Notes: generated by a model not told the origin, from the letters alone. A stretch of DNA of 64,000 nucleotides from Alphaproteobacteria bacterium (GCA_965220745.1 CBDCQT010000011.1:544001-608000); one strand, 5' to 3'; shown: positions 1 to 64,000, counted from the stretch's first letter. Numbers and translations: made by a program.

Positions 1-224
1 CGAAGCCGATCCCTTCGCCCACGGTTTCCAGGTGACCTAGACCGGTTCGGCCAAAACATAAGGAAAAGTTATATCAATATAAGCAATCAATATTGGGCGG
101 TATACGCCCAGCCGGGCAGTGTCGGACTGTTTGGCTGGGTGCCGCGATGGAATGCAGCCCGGCCTTGGCAGATGGGGCATGTCGGCACAGCGTGGACGAC
201 GCGCGTTCGGGGAGACAAGAAAAC

Positions 225-983
225 ATGACAAGTTCCGCCATTGGCAAGCCTGATCGCGCTCTTCGCGCGCTCGTTCGTTCTCTCGCCCCGGCCTGTGCCG
301 TCCTGCTGGTCGCCACGCTCGGCCTGGGCTGCAGCGCGTACGGCGATGCGTCGGACGACGTGTCGCTCAACCCGCAGGCGAGCGATCCCGCCGATGGCGC
401 CTCGGCGACCTATACCGTCACGTACACGGGCGCCTGGACTGCGGCTGCCACGCCCGGGGGCGTTCCTGACGGTGCGCACTTCTCGCCGCTGATCGGCGGC
501 GTCCATAATGCCGCCGTGGCGTTCCTGGAGGCCGGTGGCGTCGCCACGCCGGGCATCGAATCCATGGCGGAGCGCGGACGCACCGCCACCCTGACGAAGG
601 AAATCGAAGCAGCCGGGGCTAATGCGCTCAGCGTGCTGCGCAAGGAGTCGGGCTCCGGCGCGACGGAGTCCTCGACATTCGAATCCGTCGTGCTCACCGC
701 CGACCATCCCCGCGTCACTCTGCTCTCGATGATCGCGCCGAGCCCGGATTGGTTCGTCGGCGTCTTCGGTCTTTCCCTGCTCGATGCCGAGGGCGGCTGG
801 GTCGAGGCGCTGACGGTGGACCTCCACCCCTGGGATGCCGGGACCGAGGAGGGTGAGGAATTCTCGTTCGACAACGCGGAAACCGTGCCGCAGGGCACCA
901 TCACCAGCCTCCAGGGCACAGGCAAGTTCTCGTCGGACGCGCCGATGGCGACGCTGACCTTCACTCTCCAGTCGGCCGAATAG
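225..983 (+). CDS. Spondin_N domain lipoprotein
   Basis: Motifs HFSPLIGGVH, MIAPSPDWFVG and WDAGTE are typical of Spondin_N. ATG at 225 follows GGAG. A hydrophobic stretch ends in lipobox-like LGLGC. Confidence 0.85.
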   Translation: MTSSAIGKPDRALRALVRSLAPACAVLLVATLGLGCSAYGDASDDVSLNPQASDPADGASATYTVTYTGAWTAAATPGGVPDGAHFSPLIGGVHNAAVAFLEAGGVATPGIESMAERGRTATLTKEIEAAGANALSVLRKESGSGATESSTFESVVLTADHPRVTLLSMIAPSPDWFVGVFGLSLLDAEGGWVEALTVDLHPWDAGTEEGEEFSFDNAETVPQGTITSLQGTGKFSSDAPMATLTFTLQSAE

Positions 984-984
984 G

Positions 985-1443
985 GTGAGCGGAACCCCCG
1001 CAGCGGCAGCCCAGCATAGCGGCGCGACCGCCGCCGAGAATGCGCGCAAGCACACCCTAAAGCGCCGCACGCCGCCGCTCGCTGCCTTGTTGTTCGCGAT
1101 GGTCCTCGTCGCGGCGACGCTCGCGCCAGGTCCACGCGCGGCTGCGGAGGAGTACAGCGATGCCATGCTCGAAGCCTTCGCTTCCGCCGCCATCGAGGTC
1201 AGCAGACGGATCGAGGCCTGGCGGCCACTCATCGAAAGCACGGCCGACGAGGACGAGCGCGCAGCCCTGATCGAAGACGCACAGGCGGACCTCGCGCGCG
1301 CCATCGAAGAGACGGAAGGCATCGACGAGGACGAGTACTACGCCATCTACGAAGCCGCGCGGGAGGACCAGGCGCTGCGCAATCGAATAAACGAGATCTT
1401 CTCCGCCCTCCTGCAGCGCCCGCAAGTCCCTCGCGCCGAGTGA
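985..1443 (+). CDS. DUF4168-like exported helical protein
   Basis: Signal peptide (PLAALLFAMVLVAATLAPGPRAAA) then an acidic helical domain YSDAMLEAFASA...GIDEDEYYAIYEAAREDQALRNRI. Start uncertain. Confidence 0.65.
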   Translation: MSGTPAAAAQHSGATAAENARKHTLKRRTPPLAALLFAMVLVAATLAPGPRAAAEEYSDAMLEAFASAAIEVSRRIEAWRPLIESTADEDERAALIEDAQADLARAIEETEGIDEDEYYAIYEAAREDQALRNRINEIFSALLQRPQVPRAE

Positions 1444-1468
1444 CCGCCTATCGAGGAACAAGAGGCCG

Positions 1469-2635
1469 ATGAAGATCAGGAGCATCACGGCATGCTGGGT
1501 GCATGTGCCGATCCCCAAGGCGCAGCAGCACAAGAGCGATCTCGGCGTCGCCGACTTCTTCGATGCCACGATCGTGCGGGTTGAGACCGAATGCGGCCTC
1601 GTGGGCTGGGGCGAGGCGAAGGCGTCGGTCGGCAGCATGGGCAACAACGCGGCGATGGCTGCGCTCATCAACCGCGACCTGGGCCCGGCGCTGATCGGCG
1701 AGGACCCGCGCAACCCGCGTCGGCTGTGGGAGATCGGCTACAACGGCAGCCGTGCCCACTTTGCGCTGACACGCGGCCAGGCCTTCCCTGCGCTGGACCG
1801 CCGCGGCAGCCGGATCAGCGCCATCGGCGCCATCGACATGGCCTGCTGGGACATCCTGGGCCGCTCCCTGGATGTGCCGGTTTGGCAGCTGCTCGGCGGC
1901 AAGTGCCGGGATGCCATGCCGGCCTACGCCTCCGGCGGCTGGGCGCCCGCCGAGGCCATCGGCGCACAACTGGAAGGCTACATCGCGCGCGGCGGATTTG
2001 GCGCGGTGAAGATGCGGGTCGGCGCGGGCGACGGCGACGTCATCACCTCGGTGCGTCGGGTTCGGGCCGCGCGCGCCCATCTGGGCTGCGATATCCAGAT
2101 CATGGTGGACTCCCACGGCACGTTTTCGGTCAAGGAGGCGCTTCGCTTCGTGCGGCTCGTCGAGGGCTGCGGCCTCGCCTGGTTCGAGGAGCCGGTGAAT
2201 GTCGATGACCGGGCCGGCATGGCGACCGTGCGGGCCGCGAGCGACATCCCCATCGCCGCCGGCGAGAGCGAGTTCACCCGCTTCGATTTCCGCGAGCTGT
2301 TGGAGCATAAGGCCGTGGACTACTTCCAGCCCGATCTCGCCATCGCGGGCGGCATCACCGAGGCCATGCGGATCGCCGCTCTGGCCGAGAGCCACGGCAT
2401 CAAGCTCGCGCCCCACCTCTGGGGCGGCGCGCTCAACTTCGCCGCCGGGCTCCAGGTCATGGCCGCCTCGCCTGCGGCGGTCATCGCCGAATACTCCCTC
2501 GGCGCCAATCCGCTGCTCCACGATCTCGCCGAGGAGAGCTTCGAGGTGGTCGACGGCATGATCGCCATCCCCGACCGTCCCGGCCTCGGCGTCACGATCG
2601 ACGAAGAGTTTCTCGCCGCCCACACCGTCGATTAG
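1469..2635 (+). CDS. Mandelate racemase/muconate lactonizing enzyme (enolase superfamily)
   Basis: GWGE, AIDMACWDILGR and KMR motifs; metal ligands in MVDSH, WFEEP and AAGESE; QPD; APH. Confidence 0.9.
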   Translation: MKIRSITACWVHVPIPKAQQHKSDLGVADFFDATIVRVETECGLVGWGEAKASVGSMGNNAAMAALINRDLGPALIGEDPRNPRRLWEIGYNGSRAHFALTRGQAFPALDRRGSRISAIGAIDMACWDILGRSLDVPVWQLLGGKCRDAMPAYASGGWAPAEAIGAQLEGYIARGGFGAVKMRVGAGDGDVITSVRRVRAARAHLGCDIQIMVDSHGTFSVKEALRFVRLVEGCGLAWFEEPVNVDDRAGMATVRAASDIPIAAGESEFTRFDFRELLEHKAVDYFQPDLAIAGGITEAMRIAALAESHGIKLAPHLWGGALNFAAGLQVMAASPAAVIAEYSLGANPLLHDLAEESFEVVDGMIAIPDRPGLGVTIDEEFLAAHTVD

Positions 2636-2740
2636 CCTGCGCGACATCGTCGTCTTCTGGGATTCGGCGGCCGGGCGGCTATGATGCGCGGCCGGCCGCG
2701 CCGGGCGCGGTCCCACCCGCCATTCAGGAGAGACGCCGCC

Positions 2741-3130
2741 ATGCCCAACGAGATGTACGAGAAAGGCCTGCAAATCCGGCGCGAGGTGCTGGGCTCGGAG
2801 TACGTGGACCGCGCCATCGGCAGCGCCGACGACTTCAACAAGGAATTCCAGGAGATCCTGACCGAGTACTGCTGGGGCGCGGTGTGGGGCCGGCCGGGGC
2901 TGAGCCGCAAGCAGCGCAGCCTCAACAACATCTGCATGCTCTCTGCGCTGGGCCGCAGTCACGAGCTCGAACTGCATCTCAAGGGCGCGCTCACCAACGG
3001 CGTGACCGTCGACGAGATCAAGGAGACGCTGATCCAGGTCGCCGTCTACTGTGGCGCGCCGGCGGCGGTCGAGGGCTTCCGCATCGCGCGCCGTGTCGTG
3101 GACGAGCACCGCAAGGCGGAGGCGGGCTGA
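2741..3130 (+). CDS. Carboxymuconolactone decarboxylase family protein
   Basis: YEKGLQIRREVLG, WGAVWGRPGL, ELELHLKGA and VYCGAPA motifs. AGGAG RBS precedes ATG 2741. Confidence 0.9.
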   Translation: MPNEMYEKGLQIRREVLGSEYVDRAIGSADDFNKEFQEILTEYCWGAVWGRPGLSRKQRSLNNICMLSALGRSHELELHLKGALTNGVTVDEIKETLIQVAVYCGAPAAVEGFRIARRVVDEHRKAEAG

Positions 3131-3990
3131 TGCCGACCTTGGGTTTCATCGGCCTCGGCAGCATGGGCGGCCCCATGGCGCACAATCTCGCCGCCGCCGG
3201 TCACGAGGTGGTGTGCTTCGATGCTGCGGGCACGGAAGCGCTGGCACCGCCGGACGCTCCCACGGCCGGGTCCGCGGCGGAGGTCGCGCAGAGGGCCCGC
3301 ATCGTCTTCCTCTGCCTGCCCGACGGGCCCGTGGTCCTGCACGTGGCACGCGAGATGGCCGACTGTCCCGACCGCGCGGTCGAGATCGTGGTGGACAGCA
3401 CCACCGCCGGTATGCCGGACGCCCGCGCAGCCCACGACGTGCTGGCCGAGGCCGGCATCCGCTACGCCGATGCGCCGGTGAGCGGCGGCACCAAGGGCTC
3501 GAAGGCCGGCACGCTCGCCATGATGGTGGCCGCGCCCGACGATCTCTACGCCGAGATCGAGCCCTACATCCGCCCGATGGCGGCGAACGCCCGCCATGTC
3601 GGCACCGAGCCGGGCCAGGGCATGGCGATGAAGCTGCTCAACAACTTCCTGTCGGCGACGGCGATGGCGGCGACCAGCGAGGCGGTGGCCTTCGGCGTCT
3701 CCCAGGGCCTCGACATGATGACGATTCTGGAGACGGTCAACGTCTCCACCGGACGCAACACAGCGACCGAGGACAAGTTCCCCAACCGCATCGCCACCGG
3801 CGCGTTCGATGCCGGCTTCGCCACCAAGCTCATGGCCAAGGATCTCCGGCTCTACGAGGCGAGCGTCACGGCCACCGGCTCGCCGCGCCGCCTTGCCGGG
3901 CAGCTCCGCGAAATCTGGGACGGTCTGGAGGCCGCCCGCCCGGATTCCGACTTCACAGAGATCTACCGGCACGTGCGGGACGGCCAGTAA
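3130..3990 (+). CDS. NAD(P)-dependent beta-hydroxyacid dehydrogenase (3-hydroxyisobutyrate/tartronate semialdehyde family)
   Basis: GFIGLGSMGGPMA, DAPVSGG and KLLNN motifs. ATG overlaps the upstream TGA (TGATG). Confidence 0.9.
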   Translation: MPTLGFIGLGSMGGPMAHNLAAAGHEVVCFDAAGTEALAPPDAPTAGSAAEVAQRARIVFLCLPDGPVVLHVAREMADCPDRAVEIVVDSTTAGMPDARAAHDVLAEAGIRYADAPVSGGTKGSKAGTLAMMVAAPDDLYAEIEPYIRPMAANARHVGTEPGQGMAMKLLNNFLSATAMAATSEAVAFGVSQGLDMMTILETVNVSTGRNTATEDKFPNRIATGAFDAGFATKLMAKDLRLYEASVTATGSPRRLAGQLREIWDGLEAARPDSDFTEIYRHVRDGQ

Positions 3991-4011
3991 CGATATCGTC
4001 CGGCCGAACAA

Positions 4012-4126
4012 CCCCCACCTCACCCTGACCCTCTCCGCCCCTAGGGGCGGAGAGGGAACGCAGGCGGCGCCGCCTTCTCTCCCTCTCCTCCCCGCCGGGG
4101 AGGAGAGGGCTGGGGAGAGGAGGGGG
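4012..4126. repeat. REP-like doublet (two palindromes inside imperfect terminal inverted repeats)
   Basis: Perfect 28-bp palindrome CCCTCTCCGCCCCT/AGGGGCGGAGAGGG at 4029-4056, and CCCTCTCCTCCCCG-C-CGGGGAGGAGAGGG at 4081-4109. Outer ends CCCCCACCTCACCC and GGGGAGAGGAGGGGG. Confidence 0.85.
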
Positions 4127-4197
4127 ACTGCTTCCGTCCTTCATGTTGGTGGACGGACGACTTGCCGCACTCCGCCGGGGTGATTAGCCTCAAGCCC

Positions 4198-4491
4198 ATG
4201 GAAGACGGGGCGCCGACCCACTACGTGGTCGTCGAGGGGCTGGCGGGCGAGGACTCGACCTGGCGCGTCGTCCGGGCCGAGGAGCACGCGCGCGGGCGCA
4301 GGCTCTACGCCTTCGTCGGGACGTGTCAGACCCGCCGTGCGGCGCTTTCGCTCGCGCGTGCGCTCAACGAGAAGCGTGCCGTCGACGAGGAAACGCTACG
4401 GGCTGCGGCCCTGCGAGGGCAGGCCCTTGCCCCCGGCCGCGCCGACATCGCGCCCGCGCCCGACCCCTACAGGCTGAGGCCTTCCTGCTGA
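4198..4491 (+). CDS. Hypothetical protein
   Basis: 97-aa ORF filling an intergenic gap, with GC-rich third codon positions. No motif recognised. Confidence 0.45.
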   Translation: MEDGAPTHYVVVEGLAGEDSTWRVVRAEEHARGRRLYAFVGTCQTRRAALSLARALNEKRAVDEETLRAAALRGQALAPGRADIAPAPDPYRLRPSC

Positions 4492-4620
4492 GACTCTTTG
4501 TGGCTCACGGCAGCCGGCCTACGGCCGGCGCCTCCGCGAGGGCGCCGCAGGAGCGGCGGGCCGCGGTCGCGGCCTGTCGCGAGTCCGTCAGAGACGAACT
4601 CGCTCAAAGGTCATCTACTC

Positions 4621-5256
4621 TTAAACGTTTCGCTTCCTGATCTCGTCGAGGTAGTCGAGCACGCGCTCGGACGAGACGATGTCGGCGTAGCGGCGGCCGA
4701 CATCGCGCAGGTTGTCCCGGTGCGGCCGCTCGTCGGCGTCGCCGACGCAGTCCTCCGGCACCATGGTGCGGTAGCCGTAGGAGAAGGAATCGATCACGGA
4801 CGCCCGAATGCAGCCGCTGGTCATGCAGCCCATGACGATGGTCGTGTCCACGCTGTGCTTGGTGAGGAAGGCGGTCACCGGGGTCTGGAAGAAGATCGAG
4901 GGGCCCGACTTGCGCAGGATGTAGTCGTAATCCGGGTCGGAGGTGCGGGGCTCCATCTCGGCGCAGGGATCGCCCTCGAAGAAGCTCTCGCGCACCGGCG
5001 CGATCTTCCAGTAGGGCATGTCGCCCTCGGAGTGATAGGCGGTGTAGCAGTTGGCGACCGGCACCCGCGCCGCGCGCGCGGCATCGAGCACTCGTGCGGT
5101 GTTCTCCACGGCACGATGCACCAGTGGGCAGTTGCCGAGGGGAAACTCCGGTTGGGTGAAGCCGGTCTGGAAATCGACCACGAGGATGCCCGGCCGCTCG
5201 CCGAAGCCGATCTCCATCGCGCCGTAGCCGATGTCCTGATAGGTGTCGTCGCTCAT
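4621..5256 (-). CDS. Isochorismatase-family cysteine amidohydrolase (N-carbamoylsarcosine amidase/NicF-like)
   Basis: GFGERPGILVVDFQ, RKSGPSIFF and TSGCIRAS supply the Asp-Lys-Cys triad. AGGGG RBS. Confidence 0.9.
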   Translation of the reverse strand: MSDDTYQDIGYGAMEIGFGERPGILVVDFQTGFTQPEFPLGNCPLVHRAVENTARVLDAARAARVPVANCYTAYHSEGDMPYWKIAPVRESFFEGDPCAEMEPRTSDPDYDYILRKSGPSIFFQTPVTAFLTKHSVDTTIVMGCMTSGCIRASVIDSFSYGYRTMVPEDCVGDADERPHRDNLRDVGRRYADIVSSERVLDYLDEIRKRNV

Positions 5257-5290
5257 CGCGTTCCCCCTTGTCGCCGCCTTCTGCGGCGGC

Positions 5291-6094
5291 TCAAGCGACC
5301 GATCCGGCGGCGCCGATGCCGTAGGGTGCGGCCCAGCCCAGGCCCTCCAGCGTGCCGTCCTTGGGCCGGTATTCGCAGCCGATCCAGCCGTCGTATCCCG
5401 CCGCATCCAGCGTGTCGAAGAGGTAGGGATAGTTGATCTCGCCGACGTCGGGCTCGTGGCGGCCGGGGACGCCGGATACCTGGATGTGGGCGATGATCGC
5501 GCGATGCTGGGCGAAGCCGGCCGCTAGGCTGCCTTCCATGATTTGGCGGTGATAGAAGTCGTACTGGAGGAAGAGGTTCTTGCTCCCCACCGTCTCGATC
5601 ACCCGCTGGGCGTGGCCGGCGGTCGACAGCAGATAGCCCGGATTGTCGACCGTGTTCAGCGGCTCGATCAGGGTGCGGATGCCCTCGCGGCCGAACGCGT
5701 CCGCCGCATAGGCGAGGTTCTCGATATACGTGTCCTCGTAAGCGCGCGCGTCGGCGCCATTGGGCACGATAGCGGCCAGCACATGAACCTGGCGGCAGCC
5801 CAGTGCATCGGCGTAGCGGAGCGCGTTGTCCACCGAGCGGTGGAAGTCGTCCTGCCTGCCCGGCAATCCGGTGATGCCCCGCTCTCCAGCCTCCCAATTC
5901 CCCGGCGAGAGATTGAAGAGCGCCTGGCTCAGCCCGTTGTCGCCGAGTCGGGCCGCGATCTCCGCTGGCGGCGCCAAATCGTAGGGAAACAGGAATTCGA
6001 CCGCCTTGAAGCCCGCGCGCCGCGCCGCCTCGAAGCGGTCGAGAAAGTCGTGTTCCTGGAAGAGGAAGCTGAGATTGGCGGCGAACTTCGGCAT
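5291..6094 (-). CDS. hyi: Hydroxypyruvate isomerase / 2-oxo-tetronate isomerase family
   Basis: MPKFAANLSFLF, VEFLFPY, IEPLN, QYDFYHRQ, PGRHEPD and GCEYRP motifs. Could equally be OtnI. Confidence 0.9.
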   Translation of the reverse strand: MPKFAANLSFLFQEHDFLDRFEAARRAGFKAVEFLFPYDLAPPAEIAARLGDNGLSQALFNLSPGNWEAGERGITGLPGRQDDFHRSVDNALRYADALGCRQVHVLAAIVPNGADARAYEDTYIENLAYAADAFGREGIRTLIEPLNTVDNPGYLLSTAGHAQRVIETVGSKNLFLQYDFYHRQIMEGSLAAGFAQHRAIIAHIQVSGVPGRHEPDVGEINYPYLFDTLDAAGYDGWIGCEYRPKDGTLEGLGWAAPYGIGAAGSVA

Positions 6095-6133
6095 GGTCCC
6101 TCCGGCGCCCGGCGGCCCCGGCGAGGCTGAGCG

Positions 6134-6343
6134 TTAGAAGCAACCGAGCGCGGCGCCCGCCCGCTCGATCCACATGACGAGATATGAGTCGGTGACGCTT
6201 TGGTAGGCATCGGTGGCGAGCGCGTAGCAGGTGTCCGCGTGCGCTGCGACGAGGCCTGCGCCGAGCAACGCCGCCGCTCCGATCAGGAGCCTGCGGCGGC
6301 CTGCGCCCCCACGCCTGCGCCGATCTGCCGTCGCCAAAGCCAT
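6134..6343 (-). CDS. Small hypothetical membrane/exported protein
   Basis: 69 aa with a basic N-terminus and one hydrophobic segment; co-oriented with hyi. Confidence 0.5.
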   Translation of the reverse strand: MALATADRRRRGGAGRRRLLIGAAALLGAGLVAAHADTCYALATDAYQSVTDSYLVMWIERAGAALGCF

Positions 6344-6483
6344 CGCGAAGACATTATGCGCCCACGCGGTCGCATTGCATATCCCTCACGCGCCGGGCAG
6401 GCGGCAGCCGTGGTGAGAACTCCGGGTTGATGGGATGATGCGGCGGATGAGTGTCGAACCAGCGCCATGGAGGGGAGCGACAC

Positions 6484-6984
6484 ATGGGCACACGCGAGTG
6501 GTTGATGAGCGAGCGCAATCTGGCCGACGAGCCGGTCGATAATCTCGGGGACATGAGCGAGAGCGAGCGGGCCAATCTCGCGCTCCTCGTCAGGCAATGC
6601 CGGGGCTGGTCGAGCCAGAACATCGACGAGGTGGTGGCGGTCATGGCCGAAGACGGGGTCTATCACGACATCACACTGCCGCCTGCGGTGGGCCATGACG
6701 CGATCCGCGCGTTTGGCGCCGGCTGGCTCGACGCGGTGCCCGACCTTTCGCTCTACATCGAGGCGTTCTGCGTCCAGGGCAATGTCGTCTGCGACATGGG
6801 CTGGATGAGCGGCACCATCACGAAGGACTACTTCGGCCTTGCCGGCACGGGCCAGCGCTTCGACTGCCAGTTCTCCCAGATCTGCTTCGTCGAGGACGGC
6901 AGGATCAAGTACCTGCGCGGCCTCTGGAACGCGCCCGACATGTACAACCAGGTGGGATGGGACCTGGCAGGCCTGAAACGCTAG
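6484..6984 (+). CDS. SnoaL-like / ester cyclase (NTF2 fold) protein
   Basis: MAEDGVYHD, GHDAIRAF, GTGQRF and EDGRI motifs. GGAGGGG RBS. Confidence 0.8.
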   Translation: MGTREWLMSERNLADEPVDNLGDMSESERANLALLVRQCRGWSSQNIDEVVAVMAEDGVYHDITLPPAVGHDAIRAFGAGWLDAVPDLSLYIEAFCVQGNVVCDMGWMSGTITKDYFGLAGTGQRFDCQFSQICFVEDGRIKYLRGLWNAPDMYNQVGWDLAGLKR

Positions 6985-7961
6985 GCGGTTTCTCCGGTCT
7001 GAGCTGCGTCATCCGAGCGGAACGCGGGGTCCCAGCGGGAGAAATACCAGGAGCCGTCGATCGCGGGGTCGAGCGGGTCGCCGTCGCCGCGATTGACCCA
7101 GGCGTCGTACTTCTCCCGCTCCTCCTGCGCCCACGCCATCATGTCGGGGCGGAAGGCAGGGTCGTCGCCCTTGCGCATCCGGGGGCCGCGGATCAGCACG
7201 CCCTCCAGTCCCGTCGGGTCGCTCGGGCGCTGCCAGCGCACGTCGATCGCCCAGCGCACTTGGTTCGAGCGGTTCCAGAGCCCGCGGTGCGGCATGTTCT
7301 CGTGGATGAACAGCACCGAGCCCTTGCGCATGGCGCAGGTCACCAGATCGCCGGGTGGCAGGTCGTTTTCGTCGATGTAGAGATACCAGGAACGCGGATC
7401 GCCGATCACCTTCTCGACCTTGTGGCGGGCGTTGCCGCCGGGCCTGTGGCCGCCGCGCACCACCTGCAGGCAGCCGTTCTCCTCGCCCACGTCAAGCAGC
7501 GGGATCCAGCAGGCGGGCTGCACCGTGCCCTGCCCGTTCGCCGCGAGATAGCCCGAATCCTGGTGCCACGGCACCGTCATGAGCACGTTTTCCGGCACCT
7601 TGGGGCGCACGTTCCAGATCGCGCCGCCCTCGATGTCGGGGCCGATGATCGCGGCCACGATGTCGAGCAGGCGGTCCGACGACCAGAGTGCCGCGAGCGC
7701 CGGCCCCATGGGCGTGGAGATCTGCATGAGACCGGGCGCTTCGTCGTACTCGGCCGCGACCTTGGCCATGCGGGTGAAGAAGCTCTCATCCGCGTAGGCG
7801 CTGGTGATCCGACCCGCCGCGAACAGGCGCCCGGCGAGGGAATCGACGGCCCCGGCGATCTCGTCGATCACCGGCTGAAGGTCGTCGTCCGACAACAACC
7901 CCTCGACCATGAGGAACCCGTCGCTCTGGTATTGCGCCAACTGCTCGGCACTGATCGTCAC
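6981..7961 (-). CDS. Phytanoyl-CoA dioxygenase (PhyH) family Fe(II)/2-oxoglutarate dioxygenase
   Basis: QYQSDGFLMV, PWHQD, WIPLLD, ENGCL and HRGLWNRSNQVR motifs. Confidence 0.9.
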   Translation of the reverse strand: MTISAEQLAQYQSDGFLMVEGLLSDDDLQPVIDEIAGAVDSLAGRLFAAGRITSAYADESFFTRMAKVAAEYDEAPGLMQISTPMGPALAALWSSDRLLDIVAAIIGPDIEGGAIWNVRPKVPENVLMTVPWHQDSGYLAANGQGTVQPACWIPLLDVGEENGCLQVVRGGHRPGGNARHKVEKVIGDPRSWYLYIDENDLPPGDLVTCAMRKGSVLFIHENMPHRGLWNRSNQVRWAIDVRWQRPSDPTGLEGVLIRGPRMRKGDDPAFRPDMMAWAQEEREKYDAWVNRGDGDPLDPAIDGSWYFSRWDPAFRSDDAAQTGETA

Positions 7962-7995
7962 TGCATTCCCTCCCGCTCGGCAACGGGCGCCAGCG

Positions 7996-8763
7996 TCAGC
8001 GGACGCCCATCATGAGCTTGATGATCTCGTCCTGATCGGTCTCTCCGGTCTGGCGGATGCCCGCGAGCTGCCCCCGGTGCAGCACCATGATGCGGTCAGC
8101 CGTCGAGAAAATCTCCTGCAGATTATGACTCACGAATACCACGGCAACGCCGGTCTCGCGCAGGCGGCCGATCAGCTCCAGCACCTTGCCGATCTCGACC
8201 ACCGCGAGTGCGGCGGTCGGCTCGTCCATGAAGATGAGGCGCGCGTCCCAATAGAGCGCGCGGCTGATGGCGACCGCCTTCTTCTGACCGCCCGAGAGAT
8301 AGCCCACCTGCGCGGTCGGCGACAGCGAGCCGAGGCCGAGGCTCTCCAGCAGTTCCGCCGCCTCGGCGATCATGCGCCGCCGGTCGATGGTCTTGACCCG
8401 CGTGCGCAGCAGCCGGCCGAGGAAGACGTTCTCCCAGACCTCAAGCTCGTCCACCAGCGCCATGTCCTGGTAGATGACCTCGATGCCGCGCTCGCGCGAA
8501 TCCCGCGGGGTCGCGAAGGCCACCTCCTGGTCGGCGAAGACGATCTCGCCTGCGTTGGGGCGGTGGACTCCCGAGACCAGCTTGATCAGTGTCGACTTGC
8601 CCGCGCCGTTGTCGCCGACGAGGCCCAGCACCTCGTTGCCGTGCGCTTCGAAGCTCACGCCGTCCAGCGCCACGACATGGTCGAAGCGCTTGGAGAGCCC
8701 ACGCACCTTCAGGAGGGCTCCGTCAGCGCCGGTGGCAGGCGTCATGGTGTGCTGGTCCGCCAT
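7996..8763 (-). CDS. Sugar ABC transporter ATP-binding protein (single NBD)
   Basis: Walker A GDNGAGKST, LSGGQ and MDEPTAAL. Confidence 0.92.
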   Translation of the reverse strand: MADQHTMTPATGADGALLKVRGLSKRFDHVVALDGVSFEAHGNEVLGLVGDNGAGKSTLIKLVSGVHRPNAGEIVFADQEVAFATPRDSRERGIEVIYQDMALVDELEVWENVFLGRLLRTRVKTIDRRRMIAEAAELLESLGLGSLSPTAQVGYLSGGQKKAVAISRALYWDARLIFMDEPTAALAVVEIGKVLELIGRLRETGVAVVFVSHNLQEIFSTADRIMVLHRGQLAGIRQTGETDQDEIIKLMMGVR

Positions 8764-9719
8764 CGTTCCTCGAAGATCTCGGTGACGCGCCACAGCACGA
8801 CGGCGGCGAGGATCAGCACCCCGCGCACGGCATCGACCCAGAAGCTGGAGATCGGCATGACGCTGAGCCCCGTCGTGATCACACCCAAGAGCAGCACCCC
8901 GCCGAGCGGCCCCATCATGGTGCCCTTGCCGCCGGCGAGGCTCACCCCGCCGATCACCGCGGCGGCGAAGACCTCGAACACCATGCCCTGCCCGAGGTTG
9001 ATGGTCACCGCCTGCAGCCGGCCGGCCAGCACCCAGGCCGCCAGCGCGCCCAGCATACCGGAAAGGATGAAGGCGGTGAGCGTGCGCCGGTCGACCCGGA
9101 TGCCGGCGGCGAATGCGGCTTCGCGGTTGCCGCCGATCGCGTAGAGATCGCGGCCGAAGCCGGTGTAGCTGAGGACGAACTGGCTGACGACGAACAGGCT
9201 GAGGAACAGGATCACCGACACCGGCAGAAGACCGCCGATGCTGTAGCCGCCGAGTGCGGCGAACGAAGGCGGCAGGTCGTACATCGTGTTGGCGTTGGTG
9301 AAGACGTAGGTGAAGCCCCGGAGCGCCAGCAGCATGGCGAGCGTCACGATGAAGGCGTTCACGCGGAGCTTGATGATGAAGAAGCTGTTGAGGCAGCCGA
9401 CCCCCGCCCCCATCCCCAGCATGAGGACGATGACGAGCGCCGGCGGCAGCTGCCAGCCCGAGCCGAAGAACGCATTGGTCGACACCATCCAGGCGCCCAC
9501 CAGCGCGGTGAAACCAAGCGTCGATTCCGAGGACAGATCGAAGCGACCGGCGAGCAGGCAGAAAATCATGCCGATCACCAAGATGCCCAGGATCGACGAG
9601 TGCTCCAGCACGTTGATGAAGATTCGCACCGAAAGCAGGCGCGGCTCGACGGCGACGAACGCGATGGTCGTGAACAGGAGCACGATCCAGACCGCGTTCC
9701 TGAGGAGGAACCTGGTCAA
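8742..9719 (-). CDS. Sugar ABC transporter permease (RbsC/BPD_transp_2 type)
   Basis: Multiple transmembrane segments; GRDLYAIGGN and AAAVIGGVSLAGGKG motifs. Confidence 0.92.
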   Translation of the reverse strand: MTRFLLRNAVWIVLLFTTIAFVAVEPRLLSVRIFINVLEHSSILGILVIGMIFCLLAGRFDLSSESTLGFTALVGAWMVSTNAFFGSGWQLPPALVIVLMLGMGAGVGCLNSFFIIKLRVNAFIVTLAMLLALRGFTYVFTNANTMYDLPPSFAALGGYSIGGLLPVSVILFLSLFVVSQFVLSYTGFGRDLYAIGGNREAAFAAGIRVDRRTLTAFILSGMLGALAAWVLAGRLQAVTINLGQGMVFEVFAAAVIGGVSLAGGKGTMMGPLGGVLLLGVITTGLSVMPISSFWVDAVRGVLILAAVVLWRVTEIFEERWRTSTP

Positions 9720-9805
9720 TCCCGGTCGCCTCGCCGTGTGAAGCCGATAAGGGTCACAAGAGGCCGCGGCGTCTCGCCGTCAAGCCGCCGCGGCTCATCG
9801 CCGAC

Positions 9806-9839
9806 TGCAGGAATCGGGCGGGCGCACCCGATTCCTGCA
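9806..9839 (-). terminator. Stem-loop downstream of the binding-protein gene (mRNA stabiliser or partial terminator)
   Basis: 13-bp perfect stem TGCAGGAATCGGG/CCCGATTCCTGCA with an 8-nt loop and no U-tract. Confidence 0.55.
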
Positions 9840-9855
9840 TGCCCCAAGCGTGGGT

Positions 9856-10917
9856 CTACTGGTACTTCTTGATCGCGTTACCCCAGAGGGTGGGGTCGGT
9901 GTAGTTCGACTTGTCCACCGGGCGGCTCGGGGTCTCGATTTGCCAACCCTCGGTGGCCTCGGACCAGCGCGCCTCGATTCCGTGATACGGCGCGCCCGGA
10001 TTGTCGATGGGCCCGGCAGCGGTGATTTTGAAGCTGCCGTCGAGGTAGTGCTTGATGTAGTGAGCGAGGATCGTGCCGTAGCCCACCATGTCCTGAAGCG
10101 CGGACGCATCCCACAGGTCGTTGCCGATCAGGTCGAGGATGCGCGGGTCGGCATCGATTCCGGTCACCACGATGTGGCCGGGCTCGCCGATCTTCTTGAG
10201 CTGGCCGAGGGAATCGAGCGCGGCATCGACGCCCGGAATCACGTCGCTGCCCATGGTGATGCCGACCAGCTCGTTGGCGCTGGCGACCGACTTGGTGATG
10301 TCGAAGAACTCTTCCGGCGTCCAGTGCTGCAGCTTGCGGATCAGCTCGATCTTCGGGTGCTTCGCGAGCACCGCCTGGATCGCCTCGGACCGCTGGCGTG
10401 CGTTGACCTGGTCCATCGGACCGTGCAGCTCGAGCACCTTGCCCGCGATCTCGCCGCGCTGCTCCTCGATGCGCCTGACCAGCTCCTCGGCGGCGATCGT
10501 GCCGAGCGAGATGTTGTCGGCCCGTGCGATCAGCTCGACCTTGCCGCCCGCTGAAGTGCGGCCAAGCATGAAGACCGGAATGCCCGCCTCGTTGGCCTTC
10601 TTGACCGATATGGTGGCGGCCAGGCTGTCCACCGGACCGCCGACGATCGCGTCATAGCCGAGCGCGATGGCGGTCGCCCATTCGTCGGCTTCGCGCTTGG
10701 CGGAGATCTCCGCGTTCTTGATGACCGCATCCATGCCGAGGCTCTCGGAGACGTCCTGCCAGTTCCTGGCGATGACGATGTCGGCGGCGTTGTTGAGCTG
10801 TGGCGCGATGTAGATGACCTTGTAGCCATCCGCGCTCGCGCTATGGCCGCCGACCGCGATGCCGAGCGCAAGCACTGCGGCGATCGCCGCGTGTTTCAGG
10901 ATTTTCCCCGCCTGCAT
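9856..10917 (-). CDS. Sugar ABC transporter periplasmic binding protein (RbsB-like)
   Basis: Signal peptide ending ASA; KANEAGIPVF, ADNISLG and VTGIDA motifs; first gene of the ABC operon. Confidence 0.88.
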   Translation of the reverse strand: MQAGKILKHAAIAAVLALGIAVGGHSASADGYKVIYIAPQLNNAADIVIARNWQDVSESLGMDAVIKNAEISAKREADEWATAIALGYDAIVGGPVDSLAATISVKKANEAGIPVFMLGRTSAGGKVELIARADNISLGTIAAEELVRRIEEQRGEIAGKVLELHGPMDQVNARQRSEAIQAVLAKHPKIELIRKLQHWTPEEFFDITKSVASANELVGITMGSDVIPGVDAALDSLGQLKKIGEPGHIVVTGIDADPRILDLIGNDLWDASALQDMVGYGTILAHYIKHYLDGSFKITAAGPIDNPGAPYHGIEARWSEATEGWQIETPSRPVDKSNYTDPTLWGNAIKKYQ

Positions 10918-11123
10918 GACTTCCTCTCCCTTGTATCTCCCGGCGGCCGCCCCGGTTGCACTGGTTTGATGTGGTTGGGGGACCGCGGGGATAGGATAGC
11001 CCGGCGCGGCCTGCCTCTGTCAAACAACGCGGGCCGCACACCCCACACCCGCCCCGCCATGCGGCAATCCGGGGTAGGATGGGGCGGTCGAAGGAAGGCG
11101 CGACAGCGTGGCGAGGCACGGCA

Positions 11124-12350
11124 GTGGCTGAAGCGAGGGAGCGGATCGAGGTCGATGTCGTCATTGCCGGCGGCGGGCTGGTCGGGCTCACCCTCGGTGT
11201 CGCGCTCGCCGGCGCTGGAATCGAGACCGCGGTGGTCGACGGCACGCCGCCTGCCACCATGAAGGATGCCGCGTTCGACGGCCGGGTCTCGTCCATCGCC
11301 CTCGGCTCCAGGCGGGTGCTGGACGGCATCGGGCTCTGGCCCGCGCTCGCGGCCGATGCCCAGCCGATCCTGGAGATCCGCGTCTCCGACGGCGAGGTGC
11401 CGCTCTTCCTGCACTACGACCACAAGGCCGTGGGCGACGACCCGCTCGGCTACATCGTCGAGAACCGGAACATCCGCGCCGCCTTGCTGGAGCAGGCGGC
11501 AACGCTGGCTGCGCTCCGCCACCTCGCCCCGGCCTCGGTGGAGGCGCTGGAGCCCGCCGCCGGCGGCATCGAGGCCCGGCTCGCGGACGGCCGGTGCGTG
11601 CGCGCCCGCCTCGCGGTCGCCGCCGACGGGGCCAACTCCGGCCTGCGCACCGCCGCCGGGATCGAGACCGTGCGCTGGTCCTACGAGCAGACCGGGATCG
11701 TCTGCACGGTGTTGCACGAGAAGCCGCACCGGGGCATCGCGCACGAGCGTTTTCTGCCGGCCGGGCCCTTCGCCATTCTGCCCATGACCGGCGACCGCTC
11801 CTCCCTGGTCTGGACCGAGCGGGCGGCGCTGGCACCGGCCCTGATGGACGCGTCGCCCGAGGTCTTCGCCAGGGAGCTCGGTGCGCGCTTCGGCGATTTC
11901 CTGGGCGCGCTGGAGCCGACCGGCCCGCGCTGGAGCTATCCGCTCCGCCTCACCCATGCGAAGCGCTATGTCGCGCCCCGCCTCGCGCTCGCGGGCGATG
12001 CGGCGCATGCGATCCATCCGCTGGCGGGCCAGGGCTTTAACCTCGGCATCCGCGACGCCGCGGTGCTGGCGGAGCTTGTGGTGGACCGGGCGCGCCTCGG
12101 CCTCGACATCGGGGGCGACGACGTGCTCACCCACTACCAGCGCCGGCGGCGCTTCGACTCAGTGGTCCTTATCGGCGTGACCGACGGGCTAAACCGGCTC
12201 TTCTCGAACGACAATCAGGGCCTGCGCCTGGTCCGCGATGTCGGCCTTGCGGCGGTCAACGAGCTGCCGCCGGTCAAGCGCTTCTTCATGCGCCACGCCA
12301 TGGGGCTCGCCGGCGACCTGCCGCGCCTCGCCCGCGGCGAGCCGCTTTAG
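11124..12350 (+). CDS. ubiH: UbiH/UbiL/COQ6-family FAD hydroxylase (ubiquinone biosynthesis)
   Basis: IAGGGLVG, AADGANS, HERFLPAGPFAILP and GDAAHAIHPLAGQGFNLGIRD motifs. The GTG start is an estimate. Confidence 0.9.
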   Translation: MAEARERIEVDVVIAGGGLVGLTLGVALAGAGIETAVVDGTPPATMKDAAFDGRVSSIALGSRRVLDGIGLWPALAADAQPILEIRVSDGEVPLFLHYDHKAVGDDPLGYIVENRNIRAALLEQAATLAALRHLAPASVEALEPAAGGIEARLADGRCVRARLAVAADGANSGLRTAAGIETVRWSYEQTGIVCTVLHEKPHRGIAHERFLPAGPFAILPMTGDRSSLVWTERAALAPALMDASPEVFARELGARFGDFLGALEPTGPRWSYPLRLTHAKRYVAPRLALAGDAAHAIHPLAGQGFNLGIRDAAVLAELVVDRARLGLDIGGDDVLTHYQRRRRFDSVVLIGVTDGLNRLFSNDNQGLRLVRDVGLAAVNELPPVKRFFMRHAMGLAGDLPRLARGEPL

Positions 12351-12480
12351 CTCCTCCAGGCCCCCAGTGGATTGCGAAGACGGTGAACTACCGCGCTTGG
12401 GACGGCAAGCGCATCCGCGTCTCCCCGCCTAACCCCAGCCGTAGTGCAAGGCTCTTGTGCCGGCGAGTTGTAATTTGGGA

Positions 12481-12519
12481 TTGACATAGGAACGAAATTT
12501 GTTACCTATTAGGTAACAA
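12481..12519 (+). promoter_or_regulatory. Sigma70-type promoter with overlapping palindromic operator of the higBA module
   Basis: TTGACA at 12481-12486, then perfect inverted repeat TTGTTACCTA-T-TAGGTAACAA at 12499-12519, ending 14 nt before the higB ATG. Confidence 0.75.
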
Positions 12520-12533
12520 TAATTTTCATCATC

Positions 12534-12869
12534 ATGGATATCGCCTTCCGGACCCGCAGGCTCCAGAAGACTTTCAACGCGGCGGACGCCCTGCAGAGAT
12601 CGTATGGGGCGAGGATGGCGAGGACCATCATGTCGCGGATGGCGGTGCTCAGAGCGGCACGCGACCTTGGGCTGGTGCCGACCACGCCACCGGAAAGGCG
12701 TCATCAGCTCGTTGGGGATCGGGACGAACAGTTCGCCGTCGATCTCGTTCACCCCTACCGGCTCGTCTTCGAAGCCAATCACGAGCCGGTACCGCGCAAG
12801 GACGATGGAGGAATCGACACGGAGCAGGTAACGGCGATCACGATCCTCGATGTGGTCGACTACCACTGA
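12534..12869 (+). CDS. higB: HigB/RelE-family toxin
   Basis: MDIAFRTRRLQK, RRHQLVGDR and FAVDLVHPYRLVF motifs, C-terminal VVDYH; toxin-first gene order. Confidence 0.88.
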   Translation: MDIAFRTRRLQKTFNAADALQRSYGARMARTIMSRMAVLRAARDLGLVPTTPPERRHQLVGDRDEQFAVDLVHPYRLVFEANHEPVPRKDDGGIDTEQVTAITILDVVDYH

Positions 12870-12883
12870 CGGAGGAGGGAGAG

Positions 12884-13975
12884 ATGGCGACAGCGACCAA
12901 CCAATACGGCCCGGACTATGCGGTCCCGCCCGGATGGATCCTCCAGGAACGTCTCGAGGTGGAGGGGATTTCGCATGCCGAATTCGCGCGCAGGTGCGGT
13001 CGCTCTGCCAAGCTGATTAGCGAGATCATCTCGGGCAAGGCACCGCTCGAGCCGAGAACTGCGCTCCAATTCGAAAAGGTGCTTGGCGTCGATGCCAGCA
13101 TTTGGCTCGGGATCGAGTCCGACTATAGGCTTCATCGGGCGCGGGAGGCCGAGGCCCAGAATGCCGCTGCTTCGGCAGAATGGGTCAAGGCCTTCCCCGT
13201 CCGGGACCTGGTGAAGCGAAGCTGCTTCCAGCGCCCGGAATCGGACACCGATGCCGTGTCGAAGTTGCTTGCGTTCTTTCGTGTGGGTTCAGTCGAAGCC
13301 TGGACCGCTCGCTACGGCCTAGCCAATGTGGCTTACCGTCACTCCCGGAGCTTCAAGAGTGATGAGGCTTCATTGGCCACCTGGCTCCGGCTCGGTCAAA
13401 TCGAAGCCGAACAGCAGGATTGTGCGGAATACAGCGGGAGCCGGTTCAAGCAGGCTGTGCGCAACATCCGAAGCCTGACGCGCGAGCCGCTCGATGAGGC
13501 GTTGCAGCAGACGACCAGGCTATGCAATGAGGCAGGCGTTGCGCTGGCGTTGGTGCGGCCTTTGCCGAAGACGGCGCTCAGCGGTGCGGCCTGGTGGCTC
13601 TCGCCTAGGAAGGCTGTCATCCAACTGACCGCCCGACACAAGACCGATGACCATCTCTGGTTCAGCTTCTTCCATGAGGCAGCGCATATTCTGCTTCACA
13701 GCAAGAAAGGGGTCTTCGTCGACGAGGCCAACGGAGACGATACCGAGCAGGAGATAGAGGCCAACGAGTGGGCTTCCAACATCCTGATCCCCAAAGGGGC
13801 GTGGCAAACATTGGTCGCCTCATCGCCGCGTAGCGCGCGCGTTGTCACAGCGTTTGCCGACGAGCAGGGGATTGCTCCCGGTATCGTCGTCGGCAGGCTC
13901 CAGCACGAGGGACACTTGCCTTGGTCGCAGCTGAACAGTCTGAAGGTTCGGTTAGCCTGGAAGTCTCAGGAATAA
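12884..13975 (+). CDS. higA: HigA antitoxin (XRE HTH) fused to an ImmA/IrrE Zn-metallopeptidase domain
   Basis: N-terminal PPGWILQERLE followed by an HTH; C-terminal WFSFFHEAAH (HExxH) and EIEANEWA; GGAGG RBS. Confidence 0.88.
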   Translation: MATATNQYGPDYAVPPGWILQERLEVEGISHAEFARRCGRSAKLISEIISGKAPLEPRTALQFEKVLGVDASIWLGIESDYRLHRAREAEAQNAAASAEWVKAFPVRDLVKRSCFQRPESDTDAVSKLLAFFRVGSVEAWTARYGLANVAYRHSRSFKSDEASLATWLRLGQIEAEQQDCAEYSGSRFKQAVRNIRSLTREPLDEALQQTTRLCNEAGVALALVRPLPKTALSGAAWWLSPRKAVIQLTARHKTDDHLWFSFFHEAAHILLHSKKGVFVDEANGDDTEQEIEANEWASNILIPKGAWQTLVASSPRSARVVTAFADEQGIAPGIVVGRLQHEGHLPWSQLNSLKVRLAWKSQE

Positions 13976-14112
13976 TGTTGGGCCCATATGGGCGCGTCCC
14001 GCTATCGATATGACACAACGGGGCCCGACCGACTACGATATCGGGTGCGCGGTCGCTCTGAGCCAACGAACGGCTCTGCGCTCGCAAGCGCTTCTGGCTC
14101 GGCAAGTGACGG

Positions 14113-15459
14113 CTAGAGCCACTCCACGTAGCGCGCGCGCTCGGTCTCGGGCACCTGACGCCGGAATTCGTCGTACTCGTAGCGCTTGATCAGGGCGTAG
14201 TTGCGGCAGAACTCCTCGCCGAACCAGTCCTTGGCCCAGTCAGAGGCCTCGAACCTCGCAAGCGCTTCGCCCCAGTCGTCGGGCAGCCGGGTCACGTCCT
14301 GCTCGTCGAGGTCGCCCTCCGCCGGCGGGCCCGGATCGGTCTTGTTCGCGACGCCGTCGAGACCGGCCGCGAGATAGGCGGCCAAGGCGAGGTAGACGTT
14401 GACGTCGCCGCCACAGACCCGGAGCTCAGGCCGCGTCGCGGCGGGAGCCTCGTTGATCAGGCGGATCGCGGCGGTGCGGTTGTCTACGCCCCAGGCGAGC
14501 GAAATCGGCGCGAAGGCGCCGGGCACGAGCCTGCGGTAGGAGTTGGAGTTGGGGAAGAAGACGGCGGTGAGCTCCGTGAGCCGGGCGAGCACGCCGCCCA
14601 TGAAGTGCCGGCAGGTATCGTTGATGTGCTGCGGCTCGTCCGGGGCCGCGAAGGCGTTGGTGCCGTCGCCGTCCACCAGCGACATGTGGATGTGGCAGGA
14701 GTTGCCGGTCATCTTGTCGAACGGCTTGGCCATGAAGGTGACGCGGCGGCCCATCTGCATCGCCGCCTCTTTCATGGTGGCGCGGAAGAGATGCCCGTCG
14801 TCGCCCATCTCGCGCACCGGCCGGTGGCGGATGCTCACCTCGTACTGGCCGGGCCCCCACTCGTAGTGGCTGCATTCGAGCTCGCCGTGGGCGGCGACCG
14901 CGTCGAGCAGCGAGTATTCCTCGGCGAGGAATTGGGTGCGCTTCTGCATCGAGTAGCACTGCAGCCCGGAATCGAGCCTCTCGTGCTCGTCGTCCAGGAG
15001 AAAGAACTCGAACTCGGGCGCGCAGCGGGCGCCGTAGCCCATTGCCTCCATGCGATCGGCGACCCGGTGCAGCACGTTGCGGGGCTCGCCTTCCACCAAC
15101 CGCCCGTCAGGCCATTTCATCGTGCCCATCACCAGCGCCGTGTCGGGCTCATGACGCAGAATGCGCATGCTGGAGAGGTCGGGCACGGCGATGAAATCGG
15201 CGTAGCCGATGTTCTCGCCGTAGTCGGTGCCCAGCACCACATTGGCGGAGATGTCGAAGGCCATGACCGTGGCGCAGAAGGCGATGCCGTGGTGCATCGA
15301 GCGCTCGAAATGCGCGAGGTCCATCGCCTTGCCTCTGGCCACGCCACCGTAGTCGCAATACTCGATGCGGACGCGCTGGACACCGTTGGCGCGCAGCCAA
15401 TCCATGACCTGATCGCTCGTGCCCGTGAAGCGCACAGGGCCCGTTGCCGCCTCGCTCAT
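14113..15459 (-). CDS. Glutamine synthetase-like gamma-glutamyl-amine ligase (PuuA/PauA-like)
   Basis: APEFEF, EWGPGQYE, GNSCHIHMS, NSYRRL and DNRTAAIR motifs. The flap reads PGAFAP, not PGYEAP, so it is not a canonical GlnA. Confidence 0.85.
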   Translation of the reverse strand: MSEAATGPVRFTGTSDQVMDWLRANGVQRVRIEYCDYGGVARGKAMDLAHFERSMHHGIAFCATVMAFDISANVVLGTDYGENIGYADFIAVPDLSSMRILRHEPDTALVMGTMKWPDGRLVEGEPRNVLHRVADRMEAMGYGARCAPEFEFFLLDDEHERLDSGLQCYSMQKRTQFLAEEYSLLDAVAAHGELECSHYEWGPGQYEVSIRHRPVREMGDDGHLFRATMKEAAMQMGRRVTFMAKPFDKMTGNSCHIHMSLVDGDGTNAFAAPDEPQHINDTCRHFMGGVLARLTELTAVFFPNSNSYRRLVPGAFAPISLAWGVDNRTAAIRLINEAPAATRPELRVCGGDVNVYLALAAYLAAGLDGVANKTDPGPPAEGDLDEQDVTRLPDDWGEALARFEASDWAKDWFGEEFCRNYALIKRYEYDEFRRQVPETERARYVEWL

Positions 15460-15626
15460 TCCTCGATGCTCCCGTTGGTCGGCTCGCGGGGCCGTAACAT
15501 ACCGGCAGAGTTGCGCGCCTCAAAGCAGGGGCGGTGAAACCGGGTTGTCAGAGGGCCGGCGGCGGACTACGATGCGCATGAAAATCGTTCGCGTTTGCAG
15601 GATGAATCCGGCAGGGAGGCACGTCA

Positions 15627-16739
15627 ATGCGTGGGATTGCGGTCGCTGCTCCTGGCGAGCGCACGGCCCGCGCGGGGCGTGGGATGCTGGCGCGCGTCGG
15701 GGCCGCAATGCGGTTACCGGCGCGCGCTTGTGCGCTGGGCGTGCTTGCGGGCCTTGCCGGTCTCGCCTGGCCGGCGGGGGACGCGCAGGCGGCGGATGAG
15801 CTGAACCTCTATTCCCACCGGCAGCCCTTCCTCATCGAGCCTTTCCTGCAGGCATTCACCGCCGAGACCGGGATCAAGGTCAACGTGGTCTATGCCTCCA
15901 AGGGTCTCGCCCAGCGGCTCCAGGCCGAAGGCAAGAACAGCCCGGCCGACGTGGTGCTGACCGTGGATATCGGGCGGCTCGCCATCTATGCGGACAAGGA
16001 TCTGCTGGCGCCGGTCGAGTCCGCGGTGCTGACAGAGGCCGTGCCGGCGCATCTGCGCGACCCCGATGGGCGCTGGTTTGCGCTCTCCAAGCGGGCGCGG
16101 GTGATCGCGGTCTCCAAGAACCGCGTGGCCCCCGGTGCGATCGCGACCTACGAGGACCTGGCGGACCCCGAATGGGCCGGGCTCGTTTGTTCGCGGCCCG
16201 GCAGCCACGTCTACAACAGAGCCATGATGGCCTCGATGATCGCCGCTCATGGGGAAGAAGGCGCGGAGGAGTGGGCCACTGGCCTCGTGGCCAACCTCGC
16301 TCGCAGGCCCCAGGGCAACGACCGGGCACAGGTCAAGGCGATCTACGAGGGCCTCTGCGACGTCGCTCTGATTAACAGCTATTATTACGGCAAGCTCTCG
16401 TCCTCGGACATCGAGGCGCAGCGGGAGTGGGCCGCGTCCATGACCATGATCTTTCCCAATCAGGATGACCGTGGCACGCACATCAATATCTCCGGCGGCG
16501 GCGTTGCCAAGCACTCGAAGAACAAGGAGACGGCGGTGGCGTTCCTCGAATTCCTGACCAAGAGGGACGCACAGGAGCTCTACGGCACCGTCAACTTCGA
16601 GTTTCCCGTGAATCTCGCCGTCGAGGCCGCCCCGGCGGTTCGTGCCTGGGGCACGTTCAAGGAAGACGCGCTGCCGATTGTGCGCATTGCCGAGCTCGCA
16701 CCCGCTGCTCAACGCGTGATCGACCGCACCGGGTGGTAA
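15627..16739 (+). CDS. fbpA: Fe(3+) ABC transporter substrate-binding protein (FbpA/FutA)
   Basis: LYSHRQ, SPADVVLTVD, HVYN, GNDRAQ, NSYYYG (Tyr-Tyr iron ligands) and GTHINISG motifs. Confidence 0.9.
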   Translation: MRGIAVAAPGERTARAGRGMLARVGAAMRLPARACALGVLAGLAGLAWPAGDAQAADELNLYSHRQPFLIEPFLQAFTAETGIKVNVVYASKGLAQRLQAEGKNSPADVVLTVDIGRLAIYADKDLLAPVESAVLTEAVPAHLRDPDGRWFALSKRARVIAVSKNRVAPGAIATYEDLADPEWAGLVCSRPGSHVYNRAMMASMIAAHGEEGAEEWATGLVANLARRPQGNDRAQVKAIYEGLCDVALINSYYYGKLSSSDIEAQREWAASMTMIFPNQDDRGTHINISGGGVAKHSKNKETAVAFLEFLTKRDAQELYGTVNFEFPVNLAVEAAPAVRAWGTFKEDALPIVRIAELAPAAQRVIDRTGW

Positions 16740-18409
16740 GCCCTACGGCTACGCTGGCGCGCCGGGCTTACCTCGCCCGGCCGAATCGTTGGTTCGTCGC
16801 TGCGCTCGTGGTCGCGCTGATCATGGCGGCGCCGATCCTCTCGGTGCTCGCTGCCGCGACCGAGGATAGCGGCGGGCTCTGGGCGCACCTCTTCTCAACC
16901 GTGCTGCCCCGCTATGTCGCGAACACGATTGCGCTGATGGCAGGCGTGGGCGGGCTCAGCCTGGTGCTGGGGGTGAGCACCGCCTGGGTGGTGACGCGCT
17001 ACGAATTTCCCGGCCGCCGGGTGTTCGAATGGATGCTGGTGCTGCCCTTCGCCGTGCCGGCCTACCTCATCGCCTACGTCTACACCGACTTCCTCGATTA
17101 CGCGGGGCCGGTGCAGGGCGCGCTGCGCGATGCCTTCGGCTGGCAGACGCGGCGGGACTACTGGTTCCCCGAGATTCGCTCCATGGGCGGCGCCATCGTG
17201 GTGATGGGGGCGGTGCTCTACCCCTACGTCTACATGATGGCGCGGACGGCCTTCAAACTGACGCCGCACACGCTGTTCGAGATCGCGCGGGTGCACGACC
17301 GGGGCCTCTTCCGCACCGTGGGTCTGCCGCTGGCCAGGCCCGCCATCGCGGCTGGCCTCGCGCTCGTGCTGATGGAGACGGTCTCCGACTTCGGCACCGT
17401 GGACTACTTCGCGCTGGAGACGCTGACGCTCGGCATCTTCAACGTCTGGCTCGGCATGAACAGCCTGCCGGCGGCCGCGCAGATCGCCTCGCTGGGCTTC
17501 CTCTTCGTCATCGCGATGCTGGTGCTGGAGCTGATGTCTCGCCGCCGCCGGCGCTACGTGGACACCGGCCGACGCATGCGGAGCCTCGCGCGGCTGCGCG
17601 CTGGGCCGGCGCAGGCGGCAGCCTGCCTCGCCGTGTGCCTGCTGCCGGTGACGGTGGGCTTTCTCGTTCCCGTGGGCGTGCTGCTCAGCTTCGTGGTCAA
17701 GGGTTACGCGCTGCCTGATTACGGCGGCGTGCTGACGGTCACGCTCAACTCGGTGGTCGTGGCGCTTGCGGTGGCGGCGCTGGTGATGGCGGCGGCGGCG
17801 CTGATGGTGGTCACCGTCGCCTACCGGCCGAGCCGCCCGCTCACGGTGCTGGCCGGCATCGCGTCGTCGGGCTACGCCTTCCCCGGCACGATCCTCGCCA
17901 TCGGCGTCGTGACCTTCGCCGGCGCGGTGGATCGTGGGCTCGACGGCCTGATTTCGGGCGTGATGGGGCTTTCGTTCGATGGCTTCCTCACCGGCGGGAT
18001 CGGGCTCGTGCTGTTCGCCTGCATGGTGCGCTTCCAGGCGATCGGCTACGGCGCGCTGACGTCGGGCATGAACCGCCTGCCGCCCAATACGGTGTCGGCC
18101 GGCCGGGTTCTGGGCCTGAGCCTGCCGGCCAATATCTTCCGCGTGATCCTGCCATTGCTCGGAACCTCGTTCCTCGCCGGCGGGCTCCTGGTGTTCGTCG
18201 ACGTGATGAAGGAGCTGCCGATGACGCTCCTGCTCCGCCCCTTCGGCTTCGATACGCTGGCGACCCACCTCTACCAGTTCGCCAAGGACGAGCTCTTGGA
18301 GCAGGCGGCGGTGCCGGCACTCCTCATCGTGCTCGCCGGCACCGGCCCCGTGATTCTGATGAACGAGGCCCTGAGACGCTTGGGTGAGGGAAGGGCGGGG
18401 ACGAGGTGA
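16733..18409 (+). CDS. fbpB: Fe(3+) ABC transporter permease (FbpB/FutB)
   Basis: Duplicated permease; LYPYVY, METVSDFG and FVDVMKELP motifs. Confidence 0.92.
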   Translation: MVSPTATLARRAYLARPNRWFVAALVVALIMAAPILSVLAAATEDSGGLWAHLFSTVLPRYVANTIALMAGVGGLSLVLGVSTAWVVTRYEFPGRRVFEWMLVLPFAVPAYLIAYVYTDFLDYAGPVQGALRDAFGWQTRRDYWFPEIRSMGGAIVVMGAVLYPYVYMMARTAFKLTPHTLFEIARVHDRGLFRTVGLPLARPAIAAGLALVLMETVSDFGTVDYFALETLTLGIFNVWLGMNSLPAAAQIASLGFLFVIAMLVLELMSRRRRRYVDTGRRMRSLARLRAGPAQAAACLAVCLLPVTVGFLVPVGVLLSFVVKGYALPDYGGVLTVTLNSVVVALAVAALVMAAAALMVVTVAYRPSRPLTVLAGIASSGYAFPGTILAIGVVTFAGAVDRGLDGLISGVMGLSFDGFLTGGIGLVLFACMVRFQAIGYGALTSGMNRLPPNTVSAGRVLGLSLPANIFRVILPLLGTSFLAGGLLVFVDVMKELPMTLLLRPFGFDTLATHLYQFAKDELLEQAAVPALLIVLAGTGPVILMNEALRRLGEGRAGTR

Positions 18410-18500
18410 GGGGGGCGCGGTACTTGCTCCCAAGCATTCACCGATTCGTACGCCACACCTGCATCGAGGACATTGAAAATAGAGTGCCGCCAAGAAAGAG

Positions 18501-18887
18501 TTATCTGTATATTCGAATTACGTTAGTTCCAATCTCTATGAATATTCGTCTCGCTGATGGTTCAGAGTCTAATGCCCACTCATGCTCAATTAACGATATA
18601 GCCTTCTTCACTCGGGAGGCGGCTTGCGTTTCAGAACAAGAAAGTTTGAGAAGACTCAATCTCTTGTAGCGCGCTCGGCCTACACCGTGCTGTCGGGCCA
18701 ATGTACGCATATCACCATCAAGAGCTACCAAAATCGCGTTGTTTTCCATAGATATTGTGGCAACGACAGGATCAGGAGAGCTACGCACTGCAGCATCCTC
18801 GAAGTAAATGACTTCGTGACCTCCTTCTTCTAAACACTGGCCTACGGATCGCGGCACGCCCTCATCGAGAAAAAACTTGAGTTCCAA
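18501..18887 (-). CDS. DUF5615 PIN-like toxin (VapC45-like)
   Basis: KFFLDEGVP, GHEV, PDPVV and ILVALDGDM match the DUF5615/Mut7-C PIN pattern. Confidence 0.8.
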   Translation of the reverse strand: MELKFFLDEGVPRSVGQCLEEGGHEVIYFEDAAVRSSPDPVVATISMENNAILVALDGDMRTLARQHGVGRARYKRLSLLKLSCSETQAASRVKKAISLIEHEWALDSEPSARRIFIEIGTNVIRIYR

Positions 18888-18898
18888 CGCAGGTACCT

Positions 18899-19540
18899 TT
18901 ACGCCGCAATACCATCGCCTTCATGTTGAATGGCAGACCGTATATCCGCCTCAGTCAGGGTTGGGTATTCTTCTCGTATCTGGCTGATCGAATACCCCTC
19001 CTCTGCAAATCTCTTTATGGCGACCACAGGAATTCTAGTCCCAGCAATCACCCATGAATTATGACAGATATTGCGAGACCTCGTCACTTTACCGATCATA
19101 CTCTCGTCCCGACGATTTAGGTCCTCAACATCTCGCTCGGTGTCACTAAGAACGACATTTAGCGCTATTCCTATTACATACTGCCTACTAACTATTTCTC
19201 GATACTTGTTTGTTCCCGGTTCTGCAAATACCACGCGACGGTTCAATACAAATAGCTCTGTCTTGGTCCACTTGTCCGTGGACATCTGTGGTAGTTCCTT
19301 CGCGACCGCCCTTAGGTGTTGCAAGGGCACGCGATATTGATTGCGAAGTACATTCAGAACCCTCAGAGAAGCGACGTCCGTGAACGAGTAAATTCGGCTG
19401 TATGCAACGCGCCGATTCTCACTAACAAACGCCGGCGTGAAGAAGTCGGTCTTATCCCAATATCGAAGTTGTCTCTTCGATATTCCAGTCAGTCGTTCAA
19501 CCTGCTCTTCAGTGAACGCTGAGATGATCACCAGGATCAC
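18899..19540 (-). CDS. MerR-type HTH plus DUF433 antitoxin (VapB45-like)
   Basis: LTGISKRQLRYWD..RIYSFTDV (MerR HTH); IAGTRIPV..EEYPTLTEADIRSAI (DUF433). Confidence 0.82.
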   Translation of the reverse strand: MILVIISAFTEEQVERLTGISKRQLRYWDKTDFFTPAFVSENRRVAYSRIYSFTDVASLRVLNVLRNQYRVPLQHLRAVAKELPQMSTDKWTKTELFVLNRRVVFAEPGTNKYREIVSRQYVIGIALNVVLSDTERDVEDLNRRDESMIGKVTRSRNICHNSWVIAGTRIPVVAIKRFAEEGYSISQIREEYPTLTEADIRSAIQHEGDGIAA

Positions 19541-19769
19541 TCCCCGAGTCCAACGGAGTTAGAACACGTATACTACAGTAAACAGCAATGTCAAAGGTTC
19601 CTCAAAGATCTACGACAAGTGGAATTCGCCTTTTTGAGCCTCTAAAGGCGAGCGAGTACAACGTGTTAGGAGGATACAGTAAAATGGTGTTACTCGCTTC
19701 CCCGAAGGCCACTCAGGGTTATCTTGCCGGGTAATGTGGCCCCACCGCATCCCGACTTCTGGCCCTCAG

Positions 19770-19931
19770 TCAGTTTGCATCGTTGGTGGCACGAATGGTC
19801 TCCGCCTCACCGTCGCCGGTTTCCGGGCGGCGTGGTCTCTCAAGGGCGTGCTCGGTGCCGGGGCCTTCGCCCTTGGCGTGAGCAACGGCCTCATTCATGG
19901 ACTGGATCAGATCGTTACCGAGCTTGCTCAT
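19770..19931 (-). pseudogene. Truncated HigA/NadS-like XRE antitoxin remnant (53 aa, HTH absent)
   Basis: Manual translation MSKLGNDLIQSMNEAVAHAKGEGPGTEHALERPRRPETGDGEAETIRATNDAN*, preceded by GGAGGAGG. Not in the ORF track. Confidence 0.55.
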
Positions 19932-19962
19932 TTTCCTCCTCCCACACAGCGTTGCCGTCAGC

Positions 19963-22242
19963 CTAGCCGTCGCCGCCCGGCAATGGGCCGGGCTTCATGA
20001 ACGCGTTCAGCACGTTGGCGGTCACCTTCGACGCGCTGTTGTCGCAGCCGTTGATGGGTAGCGCTTGGCCCCAGGCGATGGAGCTTGCGGACCACACCGC
20101 GCCGTCGTTCGGCGTGGTGAAATAGGTCATGTCGGCCCGGATGCGATGATCCTGCGTGCCGCCCATGCCGGGGTAGTTGCAGAGGATGTCCTCCACCACC
20201 AGGGGGAAGTTGTCCGAATGGCCCTCGGACGAGGCGAGGATCAGCGTGTGCGGCGGGGTGCCCAGAGCCAGGTCGTAGCGGTCGAACTCGATGCCCGCCG
20301 CCCCGCCCACGGCAAGCCCCTGCTCGCCGATGATGTCGCCGTCGATGCCCTCGAAGATCCAGGCGGCGGCAGGGTTCTCGGCATCCGGCATCTTGCGGTA
20401 GGGCTTGGACTCGTCCATGCCCTCGGAGGTGAAGCCGGTGCCCACAAGCTTCTGCGGCGCCCGCCCGCGCCCGCGCCAGAGACCGCCACGCTCCCCGTTG
20501 CTGACCATGTAGTGCTCGCCGGGCTCGGCGTTCCAGGACCGCGTGCCCAAGTCGAGCCGGCGCACCTCCATCACGTCCATGTCATCCGCGCGGAAGGAGA
20601 CCACCCAGTAATAGCCGTTGCCGGAGAGGTACATGAGCCTGCCGCCGGACGCGAGATAGTCCTCGGTCGCGTCCATCATGGCCTCGGAGTAGTACTCGGC
20701 GTGGGTGGCGTTGATGACGACGTTGTAGGGCTCGAGGCAGGCTAGGCCCTCCTGGTGCAGGTCCTCGTCGGTGATCACGTCGTAGTCGTAGCCCATGGTC
20801 TCGAGCCAGTAGATGACCGAGAGGTCGGCCGGGAACTGCCAGGGCACGACCGTGGGCGCCATGCGGTGCCTGGGCCGCATGTTGAAGATCGGCCGGAGCC
20901 GGGTGGTGTAGCAGACGCCCGCACCGTCCCGGTGGCTGTCGTAGCAGGAGAGGCCGTATTCCCGCCGCTGCCTGAGCGCCAGATCCCACTCGTGGATCAC
21001 GGTCACCTGACTGCTCAGCACCTGGGCCATGCCGGTGTCGAGGCCGATGCGCTCGTTGGCGTAGGCGAGGTAGCTGCAGGTGGGCATCAGCATCGCGATG
21101 GGCGCGGAGGGCTCCTTGGGCCGCAGGAAGAAGACCACGTGCTCCTCCGCATCGCCCGCTCTGAGTCTCGCGGCGTAGACGCCGCTCTTCACGTCCGGCA
21201 CCTCCATGGAGACGGTGGGCTGCCAGCCGCAGTCGGCGAGCGAATCCTCGTGGAACTCGATGCCGCCGAACTGATCAGGCGCGTAACGGAAGCAGTCCTC
21301 GTGGCCGTTCCAGTTGAAGCCAGTCATGCCCCGCACCGGGCGGTTGACGCCCTGGCCGTGGAGCCCGTGGGGCCCGGTGTCGACCACCGTGTCGCCGATG
21401 CCGGTCGCGCTATAGCCGGCCGTGGTGTCCCAGGCGGCGATGACCGCGTCGGTCGCCGGCGCGCCGCCTGCCGCCCGCGCGCGGTCGAGCGCGTCGCGGC
21501 TTAGCACGGCGCCGGCGACGCCCGCGCGGTCGATCTTGCCGTTGTAGAGCTGGCTCGCGAAGGCGCCCCGCTCCCCGAAACGGTCTTGGGTCGCAGCCCA
21601 GAAAAAGTCAGCGTCCGCCGCAGCGGGGTTCACTCCGAGCCGCGCGCTCAGGTGGCAGGAGCGCGGCAGCGGCACGATCTTGGAGAGCAGGTTGTTGTAG
21701 CGGTTCTCGACCGGCTCCTGGTAGAGCGTGGCCTCGCCGCTCGCCGGGTCGTAGGAGGCGGCCACCAGGTACCACTGGCGCGCGATCAGCGGAATGTCGG
21801 CCTCGAGAACTCCCGTAATGTCGCCGTTGCCCAACTGGAACTCGAGCGCGCCGCTCTCTGCGATGCTGAGCGCGTAGCCACGACCGTCGGCGATGGACCA
21901 GCGGGTGAGGATGCCCTGGCGGCCATCGTCAGGCGTCCGGGGCCAGATGTAGGCCCAGAGGGTGAAGGGGCCGCTCGTGGCAAGCCGGCCCTTCGGGTCC
22001 GCGACGCGGACGAAGCTCCCGAGCTGCGTGTGTTGCTTGGTCACGGCGTGCGTTCCGTTCACCGGCGCATCCACCTCGCGCTCGACGAAGCCGGGCCCCT
22101 CCGGGTTCTCGTCGCCGTGGATCAGGCGCACGAGCTGGAGCTCGACCCGGTTCGTGCCCTCGGCGTTCACCATGATGTCGAGCAGCTCGCCCGGCCGTGC
22201 GCTGAAGCGGTCGCAGTAGCCCGCCAGGTGAATCTCTGCCAT
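19963..22242 (-). CDS. dmfA2: N,N-dimethylformamidase large (beta) subunit family
   Basis: RLIHGDENPEGPG, a LamG-like insert, SYLAYANE, LSCYD, HAEYYS, YLSGNGYYW and GERGGLWR motifs; 759 aa. Confidence 0.92.
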   Translation of the reverse strand: MAEIHLAGYCDRFSARPGELLDIMVNAEGTNRVELQLVRLIHGDENPEGPGFVEREVDAPVNGTHAVTKQHTQLGSFVRVADPKGRLATSGPFTLWAYIWPRTPDDGRQGILTRWSIADGRGYALSIAESGALEFQLGNGDITGVLEADIPLIARQWYLVAASYDPASGEATLYQEPVENRYNNLLSKIVPLPRSCHLSARLGVNPAAADADFFWAATQDRFGERGAFASQLYNGKIDRAGVAGAVLSRDALDRARAAGGAPATDAVIAAWDTTAGYSATGIGDTVVDTGPHGLHGQGVNRPVRGMTGFNWNGHEDCFRYAPDQFGGIEFHEDSLADCGWQPTVSMEVPDVKSGVYAARLRAGDAEEHVVFFLRPKEPSAPIAMLMPTCSYLAYANERIGLDTGMAQVLSSQVTVIHEWDLALRQRREYGLSCYDSHRDGAGVCYTTRLRPIFNMRPRHRMAPTVVPWQFPADLSVIYWLETMGYDYDVITDEDLHQEGLACLEPYNVVINATHAEYYSEAMMDATEDYLASGGRLMYLSGNGYYWVVSFRADDMDVMEVRRLDLGTRSWNAEPGEHYMVSNGERGGLWRGRGRAPQKLVGTGFTSEGMDESKPYRKMPDAENPAAAWIFEGIDGDIIGEQGLAVGGAAGIEFDRYDLALGTPPHTLILASSEGHSDNFPLVVEDILCNYPGMGGTQDHRIRADMTYFTTPNDGAVWSASSIAWGQALPINGCDNSASKVTANVLNAFMKPGPLPGGDG

Positions 22243-22260
22243 CGCTCTTCTCCCCGGCCC

Positions 22261-22629
22261 TCAGGCGTCGCTCGCCATCAGCGCGTCCACCCGCATGAGG
22301 AAGACCGCGTGGAGCGCCTCGTTCTTGTCGGTGTAGATGGTCCCGTCCACGTCCTTGGGCAGGCCGCCCTCCTGCGCCGTGGTGGTCACGATCTTGTACT
22401 TGCGGTTGGCCTCAAGCTCGAACAGCACGTACTTGCCCTCGAACGGCCCGCGCCGGAAGTAGTTGAGCACGCGCTCCAGATCGCCCGAGTGCTGGCCGAG
22501 CGGGCTCGCGCGGTACTCCTCGATGAGCGCCGGCGTGATGAGCGTTCTGAGATGCGCGCGCAGCTGCCTGTCGAAGCGCCGCTGGTAGACCTTGTCCCTG
22601 TCGTGATGGGCGGCCGTCTCGCCTGCCAT
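22261..22629 (-). CDS. dmfA1: N,N-dimethylformamidase small (alpha) subunit family
   Basis: LIEEYRASPLGQHSGDLERVLNYFRR, GKY and ALHAVFLMR motifs; directly upstream of the large subunit. Confidence 0.88.
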   Translation of the reverse strand: MAGETAAHHDRDKVYQRRFDRQLRAHLRTLITPALIEEYRASPLGQHSGDLERVLNYFRRGPFEGKYVLFELEANRKYKIVTTTAQEGGLPKDVDGTIYTDKNEALHAVFLMRVDALMASDA

Positions 22630-22753
22630 ACCTCCTACTCCCGATCGTGAACGGGCGGGCAGGATAACCCCCGTCTCGCGTCCGGGTCATCTGGCTCCGA
22701 TCCGTGCTAGGTTCCGGCGCATCGGGCCAGCGACGGAGTGGGAGAGGCGCGGC

Positions 22754-23623
22754 ATGAAAGAGTTGGGCAAGCGCGGGGTGTGGATATTCCCGGATGCGCC
22801 ATCGGCGCGCGAGGTCGCGGCCTTTGCGCAGGCGGCGGAAGGCCTGGGCTACGACGCGCTCTGGTATCCCGAGGGCACGGGCTTCGAGAGCCTCAGCTTC
22901 GCCGCCTTCGTGCTGGCGGAGACGGAGCGGCTCTGCGCCGCGAGCGGCATCGCCAACATCTATGCGCGGGACGCAGTGGCTGCCATTTCCGGCCACGACA
23001 CCCTCAACCATTTCTATGGCGACCGCTTCGTGCTTGGGCTCGGCGTCTCGCACGTGCCGCTGGTGGAGGGTTTCCGCGGGCACAGCTACGCCAAGCCCGT
23101 GGCGACCATGCGCGCCTACCTCGACGCCATGGATGCCGCCGAGGTGGCCATCCCTGCGCAGGAGCGGAACGTCGTGCTCGCCGCTCTTGGCCCTCGGATG
23201 CTGGCTCTGGCTGCCGAGCGCACGCGGGGCGCGCACCCCTACAACGTGACGCCGGAGCACACCGCGCGGGCACGCGAGATCGTGGGGCCGGACGCCTGGC
23301 TCTGCGTCGAGCAGAAGGTCTGCGTCACCAACGAGGCATCGACGGCCCGCAACGTGGCGGCGCAGACTCTCGCGATCTACATGCCGCTCACGAACTACCG
23401 CAACAACTGGCTCAGCCTCGGCTTCGGCGAGGACGAGCTGGGCGAGCGGGGCAGCGACCGCTTCCTCGATGCCATGGTTGCCTGGGGCAAGCCCGAGGCC
23501 GTGCGCGCGCGCATCAGGGAGCACTTCGATGCGGGCGCGAGCCACGTCTGCATCCAGCCCCTCGATCCCGACGGCAGCACGGCGCCCGACTTGAACGCAG
23601 TCGAGGCTCTCGCCGCGCTCTGA
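22754..23623 (+). CDS. Luciferase-like (LLM) probable F420-dependent oxidoreductase (TIGR03620-like)
   Basis: GYDALWYPE, SGIANIYARD, LGLGVSH, AALGPRML and GAHPY motifs. Confidence 0.85.
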   Translation: MKELGKRGVWIFPDAPSAREVAAFAQAAEGLGYDALWYPEGTGFESLSFAAFVLAETERLCAASGIANIYARDAVAAISGHDTLNHFYGDRFVLGLGVSHVPLVEGFRGHSYAKPVATMRAYLDAMDAAEVAIPAQERNVVLAALGPRMLALAAERTRGAHPYNVTPEHTARAREIVGPDAWLCVEQKVCVTNEASTARNVAAQTLAIYMPLTNYRNNWLSLGFGEDELGERGSDRFLDAMVAWGKPEAVRARIREHFDAGASHVCIQPLDPDGSTAPDLNAVEALAAL

Positions 23624-23705
23624 ACGCTCGACTTCAGCGCCGCGCCCCGCGCCGGGGTGACGGGCGCGCGCCTAAATCGGAATGGTGGACAGTGGGGAGG
23701 CCAGC

Positions 23706-25358
23706 ATGACCGGCGCCGATCTCTTGGTGAAAATTCTGAAGGCGGAAGGGGTCCGCCAGTGCCTCTGCTTCCCCATGACCCCGATCATCGAGGCCATGGC
23801 GCGCGCCGGCCTGCGCGTCATCACCACGCGGCAGGAGCGCGTTGCCGGCAACATGGCGGACGGCGTCTCGCGCTCCACCAACGGGCGCGAGATCGGCGTC
23901 TTCACGGTGCAGGCGCTGGCGGGGTCGGAGAACGCGTTCGCCGGCGTTGCCCAGGCGCACACGGATTCGTCGCCGGTGCTGTTCCTCCCCGGCCACCCCG
24001 GCACGTCCTATGTGGATCAGCCCCCCACCTTCGACAGCAAGGCGAATTACGCCGCCACCACGAAGATGGCGCAGAAGGTGCTGGCCGCCGACCACATGCC
24101 GGTCAAGCTGCGTCAGGCCTTCACGGCGCTCCGCTCCGGCCGGCCGCAGCCGGTGATGCTGGAGCTGCTGGGCGATGCGTGCGCGGGCGAGGTGAACGGT
24201 GCGCCCGAGTACGCGCCGGTGCGGCGCATGCGCTCTGCGGCCGACGACGGCGCGGTGCGGGAGGCGGTCGAGCGCCTGCTCGCGGCCGAGACGCCCATGA
24301 TCTGGGCCGGTCAGGGCGTGCTCTGGGCCGAGGCGAGTGACGAGCTACGCGAGGTGGCCGAGCTGCTCGGCGCGCCCGCGATGACCACGTTGCAGGGCAA
24401 GAGCGCGATCCCCGAGGCGCACCCGCTGGCGGCGGGCGTGGGCGCTCTCTCCACCACCGCCATGGCCGCCCACTACCTGCAGGCGAGCGATTGCGTGCTC
24501 GCCGTGGGCTCCAGCCTGACCCGCGCGCCCTTCACGCCGGCGATTCCTGACGGCAAGACCATCATCCACGCGACCGTGGACCCCATCGACATCAACAAGG
24601 AATATGCCGCCGCCGTCGGCATCGTGGCCGACGCCAAGCTGTTCCTCGCGCAGCTCGCCGCCGAGCTCAGGCGCCACGTGGGCGATGGCCGCGCCGAACA
24701 GCGCGCCGAGACCGCCGACACCATCGCCCGCATCAAGGGCGAGTGGCACGCCGAGTACGAGCCGCTCTTCGCCGACGATTCGGCGCCGATCAACGGCTAC
24801 CGCATGATGCGTGAGCTCTGGTCCGTGCTCGACCCGGAGACCACCATGCTCACCCACGAGTCCGGCGCGTCGCGGGACATCCAGAGCGTCTTCTACGAAT
24901 CAGGCCCGCCGCGCAGCTATCTCGGCTGGGGCCAGTCCTCGCAGCTCGGCTTCTCCCTCGGCCTCGCCATGGGCGCGAAGCTCGCAAACCCCGAGAAGCT
25001 GGTCGTCAACGTGATGGGTGACGCCTCGGTGGGCATGACCGGAATGGACTGGGAAACCGCGTCGCGCAACGAAATCCCGATCCTCACCGTGATCAAGCAC
25101 GATTCGATCTTCTCGGGCTACGACCGCAACATCCCCGAGGCCTCGGCGCGTTTCGAAGCGAACAGGCAGCAGGGCGATTACGCGACCATTGCGGCAAGCC
25201 TCGGCTGCCACGCCGAGACGGTGACCGAGCCCAAGGCGCTCAGGCCGGCGTTCGAGCGCGCGATCCGCGCCACGAACGAGGGCCAGCCGGCGGTGGTGGA
25301 CGTCATCACCGCCGAGACCCGCAAGCTCTCCCGCCTCGCGCCGACTTCGATCGGCTGA
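23706..25358 (+). CDS. Thiamine diphosphate-dependent enzyme (acetolactate synthase-like family)
   Basis: RQERVAGNMADG, PMIWAGQG and LGFSLGLAMGAKLA motifs; GDAS ThDP motif; GGGAGG RBS. Confidence 0.88.
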   Translation: MTGADLLVKILKAEGVRQCLCFPMTPIIEAMARAGLRVITTRQERVAGNMADGVSRSTNGREIGVFTVQALAGSENAFAGVAQAHTDSSPVLFLPGHPGTSYVDQPPTFDSKANYAATTKMAQKVLAADHMPVKLRQAFTALRSGRPQPVMLELLGDACAGEVNGAPEYAPVRRMRSAADDGAVREAVERLLAAETPMIWAGQGVLWAEASDELREVAELLGAPAMTTLQGKSAIPEAHPLAAGVGALSTTAMAAHYLQASDCVLAVGSSLTRAPFTPAIPDGKTIIHATVDPIDINKEYAAAVGIVADAKLFLAQLAAELRRHVGDGRAEQRAETADTIARIKGEWHAEYEPLFADDSAPINGYRMMRELWSVLDPETTMLTHESGASRDIQSVFYESGPPRSYLGWGQSSQLGFSLGLAMGAKLANPEKLVVNVMGDASVGMTGMDWETASRNEIPILTVIKHDSIFSGYDRNIPEASARFEANRQQGDYATIAASLGCHAETVTEPKALRPAFERAIRATNEGQPAVVDVITAETRKLSRLAPTSIG

Positions 25359-25430
25359 GCCTCGCGCCTCTTCTCCGCGTGCGACCCTGCGCGCGTGCGG
25401 GAGCCGCAGCAACGAAGGAACGAGACCACG

Positions 25431-26192
25431 ATGGGAAGGCTGAACGACAAGGTCGCGGTGGTGACCGGCGGCTCGCGCGGCATCGGCGCCGCCATCGCAC
25501 GGCGCTTCGGTGCGGAGGGCGCGCGCGTGGCCGTGGTCTACAGGGCGGCGGCCGAGGCCGCGGACGAGGTCGTGGCGGGGATCGAGGCTGCCGGAGGCGA
25601 GGCCACCGCCATCCGCTGCGACGTGGCGCAGACCGAGGCGTGCGCGGACATGGCGGAGGACGTGGCCGCGGCATTCGGTGGCGCCGACATCCTCGTCAAC
25701 AATGCGGGCATTCACCTGCTGACCGATCTCGGCGAGACCACCGAGGATCAGTGGGACCGGCAGATGGACACCAACGTCAAGGGTGCCTACTTCGCCGCTC
25801 AGGCGCTGCTACCGCAGATGATGGCCCGCGGCGGCGGCAAGATCATCAACATCGGCTCGATCGTCGGCGAGACCGCCATCATGCGCTCGGCGGTCTACTG
25901 CGCCAGCAAGGGCGCGCTCAAACTGCTCACAAAATCGCTCGCTCTCGACCTGCGCCCGCACAACATTCAGGTGAACACCCTCTCGCCCGGCTGCGTCGCG
26001 ACGGATATGAACGCCCGCTACCGGGTCGAGATCGAGGGCTATGCCGAATCCCTGCAGGGCCGCTTCGGGCCGGGCGATCCGTGGATGACGCCCGACGACA
26101 TGGCGGGCACCGCCCTCTATCTGGCGTCATCGGATTCCGATACGGTCACCGGCGCCAACATCATGGTGGACAAAGGCTATTCCGCCTACTGA
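25431..26192 (+). CDS. Short-chain dehydrogenase/reductase (copy 1)
   Basis: TGGSRGIG, NNAG and YCASK motifs. Confidence 0.92.
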   Translation: MGRLNDKVAVVTGGSRGIGAAIARRFGAEGARVAVVYRAAAEAADEVVAGIEAAGGEATAIRCDVAQTEACADMAEDVAAAFGGADILVNNAGIHLLTDLGETTEDQWDRQMDTNVKGAYFAAQALLPQMMARGGGKIINIGSIVGETAIMRSAVYCASKGALKLLTKSLALDLRPHNIQVNTLSPGCVATDMNARYRVEIEGYAESLQGRFGPGDPWMTPDDMAGTALYLASSDSDTVTGANIMVDKGYSAY

Positions 26193-26252
26193 CCCGCTCG
26201 GCAAGAATGCGACGTGGCCGGCACGCCGGCGCAACCGGAGGACGAGACAACG

Positions 26253-27014
26253 ATGGGCAGGCTGAACGACAAGGTGGCAGTGGTGACAGGCGGCTCACGC
26301 GGCATCGGCGCCGCCATCGCTCGCCGTTTCGGTGCGGAGGGCGCGCGCGTCGCCGTGATCTACAAGGCGGCGGCCGAGGCGGCAGATGAGGTCGTGGCCG
26401 ACGTCAAGGCCGCCGGCAGCGAGGCCACCGCCATCCGCTGCGACGTGGCGCAGACGCAAGACTGCAACGCCATGGCGAACGCCGTGGCGGCGGCCTTCGG
26501 CGGTGCCGACATCCTCGTGAACAACGCGGGCATCTACCTGCTGACGATGCCGGGCGAAACCAGCGAGGACGAGTGGGACAACCAGATGAACACCAACGTC
26601 AAGGGCGCCTACTTCGCAGCCCAGGCGTTGCTGCCGCAGATGATGGCCCGCGGCGGCGGCAAGATCATCAACATCGGCTCGATCGCGGGCGAGACCGGAA
26701 TCCCCGCCTCGGCCGTCTACTGCGCCACCAAGGGCGCGATCAAGCTGATGACCAAGTCGCTCGCGCTCGACCTGCGCCCCCACAACATCCAGGTGAACAG
26801 CCTCTCGCCGGGCTGCGTCGAATCCGACATGAACGCCGGCTACCGGGCCGAGCTGCAGGAATTCATGGATGCGTTGCAGGGCCGCTTCGGCGTCGGCAAT
26901 CCGTGGATGGTGCCGGACGACATGGCGGGCACCGCCGTTTATCTGGCGTCCTCGGATTCGGACACCGTCACGGGCGCCAACGTCATGGTGGACAACGGCT
27001 ATTCGGCGTTTTGA
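26253..27014 (+). CDS. Short-chain dehydrogenase/reductase (copy 2, tandem paralog)
   Basis: TGGSRGIG, NNAG and YCATK motifs; same length and colinear with copy 1. Confidence 0.92.
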   Translation: MGRLNDKVAVVTGGSRGIGAAIARRFGAEGARVAVIYKAAAEAADEVVADVKAAGSEATAIRCDVAQTQDCNAMANAVAAAFGGADILVNNAGIYLLTMPGETSEDEWDNQMNTNVKGAYFAAQALLPQMMARGGGKIINIGSIAGETGIPASAVYCATKGAIKLMTKSLALDLRPHNIQVNSLSPGCVESDMNAGYRAELQEFMDALQGRFGVGNPWMVPDDMAGTAVYLASSDSDTVTGANVMVDNGYSAF

Positions 27015-27015
27015 G

Positions 27016-29394
27016 CTACCCGCCGTGTGCGGCGGAAGGCGCCAGCCGGCAGCGATAGGCGTTGTTCGGCGTTGAACCGCCGATGGGGTCGATGGTCTCG
27101 TTGCCGATCGCCGCATTGAAGTTGGTGTTGTCCGCAGTCGGGTAGCCGGGGAGGGAGAGCCCCTCGCAGCCCTGCCACCATCCATGCGTGGCGCTCACCA
27201 CCTTGGGGTGGAGCTTCGCAGCAAAGCGGGCGCGGGCACGCAGGGTATTGTGAGGCGTGGTCAGCGTAACCCAATCGCCCTCGCCGATGGCGTGCGCGGC
27301 TGCCGTCTCCGGGTTGATTTCCACCAGCGGATCCGGCTCGTGCCGCCGGAGCGAGGGCAGGTTTCGGTTCTGGCTGTGCAGGTAGTGCGTCGACTTGGCG
27401 CAGGTGAGCACGAGCGGATAGGCGTCCGCCACGTCGGTGTCGCCATTCTTGCCGATCGCGGGCTCCACGTAGTCGGGCAAGGGCTCGTAGCCGTGTTCAA
27501 GAAAGCGCTCGGCGTAGATCTCGACCTTTCTGCTCGGCGTGTCGAAGCCGGCGGGATGGCCGTCGACGGGCTCGGCATACTTGCGGTGCTGCACCGGTTG
27601 TGGCGCCCGCACGCCTTGCGGGTTGGCCCGCAGCGCCTCCAGTGTGATGCCGCTCGGCGCAAGCTGGTGCCGGTGGGCCGCATCCAGATCGCCGTTCCAG
27701 AACAGGTTGCCGAGGCCCAGGCGCTCGGCAAGCGCGAAGGCGATTTGCATGTCGGAGCGGGTCTCGCCCCGCGCTTCGATGATCGCCGGCCGCAGCTGGG
27801 CATAGGCGCTCGCCTCCTGATCCACCAGGAAGTCGGTGCAGAGCCCTTCCCTCTCCCACGCGGACGCGACGGGCAGCACGATGTCCGCATACGCCGCCGT
27901 CGGGTTCATGAAGAGATCGGCGTGGACCATGAATTCGAGCGCGCCGAGGGCCTTCGCGCCGCGCGCGCCGTCCGCATGGGTGTAGAGGATGTTCTTGCCG
28001 AAGTTCACCAAGGCCCGCACAGGATAGGGCCGGCGCTCAAGCACCGCCTCGTAGAGCGCGTCCGTGGTGATCCAGCCTTGCGTTTCCGGGCCGAGCGGCC
28101 GTTCGTCGAGGCCGAGCGACTTGCTCCACAGGTCGTCCGGCATCAGGTCGGCGGCCATCACGTCGTTGGTCGGGATGGTTGCGGGCACCACGTTGCCGCC
28201 CTCGGCGTCGAAGCTCCCGGTGAGGGCATAGAGCAGGGCGATGGCACGATTGGTCTGGCTCGCGTTCGCCAGCATCTCGAGCCCAGCCCAGGCGTAGAAC
28301 GAGACCCGCTCCGATGAGCCGATGAGCCGCGCCGTCTCGCGGATCTGCGCCGCCGGGATCCAGGTGATCTCCTCGACCCGCTCGGGCGGGTACTGCCGGC
28401 AGAGCTCCGCATAGAGGTCGAAGGCGGGCCGGCAGGCGATGATGCCTTGCGCGCCGGCGATCTCGAAGCGGCCGGCGAGAGCGAGGTCGGCATCCTCCCG
28501 CTCATAGGCGCCGCTCAGCGTGTCGTAGCGGAGCGGTGCACCCGTGCTGGCGTCCCAGGCGATGCGCTGGGCGGGATCGCCGTCCTCGTCGAGGTCGGCG
28601 CCGGTGAGGAATTGCCCGGTGTCTTCCCGCACCAGGAAGGGGCCGTTGGTCCAGCGCGTGACGAACTCGCGGTCGAACCAGCCCTCCTCGATCATGACGC
28701 CGGCGAGGCCGAGCGCCAGCGCGCCGTCGCTGCCGGGGCGGACACGGAGCCACTGATCCGCCTTGTTCGCGAGACCGGCGCTGCGCGGGTCGACCACCAC
28801 GAGCGTCGCGCCGCGTGCCTTGGCGTCAGCGATCCGCGTCGCGTGAGCGAGCCAGGTCGTGCTCGGATTGTGGCCCCAGAGGATGAAGCAATCGGTTTGC
28901 GCCAGATCGGCTATCGGCATCGGCACGCCGAAGGTGTGGGGGAACACCATCTCCTTGGCGAAGCCGCAAAGCTCCATCGCGATGGCCGCGTTGGGGCTGC
29001 CGAAGGCGCGGCGCAGGCGCTCGACCCAGACGAAGCCGTCCTGCATCGCGGTGCCGGCGGTCGTCGTGATGCCGAACGCGACCGTCTCGGAGCCCGATTC
29101 CTTCGCGAGCCTGTTGAGCGTGTCGGCGATGGTGTCGAGCGCTTCGATCCACCCGATCCGCTCCCAGCCCGGATCGGCATCGCCCTTGGGGCGCGTGCGC
29201 TTCAGTGGGTGGAGCAGCCGGTCGGGGTGATGCACCAGCTCGGGCGCGGCCCGGCCCTTGCCGCAGAGCGCCTTGCCGGTGGGATGTTCGGGGTCGGGCT
29301 CGACCGCGACGAGGCGGCCGTCTTCCACCGTGGAGATGCAGCCGCAGCGCGACCAGCAAAGGGCGCAGAACCCGTGGACTCGTTCGGTGGCCAT
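27016..29394 (-). CDS. Mo/W-bis-PGD oxidoreductase (DMSO reductase family, acetylene hydratase-like)
   Basis: CALCWSRC...LCGKG [4Fe-4S] motif; GSPN...MELC Cys ligand; YADIVLP; YPLVLT...HSQ. No Tat signal. Confidence 0.88.
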   Translation of the reverse strand: MATERVHGFCALCWSRCGCISTVEDGRLVAVEPDPEHPTGKALCGKGRAAPELVHHPDRLLHPLKRTRPKGDADPGWERIGWIEALDTIADTLNRLAKESGSETVAFGITTTAGTAMQDGFVWVERLRRAFGSPNAAIAMELCGFAKEMVFPHTFGVPMPIADLAQTDCFILWGHNPSTTWLAHATRIADAKARGATLVVVDPRSAGLANKADQWLRVRPGSDGALALGLAGVMIEEGWFDREFVTRWTNGPFLVREDTGQFLTGADLDEDGDPAQRIAWDASTGAPLRYDTLSGAYEREDADLALAGRFEIAGAQGIIACRPAFDLYAELCRQYPPERVEEITWIPAAQIRETARLIGSSERVSFYAWAGLEMLANASQTNRAIALLYALTGSFDAEGGNVVPATIPTNDVMAADLMPDDLWSKSLGLDERPLGPETQGWITTDALYEAVLERRPYPVRALVNFGKNILYTHADGARGAKALGALEFMVHADLFMNPTAAYADIVLPVASAWEREGLCTDFLVDQEASAYAQLRPAIIEARGETRSDMQIAFALAERLGLGNLFWNGDLDAAHRHQLAPSGITLEALRANPQGVRAPQPVQHRKYAEPVDGHPAGFDTPSRKVEIYAERFLEHGYEPLPDYVEPAIGKNGDTDVADAYPLVLTCAKSTHYLHSQNRNLPSLRRHEPDPLVEINPETAAAHAIGEGDWVTLTTPHNTLRARARFAAKLHPKVVSATHGWWQGCEGLSLPGYPTADNTNFNAAIGNETIDPIGGSTPNNAYRCRLAPSAAHGG

Positions 29395-29422
29395 GATCTG
29401 CGTCTCCCTGTGATCGGCGCGA

Positions 29423-31216
29423 CTACGCCGCGCGGCGCTCGCCCCTGAGCGCCTCGGTGGCCGCGAGGTCCACGGCGCGCTCTTCGGCGTCGATCACCAC
29501 GCCGTAGGCAGTCCGAGCCTCGTCGATCGAGATGTAGTCGTCGAGCACGTCGTCGAGAACCTGCTCCACCGGGCGGGCCATGGGGTCGCCCCAGCCGCCA
29601 CCGCCGCCGGTCTCGATGCGGAAGGCCTCGCCCGGCGCGAAGCGATAGGCGGCGAGCAGCGGGTTGTGCCACGAGCCGTCATCCGCCAGACCGCCGATCA
29701 CCTCCGCGGAACCGTCGGGCAGGAGCTTGCAGAGCCGCTGCGCCCTGCTTTCCTGCCCGCCCTCGACGCCGGGGCTGCCCGCGAGGGTCCGCGAGGTCTC
29801 GATGCTGAGCTCGGCGTTGCCGTTGAAGCGGAACTGCAGCCTCGCGCCGAGCCCGCCACGATGGGTGCCCGGTCCCGCCGAATCCTGTCTCAGGTCGAAC
29901 GCCTCGTAGACGATGGGGTAGCAGAGCTCGGCCACCTCCGCCGAGAGGTTCATGCAGTTGCCGGTGGGGTCGAAGCGGACGCTCGCGCCGTCCATGTCGT
30001 TCATGCCGCCCCAGCCGCCGGCGGGCAGGTCGGAGAACACGGTCTGGCGCCGGGTCTCGGGGTCGGTCACGGCGCAGACCAGCCAGTTCACGTCCGACAT
30101 GGTGCCGCCCGTCGCGTCCTGCGGCATGGCCTGGCTCATCGCCAGCCAGATCGAGCTGTTGATCTTGGCGGCGGTCACCGTGGTGCAGCCGATGGTGGGC
30201 GCGGGCCACTTGGCGTTGAGCCAGCAATCGTCCGGCAGCACGATGTCGACCGCGTCGAACAGGCCGGCGTTGGCCGGCGCTTCGGGGCAGAGGTAGAAAC
30301 GCAGCGCCAGATAGGTGGCCGAAAACGTATTGGCGAGCGGCGAGTTGATCGCGCCGACGCATTGCGGGTCCGACCCGGTGAAGTCGACGGTCATCTTCTC
30401 GCCTTCGACGACGATCTTCACGGCGAGCTTGATGGGCTCCTCGCTGAAGCCGTCGGTATCGACGAAATCGGTCACCCCGTATTCGCCGTCGGGGATCGCC
30501 TCGATGCGGCTGCGGCTGATGCGATTGGTGTAGGCGATCAGCTCGCGCATGGCGATCTCGACCGTCTCGAGGCCGTAGCGGGCAACCCCGCGGCTGAACT
30601 CCTGCTCGGCGACCTTCAGCGCGCCCATGTGAGCCTGGATATCGCCCTCGATGTATTCCGGGCAGCGCGTGTTGTTCTTGATCAGCGCCAGCAGGTCCTG
30701 GTTCATCTCGTATTCGTTGAAGAGCTTGAGCGGCGGGATGCGCAGCCCTTCGCCGGCGATATGCGTGCCGAAGGACTGCCCGCCGGCTGCGCCGCCGCCG
30801 AGGTCCTGCCAGTGTCCCCGGCTCACGGCGAAGCCGAGCAGCCTGTCGTCGCTGAAGATCGGCATCGTGAAGGTGGTGTCGGGAATGTGCGTCCCGCCCT
30901 GGAAGGGGTCGTTCAGGACCACCACGTCGCCGGGGCGAAGCGTTTCCTTGCCGTACTTGTTGACCGATTCCTGGGCGGCGAAGTGCATCGCAGCCATGTG
31001 GATCGGGCAGCCCGGCGATTGGGAGACGAGGCGGATATCCGCATCGTAGACGGCGTTGGAGTAGTCGAGAATGTCACTCAGGATCGGCGAGAACGCGGTC
31101 TTCTGCAGCACCTTGCTCATGCGCTCGCAGCAGAAATCGAAGTGGCTGCGCAGGACCTCGAATGTCACCGGATCGAGATCCCTGATCTCCGATGCGTTGC
31201 GTCTGACTGCATCCAT
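29423..31216 (-). CDS. hyuB: Hydantoinase B/oxoprolinase family subunit
   Basis: DPVTFEV, TAFSP, NDPFQGGTHIPD, GHWQD, EGLRIPP and GGGGWGDP motifs. Family-level call. Confidence 0.92.
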   Translation of the reverse strand: MDAVRRNASEIRDLDPVTFEVLRSHFDFCCERMSKVLQKTAFSPILSDILDYSNAVYDADIRLVSQSPGCPIHMAAMHFAAQESVNKYGKETLRPGDVVVLNDPFQGGTHIPDTTFTMPIFSDDRLLGFAVSRGHWQDLGGGAAGGQSFGTHIAGEGLRIPPLKLFNEYEMNQDLLALIKNNTRCPEYIEGDIQAHMGALKVAEQEFSRGVARYGLETVEIAMRELIAYTNRISRSRIEAIPDGEYGVTDFVDTDGFSEEPIKLAVKIVVEGEKMTVDFTGSDPQCVGAINSPLANTFSATYLALRFYLCPEAPANAGLFDAVDIVLPDDCWLNAKWPAPTIGCTTVTAAKINSSIWLAMSQAMPQDATGGTMSDVNWLVCAVTDPETRRQTVFSDLPAGGWGGMNDMDGASVRFDPTGNCMNLSAEVAELCYPIVYEAFDLRQDSAGPGTHRGGLGARLQFRFNGNAELSIETSRTLAGSPGVEGGQESRAQRLCKLLPDGSAEVIGGLADDGSWHNPLLAAYRFAPGEAFRIETGGGGGWGDPMARPVEQVLDDVLDDYISIDEARTAYGVVIDAEERAVDLAATEALRGERRAA

Positions 31217-31236
31217 GGCCTTGACCCCTTGAGCGC

Positions 31237-33270
31237 TCAGGCGGCGCCATCCAACGCGATCAACAAGTTGCCGCTGCGGTCGACCGACGCCTGCGTGTCC
31301 GGCGGCAGGACGGTCTCCGAATGGTCGTACTCTACAATGGCGGGGCCGGTGATGGCGACGCCGGGATAGAGCCGCTCGCCGGCGTAGATCGCGACATCGT
31401 GCCATGACCCGCCGAAGTAGACCGGCCGCGTGCCGCGCTCGACCTCGGCAGCAGCGCCTGCCTCGGCTCCATGGATGGTCGGGCGCGCGAACGCTCCCGC
31501 GGCGGTGACGCCGATGCTGACGAACTCCGACGGGAAGGTCGGCGACTTGACGCCGTGCTCGGCTTCATGCGCGTCGTGGAAGGCATCAGCGATGTCCTGC
31601 GCCCGCTCGGTCGAGAGCTGGCCGTCACCGAGCGGCGTCAGTACCTCCCAGAACTGGCCGACGTAGCGCATCTGCGCGTGGCGCGAGAGCATCATCCCGG
31701 CGTCCGCGATGCCGTCCCGTGCGAGCAACGCCCGGCCCTGATGTTCGAGCCCGGCGTACATCTGGTTGAGCCGGTCGAAATCCGCCTCGTCCACGGGGGC
31801 GTAGTAGAACTCCTCCAGGTCGTGGCGGATGTCCATGGCGGTCGCGCCGAAGGCCGAGGCGACGCCGGCATGGGCCGGAACCACGATGCGGGGGATGTTC
31901 ATGGCGCGCGCGATCTGACAGGCGTGCATGGGGCCCGCGCCGCCGAAGCTCGCGAGCACGAAATCGCGCGGGTCGCGCCCGCGATCGGTGAGCACGAGCT
32001 TGATCGCTTGCGCCATGTTCTCGCAGGTGATCGAGATGATCGCTTCGGCCGCCTCCAGCCGGTCGATGCCGAGCCGGTCGGCGATTCTGCTCACCGCGCG
32101 CTCCGCGGCATCGGCATCGAGCGCGAGCTTGCCGCCCAGGGTGGCGTCCAGCCGGCCCAGGACGAAGTTCGCGTCTGTCACCGTTGCCTCGTCCCCGCCG
32201 CGATCGTAGCAGGCGGGGCCCGGATCGGAGCCCGCGCTCTGCGGCCCGACGCGTAGCGAGCCGCCCTTGTCGACCCAGGCAATCGACCCGCCGCCGGCCC
32301 CGACGCTGCGGATGTCCAGCATCGGGATGGTGATCGGCACCTCCCATTCGAGCTGGTAGTCGTGGGTGAGGAGCCCCTCGCCGTGATCGACGATCGATGC
32401 GTCGAAGGTCGTGCCCCCCATGTCGGTATGGATGATGTTGGAGAACTCGGTGGTCTGGCTCAGGTAGCGGGCGTAGGCGACGCCGCCGGCCGGACCCGAT
32501 TCCACCAGCTCCTCGGGCCGCTCGATGGCGAGATCAACGCCCATCATGCCGCCGTTACTTTTCAAGGCGAGCAGCGAGCCGGAGAAGCCGTTGTCGCGGA
32601 GCCCGGCCGCCAGACGGTTGAAATAGCTGGTCATCACCGGGAGTAGCGCCGCGCGCACCACCGTGGTGGAAAAGCGCCCGTGCTCCCTGAACTTCCTTAC
32701 CGTCTCGGACGAGAGCGCAATGTGGCAGTCGGGATATTCCTCGAGCAGGATGTCGCGCATCCGGGCTTCGTGCCGCCCGTCCACGTAGGCGTTGATGAAG
32801 CAGATCGCGATCGACTGAGCGCCCTGCTCCCTGATCTGGCGCGCGACTTGGCGGGCCTCCTCGTCGTCGAAGGGGCTCAGGTCCTCGCCCGCAGCGGAGA
32901 GCCGGCATCCCAGCGTGAAGCGCAGGCGCCGGGGCACGATGGGCGTGGGCCGCTTCTGGCGCAGCGCGAACAAGTGCTGGCGGCGCTGGCGTCCGATCTC
33001 GATGACGTCGCGAAAGCCTTCGGTCGTGACCATGGCGACCGGCGGGTAGCTGCGCTCGACCAGGGCGTTGGTCGCGGTCGTGGTGCCGTGCACGAGCACG
33101 CTGATCTCGGCCGGGGCGATTGCGGCTGCCTCCAGCGCGTTCAGCACGCCCACCGAGCGGTCGCCGGCGGTGGTCAGCACCTTCGCCGAGATCGTCTCGC
33201 CGCTCTCTCCGTTCGCCGCGAAGAGGTCGGTGAAGGTTCCGCCAACGTCAATTCCGACGTGCCACATCAC
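31237..33270 (-). CDS. hyuA: Hydantoinase A/oxoprolinase family subunit (ATP-binding)
   Basis: GIDVGGTFTD, HGTTTATNA, SGPAGG, DMGGTT, GAGGGSIA and SAGSDPGPACY motifs. Family-level call. Confidence 0.92.
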   Translation of the reverse strand: MMWHVGIDVGGTFTDLFAANGESGETISAKVLTTAGDRSVGVLNALEAAAIAPAEISVLVHGTTTATNALVERSYPPVAMVTTEGFRDVIEIGRQRRQHLFALRQKRPTPIVPRRLRFTLGCRLSAAGEDLSPFDDEEARQVARQIREQGAQSIAICFINAYVDGRHEARMRDILLEEYPDCHIALSSETVRKFREHGRFSTTVVRAALLPVMTSYFNRLAAGLRDNGFSGSLLALKSNGGMMGVDLAIERPEELVESGPAGGVAYARYLSQTTEFSNIIHTDMGGTTFDASIVDHGEGLLTHDYQLEWEVPITIPMLDIRSVGAGGGSIAWVDKGGSLRVGPQSAGSDPGPACYDRGGDEATVTDANFVLGRLDATLGGKLALDADAAERAVSRIADRLGIDRLEAAEAIISITCENMAQAIKLVLTDRGRDPRDFVLASFGGAGPMHACQIARAMNIPRIVVPAHAGVASAFGATAMDIRHDLEEFYYAPVDEADFDRLNQMYAGLEHQGRALLARDGIADAGMMLSRHAQMRYVGQFWEVLTPLGDGQLSTERAQDIADAFHDAHEAEHGVKSPTFPSEFVSIGVTAAGAFARPTIHGAEAGAAAEVERGTRPVYFGGSWHDVAIYAGERLYPGVAITGPAIVEYDHSETVLPPDTQASVDRSGNLLIALDGAA

Positions 33271-33471
33271 GCTATTCCCGGTGGGTCGATGGATCGTGAG
33301 AACCGGTCGAAGACAGCCTGGTCGAGAACGGAGTCCGGCATCGCTCGCCGAAGAGGCCGTATTTCTAGCGAATCGCCGGCTTCACGGAAATATCGGCCGG
33401 CCCACAGATGACCTCGGCAAGGGTCATGTGATAGAGACATGGCGGCAGTTGAACGCGTTGGGAGGGTTTTC

Positions 33472-35538
33472 ATGCGCCACATCATGGGCGTCGATATCGG
33501 CGGCACCTTTACCGATTTTTCACTGATCGACGATCGCGGCGGCATCACGCTTTGGAAGGAAGCGACGACGCCCGCCGATCCGGGGGTCGCCGTCCAGCGC
33601 GGCCTGGAAGCGCTCGCAGATGCCCAAGGTCTGGAGGTCGATTCCTTCGTTGGCAGTCTGGACCTCTTCGTGCATGGCCAGACCATCGCCACCAACACGG
33701 TGATCCAGCGCAACGGCCCCAAGACGGCGCTGCTCTGCACCGAGGGCTTCCGCGACGTTCTCTACTTCCGCGACGGCTTCAAGCCCGACCGCTACAACGT
33801 CAGCCTGCCCAGATCGAAGGATTTCATCCGCCGCGACCTGCGCCTGCCGCTCACGGAGCGGATGGACTATCGCGGCGAGCCGCTGATCGAGCTCGACGAG
33901 GACTCGGTGCGCGCCGCGGCGCGGACACTCAGCGAACAGGGTGTCGAATCCGTCGCCGTAGCGCTGCTCTGGTCCATCATGAACTCGAGCCACGAAGTCC
34001 GCGCCAAGGAGATTCTCGCGGAAGAGCTTCCGGGCGTCCCCGTGGTCCTGAGCTCGGACGTGCTGCCCATGATCCGCGAGTGGGAGAGGACATCGAGCAC
34101 CGTCCTCAGCGCTTACATCCTGCCCCGTATCTCCAGCTACATGATCGCGCTCGAGAAATATCTCTCCGAGAACGGCTTCGGCCAGAACCTGCTGGTCATG
34201 CAGCTCAACGGCGGCACGGCGACGGTCAAGCAGATCATCGAGCGGCCGATCTACGCGCTGGCCTCGGGCCCGGCGGCGGGGCCGGCTGCCGGCCTCTATT
34301 GCGCCGAGCGGGTGGGCGTCAACAACGTCATCACCATCGACATGGGCGGCACCAGCTTCGACGTCTGCATGGTGACCGACGGCGAACCTGCGCTGACCAA
34401 GGACATGCGCGTGCACGACAACCCGGTGGGCGTGGCCGCGGTCGACGTGCATTCGATCGGCGCGGGTGGCGGCAGCATCGCCTGGATCGACAAGGGCGGC
34501 GCGCTGCAGGTCGGCCCGATGAGCGCCGGCGCCGAGCCGGGGCCTGCCTGCTACGAGCTGGGCGGCGACCGGCCCACAGTGACGGACGCCAACGTGGTCC
34601 TCGGCTACATCAACCCCGATTTCTTCCTCGGCGGGCGGAGGGACATCAATCCCGATGCCTCCAACCGGGTCATCGAGGAGTCCATCGCGAAGCCGCTGGG
34701 CTTGAGCGTCGAACAGGCCGCCGACGGCATCTTCCAGATCGTCAACACCAACATGGTGGACGCGATCCGCGTCGTCTCGGTCGAGAAGGGCATCGACCCG
34801 CGCGGCTACAGCCTGGTGGTGGGCGGCGGCGCCGGCGCCATCCATGCCGGCGCGCTCGGCGTGGAGCTCGGCATGAAGCAAGCGATCATTCCGCGCTACG
34901 GCGGGGTCTTCTGCTCCTACGGCATGATCGCGAGCGACGTCCGCCACGACCTGATCAAGGCCTTCGCCACCAACACCAGCGACTTCGACCTCGCGCGTGC
35001 CAACGAGATTTTCGCCGAGCTCGAAGCCGAAGCGATCGCCGAACTCAAGGCGCAGGGCTTCGCCCGCTCGCGAATCAAGATTGCCCGCTTCGCCGACGCC
35101 AAATACTCGAACCAGATTCACGAGCTCACGATCCCGCTGCCGTCCAAGGGCAAGATCAAGAAGTCCGACATCGACAACATCGCCGAGGCCTTCCACGGCC
35201 TGCACGAGCGCATGTTCTCCTACTGCGTGCGGGAGAGCGCGGTCGACCTGTTCCACTGGCGGATCACGGCGGAGGGCCGGCTGCCAGAGCGCGAGACACC
35301 GATTCAGAAGCGCACGCGCAAGCCCGCGAGCGAGGCGCAGAAGGGCACGCGCATGGTCTATTTCAGGGCCTTCAAGAAGTACCGCCGGACCAAGATTTAC
35401 GACGGTGCCAAGGTGCGCCACGGCATGACCATCGAAGGGCCGGCCGTGGTCGAGCAGGAGAACTCGACGATCGTGGTCCAACCCAAGCACACCCTGAAGG
35501 TCAACCGCTACGACGATTTCGTCCTCGCGATCAACTGA
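33472..35538 (+). CDS. hyuA: Hydantoinase A/oxoprolinase family subunit with basic C-terminal domain
   Basis: GVDIGGTFTD, SGPAAG, DMGGTSFD and GAGGGSIA motifs; GGGAGG RBS. Confidence 0.92.
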   Translation: MRHIMGVDIGGTFTDFSLIDDRGGITLWKEATTPADPGVAVQRGLEALADAQGLEVDSFVGSLDLFVHGQTIATNTVIQRNGPKTALLCTEGFRDVLYFRDGFKPDRYNVSLPRSKDFIRRDLRLPLTERMDYRGEPLIELDEDSVRAAARTLSEQGVESVAVALLWSIMNSSHEVRAKEILAEELPGVPVVLSSDVLPMIREWERTSSTVLSAYILPRISSYMIALEKYLSENGFGQNLLVMQLNGGTATVKQIIERPIYALASGPAAGPAAGLYCAERVGVNNVITIDMGGTSFDVCMVTDGEPALTKDMRVHDNPVGVAAVDVHSIGAGGGSIAWIDKGGALQVGPMSAGAEPGPACYELGGDRPTVTDANVVLGYINPDFFLGGRRDINPDASNRVIEESIAKPLGLSVEQAADGIFQIVNTNMVDAIRVVSVEKGIDPRGYSLVVGGGAGAIHAGALGVELGMKQAIIPRYGGVFCSYGMIASDVRHDLIKAFATNTSDFDLARANEIFAELEAEAIAELKAQGFARSRIKIARFADAKYSNQIHELTIPLPSKGKIKKSDIDNIAEAFHGLHERMFSYCVRESAVDLFHWRITAEGRLPERETPIQKRTRKPASEAQKGTRMVYFRAFKKYRRTKIYDGAKVRHGMTIEGPAVVEQENSTIVVQPKHTLKVNRYDDFVLAIN

Positions 35539-35549
35539 GGGAGCGAGAC

Positions 35550-37490
35550 ATGGCCAACATATCCACGGTGCACCGCACCGGGCCGAAGACCAAGAGCATC
35601 GCCAAGAGGCAGGTCAGGACGCGGCCCCAGAAGAGCGCCAAGACGGCCGTCGATCCGATCACCTTCTCGGTCGTTCTCAATCGCTTCAACACGATTGCGA
35701 ACGAGATGACGCTGACCATGGAGAAGACCTCCTGGACCTCGATCATCGCGCTCGCACGCGACTTCTCTTGCGCGATCTACGACGCGAAGGCGCGCCAGAT
35801 CTGCATGATGGACGCGCTGCCGGTCCACACCAACTCGATGCACGTGGTCCTGAAGGAGATCGCGCGAGTCTTCGAAGGCGACATCCACGACGGCGATGTC
35901 ATCGTCTGCAACGACGCCTACAGCGGCAACACCCACGTCGGCGATTTCGTCACCGCCTGCCCGGTGTTCCACAAGGGCAAGCACATGTTCTGGAGCATGA
36001 CCAAGGGCCATCAGCTGGATTGCGGTGCCTTCATCCCCACCAGCACGCCCGCCGCCGCCAAGGACGTTTGGCAAGAAGGGCTGCAGCTGCCGCCGATCAA
36101 GTTCTACGAGAAGGGCCAGCGGCGCGAGGACGTGGTGCGCATGTACCTTGCCAACGTGCGCTGGCAGGAGTGGCTCTACGGCGACCTGATGGCGCAGCTC
36201 GGCTCGATCTGGACCGGCAAGCGGCGGCTCATCGAGCTTGCGGCGCACTACGGCAACGACGAGGTGGAGCGCTATATCGAGGCGATCTTCGACTACGCCG
36301 ACCAGCGCATGGCCCAGGAAATCCGCCAGATGCCGGATGGCGACTACGAGGGCACATCCTGGCTCGACACCGACGGCCAGGGCGGCACCGACATTCCCGT
36401 GAACGCGCGGGTCTCGATCCGGGACGACCGGGTCCACGTCGATTTCGGCGGCTCCGCACCGCAGACGCCGGGCGCCAACAACTCCTCCTTCGGCGTCATG
36501 CAGGCCGCGGCGGGCATCCCGATCCTCTGCACGATCGACCCCTCGATCCCCCACAACGACGGCTGCCTGCGCCACATCACGGCCGAGGCCCCGCTCGGCT
36601 CGGTGTGCAACGCGCAGTATCCGGCCTCCACCGCGCTCGCCACCATCGGCCCCGACGACACCATGCAGGACGCCGTCTACAAGGCGCTCGCCCACGCGGT
36701 GCCCGAGCGGGTTACCGGCGGGAACGGCCGGGTCAGCTGCGTGCCCTTCTTCTCGGGCACCGATACCCGCGACGGGCAGGACCGTTCCTGGGGCTGCATG
36801 TTCTTCAACGGCGGGCCGGCGGGCGGGGCATCCTCGAAGGAGGACGGCTGGCCGCTCCTCATCACGTCGGCCGGCATGGGTGGACTCAAGATCCTGAGCG
36901 TCGAGATGAGCGAGATGCTCTACCCCATGCGCGTCGATAAGCAGGAGATCGGCGCCGATTCCATGGGGCACGGCGAGCATCACGGCGGCCCCGGCGTCGA
37001 AATTCAGATCACGCCCATCGGCGGCCCGATCGAGTGCCACCTGTTCGGCGACGGCACCGCCAATCCGCCTCACGGCGTGATGGGCGGCACGACCGGGATC
37101 GGCGGCGGCAGCTACAAGGAGAACCTGGAAACGGGCAAGCGCACCTATTGCTCCTCGAAGGGGCTCCTCATGATCGAGGAGAACGAGGTTTGGGTGGCGC
37201 ACTCCAGCGGCGGCGGTGGCTACGGCGATCCGTTGAAGCGCGATCCCGAGGCGGTGCTGGAGAGCATCTTCGAGGGGCTGCTCACGGTCGAATGCGCGAC
37301 CGAGGTCTATGGCGTCGTCATCAACAAGGCGACCATGACCATCGACTGGAACAAGACCGAGGCGCGGCGAGAGCAGATAGCGGCCGAGCGCGGTCCATTG
37401 GAGGTGGTGGTACCGACCACGCCAGGCGCCTCCGACTGGATTCCGAAGCGGCTCCGGGACGGCGACGAATATCTGATCGATCCGCAATGA
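35550..37490 (+). CDS. hyuB: Hydantoinase B/oxoprolinase family subunit (basic-tail paralog 1)
   Basis: DPITFSV, RDFSCA, NTHVGD, GHQLD, QEGLQLPP and GGGGYGDP motifs. ATG 35550 follows AGGGAG. Confidence 0.92.
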   Translation: MANISTVHRTGPKTKSIAKRQVRTRPQKSAKTAVDPITFSVVLNRFNTIANEMTLTMEKTSWTSIIALARDFSCAIYDAKARQICMMDALPVHTNSMHVVLKEIARVFEGDIHDGDVIVCNDAYSGNTHVGDFVTACPVFHKGKHMFWSMTKGHQLDCGAFIPTSTPAAAKDVWQEGLQLPPIKFYEKGQRREDVVRMYLANVRWQEWLYGDLMAQLGSIWTGKRRLIELAAHYGNDEVERYIEAIFDYADQRMAQEIRQMPDGDYEGTSWLDTDGQGGTDIPVNARVSIRDDRVHVDFGGSAPQTPGANNSSFGVMQAAAGIPILCTIDPSIPHNDGCLRHITAEAPLGSVCNAQYPASTALATIGPDDTMQDAVYKALAHAVPERVTGGNGRVSCVPFFSGTDTRDGQDRSWGCMFFNGGPAGGASSKEDGWPLLITSAGMGGLKILSVEMSEMLYPMRVDKQEIGADSMGHGEHHGGPGVEIQITPIGGPIECHLFGDGTANPPHGVMGGTTGIGGGSYKENLETGKRTYCSSKGLLMIEENEVWVAHSSGGGGYGDPLKRDPEAVLESIFEGLLTVECATEVYGVVINKATMTIDWNKTEARREQIAAERGPLEVVVPTTPGASDWIPKRLRDGDEYLIDPQ

Positions 37491-38419
37491 GCGGGAGCAA
37501 CGCCATGGCGAGGCTCAATACATTCGATGCCGACGTCGGCGCAGATTCGTTGGCGGCGGCGATCAAGCGGGACGGCTATGTGATCGTGCGGGAGCTTCTC
37601 GATCCTGAGACCCTTGCGCGGCTCTCGGGCGAGCTGACCCCGCATCTGGAGGCGACGGATCTTGGCGACCCCGACGCCTTCATGGGGCACAAGACGAAGC
37701 GCTTCGGCGCGTTGCTCTCACGCTGCCCGACGAGCCGCGACATGGTGGTCCATCCGCTGGTGCTGGAGATCGCTGACCGCGTCCTCGGGCCGTATTGCGC
37801 GCGCTACCAGGTCCATTACACCGGAGTGATGCACGTCGAGCCCGGCGAGACCGTGCAAACGATGCACCGGGATACCGGCCTCTTTCCCATCCAGAACCCC
37901 GCGCCGCCGCTGACGCTCGCGACCATGTGGGCGGTCAGCGACTTCTCGGTGGAGAACGGGGCGACCCGCATCGTGCCGGGGAGCCACCAATGGCCTGACG
38001 AGCGCATACCGGAGCCGGACGAGATAAAGCAGGCGGAAATGCCGGCCGGTTCGCTGCTGATGTACGTGGGCAGCGTGATCCATGGCGCCGGCGCCAATCG
38101 CTCGAACGCCGCTCGCTGCGGTGTCGCGCTTCACTACGCGCTCGGCTGGCTGCGCCAGGAGGAGAACCAGTACCTCGCCGTGCCGATGGAGGAGGCGCGG
38201 ACCTTCCCCCATCAGTTGCAGTGCCTGATGGGCTACGACCTGGGCACAGTTAACCTGGGGTTCGTCGACCACAAGCATCCGAACGACATCCTGAACGGCA
38301 CCGCCGGCGATCAGGCCGGCGTGCTCGGACCTCAGGAGCTGATGGATGCGGACAACGCGATCCAGCGCTTCAAGGTCGAAGGCACAAAGGCCGTCGGCCG
38401 CGCTCGCATGAGTGTGTAA
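37487..38419 (+). CDS. Phytanoyl-CoA dioxygenase (PhyH) family protein
   Basis: RDGYVIV, MHRD, ENGAT, HGAGANRS and WLRQEENQYL motifs. Start is 37487 (ATGA overlap) or 37505. Confidence 0.88.
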   Translation: MSGSNAMARLNTFDADVGADSLAAAIKRDGYVIVRELLDPETLARLSGELTPHLEATDLGDPDAFMGHKTKRFGALLSRCPTSRDMVVHPLVLEIADRVLGPYCARYQVHYTGVMHVEPGETVQTMHRDTGLFPIQNPAPPLTLATMWAVSDFSVENGATRIVPGSHQWPDERIPEPDEIKQAEMPAGSLLMYVGSVIHGAGANRSNAARCGVALHYALGWLRQEENQYLAVPMEEARTFPHQLQCLMGYDLGTVNLGFVDHKHPNDILNGTAGDQAGVLGPQELMDADNAIQRFKVEGTKAVGRARMSV

Positions 38420-38461
38420 GCAACGGTCAAGCGAGCGACCCGCACCTCGCGGGCCCTTATC

Positions 38462-39367
38462 TCATAGCGGATCCCAGCTGAACACGTCGCCGGAGCGGTC
38501 CAGCGCGGCGAAGTGGCCCTGCAGCGCCGGCACGGCGTGGTCGGCGATCGCTTGCACGTCCCACCCCTCGCTCCGGTGGACGCTGCGGGCGGGCCGGAAA
38601 GGATCGAAGAGGAAAATCTCGTTGTGGCGTGTCCCGAAGACCTGGCCTGAGATGTCGCGCGCCGCGTCGGACGCGAGAAACACGGCGAGCGGCGCGTTCT
38701 TCTCGGGCGTCATCTTCTTGAGGCGCTCGATCCGCTCCCGTTGCTCGTCCGTGTCGGCCGGGATTTCGCTCGTCATCCGGCTCCAGGCGAAGGGCGCGAT
38801 GCAGTTGGAGCGCACGTTGAAGCGCTTCATGTCGAGGGCGATCGACTTGGACAGCGCGCAGATGCCGAGCTTGGCCGCCGCGTAATTCGCCTGCCCGAAG
38901 TTGCCGATCAGCCCGGACGTGCTGGTCATGTGGACGAAGGCGCCCGACTCCTGACGCCGGAAGTGCTCCGCCGCCGCGCGGCTCAGGAAGAAGCTGCCGT
39001 TGAGATGCACGCCGACGACGGAGAGCCATTGCTCGGCCGTCATCTTGTGGAAGATGGTATCGCGCAGGATACCGGCGTTATTCACCACGATGTCGATCCG
39101 CCCGAAGGCATCGAGCGCGGTTGCCACGATGGCGCGGGCGCTCTCCCAGCTCTCGACGCTGTGCGTGTCGATGGCGGCGGTGCCGCCGTCTTTCTCGATC
39201 AGCCGCTTGGTCTCCTCGGCTGGGGTCGCCGAGCCGCCTTCGCCTGTGACCGAGACGCCGATATCGTTGACGACGACGGAAGCCCCGGTCTGCGCGAGCG
39301 CCAGTGCGATCTCACGGCCGATGCCGCCGCCCGCGCCGGAGACGATTGCAACCTTTCCCTCGTTCAC
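38462..39367 (-). CDS. SDR, (3R)-hydroxyacyl-CoA dehydrogenase (MFE-2) type
   Basis: SGAGGGIG, VVVNDIG, NNAGILRD and GNFGQANYAAAK motifs. Confidence 0.88.
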   Translation of the reverse strand: MNEGKVAIVSGAGGGIGREIALALAQTGASVVVNDIGVSVTGEGGSATPAEETKRLIEKDGGTAAIDTHSVESWESARAIVATALDAFGRIDIVVNNAGILRDTIFHKMTAEQWLSVVGVHLNGSFFLSRAAAEHFRRQESGAFVHMTSTSGLIGNFGQANYAAAKLGICALSKSIALDMKRFNVRSNCIAPFAWSRMTSEIPADTDEQRERIERLKKMTPEKNAPLAVFLASDAARDISGQVFGTRHNEIFLFDPFRPARSVHRSEGWDVQAIADHAVPALQGHFAALDRSGDVFSWDPL

Positions 39368-39388
39368 CGTTCATCTCCCATCATTGCG

Positions 39389-40234
39389 TCACCCGAAGGT
39401 CGCGAGGCCGTTGCGCAGGACCAAGACGTCGCGCTCGACGGCGCGCGCGCGAAAGGCGCCGTTCCGCCACATCTCCACCTCGACGGTCTCCCCCGGAAAG
39501 ATCGGCGCCGAGAACCGCGCGGACATGCTGCGGAGCGATCCGGGATCGTCGGCAGCGAACGCGCGCAGAATGGCGTGGCAAGCGATGCCGAAGGTGCAGA
39601 GCCCGTGGAGGATCGGCCGCTCGAAGCCCGCCTTCTGCGCGACTGCAGGGTCGAGATGGAGCGGGTTGGGATCGCCATTCAGGCGATAAAGGAGAGCCTG
39701 TTCCGGACGCGTGGCAATGGCAACGGTGCGGTCGGGCTGGTCGCCCGGTTCCTCCGGCGCGGGACGCGGCGTGCCGGAGGGGCCATCGTAGCCGCCGTCG
39801 CCCCGGAGCATGATCGTGCGCGTCTCGGTCGTGATGACCGCGCCCGTGTCTGTGTCGCTGAGCGTCTTTTCGAGATAGAGCAGCGCGCCCTTCTGCGCTC
39901 CCTTGTCGACGATATCGACGATTCGGGTCTTGCCGACGACCGTACCGGCGCTGGGGATGGGTGCCTTCAGGGAGAATCCCTGCTCGGCATGGACGACCCG
40001 GCCCGCGTCGACCGTGGTGCGCGGATCGGCCAGCCAGAAGCCGGGATGGCCGAGCACCGAGCAGAACGACGGTACGATGCGGGGGCCCTTGTGGTCATCC
40101 ACGAATTGCAACTGCCACGGGTCGAGAGGATCGTGGCCGAGCCCGATTGACAGCGCGTAACGCACCGAGTCGAGCGGGCCGTAAGTCTGCCGGGCCTCGG
40201 GAATCTCGAAGCCCATGAGGGCATCGTAGTTCAC
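39389..40234 (-). CDS. MaoC-type (R)-enoyl-CoA hydratase 2
   Basis: YALSIG, VHAEQ, the hydratase-2 motif YRLNGDPNPLHLDP and PILHGLCTFG. Confidence 0.9.
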   Translation of the reverse strand: MNYDALMGFEIPEARQTYGPLDSVRYALSIGLGHDPLDPWQLQFVDDHKGPRIVPSFCSVLGHPGFWLADPRTTVDAGRVVHAEQGFSLKAPIPSAGTVVGKTRIVDIVDKGAQKGALLYLEKTLSDTDTGAVITTETRTIMLRGDGGYDGPSGTPRPAPEEPGDQPDRTVAIATRPEQALLYRLNGDPNPLHLDPAVAQKAGFERPILHGLCTFGIACHAILRAFAADDPGSLRSMSARFSAPIFPGETVEVEMWRNGAFRARAVERDVLVLRNGLATFG

Positions 40235-40325
40235 GGTGCGGAGGTCTCAGAGCGCGGTGGGTTGCTCACAGCCGTCGCAATGAGGTGAGGGTTATGCTGC
40301 AGATTGAGCCGGCGCGGTGGGTCAT

Positions 40326-41528
40326 TCAGCCGTCGTAGTGTCCGACGATCGCGACGCTGCAGACGTTCTGCACGGGATGGCCACCCAGGTTGTGGGTCAG
40401 ACCGTAGCGCATGGAATCGATCTGGCGCTCCTCCGCGCGGCCGTGGAACTGCAGATAGATCTCGTAGAGCATCCGCAGGCCGGAGGCCCCGATGGGGTGG
40501 CCGAAGCACTTCAGGCCGCCGTCGATCTGGCACGGCATGTCGCCATCGGCATCGTAACGGCCGTCGAGCACCGCCTTCCAGGCCTGGCCCTCGTCGGCGA
40601 GGCCGAGGTCCTCCATCGTCACCAGCTCAGTGATCGAGAAGCAGTCGTGGACCTCGGTGGCACTGATCTCCTTGCGCGGATCGTCGATGCCGGCTTCCTC
40701 GTAGGCGCGCTGGGCGGCGATGCGCGTGGTCTTGAAGTGGGCGCCGTTCCAGCTGTTGAAGCCGATCTCTTCGCCGTTCGAGACGCTGAGCTGCAAACCC
40801 TTGACCGTCACGACGTTCGTTTTGCCCAGGGTCATGGCGATCTCGGGCGTGGTGACGATGGCGCAGGCCGCGCCGTCGCTGACGCCGCAGCAATCGAACA
40901 GGCCGATGGGCTCCGCGACCATCGGTGCCCCGATCGCCTGCTCGTGGGTGATCTCGCGGCGCAAGTGCGCCTTGGGGTTGCGCGCGCCATTGGCGTGGCT
41001 CTTGACCGAGACGTGAGCCATCGCGCGCTTGAGATCGTCCCTGTCGATGCCGTGGGCGCCGCGGTAGCCGGCCGCGAGCTGCGCGAAGGCGCCCGGCGCG
41101 GAGACGTTGGGGGAGAACAGATCGTTGGTCACCCCGCGGGTCCGGGCCGGCAGGCCGCCATAACCAGTGTCCTTCAGCTTCTCCACGCCAAGCGCGAGCG
41201 CGAAGTCCGCAGCACCCGAGGCCACCGCGTAGCAGGCGCCGCGGAAGGCTTCCGTTCCGCTCGCGCACATGTTCTCGACGTGCGTGACCGGGATGTAGCC
41301 GAGCCTGAGCGAAGTCGCGAGCGGCAGCGCGCTCGGCCCGACGTTGACGGAGTCGAACGCCGTGCTCAGCCACGCCGCATCGATCTGCGAGCGTTCGATC
41401 CCGGCGTCGGCGATGCACTCCTCGAACGCCTCGGCCATCAGGTCCGAGGGCTCGGCATCCCACCGCTCGCCGAACTTCGAGCAGCCCATGCCGAGGATTG
41501 CCACCTTGTCTCGAATTCCGCTGGCCAT
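40326..41528 (-). CDS. SCP2/SCP-x-type thiolase (acetyl-CoA acetyltransferase family)
   Basis: VENMCASG, NPKAH, SDGAA, EVHDCFS, GHPIGASG and HNLGG motifs. Confidence 0.9.
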   Translation of the reverse strand: MASGIRDKVAILGMGCSKFGERWDAEPSDLMAEAFEECIADAGIERSQIDAAWLSTAFDSVNVGPSALPLATSLRLGYIPVTHVENMCASGTEAFRGACYAVASGAADFALALGVEKLKDTGYGGLPARTRGVTNDLFSPNVSAPGAFAQLAAGYRGAHGIDRDDLKRAMAHVSVKSHANGARNPKAHLRREITHEQAIGAPMVAEPIGLFDCCGVSDGAACAIVTTPEIAMTLGKTNVVTVKGLQLSVSNGEEIGFNSWNGAHFKTTRIAAQRAYEEAGIDDPRKEISATEVHDCFSITELVTMEDLGLADEGQAWKAVLDGRYDADGDMPCQIDGGLKCFGHPIGASGLRMLYEIYLQFHGRAEERQIDSMRYGLTHNLGGHPVQNVCSVAIVGHYDG

Positions 41529-41554
41529 GTTCGTTCTCCCCGCGCTGCAGCGCC

Positions 41555-42985
41555 TTAGTCGGGCGCCGCCTTCCAGAAATACTGCCGCATCCCGCGCCGC
41601 TCATCCACATGCTTGATCCTGAAGCGCATGCTCGCCCGCGTGCCGACGTCGAAGCTCTCGGGATCCACCTCCGTGAACTCAACCATGGTGCGCCCGCCGC
41701 CTTCGAATTCGACGAGGCCCGGGTAGGCGGGCGGATCCATGGAGAACACGAGGTGGTCGGCGGTAAAGGTCTTCACCGTGGTCGGCACGTCCGCCATGGG
41801 GTGGGGCTCCTGCGTGTCCTTGGCGCCGCAGTTGGGGTTCACGCAGTAGATCGCCTTCGGGTACTGCACCGTGCCGCAGCGCTTGCAGCGGCCGCCGACG
41901 AAGCCTGTCACGCCCTCCCGGTTGCGGTACTGCGCCGTAAGCGCCGGCGACCGGTCGAGCTCAGCGCGCTTGCCGTACTCGCGCTCGACCACGCCGCAAT
42001 AGGTCAGGAACTTGGCGTAGTTGGTTTCCTCGACCCTGCGCTCCAGCCAGCCGGCGACGCCGCGATTGGGCAGGGCCGCGCCGATCGCGTCCGTCACGCG
42101 AAACACCAGCGCGTCGCAGCCCTGCCCGAACCCCGTGACGACAATCGTCTGCCCTGGCTCAGCACTCGCCAGCTCTGCCGCCAGCATGAGCAGCGGCTGC
42201 GCCGTGCCGCATTGACCGACCGTGCTCATCATCGGGTCGGCGACGGCCTCGGCAGAGATGCCGCACGCCTTGCCGACACCCTCCGGCACCCGCCTCAGGT
42301 GGCAGGGAACGATCAGGCGGTCGACCTCCGAGGGCTCCACACTCGCCTTTGCGAGAGCCCGCGCGATCGCCTGCGGCACCAGCTTCATCCAGCCTTCGTC
42401 GCGAATCCAGCGGTCCTCCCAGGCGTAGTCGTAGGCATCGCCGCTCGCGCGGAAATGGTCGATGAAGTCGGCGGCGACAGTCGCGGACCCCAGCAGCGTC
42501 GCGATCTCTCCCTCGGAGCCCACCCGGAGAGCCGCTGCCCCGTCGCCGGAGAGCATTTCCATCGGGCTGCCGGCGCGGGCCCTGCGTCTCTCGGCCGCCA
42601 CCACGATCGCCTGCGTCCCCGCCGCTGCGGCGTCGAGCGCGCTCATAAGCGCGGTCGTCGAAGCCCGAAGCGAGCCCGCCACGTCCATGGTGCGGAGCTC
42701 GCTCCCGAGATTCAGCGCCTCCGCGACGATGCCGGCGTTCTGGCGGACCGCGAACGGGTGCGTGGTCGATGCGAGGAAAAGCGCCTGGACCGGCGTAGCC
42801 GGGCCCATGTCACGCGCCGCTTCCACGGCCATGGTCACAGTGTCCTCGTCCCAGCTGCACATGGTGCGCTCGCCGCGAGCCAGGCCGCGCAGCGATGCGT
42901 CGAACCAGGTATTGGCGGCAGCAATCGCCGAGCGCTGGAGGCGTCGGCGCGGCAGATAGGCGCCGTAGGCGGTGATGCCGGGCAC
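41555..42985 (-). CDS. HMG-CoA synthase-like domain fused to DUF35 (Zn ribbon plus OB fold)
   Basis: GITAYGAYLP, DEDTVTMAVEAA and GDGAAA motifs; C-terminal CKRC...CVNPNC and an OB fold ending YFWKA. Confidence 0.85.
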   Translation of the reverse strand: MPGITAYGAYLPRRRLQRSAIAAANTWFDASLRGLARGERTMCSWDEDTVTMAVEAARDMGPATPVQALFLASTTHPFAVRQNAGIVAEALNLGSELRTMDVAGSLRASTTALMSALDAAAAGTQAIVVAAERRRARAGSPMEMLSGDGAAALRVGSEGEIATLLGSATVAADFIDHFRASGDAYDYAWEDRWIRDEGWMKLVPQAIARALAKASVEPSEVDRLIVPCHLRRVPEGVGKACGISAEAVADPMMSTVGQCGTAQPLLMLAAELASAEPGQTIVVTGFGQGCDALVFRVTDAIGAALPNRGVAGWLERRVEETNYAKFLTYCGVVEREYGKRAELDRSPALTAQYRNREGVTGFVGGRCKRCGTVQYPKAIYCVNPNCGAKDTQEPHPMADVPTTVKTFTADHLVFSMDPPAYPGLVEFEGGGRTMVEFTEVDPESFDVGTRASMRFRIKHVDERRGMRQYFWKAAPD

Positions 42986-43075
42986 GCAGGAACTCCGGAG
43001 TTGAGCGGATACGCGACCTAGGGGCGGGGCATACTACACGGTCGCACCGGCAAGGCTAATCGGCCGGCAACCCAT

Positions 43076-43786
43076 TCAGAGGCCGAGGTAGGCCGCTCTG
43101 ACGTTGTCGTCCTTGATGAGTTCGTTGGCTGGCCCCTGGAGCACGAGCGAGCCCTGCTCCAGCACGTAGCCGTGGGAGGCGACGCTCAGCGCCAGCGCGG
43201 CATTCTGCTCCACCAGAACCACGCCGACGTTCTCGTCGACCGTGAGCACGCGGAGCGTCTCCATGATCCTCTGCTCGATCACCGGCGCAAGGCCGATGGA
43301 GGGCTCGTCCAGCAGCAGCAGCTTGGGGTCGGACATGAGCGCGCGGCCGAAGGCCAGCATCTGCTGCTCGCCGCCGCTCAGATCGCGCGCCAACTGGCGT
43401 CTGCGGTCCTTGAGAATGGGGAAGTGCTGGTAAATGCGGTCCAAGTCGCGGCGGATGGCCTTCCTGTCCTTACGCAGGTAGGCGCCCACCATCAAGTTGT
43501 CGTAGACGCTGATGCGCGGGAAGAGCTCGCGCCCCTCCGGCACGTGGGAGATTCCCATGCGCACGATGGCGGTGGGCGAGGCCGCGTCGATCCGCTCGCC
43601 GAGAAAGCGAATCTCGCCGGATTCCGGCCGGATCAAGCCCGAGATGGTCTTGAGCAGGGTCGTCTTGCCAGCACCGTTGCTGCCGACGATGGTCGTGATC
43701 GTCCTCTCTTCCGCCGAGATCGACACCTCCGAGAGCGCCGAGATCAGGTCGTACTTGACCGTCAGTTCCTGGGTCTCAAGCATCAT
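43076..43786 (-). CDS. livF: HAAT (branched-chain amino acid type) ABC ATP-binding protein
   Basis: GSNGAGKTT, HVPEGR, LSGGEQQML and VEQNA motifs. Confidence 0.9.
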   Translation of the reverse strand: MMLETQELTVKYDLISALSEVSISAEERTITTIVGSNGAGKTTLLKTISGLIRPESGEIRFLGERIDAASPTAIVRMGISHVPEGRELFPRISVYDNLMVGAYLRKDRKAIRRDLDRIYQHFPILKDRRRQLARDLSGGEQQMLAFGRALMSDPKLLLLDEPSIGLAPVIEQRIMETLRVLTVDENVGVVLVEQNAALALSVASHGYVLEQGSLVLQGPANELIKDDNVRAAYLGL

Positions 43787-44546
43787 GGCGCGACTGCTTC
43801 CCGAGATAGGCCTCGATGACGGCCGGGTTGCTGGTCACCTCGTCCGCCGTGCCCTCGGCGATCTTCTCGCCGAAGTCGATCACGGTGATGAGCTCGCAGA
43901 CGCTGAGCACGGAGCGCACGTCGTGCTCGACCAGGAGTATCGTGATGCCGTGGTCACGCAGGCTCGCGATCTTCTGGGCGACACTGATCTTCTCGGTCGG
44001 GTTGAGGCCGGCAAGCGGCTCGTCCAGCATCAAGAGCGTCGGCCGCACCGCGAGCGCGGTGGCGATCGAGAGCACCCGCTGCATGCCGGCGGGCAGCAGG
44101 CGCGCGGTCGTCTCCGCATCGTCCGAGAGCGCCATGAAGTCCAGGATCCACTCGGTGCTCTCATCCACGCTTTCGAAATGAGGCAGATTCTCGAGGGAAG
44201 GCCGCGGCCTCGCCCCCCGGCGCCCGGAATGGACGTGATGGCCCATCGCCACGTTCTCGCGCACCGTCATTTCACGGTAGATGCTGGTGAGCTGGAAGGT
44301 GCGGACGAGCCCGCGCTTGGCGATCTGGTGCGGACGCTTGCCCTTGATCGAGTGGCCCTGGAAGCGCACGTCGCCGGAAGTAGGCTTTAGGAATCCGCTG
44401 ATGAGGTGGAACATCGTGGTCTTGCCGGAGCCGTTCGGCCCGATGAGACCCCGAATCTGCCCCTCCGGAATCTCGAAGGAGATCCCCTTCACCGCGGCCA
44501 GCTTGCCGAAGCGCTTGGCGACGTTATCGACTTCGAGGATCGCCAT
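43776..44546 (-). CDS. livG: HAAT ABC ATP-binding protein
   Basis: GPNGSGKTT, RTFQ, LDEP, VEHD and VIEAYLG motifs. Confidence 0.9.
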   Translation of the reverse strand: MAILEVDNVAKRFGKLAAVKGISFEIPEGQIRGLIGPNGSGKTTMFHLISGFLKPTSGDVRFQGHSIKGKRPHQIAKRGLVRTFQLTSIYREMTVRENVAMGHHVHSGRRGARPRPSLENLPHFESVDESTEWILDFMALSDDAETTARLLPAGMQRVLSIATALAVRPTLLMLDEPLAGLNPTEKISVAQKIASLRDHGITILLVEHDVRSVLSVCELITVIDFGEKIAEGTADEVTSNPAVIEAYLGKQSRHDA

Positions 44547-44549
44547 CGC

Positions 44550-45575
44550 TCACCGCCCCTGCCGGGCCCCGTCCGGCGGTCGGTCGCCCCGGCTCCTCCA
44601 CCAGCGACGCGCGCGCCGCACGAGCCGGATGATGACCATCTCCAGGCCGCCCTCCGCCAGCAGGATCACACCGAGGACGCTGACGCCCCAGAGCAGCGGA
44701 ATCCACTGCGTGAAGTCCCGGAACACCTCTTCCAACACGGTCAGATAGAGCAGGCCGACCAGCGGCCCCCAGAAGGTGGTGATGCCGCCGACGATGGCCG
44801 CCGCCACCAGCTTGAACATGAGAACCGCGCTGAAATCCAACGGATTGATCAACCCGTTGAAGTTCGCGTAAAGCACGCCGCTGAAGCCCGCGACCACCGA
44901 ACCCATGACGAAGGGGAGTGTCCTGAGCGCCCACGTGTTGATGCCGATGGATTCGGAAAGCTCCTCATTGGCGGCGACCGCCTTGATCGTGTGGCCGAGG
45001 CGCGAGAGGTCGAAGCGGTAAAGCAGGAGGCCAACGACCACGGCAAGCGCCAATGCCAGATAGTAGAAGCCGACGCTGTTGCCGAAATCCATCCCCAGGA
45101 TGGGCTCGGGCCGCGGGATGAACGAGATGCCGTAGGTGCCGCCAGTGATCCCGCTGAACTGCACGTAGCACTGGCGCAGCGCTTCGCCCGCCGCAAAGGT
45201 GCTCAGGAAGAAGTAGTAGTGCCGAGTGCGCAGCACCGGATAGGCGATGATCATCGCGAAGGCGCCGGCGATCAGCGCGCCGAGGAAGAACGTCGCCCAG
45301 AACGACCAGGGCGTCTCCAGCGTCGTGAGGATCGCCGTCGTGTAGGCGCCGAGGCCCGCCGTTGATATATGCGCGAACGACCAGCCGCCCATGGTCGTGA
45401 TCAGCCGGTAACCCATCAACGAGACCGCGTTGATGGTGAAGAGCACCAGCACGCTCTGCCAGTAGACCGAGAGCGCGTGGGGCAGCGCCACCAGCAGCGG
45501 CAGCGCGATGCCGGTGCCGATGCAGGCCCGCAGGAAAATCCTGTTGGCCTGTCGGTTGGCGGCGCGGTTGATCAT
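44550..45575 (-). CDS. livM: HAAT ABC permease
   Basis: Hydrophobic protein with SFAH, GLGAY, ITGG and IVGG..FWGPLVG motifs. Confidence 0.88.
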   Translation of the reverse strand: MINRAANRQANRIFLRACIGTGIALPLLVALPHALSVYWQSVLVLFTINAVSLMGYRLITTMGGWSFAHISTAGLGAYTTAILTTLETPWSFWATFFLGALIAGAFAMIIAYPVLRTRHYYFFLSTFAAGEALRQCYVQFSGITGGTYGISFIPRPEPILGMDFGNSVGFYYLALALAVVVGLLLYRFDLSRLGHTIKAVAANEELSESIGINTWALRTLPFVMGSVVAGFSGVLYANFNGLINPLDFSAVLMFKLVAAAIVGGITTFWGPLVGLLYLTVLEEVFRDFTQWIPLLWGVSVLGVILLAEGGLEMVIIRLVRRARRWWRSRGDRPPDGARQGR

Positions 45576-46435
45576 TCGCGCGCCCCGAGCAGCCCGCTCG
45601 GCAGGAAGGAAAGCACCAGCAGCATGATGATGGCGTCGACCATGGGCGCGAATTTGCCCGCGCCGAACGTCGTCATCAGCGTGTCGATGATGCCGAACAG
45701 GAAGGCGGCGACCACGGCGCCGGACAGGCTGCCGATGCCGCCCACGATGATGATGATGAAGGCGCGCCAGAGCGCCTCGCCGCCCATGAACGGGCTGATG
45801 ATGAGCACGCTACCCATGAGCACGCCGGAAATTGCCGCCAGCGCCGAGCCCACGAACATGGTCGTGAGCGCGATATGGTTCATGCTGATGCCCTGCAGCA
45901 TGGCGCCGGTTCGGTTCTGCGCGGTCGCGCGGACGGCGCGCCCGAGATCGGTGTGCATCAGGAAGAGATAGAGCCCGCCCATCATCACGACGGTGAAGCC
46001 GAAGACCACCAGCCGTTGGATCGGCAGGACCATGCCCTCGAACAGGATGAAGCCCGGGAACGGCGCCGGGACAGACTGCCCCATTGGGCCGATGGCCTTC
46101 ACCACCGCCACCTGTAGGACATAGGAGAGCCCGAGCGTCGCCATGAATATCGAGAAGGGCTGCTCCCGCAATCGATGGAAGATCGAGAGCTGGACCAGGA
46201 TCCCGAGTATGCCGACCACGCCTGCGGCGACGATCAGCGCGACAATGAAGGTCGCACCCGGAGGCAGGATGCCGGTGAAGGCGTTGATCAACAGCCAGAG
46301 CGCGTAGCCGCCGAACATGTAGAACTCGCCATGCGCGAAGTTGATGGTGCGCATGACGCCGAAGACGAGCGCGAGCCCGACCGCGAAGGACACGTAGAAG
46401 GTGCTGAGAAAGATGATGTTGGCGACGATTTGCAT
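45572..46435 (-). CDS. livH: HAAT ABC permease
   Basis: AVGLALVFGVMRTINFAHGEFYM, GRAVRA and GGIGS motifs. Confidence 0.9.
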   Translation of the reverse strand: MQIVANIIFLSTFYVSFAVGLALVFGVMRTINFAHGEFYMFGGYALWLLINAFTGILPPGATFIVALIVAAGVVGILGILVQLSIFHRLREQPFSIFMATLGLSYVLQVAVVKAIGPMGQSVPAPFPGFILFEGMVLPIQRLVVFGFTVVMMGGLYLFLMHTDLGRAVRATAQNRTGAMLQGISMNHIALTTMFVGSALAAISGVLMGSVLIISPFMGGEALWRAFIIIIVGGIGSLSGAVVAAFLFGIIDTLMTTFGAGKFAPMVDAIIMLLVLSFLPSGLLGARE

Positions 46436-46541
46436 GTCGTCTTGGCCGCTACGCCCGCCTAAGTCTTAGCACCGTCGCCGCGCGGCAGGGCCGAGCGGGC
46501 CAGCCGCTCGCCGTATGCGCCTGCCTGGTATCGAAAATGGA

Positions 46542-46583
46542 CGGGCCGGGAACGACGCCGCACGCGACGCGCTTCCCGGCCCG
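46542..46583 (-). terminator. Stem-loop after the binding-protein gene
   Basis: 11-bp stem CGGGCCGGGAA/TTCCCGGCCCG, followed on the minus strand by TCCATTTT. Confidence 0.5.
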
Positions 46584-46605
46584 CAAAACCAGCCGCTGGA
46601 GCGGC

Positions 46606-47895
46606 CTATCTGAATACTTGACCGCCTGCCTCGAGCACGGGCAGGGCAACGGCCATGTGCTGCTCCCACCACGCGGCGTGGTCGAGGAGATGGTCGAGCA
46701 CCAGGTTGCCGTCGGCACCGAGGTTGTAGATCGGCAGCGGCGTCAGCAGGTGGTTGTTGGCGCCATAGATCTCCTCACCACCCCAACGCGAGGGACCGAA
46801 GATCGGGTGATCGACGACCTCCGCGCCGAGCAAGGTCTTCATCACGACCTCGGAGTCGATGCTGGGCGACATCCTGATGCCGGCCTCGATCGTGCCGATC
46901 GCGGCATAGCCGATCGGGGTGTAGGGCGACCACTGGTCTTCGCCAAACTGCTCCACGTAAGTGGTGTAGAGCTCGTGGCCCTTGGGGCTGAAGGACGCCT
47001 CGGAGGCTTCGAAGGCGTAGCCGAAGTACATCCGCCCGGCGAGCACCTCGGCGGGCACCCGCTTCAGGATGATCGGCATGGTGAAGCCTTCGGCGCAGTA
47101 GACGCCCTTGAAGCCGAGCTGCTCGACGGTCTCCACCATGATGGCGAGCTGCGCCGGCACGAAGCCGAGCTGACAGATCATGTCCGGCTCGGATGCCATG
47201 AGCGGCGTCAGCAGGCCGAGCATGTCCTTGGTGGCGTCAGGCGAATAGCTCTCGTTGTAGACGATCTCCGCCTGGTCCGGGTGCGCCGCGACGCCGGCCT
47301 CGAAATAGGCCTTGGCCGCGAGACCGTAGGACGCGTCCGCCGTGATGATCGCGACCCGCTTCACATCCGGGTTGGCGGTGAGCGCGCGGCTTGCGACCAG
47401 CATGTAGGCCGCCGGCGAGCCGGTGATGCCGCCGATCAGGTACGGATGATCCTTGCTCAGATAACCCGCGCCGTAGGACGTGGTGAGCACGTGGTGGTCG
47501 GTGGTCATCTGGGCGATCGCCTGCCGGCTGCCCGGTGTGAAGGTCTGCAGCATGAACTTGATGCCGTCGTCCAGAATGGCGCGACGGCCGGCCTTCAGCT
47601 CCTCGCCCGGGATGTAGCAGACGTTGTCGTACGCCTTGATCTCGATCATGTAGCGCTTGCCGTCGCCGGCGAGCAGACCGCCCTCGGCGTTGAGCTGATC
47701 CGCCCAGATCTGCATGCCACGGGTGATGGGAATCCCCCATTGCCCGCAATCGCCGGCCTGCGGCTGGATCGCACCGACTTGGAGCGTCTCCTGTGCCGAT
47801 GCCGTTTCGGTGGTGGCTGTTACGGCCATGCCCAAAGCGGCCGCACCGGCAACTGCCGACAATGCTAGCCTGGGAATGCCCCTAGTGTTCCTCAT
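46606..47895 (-). CDS. HAAT ABC periplasmic binding protein (LivK-like fold, ligand unknown)
   Basis: Signal peptide ending ASA-QE; LQVGAI..G, NAEGG and YDN motifs; AGGGAG RBS; first gene of the liv-type operon. Confidence 0.88.
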   Translation of the reverse strand: MRNTRGIPRLALSAVAGAAALGMAVTATTETASAQETLQVGAIQPQAGDCGQWGIPITRGMQIWADQLNAEGGLLAGDGKRYMIEIKAYDNVCYIPGEELKAGRRAILDDGIKFMLQTFTPGSRQAIAQMTTDHHVLTTSYGAGYLSKDHPYLIGGITGSPAAYMLVASRALTANPDVKRVAIITADASYGLAAKAYFEAGVAAHPDQAEIVYNESYSPDATKDMLGLLTPLMASEPDMICQLGFVPAQLAIMVETVEQLGFKGVYCAEGFTMPIILKRVPAEVLAGRMYFGYAFEASEASFSPKGHELYTTYVEQFGEDQWSPYTPIGYAAIGTIEAGIRMSPSIDSEVVMKTLLGAEVVDHPIFGPSRWGGEEIYGANNHLLTPLPIYNLGADGNLVLDHLLDHAAWWEQHMAVALPVLEAGGQVFR

Positions 47896-48021
47896 AGTTC
47901 CCATCTCCCTACGTGTCAGAACCGCCATCGCTTTTAGAGACATTGCCCAGCCCCGTCAATCGACGGCGGTTGAACCGGCGGCGCGTTCATGGGATGGAGA
48001 TTGGCGGCGATGGGGAAGGGG

Positions 48022-48657
48022 ATGAGCCGGGGCACAGAGAGCGAATTCAGTCTCCGCCTCATGACGGCGGACGATATTGGGCGGGTGCCGATCGGCTGCC
48101 AGGGCGGCGAAGCGGCGCTCAGGGCGCGGATCGCCGACGTAGGCTCCGCCGCCGTCCTCGCCTTCGACGGCATCCAGCACGTGGCGCAGCTCCAGTTCCG
48201 TCGTTACGACCGTGAGTGCCGCTCGCCCAACGGCCTGTGGGACCCGCTCTACTGGGGTGAGTTCGGCGACGCCGCGCCCGCTCTGCCCGCCGATAGCCTC
48301 TCGATCTTCTGTTATCACGTGGGCCAGCTCGACGATTCGGAGCACCGGGATGCGCGCTACCAGGGCCGGGGCCTCGGCGTGGCACTTTTGGATTATCTGC
48401 TCGATTGGGCCGTTGGCGCGGGCTTCGCGGCGGTAACGGCGAAGGCGACGCCCTCGCACCGGGCGGTGATGGGCTTCATGGGCGGCCAGCCAGCGAGCAT
48501 CTATGAGGGGCGCGGCTTCGCGACCGAGGCGAGCTGGATTGACAGGCAATTGCTCGATGTGGTCCATGAGAAGGCGCTGGTGCCCGAGGGGACCGCGCCC
48601 GATGTCGCGGCGCGCGTCAGTCTGTGCGTGAAGCATCTCGCGGCGAAAGCCGAATAG
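48022..48657 (+). CDS. GNAT-family N-acetyltransferase-like protein
   Basis: YQGRGLGVALL acetyl-CoA-binding motif, IFCYHV and YEGRGF. Start uncertain. Confidence 0.7.
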   Translation: MSRGTESEFSLRLMTADDIGRVPIGCQGGEAALRARIADVGSAAVLAFDGIQHVAQLQFRRYDRECRSPNGLWDPLYWGEFGDAAPALPADSLSIFCYHVGQLDDSEHRDARYQGRGLGVALLDYLLDWAVGAGFAAVTAKATPSHRAVMGFMGGQPASIYEGRGFATEASWIDRQLLDVVHEKALVPEGTAPDVAARVSLCVKHLAAKAE

Positions 48658-48671
48658 TTCGGGGGAGGGGT

Positions 48672-49433
48672 ATGTCCAAGGTCATGATCGTTACGGGCGG
48701 CAGCCGCGGGATCGGCGCCGCCATTGCGCGGCTCGCCGGCACCAAGGGCTACGATGTCGCCGTCAACTACGCCCAGGCCAAGGATCGAGCGGAAGAGGTC
48801 GCGGCCGATATCGAGAAGACCGGCCAACGCGCCATCGCCGTCCAGGCCGACATGGGCAAGGAAGACAACATCCTGCGGATGCTGGAAACGGTCGACAACG
48901 AGCTCGGGCCGGTCTCCGCCATCGTCAACAACGCCGCGATCGACTACGAGACGTTGATCCCCGACATGACGTTGGAGGGGCTGGAACGCGTCTTCGCCAT
49001 CAACGTCTTCGGCCTCTTCGTCATCGCGCGCGAGGCCGTCACGCGCATGTCCACCAAGCACGGCGGCGACGGCGGCTCCATCGTGAACGTGGGCTCCATC
49101 TCGGCCCGCTATGGCGGTCTGCCGAGCGATGTTCCCTACGCGTCCTCCAAGGGCGCCGTGGATTCCTTTACCAAGGGCCTGGCCCACGAATATGCTGAGC
49201 ACGGCATCCGCGTGAACTGCGTGCGCCCCGGCCTCATCCTCACCGACATCTGGGAGCGTTCCATCGGGCCCGAGGCCGCCATCGCGCTCGGCAAGACCGG
49301 CTCGATGCTCAAGCGGATCGGCCAGCCCGAGGAAATCGCCACCATGGTACTGTGGCTCTGCTCGGACGAGGCCTCCTACGTCACCGCGGCGATCTACGAT
49401 GTCGACGGTGGGCGTGGCAACAGGCCGGCATGA
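48672..49433 (+). CDS. Short-chain dehydrogenase/reductase (YgfF-like)
   Basis: TGGSRGIG, NNAA, MSTKHGGDGG, YASSK and VRPGLI motifs. Confidence 0.9.
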   Translation: MSKVMIVTGGSRGIGAAIARLAGTKGYDVAVNYAQAKDRAEEVAADIEKTGQRAIAVQADMGKEDNILRMLETVDNELGPVSAIVNNAAIDYETLIPDMTLEGLERVFAINVFGLFVIAREAVTRMSTKHGGDGGSIVNVGSISARYGGLPSDVPYASSKGAVDSFTKGLAHEYAEHGIRVNCVRPGLILTDIWERSIGPEAAIALGKTGSMLKRIGQPEEIATMVLWLCSDEASYVTAAIYDVDGGRGNRPA

Positions 49434-49482
49434 GCGGAGCGCGCGCGGGTAACGAACGACCGTTTACGTTGGGAGGGAGCCG

Positions 49483-49821
49483 ATGAGCGGCATCAAGGTT
49501 ATGAGTTTGGGCGACGCGGAGGTTTACGAGGACGAGACCGTCATCAGCCGTCGCCTCGTCCGCCGCGCGCACGGGTCGGAAGAAATGTCGCTCAACGTCT
49601 CGACCCTGATGGAAGGCATGGAAGATCCGGACTGCGTCTATGCCGACTACGACGAGATCGTCTATGTCCTGAGCGGCACCGCGGAGTTGACCATCGACGG
49701 CGAAACGCAGACGGTGGGCAAGGGAACCGCCTTCTACGTCCCGCGCGGGGCCTCCTACGGCTACAAGGTGATCGAGGGACCCAATGACGTGATCGCGGTG
49801 TTCACGCCGGCCAAGACCTAG
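49483..49821 (+). CDS. Cupin domain protein
   Basis: DEIVYVLSG...YVPRG cupin pattern; the metal-binding His residues are absent. Confidence 0.8.
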   Translation: MSGIKVMSLGDAEVYEDETVISRRLVRRAHGSEEMSLNVSTLMEGMEDPDCVYADYDEIVYVLSGTAELTIDGETQTVGKGTAFYVPRGASYGYKVIEGPNDVIAVFTPAKT

Positions 49822-49850
49822 CGATGCCGCACGAGGCGGGAGGAAAGCGA

Positions 49851-51803
49851 ATGGCTCGATCGAAGAAGACCAATGGCAAGAGCCGCCCGGCGGCTCTCGG
49901 TCGCACGGCGCGCACCACGCTCCCCAAGGCCAGGAGCCGTAAGACGAACGGGCGTGCCGATATCGACCCGATCACCTTCTCGGTCATCCTCAACCGCTTC
50001 AATACGATCGCCAACGAAATGACGCTCGTCATGGAGCGCACGGCGTGGACCTCCATCATCGCGCTCTCGCACGACTTCTCGTGCGCGATCTACGACCGCA
50101 AGGACCGGCAGGTCTGCATGATGGACGCGCTGCCGATCCACACGAACTCCATGCACGTCGTGCTGAAGGAGATCGCGCGCGTCTTCGACGGCGACATTCA
50201 CGACGGCGACGTGATCGTCTGCAACGACCCCTACAGCGGCAACACCCACGTGGGCGACTTCGTGACCGCGTGCCCCGTCTTCTACAAGGGCGAGCACCTG
50301 TTCTGGAGCGTGACCAAGGGCCATCAGCTCGATTGCGGCGCCTTCATGCCGACCAGCGTCCCCGCTGCGGCGAAGGACGTGTGGCAGGAGGGCCTGCAGC
50401 TCCCGCCGATCAAGTTCTACAAGAAGGGCAAGCCCTGCGAGGACATCATCCGCATGTACCTCGCCAACGTGCGCTGGAAAGACTGGCTCTACGGAGACCT
50501 GATGGCGCAGCTCGGGTCCATCTGGACCGGCCGGCGGCGCATCCTCGAAATGCTGGAGCGCTACGGCAAGGACGAGCTAGAGGGCTATATCGACGCGATC
50601 TTCGAGTATTCGGATCAGCGCATGGCGGCCGAAATCCGCGACATGCCCGACGGCGAGTATCACGGCGATGCCTGGCTCGATACCGACGGCCAGGGCGGCA
50701 CGAACATCCCGATTCACGCCAAGGTCACGATCAAGGGCGACAGGGCGCACGTGGATTTCACGGGCTCCGCGCCGCAGACGCCCGGCTCCAACAACAGCAC
50801 CCAGGGCGTGATGCAGGCGGCGGCCGGCATTCCGATCATGTGCATGATCGACCCCACCATTCCGCACAATGACGGCTGTCTGCGGCACATCACGGCGGAG
50901 GCGCCGGCAGGCACGGTCTGCAACGCCAACCACCCGTCCTCGACTGCACTGGCAACGATCTGCCCCGGCGACACCATGCAGATCGCGGTGTGGAAGGCGT
51001 TGGCCAGGGCCATGCCGGAGCGCGCCACCGGCGGCATGCCCGCCATTCATTGCGTGCCCATGTTCTCTGGCACCGACCAGCGTAACGGCGAGTCCAAGGA
51101 GTGGGGCAGCATGGTGTTCAACGCGTCGCCCGGCGGGGGCGCCGGGGTCGGCACCGACGGCTGGCCCATCATGCTCTCGCCCGCCGCCCTCGGCGGGCAG
51201 AAGATCATCAGCGTCGAGGTGAGCGAGATGCTCTACCCGATGCACTTCGACAAGCAGGAGATCGCCGCTGATTCCATGGGGCATGGGGAGGACATCGGCG
51301 GCCCCGGCGTGGATATCCGGATTCGCCCGATGAGCGGGGCGATGGACTGCAATATATTCGGCGACGGCAACATGAACCCACCCTACGGCACGGTCGGCGG
51401 GACGCCCGGCATCGGCGGCGGCAACTACAAGGAGAACCTCTCCACCGGCAAGCGCACCTTCTGCTCGGCCAAGGGAAACATGGTCATCGGGGAAGACGAA
51501 GTCTGGGTGGGCCTTTCCACGGGCGGCGGGGGGCGAGGCGATCCATTGGATCGCGATCCCCAAGCCGTGCTGGAGAGCGTCCTCGACGGCATGATCTCGC
51601 TCGAGAGTGCCGAGGACGTTTACGGTGTCGCAATCGACCGGGCGACTATGACAGTCGATCTGGCAGCAACCGATTCGCTGCGCGCAAGGATGCGCGCGGC
51701 GCGGGGCCCGATCGACGTCGTCAGGCCCGATCGCGCCGACGCGGGCGATTGGGTGCAGCGGAACTTGCGTCAGGGCGACGACTATCTGATCGACCCGCAG
51801 TAG
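49851..51803 (+). CDS. hyuB: Hydantoinase B/oxoprolinase family subunit (basic-tail paralog 2)
   Basis: DPITFSV, HDFSCA, NDPYSGNTHVGD and GHQLD motifs; GGGAGG RBS. Confidence 0.92.
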   Translation: MARSKKTNGKSRPAALGRTARTTLPKARSRKTNGRADIDPITFSVILNRFNTIANEMTLVMERTAWTSIIALSHDFSCAIYDRKDRQVCMMDALPIHTNSMHVVLKEIARVFDGDIHDGDVIVCNDPYSGNTHVGDFVTACPVFYKGEHLFWSVTKGHQLDCGAFMPTSVPAAAKDVWQEGLQLPPIKFYKKGKPCEDIIRMYLANVRWKDWLYGDLMAQLGSIWTGRRRILEMLERYGKDELEGYIDAIFEYSDQRMAAEIRDMPDGEYHGDAWLDTDGQGGTNIPIHAKVTIKGDRAHVDFTGSAPQTPGSNNSTQGVMQAAAGIPIMCMIDPTIPHNDGCLRHITAEAPAGTVCNANHPSSTALATICPGDTMQIAVWKALARAMPERATGGMPAIHCVPMFSGTDQRNGESKEWGSMVFNASPGGGAGVGTDGWPIMLSPAALGGQKIISVEVSEMLYPMHFDKQEIAADSMGHGEDIGGPGVDIRIRPMSGAMDCNIFGDGNMNPPYGTVGGTPGIGGGNYKENLSTGKRTFCSAKGNMVIGEDEVWVGLSTGGGGRGDPLDRDPQAVLESVLDGMISLESAEDVYGVAIDRATMTVDLAATDSLRARMRAARGPIDVVRPDRADAGDWVQRNLRQGDDYLIDPQ

Positions 51804-51828
51804 CTGACAAAGCGGAGATTCCAGGAAC

Positions 51829-52227
51829 ATGACCGACGCGGAACGGGACGCCTTCCTGCGCGAGACCCGCATTGCCACCCTCTGCACGCTGAACGAAGAC
51901 GGCTCGCCCAACGCGCTGCCGCTCTGGTACGAGTGGGACGGCGAGAAGGCCCGCATGTTCTCGATGCTGGACACCGGCAAGGTGAAGCGGCTGCGGCGCG
52001 ATCCGCGCGCCTGCCTCAGTGTGGCCGACCCTGTCGGCGCGCCCGAGGCGTGGGTCACAGTGGAAGGGACGATCGAAATTTTCGACGAGGGCGGCAAGGA
52101 GTTCGGACTCGAACTCACCAAACGCTACTACGAGAGCCCGCGGCGGGAGGAAGCCATCGCCGAGTGGTCCGCAAGGGACGACTGGGTCCTGCTGGAGCTC
52201 ACGCCGACCCGTTTCTTCACGTATTAG
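51829..52227 (+). CDS. Pyridoxamine 5'-phosphate oxidase (PPOX/FDOR) family protein
   Basis: ERDAFL, ATLCTLNEDGSP, PLWY, KVKRLRRDPR and VTVEG motifs. Confidence 0.85.
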   Translation: MTDAERDAFLRETRIATLCTLNEDGSPNALPLWYEWDGEKARMFSMLDTGKVKRLRRDPRACLSVADPVGAPEAWVTVEGTIEIFDEGGKEFGLELTKRYYESPRREEAIAEWSARDDWVLLELTPTRFFTY

Positions 52228-52246
52228 TGCCTGAGGCGAGCTTCCG

Positions 52247-53017
52247 TTGAAGATCGCGGACAAGTCCGTCGTCGTCACTGGCGGCGCGAGCGGGATCGGG
52301 CTCGCGCTGGCGCGTCGCTTCAGGGCGGAGGGCGCGCGAGGCATCGTTCTGGCCGATCTGCAGGAGGACGCCCTGTTGAAGGCCTCCGGCGAGATCGACG
52401 CCCTGGCGGTTCCCTGCGATGTGGCGGACGAAGCCGACATCAAGCGCCTCGTTGCCGCTGCGGAGGACGCCTTTGGGCCGATCGACGTGTTCGTCTCCAA
52501 TGCCGGGATCGCGCGCATGGGCGGCGTCGATGCCCCGGATGAGGAGTGGCGGCAGAACTGGGACATCCACGTCATGGCCCACATCTACGCGGCGCGGGCG
52601 GTGGCGCCCAAGATGGCGGCGCGCGGCAGCGGCTATCTGGTCAACACGGCATCGGCCGCGGGCCTCCTCAGCCATGTGGAATCGGCGACCTATACGGTGA
52701 CCAAGCATGCCGCCGTGGCCTTCGCCGAGTGGCTCTCGATCGCCTACGGCGACCGGGGGGTGCGGGTTTCGGTGCTCTGCCCGCAGGCGGTCCGCACCGC
52801 AATGCTCACGGGCCGGGACGAGGGCGTCGCCAGCCTCGACGGCGTGCTGGAGCCGGAACAGGTGGCCGACAGCGTGATCGCGGCGATGGAGCGGGAGGAG
52901 TTCTTGATCCTTCCCCACGCCGAGGTGCAGGGCTACGTGGAGCGCAAGGCCTCGGATCGCGAGCGCTGGCTCAGGGGGATGCGCAAGCTGCGCGCGGCAC
53001 ACGGAGGAGCCGCCTAG
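52247..53017 (+). CDS. Short-chain dehydrogenase/reductase
   Basis: TGGASGIG, SNAG, VMAH, NTASAAG, YTVTK and LCPQAVRT motifs. Confidence 0.9.
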   Translation: MKIADKSVVVTGGASGIGLALARRFRAEGARGIVLADLQEDALLKASGEIDALAVPCDVADEADIKRLVAAAEDAFGPIDVFVSNAGIARMGGVDAPDEEWRQNWDIHVMAHIYAARAVAPKMAARGSGYLVNTASAAGLLSHVESATYTVTKHAAVAFAEWLSIAYGDRGVRVSVLCPQAVRTAMLTGRDEGVASLDGVLEPEQVADSVIAAMEREEFLILPHAEVQGYVERKASDRERWLRGMRKLRAAHGGAA

Positions 53018-53020
53018 CCC

Positions 53021-54772
53021 ATGGGCCGTCGTTTGAGCCGGGTGGAGGCCCACGAGCGCCTTGTGGGCGCCGGGCTCCCCTTCGCGCTTGAAGAGATCGA
53101 GATCCGGGGCGTCGTCGTCCGTGCGTGGACGAACGCGCCGCGCACGCTTGGCGACGTTCTTGCCGCCTCGGCAGAGCATGGCGAGAGGGCGTGCCTCGTG
53201 CTCGACCGCGAGCGCCTGAGCTACGCCGACCACCATCGCCAGGCGTGCCGGTTGGCGCAGGCCCTGCGGACGCGCTACGGCATCCGTAAGGGCGACCGGG
53301 TCGCGATCGCGATGCGCAACCTGCCGGAATGGTCCGTCGCGTTCTGGGCCATCACCGGCATCGGCGCCATCGTGGTGCCCCTCAACGCCTGGTTCACCGC
53401 ACGCGAGCTCGCCTACTGCGTGGCCGATTCCGGTTCGCTGGTGGTGGTGGCGGACGGCAAGCGTGCGGCGCTGCTCGCCTCCTGTGAGGAAGACCTCGGC
53501 CTGCGGGGCCTGATCGTCGTGCGCGGCGAGGAGGCTGAAGTCAGTGACGGCGTTGCACTCTGGAACGACGTGCTCGCCACCGCAGACGACGATCAATCGC
53601 TTTCTGACGTGCCGATCGAGCCCGACGACGACGCCACGATCTTCTATACCTCCGGCACCACGGGGACGCCCAAGGGCGCGGTCGGTACGCACCGCAACAT
53701 CTGCACCAACATCATGACGGTGGCCTACCGCGGCGCCGTGCGGCAGCTCGGTCGCGGCGTGACGCCGGTGTGGCTCGGCGGGCCGGTGCCGCATCCCACA
53801 GTGCTGGTGCCGGCGCCGTTCTTCCACGTCACCGGCTGCCACTCGATCCTGGCGCCGGCCATCTTCGGCGGCACCACCCTGATCCTGATGCATCGGTGGG
53901 ACCCGGAGCGGGCGCTCGCGCTGATCGAGCACGAGAGCGTCACGCATTTCACCGGCGTGCCGGGCATGGCCCTGCAGATGCTCGAATCGCCGGGCTTCGC
54001 CGACCACGACACCTCGTCGCTGATCGGCCTCAACTATGGCGGCACGCCGCCACCGGTCAGGCTGCTGGACCGTATTGCGGAGCTGTTGCCGCAGGCGGAG
54101 GCCGAGAACGGCTACGGCCTCACCGAAGCCTCCTCCCTCGTAAGCTACAACGCGGGCGAGAGCTATCGCCGCCACCCTGACAGCGCCGGCATTTCCGTGC
54201 CCACGTGCGACATCAAGATCGTCGACGAGAGCGGCGTGACGGTGCCCGCAGGCGTGCGCGGCGAGGTCTGCGTGCGGGGGCCCAACATCGTCAGGGGCTA
54301 CTGGAACCAGCCCGAGGCGAGCGCCGAGACCTTCCGCGACGGCTGGCTGCACACCGGCGACATCGGGCTGCTGGATGAGGACGGTTTGCTCTTCCTGCTC
54401 GACCGCGCCAAGGACATGCTGATCAGGGGCGGCGAGAACGTCTATTGCGTCGAGGTGGAGAACGCGCTTTGTAGTCACCCGGCGGTCAAGGACGCGGCCG
54501 TGATCGGCAAACCGCACCCTGTGCTCGGACAGGAGGTCGCGGCGGTCGTGCAGGTCTCGGCCGGGCAGGCGGTGGGCGAGGCGGCGTTGATCGAGCATTG
54601 CCGCTCGCGCATTGCCGCGTTCAAGGTGCCGGCGACGATCGAGGTGCGGACCGAGCCGCTGCCGGTCAACGCGAACGGCAAGGTCATCAAGCGGCAGCTT
54701 CAGGACGAGCTGTTTGCGGTTTCGGACGAAGGAACGGGCTGCAGCGGCGGCCAACCGAGCGACGAGCGATAG
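53021..54772 (+). CDS. Class I adenylate-forming enzyme (acyl-CoA ligase)
   Basis: YTSGTTGTPKG, GYGLTE, GWLHTGD, RGGEN and NGKVIK motifs. Confidence 0.92.
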   Translation: MGRRLSRVEAHERLVGAGLPFALEEIEIRGVVVRAWTNAPRTLGDVLAASAEHGERACLVLDRERLSYADHHRQACRLAQALRTRYGIRKGDRVAIAMRNLPEWSVAFWAITGIGAIVVPLNAWFTARELAYCVADSGSLVVVADGKRAALLASCEEDLGLRGLIVVRGEEAEVSDGVALWNDVLATADDDQSLSDVPIEPDDDATIFYTSGTTGTPKGAVGTHRNICTNIMTVAYRGAVRQLGRGVTPVWLGGPVPHPTVLVPAPFFHVTGCHSILAPAIFGGTTLILMHRWDPERALALIEHESVTHFTGVPGMALQMLESPGFADHDTSSLIGLNYGGTPPPVRLLDRIAELLPQAEAENGYGLTEASSLVSYNAGESYRRHPDSAGISVPTCDIKIVDESGVTVPAGVRGEVCVRGPNIVRGYWNQPEASAETFRDGWLHTGDIGLLDEDGLLFLLDRAKDMLIRGGENVYCVEVENALCSHPAVKDAAVIGKPHPVLGQEVAAVVQVSAGQAVGEAALIEHCRSRIAAFKVPATIEVRTEPLPVNANGKVIKRQLQDELFAVSDEGTGCSGGQPSDER

Positions 54773-54789
54773 CGGCGGGAGAACCGGAC

Positions 54790-56199
54790 ATGGACATCGA
54801 ACAGGCCCACAACCTCTCTCTCGAGGAGATGGACAAGCAGAGCTTTCTGCACCCCTACACGGCTCTCAAGCCGCATCTCGAGAACGGGCCCAACATCATC
54901 AAGTCGGGCAGCGGCGTGCGGCTCACCAACGCGGCGGGCAAGTCGTACATCGACGGCATGGCCGGCCTCTGGTGCGTCAACATCGGCTGGGGCCACCGGG
55001 AAGTGGTCGACGCGATCACCGAGCAGGCCGAGAACCTGGCCTACTACCACAGCTTCTTCTCGATGGGGACGGAAGCGCCCATCCGCCTGGCGGACCGCAT
55101 CCTGCGCCTGGTGCCCGGCAACATGAGCAAGGTGTTCTTCGGCAATTCGGGCTCGGACGCGAACGACACCAATGTAAAATTGGTTCACTACTACAACAAC
55201 TTGCGCGGCAAGCCCGAGAAGAAGAAAATCATCTCCCGTAAGCGGGCTTACCACGGCGTCACGGTCGCGTCGGCGAGCCTGACAGGATTGCCGAGCATTC
55301 ACACGGCGTTCGATCTGCCGCTACCGACAGTCCTCCATACCGAGACCCCGCACCACTGGCGGAACGCCGAGCCGGGGATGAGCGAGCGCGACTTTTCCAA
55401 GTGGTGCGCGCAGAAGCTGGAGGAGATGATCCTCGCCGAGGGGCCAGAGACCGTGGCCGCGTTCATCGCCGAGCCGGTGATGGGCGCGGGCGGCGTGATC
55501 ATCCCGCCGGAGGGCTATTTCCCCGAAATGCAGAGGGTTCTGCGCAAGTACGACATGCTGATGATCGCCGACGAGGTCATCACCGGCTTCGGTCGCACCG
55601 GCAACTGGTTCGGCTCCCAGACCTACGACATCGAGCCCGACATCATCACCATCGCCAAGGGGCTGACGAGCGGCTACGTGCCCATGTCGGGCAGCATCAT
55701 CTCCGACGAGATCTGGCAGGTGATCAAGGAGGGGGCGCCCGGCGTCGCATACTTCGCGCACGGCTACACCTACTCCGCACATCCCGTGGCGGCGGCGGCG
55801 GCCATGGCCAACATCGACATCATGGAGCGGCTGGACCTGCCGGCGAAATGCGCCGAGGTCGGCAGCTACTTCCAGCGGCGGCTGCGCGAGGTCGCCGCGG
55901 ACCATCCTCTGGTCGGCGAGGTGCGCGGCGAGGCCCTGCTGGCGGCCGTCGAGCTGGTCAAGGACAAGGAGACCAGGGAGTCCTTCGACCCCGCCCTGCT
56001 CGTGGGGCCGACGCTGAGCAAGTACACGATCGAGGAGGGGCTCATCATCCGCGCCCTGCCGCTCAGCGATGCAGTCTCCTTCTCGCCGCCCCTGGTCATC
56101 ACCGAGGCCGAGGTGGACGAGGCGCTCGTGCTGTTCAAGCGCGCGTTGGATCGCGTCACCGACGAGCTGGTCAAGGACGGCACTTGGACGCCTAAGTAG
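54790..56199 (+). CDS. Class III omega-amino acid/amine aminotransferase
   Basis: DGMAGLWCVN, SGSDAND, AYHG, FIAEPVMGAGG, ADEVITGFGRTG, AKGLTSGY and HGYTYSAHP motifs. Confidence 0.92.
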   Translation: MDIEQAHNLSLEEMDKQSFLHPYTALKPHLENGPNIIKSGSGVRLTNAAGKSYIDGMAGLWCVNIGWGHREVVDAITEQAENLAYYHSFFSMGTEAPIRLADRILRLVPGNMSKVFFGNSGSDANDTNVKLVHYYNNLRGKPEKKKIISRKRAYHGVTVASASLTGLPSIHTAFDLPLPTVLHTETPHHWRNAEPGMSERDFSKWCAQKLEEMILAEGPETVAAFIAEPVMGAGGVIIPPEGYFPEMQRVLRKYDMLMIADEVITGFGRTGNWFGSQTYDIEPDIITIAKGLTSGYVPMSGSIISDEIWQVIKEGAPGVAYFAHGYTYSAHPVAAAAAMANIDIMERLDLPAKCAEVGSYFQRRLREVAADHPLVGEVRGEALLAAVELVKDKETRESFDPALLVGPTLSKYTIEEGLIIRALPLSDAVSFSPPLVITEAEVDEALVLFKRALDRVTDELVKDGTWTPK

Positions 56200-56219
56200 T
56201 CCGCTCGTCGGCCGATAGG

Positions 56220-58025
56220 ATGGAGAGCGCGGTCGTCAATCCGCGCGACCTGCGGTTTCAGCTCTTCGACGTGCTGGGCGCGGACGCGCTGTGTGCGCGC
56301 ACGCGCTACCGCGACCATGACCGCGAGTCCCTGGAGGCCGCCCTCGATCTCGCCGTTCAGATCGCGGACGAAGTGCTCTGGCCCAATGCGCCGATCGGCG
56401 ACAGGGACGAGCCCAGGCTCGAGAACGGCCGGGTGCGCGTGCCCGCCGCCATTCACGAGAGCGTGGCCGCGATCACCGATGCGGGTTTCATTGCTGCCGC
56501 GCTCGACTACGACCGGGGCGGCATGCAGCTTCCCGCCGTGCTCCTGCAGGCCTGCCTTGGCGTATTGAAGGCGGCCGATACGGCGACGGCCGGCTACCTG
56601 ATGCTGACCAAGGCGGCGGCCAATCTGCTCGACGTTCACGGCACCGACGAGCAGAAGCGGCTCTACATGGAGCCGCTCTACGCCGGGCGTTTTCTTGGCA
56701 CGATGTGCCTCTCGGAGCCCGACGTGGGCTCGTCATTGGGCGATATCAGGTGCCGGGCGGTGCCCGCCGGCGATGGCAGCTACCGGCTCTCCGGCAGCAA
56801 GATGTGGATCTCCGGCGGCGACCAGGACATCTCGGAGAACATCGTCCACCTGGTTCTCGCGAAGCTCCCCGACGCGCCGCCCGGCGTGAAGGGGATCTCG
56901 CTCTTCATCGTGCCGAAGATCCGGGTGAAGGCCGACGGCACGCTCGGCGCCGCCAACGATGTCGCCGTGGCCGGCCTCAATCACAAGATGGGCTACCGCG
57001 CGATCTCGAATTGCCTGCTGAGCTTCGGCGAGAACGGCAACTGCGAGGCGCACCTGGTGGGCGCTCCCCACGAGGGCCTCGCCTGCATGTTCCACATGAT
57101 GAACGAGGCGCGGATCGGGGTCGGCATCAGCGGCGCCATGATCGGCTATGCGGGCTACATGCAGGCGGTCCGTTACGCCAGGGAGCGGCGCCAGGGCCGG
57201 CCGGTCGATAACCGCGATCCATCGCAGCCGCCCGTGCCCATCGTGCGCCACGCCGACGTGAAGCGCATGCTGCTCAAGCAGAAGGCGATCGTCGAGGGAG
57301 CGCTCGCGCTCTGCCTGACCTGCGCGTGCTATCTGGACGACATGACCACGGCGGAGGGCGAGAACGAGCGGCGGCGGGCCGCCCTGCTGCTCGACATTCT
57401 TACGCCGATCGCCAAGGCCTGGCCCGCGGAGTTCTGCCAGGAGGCCAACAGCCTCGCGATCCAGGTTCACGGCGGCTACGGCTACACGCGGGACTTCCCG
57501 GTCGAACGGCTCTACCGCGACAACCGCCTCAACGCGATCCACGAGGGGACGAACGGCATCCAGGCGATCGACCTGCTCGGGCGCAAGGCGCGCTTGCGGG
57601 ACGGCGCCGCGCTCACGGCGTTGATGGAGGAAATCCGTGCCGATATCGACGCGGCGCGAGACCTGCCCGCCCTCGCCGAGTATTGCGGCGCGCTGGAGGC
57701 CGTCGCGACCGAGATCGAGAACGCCACGACCGCCATCGGCGCAGCACGCGCGGAGCGTCGGATCGGGGACTCGCTCGCGAACGCGAGCCTCTATCTCAAC
57801 GCCTTGGGCCACATCGTCGTCGCGTGGCTCTGGCTGCGCCAGGCGCGCGCCGCGGACGACGCCCTCCGGCAAGGCGCGGTCACGGACGACGCAGCGTTCT
57901 ACCGTGGCAAGCTCGCGGCCTGCCGTTACTTCTTCCGCTACGAGCTGGCCGGGATGAGACCCGCCATCGCGCTGCTCGCGCGGGTCGATACGACCTGTGC
58001 CGAGATGGACACGAACATGTTCTAA
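56220..58025 (+). CDS. Acyl-CoA dehydrogenase (about 600-aa type)
   Basis: GTMCLSEP, KMWISGG, KGISLF, HMMNEAR, QVHGGYGY and IHEGTNGIQ motifs. Confidence 0.92.
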   Translation: MESAVVNPRDLRFQLFDVLGADALCARTRYRDHDRESLEAALDLAVQIADEVLWPNAPIGDRDEPRLENGRVRVPAAIHESVAAITDAGFIAAALDYDRGGMQLPAVLLQACLGVLKAADTATAGYLMLTKAAANLLDVHGTDEQKRLYMEPLYAGRFLGTMCLSEPDVGSSLGDIRCRAVPAGDGSYRLSGSKMWISGGDQDISENIVHLVLAKLPDAPPGVKGISLFIVPKIRVKADGTLGAANDVAVAGLNHKMGYRAISNCLLSFGENGNCEAHLVGAPHEGLACMFHMMNEARIGVGISGAMIGYAGYMQAVRYARERRQGRPVDNRDPSQPPVPIVRHADVKRMLLKQKAIVEGALALCLTCACYLDDMTTAEGENERRRAALLLDILTPIAKAWPAEFCQEANSLAIQVHGGYGYTRDFPVERLYRDNRLNAIHEGTNGIQAIDLLGRKARLRDGAALTALMEEIRADIDAARDLPALAEYCGALEAVATEIENATTAIGAARAERRIGDSLANASLYLNALGHIVVAWLWLRQARAADDALRQGAVTDDAAFYRGKLAACRYFFRYELAGMRPAIALLARVDTTCAEMDTNMF

Positions 58026-58107
58026 GCGCAAAGCCGCTATGATCGGCCGCGGCACCGGGCGCCGGGCCGCGCGCCGCAACCGATATCCAGGGCAAGGGGA
58101 GATGGAC

Positions 58108-58593
58108 ATGGCCGAGCTCACGCTGGAGCAACGGGTTCAACGGATCGAGGACGCCGAAGAGATCAGGCGCCTGCGCTATCTCTACTGCGAGTACGGCAAC
58201 CTCTACGACGCCGAGCGCTTCGCCGCCCTCTTCGCGCCGGACGCGATATGGGACGGGGGCGATGCCTTCGGGTGCCAGGAGGGGCTGGAGCAGATCGAGC
58301 AGATGGTGCGCGACGCGGGCGAGCGAATCCGCTTCTCCGCCCATTACATCACGAACGAGCTGATTGAGGTCGACGGCGACAGCGCAACCGGGCGCTGGTG
58401 GCTGTTCATGCCGTGCGTCCTGGACGGCGAGTCGACCTGGCTCTTCGCCACATACGACGATGAGTACGTGAAGCTCGACGGGCGCTGGCTGATCAAGAAG
58501 ATCGTCCTCGACGTAAAGAACTTCGCACCCCAAGACAAAGGCTGGGCCGAGAGCGCCAAGCCCTGGGTCGACGATCACTGGAAAGGGCCCTGA
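58108..58593 (+). CDS. NTF2-like SnoaL_4 family protein (LinA/BaiE-like), copy 1
   Basis: LEQRVQRIEDAEEIRRL, LFAPDAIWD, HYITN and YDDEYVKLDGRW motifs. Confidence 0.85.
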   Translation: MAELTLEQRVQRIEDAEEIRRLRYLYCEYGNLYDAERFAALFAPDAIWDGGDAFGCQEGLEQIEQMVRDAGERIRFSAHYITNELIEVDGDSATGRWWLFMPCVLDGESTWLFATYDDEYVKLDGRWLIKKIVLDVKNFAPQDKGWAESAKPWVDDHWKGP

Positions 58594-58731
58594 GCCCCCG
58601 GCGCAGAAGACCCCTTGCACCGCCGCACCCGCCGACGGCAAGCTGCAGGCGCGGCGGGCGGACGGTTCCTTCCGCGCCGCAGTGAGTACAAACGCGCGCA
58701 GACATCACATCACACGCAGACAGGGTGAGAC

Positions 58732-60675
58732 ATGGCTTCGACTTCCACAGCGCGCCGCGCCGTGCGGCAGATCAAGGACCAGGACAAGCCCAAGCCGGCC
58801 GCCAGAAAGCGCGGCAACGGTGCTGCAGGCGCCGTCGATTCGATCACCTTCTCCGTCATCCTCAATCGCTTCTCCACCATCGCGAACGAGATGACGCTGA
58901 CCATGGAGAAGACCGCCTGGACCTCGATCATCGCGCTGGCACGCGACTTCTCCTGCGCGATCTACGACGCCAAGGCCCGGCAGATCTGCATGCAGGATGC
59001 CCTGCCGATCCACACGAATTCCCTGCACGTCGTGCTGGGCGAGATCGCGCGGGTCTTCGAGGGCGATATCCACGACGGCGACGTCATCGTCTGCAACGAC
59101 GCCTACAGCGGCAACACCCATATCGGCGATTTCGTCACCGCTTGTCCCGTGTTCCACCAGGGCAAGCACATGTTTTGGAGCGTGGCGAAGGGCCATCAGC
59201 TCGATTGCGGCGCGTATATCCCGACCAGCGTGCCGGCGCCCGCCAGGGATGTCTGGCAAGAGGGGCTGCAGCTACCGCCGATCAAGTTCTACGAGAAGGG
59301 CCAGCGGCGCGAGGACGTGGTGCGCATGTACCTCGCCAACGTGCGCTGGCAGGAATGGCTCTACGGCGACCTGATGGCGCAGCTCGGCTCGATCTGGACC
59401 GGTCGGCGTCGCCTCGTCGAGCTTGCGGCGCACTACGGCAACGACACGATCGAGCGCTACGCCGAGGCGATCCTCGATTACTCCGACAGGCGGATGGCCG
59501 ATGAAATCCGCGCCATCCCCGACGGCGACTACGACGGCATGTCGTGGCTCGACTCGGACGGCCATGGCATGACGAACATCCAGGTCGGCGCCCGGGTCTC
59601 GGTGCGGGGCGAGAACGTGCACATCGATTTCTCGAATTCGGATCCGCAGGTTCCGAGTGGGAACAACTCGTCTTACGGCGTGATGCAGGCTGCGGCGGGT
59701 ATCCCGGTGCTCTGCTCCATCGACCCCACCATTCCTCACAACGACGGCTGCCTCAGGCACATCACGGCGGACGCGCCCAAGGGCACCGTCTGCAACGCCG
59801 AGTACCCGGCGTCCACGGCGCTCGCCACCGTGGGGCCCGGCGATACCATGCAGGAGGCGGTGTGGAAGGCGCTCGCCCACGCCGTGCCGGAGCGCGTCAT
59901 GGGCGGCAGCGGCAAGGACGGCAACCTGCCGATGTTCTCCGGCACGGATACGCGGAGCGGCAAGCCGGTCGACTGGGGCTGCATGCTGTTCAATGGCGCG
60001 CCCGCCGGCGGCGCCACGTCGTCGGCCGACGGCTGGCCGCTGATCATGACCTCGGCCGGCATGGGTGGCCTCAAGATCATGAGCGTCGAGCTCTGCGAGC
60101 TGTTCTACCCCTACCGCATCGACCGCCAGGAAATCGCGGCCGATTCTATGGGGCACGGCAAGCACATCGGCGGCCCCGGCGTGGATATCCAGGTCAGCCC
60201 GACCGACGGCGGCTTCCAGGTCGAGCTCTTCGGCGAGGGCCAGGGCAACCCGCCCTTCGGCGTGATGAACGGCACGCCCGGCATCGGCGGCGGTAGTTAC
60301 AAGGAGAATTTGGAGACCGGCAAGCGGACCTATTTCTCCTCCAAGGGCCGCTTCTATATCGGAGAGAACGATATCTGGGCGGGCACGTCGAGCGGGGGCG
60401 GCGGTTACGGCGACGCGCTGGAGCGCGATCCGGAAGCCGTGCTGGAGAGCGTTTTCGACGGCATGCTGTCGCTCGAATGCGCCGAAGACGTCTACGGCGT
60501 CGTGATCAACCGGGCGATGATGACCATCGACCGGGCCAAGACCGAGAAACTGCGCGCCAAGATGGCGGCCAAGCGCGGCCCGCTCCAGGTGACCTCGCCC
60601 AGCCGTCCCGGTGCCGCCGACTGGATTCAGAGAAAGCTGCGCCAGGGCGACGAATACCTCGTGGACGCGCAATAG
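58732..60675 (+). CDS. hyuB: Hydantoinase B/oxoprolinase family subunit (basic-tail paralog 3)
   Basis: DSITFSV, RDFSCA, NTHIGD, GHQLD and GGGGYGD motifs. Confidence 0.92.
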   Translation: MASTSTARRAVRQIKDQDKPKPAARKRGNGAAGAVDSITFSVILNRFSTIANEMTLTMEKTAWTSIIALARDFSCAIYDAKARQICMQDALPIHTNSLHVVLGEIARVFEGDIHDGDVIVCNDAYSGNTHIGDFVTACPVFHQGKHMFWSVAKGHQLDCGAYIPTSVPAPARDVWQEGLQLPPIKFYEKGQRREDVVRMYLANVRWQEWLYGDLMAQLGSIWTGRRRLVELAAHYGNDTIERYAEAILDYSDRRMADEIRAIPDGDYDGMSWLDSDGHGMTNIQVGARVSVRGENVHIDFSNSDPQVPSGNNSSYGVMQAAAGIPVLCSIDPTIPHNDGCLRHITADAPKGTVCNAEYPASTALATVGPGDTMQEAVWKALAHAVPERVMGGSGKDGNLPMFSGTDTRSGKPVDWGCMLFNGAPAGGATSSADGWPLIMTSAGMGGLKIMSVELCELFYPYRIDRQEIAADSMGHGKHIGGPGVDIQVSPTDGGFQVELFGEGQGNPPFGVMNGTPGIGGGSYKENLETGKRTYFSSKGRFYIGENDIWAGTSSGGGGYGDALERDPEAVLESVFDGMLSLECAEDVYGVVINRAMMTIDRAKTEKLRAKMAAKRGPLQVTSPSRPGAADWIQRKLRQGDEYLVDAQ

Positions 60676-60706
60676 CGCGACGACGCACCGCACAGGGAGA
60701 ATGACG

Positions 60707-61174
60707 ATGGCCGAATTGACCCTCGAGGAACAGGTCGCGCGACTCACCGCGATCGAGGACATCAAGCGGATGAAGGCGCAGTACTGCTACTACGCCGATC
60801 ACGGCTACGATCCGGACGGCCTGGCGAGCCTCTTCGTCGAGGACGCCCTCTGGGACGGCGGCGACTTCGGTGTCTACGAGGGCAAGGAGGCGATCCGGGA
60901 GTTCTTCGCCGGCATCAAGGACGACATCGTCTTCGCGATCCACCCAGTGATGAACCCGATCATCACGGTGGACGGCGACACGGCGAACGCCAAGTGGTGG
61001 CTCATCATGTGGTGCACCATGATGGTCGACGGCGAGAAGAAGGCCCGCTGGTTTGCCGCCGAGTACGACGACGATCTGGTGAAGCGCGACGGCGAGTGGC
61101 TGTTCACCCACATCAAGGTTACGGGCAAGTTCATGGCCGAGCACGCCGAGGGCTGGGCAGCTCAGACCGGGTAG
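60707..61174 (+). CDS. NTF2-like SnoaL_4 family protein (LinA/BaiE-like), copy 2
   Basis: MAELTLEEQV, YCYYAD, LFVEDALWD, IHPVMNP and YDDDLVKRDGEW motifs. Confidence 0.85.
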   Translation: MAELTLEEQVARLTAIEDIKRMKAQYCYYADHGYDPDGLASLFVEDALWDGGDFGVYEGKEAIREFFAGIKDDIVFAIHPVMNPIITVDGDTANAKWWLIMWCTMMVDGEKKARWFAAEYDDDLVKRDGEWLFTHIKVTGKFMAEHAEGWAAQTG

Positions 61175-61224
61175 GCTGCCGCTGCGGCCAGCCGCTCCCG
61201 CGGTACCTTCGGGCAGATTTCGAG

Positions 61225-62448
61225 CTAACTCGGTAGCGCTCGGCCCTCATCCGGTGCGGGCCAGGAGGCGGGGCGGCCGTCGGCGGTCCAGACTCCCTTC
61301 GGCTCGGCCCGGCCGCTGGCGATCCCCGCGATCGGCACGATAACGGCGCGGGTGAAGAAGGCCTGCGCGCGGAAGCCGAAGATCACCGTATCGCCCACTG
61401 CGACGCGCTGGTGGGGCTCCGGCATAAGCTGGCCGTAATAGTCGATCATCGCCGGGTCCGGCGTGGCGGCGTCGACCTCCTGCGCGAGTGCCGCCTCCGG
61501 GTCCGGACCCACCAGCGCCTTGAGTGGGTAGGGCGCGAACACCGGGTCGATGTAGAGGCCGCCGCCGAAGCAATAGGCGCGGCCCTGGTGGAAGTGTGAG
61601 ACCTCCGTCAGGTAGAGCATCGCCGGGCGCTCCGGCAGGTCGGAGCGGGCGTGGAGCGGCGTCGTGCCGGTGAGCCCGTGGCCGGGCTCCACCTGGGTCG
61701 CGCCGCCATCTGCCAGCGCCGCCATCACCCTGGCCGACGTGGTGCCCGGCGCGTTGATGACGATATCGCGCCGGCCCTGCCCGCCGAGCCGTGACGCGGC
61801 CTCGCGCAGGGTCGCGAGATTGGGGGTTGGCTGCGCCTCGCCCGCGCCTTCGTCGAAGAGCAGGGCGGGGAACGTGGTGAGCCCGGCAAAGCGCCCGCCC
61901 GGCGTGCGATCGAGCGCATCCGCCACGGCCTCGACCACGTCGGCATCGAAGCCCCCCTCGTGGCCGGAGTAGAAGGTGTCGCCGGGCGCCTGGATGCGCG
62001 CGATCAGCGCCTGTTCGTGGCCGTGCGCCGCGGCGGCTTGCGCGGCCTCGGCCGCCTTCTCTTCGTTGAAGACGGTCCAGTAGTCGGCGCGCATGGCCGC
62101 GGCCTCCGCCGCCTCGTGGCGTGGGATCTGGCCGAGGTGGCCGATGTGGGCGAGTCCGTGGCCGTTCGCGTGGATCGGCCGCGCGCAGGCCATGTCGACC
62201 GCGACGAAGCGGTCGATCCCGCCCGCCTTGAGTGCATCGAGCGCCGGCGGATTGCGGCCGATCTGCTTGGTCATCGCCAGCACGTCGAGGCCGAGCCTCG
62301 CCGCCTCGGCGCTCATCAGGCGCGCGTTCTCGGTCACCGTGTCGAGGTCGAGCAGGTAGGCGCCGGCCGGCACCCGGCCCGCCTGGTGCAGCGCGACGGC
62401 CGCTTCGAGGAACGCCCGGTTGCGGGCTTTCAGCGCATCTAAGAACAT
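61225..62448 (-). CDS. yhfX: YhfX-like fold-type III PLP enzyme (alanine racemase N-terminal domain)
   Basis: MFLDAL, MTKQIGRNP, GHLGQIP, GHEGGF, INAPGTTS, EPGHGLTGTTP, YLTEVSH and FRAQAF motifs. Confidence 0.85.
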   Translation of the reverse strand: MFLDALKARNRAFLEAAVALHQAGRVPAGAYLLDLDTVTENARLMSAEAARLGLDVLAMTKQIGRNPPALDALKAGGIDRFVAVDMACARPIHANGHGLAHIGHLGQIPRHEAAEAAAMRADYWTVFNEEKAAEAAQAAAAHGHEQALIARIQAPGDTFYSGHEGGFDADVVEAVADALDRTPGGRFAGLTTFPALLFDEGAGEAQPTPNLATLREAASRLGGQGRRDIVINAPGTTSARVMAALADGGATQVEPGHGLTGTTPLHARSDLPERPAMLYLTEVSHFHQGRAYCFGGGLYIDPVFAPYPLKALVGPDPEAALAQEVDAATPDPAMIDYYGQLMPEPHQRVAVGDTVIFGFRAQAFFTRAVIVPIAGIASGRAEPKGVWTADGRPASWPAPDEGRALPS

Positions 62449-62570
62449 CGCCTGTCGACTCTCCCCTTGGTCGCCGCGTCCGCCGCGCCGCCTCGCCCGG
62501 CTGCTAGGCGCGTGATAGCGTGCGCGGCCGACGCCACCCTGCGTGTGGGCGGCCGCCACGTGGACGATAC

Positions 62571-63797
62571 ATGAGCGAGACCGACCACACGACGCCGGGC
62601 GCGGCGCCCTCCATCTACCCGCTGGTTCGCCTGCTCACCTCGCTGGTCCTCGTGACCATGGGCGGCGCCGCCATGTACGCGGTGATCGTGGTGCTCAAGC
62701 CCGTCTCCTTCGAGTTCGATGTGGGGCGCGGCGTCGCGTCGCTTCCCTACATGATGTTCATGGTGACGGGCGGGGTCGGCGGCGTGGTGATGGGGCGGCT
62801 TGCCGATCGTTTCGGTGTGATGATGCCGGCCTTGATCGGGTGCGTCGGCCTGCCCGCCGGTATGGCCGGCGCCGCCTTCGCCGAGGAGTTCTGGCAGTTC
62901 TGCGTCTCGCTCGGGGTGCTGTCCGGCCTGCTCGGCACGTCAGCCCTCTTTGCCCCGATGGCGGCCGACATCTCGCACTGGTTCACCCGGCGGCGCGGGC
63001 TCGCCGTCGCGATCGTGATTACCGGAACCTACTTGGCAGGCGCGCTCTGGCCGCCGATCGTCCAGGCCTCGCTCGATGCGCGGGGCTGGCGTGAGACCTT
63101 CGTCGCGATCGCCATTCTCATGGCGTGCGTCATGCTGCCGCTGATCGCGTTGCTCTACCGCAAGCCGGCCGCGCTGATCGAGGCGCAGGCGGCGCGCATG
63201 GCGCCCGGCGCAGGCAGACCGCTGGGCGTCGCCCCCGGCACGCTTCAATGCCTGATTTGCGCGGCCGGGCTCGGCTGCTGCATCGCGATGGCGGCGCCGC
63301 AGGTGCACATCGTCGCCCACGTCACCGATCTCGGATACGCCGCCCAGCACGGCGCCGCGATGCTCTCGCTCATGCTCGGCACCGGCATAGTGAGCCGGAT
63401 CGGCTCCGGCTTCATCTCGGACCGGATCGGCGGGCTGCGCACGCTGCTGCTGGGTTCGGTCCTGCAGGCTGTCACGCTGATGGCCTTCCTCGGCGCCGAC
63501 ACGCTCACCCTGCTCTACGTGGTCTCGGCCGTCTTCGGCCTCTCCCAGGGCGGGATCGTGCCGTCCTACACCATCATCATCAGGACGTTCTTCCCCGCGC
63601 ACGAGGCGGGCCGCCGGGTCGGCTGGGCGATGCTCTTCACGTTCGCAGGTATGGCGCTCGGCGGCTGGATGGCCGGTGCGCTGTACGACCTGACGGGCTC
63701 CTACACCGCGTCATTCATCAACGCGGTCGCCTTCAACGTGATGAACGCCGCGATCGTGGTCTTCCTGGCGCAGCGCCATCGGGCACTCGCCGCTTAG
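62571..63797 (+). CDS. MFS transporter
   Basis: About 12 transmembrane segments; GRLADRFG, WFTRRRGLA, SDRIGG and GALYDLTGSY motifs. Confidence 0.9.
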   Translation: MSETDHTTPGAAPSIYPLVRLLTSLVLVTMGGAAMYAVIVVLKPVSFEFDVGRGVASLPYMMFMVTGGVGGVVMGRLADRFGVMMPALIGCVGLPAGMAGAAFAEEFWQFCVSLGVLSGLLGTSALFAPMAADISHWFTRRRGLAVAIVITGTYLAGALWPPIVQASLDARGWRETFVAIAILMACVMLPLIALLYRKPAALIEAQAARMAPGAGRPLGVAPGTLQCLICAAGLGCCIAMAAPQVHIVAHVTDLGYAAQHGAAMLSLMLGTGIVSRIGSGFISDRIGGLRTLLLGSVLQAVTLMAFLGADTLTLLYVVSAVFGLSQGGIVPSYTIIIRTFFPAHEAGRRVGWAMLFTFAGMALGGWMAGALYDLTGSYTASFINAVAFNVMNAAIVVFLAQRHRALAA

Positions 63798-64000
63798 CCT
63801 GCTTCGGCCCTTTGCTGGCCGTTGCCGAGCCTCTCGCGGCGGAGCGCTTCGGTCGCCGCAACGTCGACGGCGAGGTCGTCGTCCTCTTCCGAACCCACGA
63901 TCACCACGCCGTAGAGTGCCTCCGCCTTGGCGCGGGAGACGTAGCGCTCGTTCACGTCACTCAGCACCCGCTCGGGCTCGCGCTCCAGCGGATCGCCGTA
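63794..64000 (-). CDS. hyuB: Hydantoinase B/oxoprolinase family subunit, C-terminal fragment (gene continues beyond the window)
   Basis: Manual translation YGDPLEREPERVLSDVNERYVSRAKAEALYGVVI...DVAATEALRRERLGNGQQRAEAG*. Not in the ORF track. Confidence 0.85.
   Translation of the reverse strand, partial: YGDPLEREPERVLSDVNERYVSRAKAEALYGVVIVGSEEDDDLAVDVAATEALRRERLGNGQQRAEAG

Follow-up and report, generated by a model that had tools for sequence, protein, structure and literature searches.

Gene content of the hydantoinase island

The stretch of DNA analysed here, referred to as the window, is 64,000 nt in length, and a Pfam profile search of 58 window ORFs identified two genes for hydantoinase-A proteins, the ATP-binding type of subunit, and four for hydantoinase-B proteins, which carry the metal site (Table 1). 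Three of the latter, B1, B2 and B3, had been recognised in an earlier reading made from the sequence alone (the sequence-only reading), a count that overlooked a fourth gene, B0. This belongs with A0 to a second and distant hydantoinase pair, divergent from A1 and about 200 bp away from it, and its true start is probably internal to the listed ORF. A fifth and distant B gene, also uncounted, is found just outside the window end (L011:15035-16894; L numbers denote loci of the genome scan described below) with no A gene beside it. No further A gene was found among the window ORFs at positions 1-27000, and A1 is the only gene of its type in the window.

Table 1. Position and assignment of the hydantoinase genes and surrounding gene runs in the window
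Feature	Position	Strand	Assignment and content	Basis
B0, beta subunit of the second, distant pair	29423-31405	-	Pair with A0	Pfam
A0, alpha subunit of the second, distant pair	31237-33270	-	Divergent from A1	Pfam
A1, ATP-binding alpha subunit (hydantoinase A / CapA-like)	33472-35538	+	688 aa	Pfam Hydantoinase_A, Hydant_A_N, Hydant_A_C
B1, metal-site beta subunit	35550-37490	+		Pfam Hydantoinase_B, 490 bits
PhyH-type Fe/2-oxoglutarate dioxygenase	37487-38419	+	Last gene in the A1-B1 unit	Pfam PhyH, 112 bits
Run between A1-B1 and the B2 operon	38462-47943	-	SDR, MaoC hydratase, thiolase, HMG-CoA-synthase-like/ChsH2-OB fusion, Liv-type ABC transporter	Pfam
Operon-like run with B2 and B3	47989-61174	+	GNAT-like, SDR, cupin, B2, F420-type PPOX, SDR, acyl-CoA ligase, class-III aminotransferase, large acyl-CoA dehydrogenase, SnoaL-like, B3, SnoaL-like	Pfam, NCBIfam
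B2, beta subunit without neighbouring A	49824-51803 (alternative start 49851)	+		Pfam Hydantoinase_B, 486 bits
B3, beta subunit without neighbouring A in the window	58732-60675	+		Pfam Hydantoinase_B, 481 bits

The three Pfam domains of A1 lie within ORF 33439-35538(+), and the start proposed earlier at 33472 is likely to be correct because the database homologue is also 688 aa long. Both the domains and the ASKHA motifs expected of an A-type protein (phosphate-1, phosphate-2 and adenosine, as defined in section 2.1 of PMC8453981) are all present, and residues D8, G10-D15, D290-T294 and G353-P358 are fully or almost fully conserved among 55 aligned homologues. B1 begins 11 nt after the A1 stop codon, and, as the sequence-only reading had it, is the only one of the three paralogs with an adjoining A gene; the neighbours of B2 are the cupin and PPOX genes, while B3 has a SnoaL-like gene on each side. 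PhyH genes, such as the one that closes the A1-B1 unit, are also found beside the hydantoinase modules of L018 and beside the lone B genes of L033 and L036. The Liv-type transporter of the minus-strand run is made up of two ATPases, two permeases and a binding protein, and also adjoins the B2 module in L024 and L020. The order SDR-cupin-B2-SDR-ligase-aminotransferase-ACAD recurs in a contig of 40% GC (PAWF01000008.1, L024) and in part in L020 and L009.

Beta-subunit paralogs and their substrate pockets

The description of B1, B2 and B3 as close paralogs is borne out by identities of 68-74% (B1/B2 68%, B1/B3 74%) and by matches to Hydantoinase_B (PF02538) over its full length (profile positions 1-519 of 519, or 518 for B3), compared with 27% identity between B0 and B1. 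The B2 start at 49851 corresponds to M10 of the longer ORF, a methionine that is nearly invariant among homologues. B1 finds its best PDB match in chain B of 6YRA (E = 1.2e-101), the caprolactamase subunit CapB, and pairwise alignment to this chain equates B1 residues D71, H129, D132 and H154 with D41, H99, D102 and H124 of CapB, which are essential according to mutation (PMC8453981). These four metal ligands, noted as invariant in the sequence-only reading, are found in all 82 clade-B rows with the exception of one alignment gap. Near-identical N-terminal halves had also been reported, and the Greek-key N-terminal domain (B1 residues 35-235) is indeed 81-91% identical among the three proteins, as against 68-76% over residues 35-646, but the same gradient is obtained against single-copy relatives (74-78% in the Greek-key domain vs 61-67% overall), and high N-terminal conservation is thus a family-wide feature and not one peculiar to B1-B3.

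Fixed differences between the paralogs are concentrated in the pocket. Across 578 aligned positions, 46 are fixed within each of the B1, B2 and B3 orthogroups and different between them. The CapB pocket has 15 equivalent positions in the alignment, of which seven belong to this set, compared with 39 of the remaining 563 (Fisher p = 5e-5, odds ratio 11.8); the pocket residues are those listed in section 2.7 of PMC8453981 and were mapped by pairwise alignment to a 4.0 Å CapB structure. The three variable segments singled out earlier were recovered in the alignment as written, namely GGNGRVSCVPF / GGMPAIHCVPM / GGSGKDGNLPM, TIGPDD / TICPGD / TVGPGD and ITSAGMGGL / LSPAALGGQ / MTSAGMGGL (B1 / B2 / B3), and all of them include pocket positions. 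In B1 numbering, the pocket signature of B2 is G369/I395/A442/Q446 and that of B3 is G369/D395/L398.

Operons with one A and several B genes, and the predicted A-contact surface

A genome scan with B peptide patterns returned 71 loci. In L008 and L009 two clade-B genes stand in tandem behind a single A1-type gene (A-B-B), and in L017 and L018 three do so (A-B-B-B); the contigs concerned bear additional B2-type genes (L021, L024) at a distance of about 8-10 kb. Genomes carry from one to five clade-B copies with a single A1-type gene seen, a variation that fits exchangeable modules. Within the multi-B clade (38 rows) 14 B genes adjoin an A gene, six come after another B and 18 adjoin neither, whereas outside this clade 36 of the 44 clade-B rows adjoin A. 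A careful maximum-likelihood tree of 44 rows resolved the B1 (seven rows, support 100/100), B2 (11 rows, 100/100) and B3 (10 rows, 100/99) clades. Every B1-clade gene sits directly behind an A1-type gene (7/7); in the B3 clade, two of the ten immediately follow A (L008, L009), two are the third and last gene of an A-B-B-B run (L017, L018) and six have neither A nor B adjoining. Since the B3 clade holds genes in A-led runs, the B3 gene of the window is a relocated member of an A-led operon.

Could each B gene that lacks a neighbouring A be served by its own A elsewhere in the genome, or by A0, so that the ratio is 1:1 and nothing is shared? The A counts above cover only the window and the scanned loci, the family is abundant in such genomes (of 8000 candidates scored against A1, 7199 proteins reached E <= 1e-100), and A0 is a close neighbour of A1. 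We nevertheless consider this improbable, given the existence of single-A operons of the A-B-B and A-B-B-B types. A0 is moreover always accompanied by its own B0 directly downstream, and the same pair is present after the A-B-B(-B) runs of L008, L009, L017 and L018. A database count points the same way, although the ratio it gives is approximate: among the best 120 clusters listed per query, with 8000 candidates scored per search, about 16 A clusters reach 77% identity or more with the A of a multi-B genome (with seven more ambiguous at 59-68%), against 48 B clusters nearest to the multi-B clade, the cluster of B1 itself being absent from the list.

The predicted contact surface between the subunits also argues against A0 as the missing partner. 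Over the 34 interface positions predicted on the A side, A1 shares 94% identity with the A proteins of L009 and L018 and only 32% with A0, and over the 43 on the B side B0 is only 26% identical to B1 or B2, while the three paralogs are highly alike (B1/B2 84%, B1/B3 88%, B2/B3 84%). Identity to single-copy sister-clade proteins over the predicted interface is also 84-88%; high conservation of this surface, too, is a family-wide feature, one that speaks for an unrelaxed contact surface in B genes without an adjoining A and not for specific co-adaptation. A model of A1 with the N-domain of B2 (residues 40-300) reached an ipSAE of 0.78, compared with 0.00 for the best of three controls, a score that likeness to the solved complexes 6YRA, 5L9W and 5M45 may explain. 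Among solved complexes 116 of 157 attain this mark, and among mismatched pairs two of 215 do so; close cousins of a true partner are also known to pass such scoring; the runs had at least 82% of contacts in common and a partner pLDDT of at least 84.

A different explanation is that B2 and B3 act without any A subunit, as stand-alone metal-dependent hydrolases (or isomerases or decarboxylases), in which case their substrates would be rings that do not require ATP activation, or intermediates that other enzymes of the island, the CoA ligase for instance, have activated. All 11 B2-clade genes lack an adjoining A, and a separate lone lineage (L032, L033, L036, L045), as well as L070, has no A1-type gene in the available flanks; for L033, L036 and L070 these extend about 9-10 kb upstream and 4-10 kb downstream. 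Such genes would suit an A-independent function, as would the fifth B gene past the window end. In addition, Tyr136 of CapB, which section 2.10 of PMC8453981 puts forward as the sole acid/base candidate for CapAB, is replaced by Thr or Val in B1-B3, and the chemistry may therefore differ. Set against this are the B3 orthologs inside A-led operons, the predicted A-contact positions, whose conservation in B2 and B3 equals that in B1 (84-88%), and the fact that, wherever the contig is long enough, every B2 ortholog has an A1-type gene at a distance of 8-14 kb within a syntenic island. The CapAB literature drawn on here (PMC8453981) yielded no A-independent family member, and we regard this explanation, too, as unlikely.

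A proposed shared alpha subunit and its closest known systems

On balance we lean, by a narrow measure, towards A1 being common to the exchangeable beta subunits B1, B2 and B3 in a lactam/cyclic-amide catabolic island. That one A might serve several B proteins of differing specificity was proposed in the sequence-only reading and is now supported in part, by the single-A A-B-B and A-B-B-B operons with B3 orthologs among their members, by fixed differences concentrated in the pocket, and by a predicted A-contact surface of B2 and B3 that matches B1 and not B0. The product of the island would be a modular ATP-dependent cyclic-amide (lactam/hydantoin-type) hydrolase, and, by analogy with the solved caprolactamase, its active form would be an A-B-B-A tetramer on a B-B core, whether homotypic (A-Bx-Bx-A) or mixed (A-Bx-By-A). 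A1 would use ATP to generate an activated intermediate that then reaches the metal site in the bound B by way of a tunnel. The B subunits, which keep the A-contact surface and metal ligands and vary the residues that line the pocket, may on account of that variation each open a different ring. The ring-opening products would be omega-amino acids, to be processed by the co-encoded class-III aminotransferase and then by the acyl-CoA ligase and beta-oxidation enzymes. The recurrence of this 1:n arrangement in other bacteria suggests a single energy-supplying subunit for several specificity subunits.

In published CapAB mechanisms the organic substrate is itself activated in the A subunit (PMC8453981, section 2.10), so a shared A1 would need to accept every substrate, which counts against sharing. 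A bolder form of the proposal, which we hold to be rather doubtful, is that A1 is a substrate-agnostic activation engine that docks interchangeably, with the beta subunits alone choosing the ring that is opened. A1 would then produce the same activated compound in every case, such as carboxyphosphate made from bicarbonate, or alternatively would phosphorylate any lactim offered. If true, this would represent a natural plug-in design for the ATP-driven hydrolysis of amides, horizontally spread between alphaproteobacterial genomes of 67% GC and gammaproteobacterial genomes of 40% GC, and would answer what the A subunit of this enzyme family activates.

The paralogs might instead be obligate partners in one hetero-oligomer, whose mixed B-B' core carries A, and so not be alternative enzymes at all; this would parallel the duplicated subunit of acetophenone carboxylase. 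CapB dimerises via residues 129-174 (PMC8453981, section 2.7), and the equivalent stretch (B1 159-204) is 78-91% identical among B1-B3, so that mixed dimers are plausible on steric grounds. Genes of the B1 and B3 types are present together in the lineage of the window, as well as in L008/L009 and L017/L018, and co-translation of the tandem genes of A-B-B(-B) operons would promote their co-assembly. Yet clade-B copy number ranges from one to five, with A accompanied by a single B in L007, L015 (where the flanks cover 10 kb on both sides) and L016, and all copies have the metal ligands and distinct conserved pockets, unlike a purely structural duplicate. B2 and B3 of the window are also in a different operon from A1-B1, and the complete chromosome OY763937.1 gave B1 and B2 only, although the missing B3 is a weak observation, as the two B peptide patterns identified one locus (L020), which ends 106 bases after B2. 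We judge an obligate hetero-oligomer the least probable of these explanations.

The sharing of A1 that we favour can be set against several characterised systems. The closest are CapAB of Pseudomonas jessenii (PDB 6YRA) and OplAB of P. putida KT2440, which are two-gene ATP-dependent lactam hydrolases and, like A1 and its B proteins, have an ASKHA-type ATP-binding A subunit and a D/H/D/H metal site in B. CapAB is the best PDB match for A1 (6YRA chain A, E = 5.9e-148) as well as B1, and also the best NCBIfam model, and its pathway likewise places a class-III aminotransferase and beta-oxidation genes after the lactamase (PMC6061476). The CapAB genes, however, are strictly paired 1:1 and their products form an (alpha-beta)2 tetramer, as opposed to one A and three B paralogs in the island, and scores against the CapA and CapB equivalogs (NF050156 and NF050157) fall below the cutoff of 1000 bits (A1 716; B1 396, B2 381, B3 397). 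B1-B3 exceed CapB by about 30 N-terminal and about 35 or more C-terminal residues, and differ from it at the vicinal Cys410-Cys411, replaced by Ala with Gly or Ala, in addition to Tyr136.

N-methylhydantoinase / 5-oxoprolinase (PDB 7HK5; eukaryotic OPLAH), the second-best PDB match (A1 E = 5.5e-136, B1 E = 4e-77), has the same two modules and performs ATP-dependent cyclic-amide ring opening, but its A and B are joined 1:1 in a single chain, the reverse of sharing one A. Many homologues carry the JGI name 'N-methylhydantoinase A/B', and no substrate evidence links N-methylhydantoin or 5-oxoproline to the island. The one A per B of such fusions and of HyuAB/CapAB pairs is found neither among the clade-B genes of the window nor in the A-B-B and A-B-B-B runs of its relatives.

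A carboxylase had also been suggested for the locus, which the best matches, to lactamase and hydantoinase, and the lack of a gamma-subunit gene among the scanned genes do not support; no gamma-like family was detected by Pfam among the 58 window ORFs scanned, short ORFs (under about 100 aa) having been covered in part. Similarity to acetophenone carboxylase (Apc) of Aromatoleum aromaticum (PDB 5L9W), of the same superfamily, is low, with 135 bits for B1 against 5L9W_A, and NCBIfam scores of 133-157 bits for ApcD and 373 bits for ApcC, each against a cutoff of 1500. Apc, an (alpha alpha' beta gamma)2 plus epsilon complex, does provide a precedent for a duplicated subunit type in one complex (PMC8453981, section 2.1), as does the Apc-like acetone carboxylase of Rhodococcus aetherivorans from the same superfamily (PMC13677872). 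In Apc it is the ATP-binding A-type subunit that is duplicated, alongside a single B-type, gamma and epsilon, whereas the island multiplies the B-type.

Hydantoinase-type genes of the window and their enzyme class

Genes of the window, which has a G+C content of 67%, were picked by third-position GC and then scanned against Pfam and NCBIfam, which placed six hydantoinase/oxoprolinase-family genes between 29.4 and 60.7 kb. These are A1, encoding an ATP-binding alpha subunit, the paralogous metal-site beta subunit genes B1, B2 and B3, and a second, distant pair known as A0 and B0; the Pfam scan of the 21 gene candidates in positions 1–27000 found no further A or B. The observation made in the sequence-only reading, that B1, B2 and B3 are colinear close paralogs with three variable segments and invariant ligand motifs, is confirmed by our alignment, in which all of these were found as quoted (identity 68% for B1/B2 and 74% for B1/B3; 27% for B0 against B1). 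To it we add the A0/B0 pair and a fifth, distant B gene past the window end. The latter is flanked by an MFS transporter and a class I/II aminotransferase, with a LysR regulator further on, and no A gene is found alongside it or in the following 5 kb. B1–B3 also begin with Lys/Arg-rich tails of ~34–47 residues, which are poorly conserved (6–27% identity) and have no counterpart in CapB, and have in common a C-terminal extension of ~35 residues with a conserved end.

Features of the window and related loci, with positions
Feature	Position	Strand	Remark
B0	29423-31405	-	real start probably internal
A0	31237-33270	-	
A1	33439/33472-35538	+	
B1	35550-37490	+	start 11 nt past A1 stop
B2	49824/49851-51803	+	
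B3	58732-60675	+	
Fifth B	L011:15035-16894 (~window 63769-65628)	-	620 aa; Pfam Hydantoinase_B 408 bits; ~240 bits to B1-B3
N-terminal tails of B1, B2, B3	35550-35651, 49824-49964, 58732-58836		
B1 ortholog	L004:10001-11641		aligned only to B1 residue 547
B2-type copy	L024:8371-10011		aligned only to ~residue 554
SnoaL-like + PhyH dioxygenase pair	6451-7961		adjoins sugar-type ABC transporter
XRE-type HTH fused to M78 (ImmA/IrrE-like) peptidase domain	12884-13975	+	
54% GC patch	18001-20000		~13 points under rest of window
DUF5615/PIN-like gene, adjoining MerR-HTH/DUF433 gene	18501-19540	-	pair within 54% GC patch
N,N-dimethylformamidase beta-subunit-like gene and preceding 122-aa ORF	19963-22629	-	beta-like gene 759 aa; DMFA2_C 313 bits
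SCP-x-type thiolase	40326-41528	-	
HMG-CoA-synthase-like domain fused to ChsH2-type zinc ribbon + OB fold	41555-42985	-	beside thiolase
PPOX-class gene	51829-52227	+	85.6 bits vs cutoff 79.05 of F420-dependent family TIGR03618

The closest relatives among solved and named proteins are the two subunits of caprolactamase CapAB of Pseudomonas jessenii, A1 matching the ATP-binding CapA best (6YRA_A, E = 5.9e-148) and B1 the metal-site CapB (6YRA_B, E = 1.2e-101), followed in both cases by the fused N-methylhydantoinase 7HK5; B1 matches acetophenone/acetone carboxylase subunits far more weakly, and the carboxylase reading of the system was set aside. CapA and CapB are also the best NCBIfam models, with 716 and 381–397 bits against an equivalog cutoff of 1000, so that on sequence A1 and B1–B3 are classed as lactamase/hydantoinase-type enzymes and not as caprolactamase orthologs.

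One A gene and several B genes across genomes

A genome scan with an alignment of B1–B3 gave 113 pattern matches, of which 79 were confirmed, in 71 loci. Six-frame ORFs of all loci were searched with A0, A1 and B0–B3, giving 82 genes of the B1/B2/B3 type (clade-B), the window included; in 40% GC loci genes were called by longest ORF. The layout of the window recurs in all of its nearest genomes, which are alphaproteobacterial/Rhodospirillales MAGs at 95–99% identity, including the complete chromosome OZ243972.1. A single A1-type gene is followed by two tandem clade-B genes in loci L008 and L009 and by three in L017 and L018 (40% GC; PAWF01000008.1, CAXEND010000007.1), and in all four the run is succeeded by an A0-B0 pair. 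Further B2-type genes are located ~8–10 kb upstream on the same contigs (L021, L024).

Maximum-likelihood trees of the B genes (a quick one of 84 rows and a careful one of 44) agree, and separate three orthogroups. The B1 clade (7 rows, support 100/100) lies right behind A in 7/7, and the B2 clade (11 rows, support 100/100) adjoins A in 0/11, while the 10 rows of the B3 clade (support 100/99) comprise two right behind A, two last in A-B-B-B and six without adjacent A or B. Across the multi-B clade as a whole (38 rows), 14 genes adjoin A, 6 come after another B and 18 adjoin neither; outside it, 36/44 clade-B genes adjoin A. Extra B genes have also arisen independently, in a B-B-A run (L052) and in a lone lineage (L032, L033, L036, L045) whose neighbours are PhyH, luciferase-like, GNAT, SnoaL and SDR genes. 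The B1 ortholog in L004 and one B2-type copy in L024 align incompletely, each possibly through a frameshift, a pseudogene or an assembly error.

In the databases, the best 120 clusters each for A1 and B1 were classed by nearest neighbour: 16 A clusters shared at least 77% identity with the A of some multi-B genome, a further 7 were ambiguous, and 48 B clusters were nearest to the multi-B clade. The resulting A:B ratio of ~1:3 among the clusters listed is only indicative, since scoring in both searches was limited to 8000 best-sharing candidates, and the cluster of B1 itself is not among the matches listed.

CapAB is an A-B-B-A tetramer whose CapB-CapB core is made by residues 129–174, according to the available text of PMC8453981. 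Mixed B-B' cores are possible, as the dimer segment is 78–91% identical among B1–B3; alternative complexes are nevertheless favoured over one fixed hetero-oligomer, because B copy number varies, between one and five for each A1-type gene located.

Contact surface and substrate pocket of the B subunits

The main rivals to an A1 common to all three B subunits are that the B2 lineage may work independently of A and that unlinked partner A genes may exist. Modelled in complex with residues 40–300 of B2, with alignments as input, A1 (688 aa) reached an ipSAE of 0.78 (best of 3 controls, 0.00), a mark attained by 116/157 solved complexes and 2/215 mismatched pairs; the runs have at least 82% of contacts in common and the partner pLDDT is at least 84. 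Similar complexes have already been solved, so the model is read as likeness to these and not as demonstrated binding. Its contacts map to elements named in the available text of the crystal-structure paper (PMC8453981). On the B side of the predicted interface (43 positions) B1–B3 are 84–88% identical, against 26% to B0, and these positions are equally conserved in single-copy relatives; on the A side (34 positions) A1 is 94% identical to the A of A-B-B(-B) operons and 32% to A0. B2 and B3 are therefore predicted to keep an A1-type contact surface without sign of relaxation, unlike that of A0's partner. The near-identical N-terminal halves, considered as a sign of a common A, do not serve as one in themselves, because the gradient between domains is family-wide and is seen against single-copy relatives as well.

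The four metal ligands are kept in all clade-B rows bar one gap. The CapB pocket, for which 15 residues are listed (PMC8453981, available text), was mapped onto B1 through a pairwise alignment (B1 numbering = CapB + 30 to ~residue 297 and for 347–399, and CapB + 31 from 401), and every variable segment picked out by the sequence-only reading includes mapped pocket positions. The pocket signature differs from one orthogroup to the next and, within each, is conserved in distant genomes.

Pocket residues of the three B subunits (B1 numbering)
Position	B1	B2	B3
166	T	V	V
369	D	G	G
395	V	I	D
398	V	V	L
442	G	A	G
446	L	Q	L

Differences fixed within orthogroups (46/578 positions) are clearly enriched in the pocket (7/15 pocket vs 39/563 other positions; Fisher p = 5e-5), but when the three window copies are simply compared with one another, their differences show only marginal enrichment there (9/15 vs 204/563, p = 0.056). 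The orthogroups differ at pocket positions 166, 366, 369, 395, 398, 442 and 446 (B1 numbering). Tyr136 of CapB, the sole acid/base candidate its authors name in the available text (PMC8453981), is replaced by Thr or Val in B1–B3, from which the vicinal disulfide of CapB is also absent. On the most economical interpretation, A1 would serve several exchangeable beta subunits whose pockets differ.

The island, its proposed route and known systems

The genes form an island that is syntenic throughout between the 67% GC window and a 40% GC contig, in the order Liv-type ABC transporter, SDR, cupin, B2, SDR, acyl-CoA ligase, class-III aminotransferase, large acyl-CoA dehydrogenase, A-B-B-B, A0-B0 and PhyH. 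Protein identity between the window and five 40% GC loci (L017, L018, L021, L022, L024) is 63–80% (A1-type ~80%, clade-B 63–78%). This synteny across a 27-point GC gap and between loci labelled Alpha- and Gammaproteobacteria suggests that the island has spread horizontally. It is no known plasmid, the plasmid collection giving no useful match (a single one of 113 bp at 78% identity). An actinobacterial origin, suspected from the F420-type match of a PPOX-class gene that is missing from the syntenic island of L024, was dropped in view of the nearest genomes. A promoter/terminator scan of 46000–62000 does not inform operon boundaries, as its counts were no higher than in shuffled sequence (1 vs 1.8; 7 vs 6.6).

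Several other genes of the window deserve mention. The DUF5615/PIN-like and MerR-HTH/DUF433 genes resemble a toxin-antitoxin-type pair, which may have been a separate acquisition, and a 122-aa ORF without Pfam match that precedes the dimethylformamidase-like gene could be its small subunit. The thiolase and the HMG-CoA-synthase-like fusion presumably resemble the thiolase/HMGCS/DUF35 complexes of archaea. Close to the catabolic genes in the first 27 kb, the XRE-M78 gene is the sole one seen that looks like a regulator. A second SnoaL-like/PhyH pair in that region echoes the PhyH and SnoaL genes flanking the hydantoinase genes.

As proposed, the island would import a nitrogenous ring compound, which A1 with its exchangeable beta subunits would open to an omega-amino acid, to be transaminated and the remainder beta-oxidised, a route that parallels the caprolactam pathway (PMC6061476, available text). 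If the conserved one-A/many-B arrangement holds, specificity would reside in the exchangeable beta subunits, and these would make up a ready panel of biocatalysts with which to open stable 5- to 7-membered lactams (nylon monomers). The arrangement would also warn annotators that lone 'hydantoinase B' genes are not necessarily pseudogenes or stand-alone enzymes, and offer a natural experiment on mechanism, namely whether organic substrate or bicarbonate is activated in A.

To our knowledge, descriptions of ATP-dependent lactamases, hydantoinases and oxoprolinases give A and B as a 1:1 pair or a fusion, and full-text literature searches found no account of one A serving several B subunits or lone ones. 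In CapAB the ATP site of A is connected by a 40 Å tunnel with the Zn site of B, and the mechanisms proposed have an activated lactim made in A and hydrolysed in B (PMC8453981). The same source, in its available text, describes the duplicated subunit of acetophenone carboxylase as of the ATP-binding type (alpha, alpha') and not the B type; that enzyme, the sole complex with several paralogs in the literature consulted, thus multiplies its ATP-binding subunit, whereas the system of the window multiplies the metal-site B subunit.
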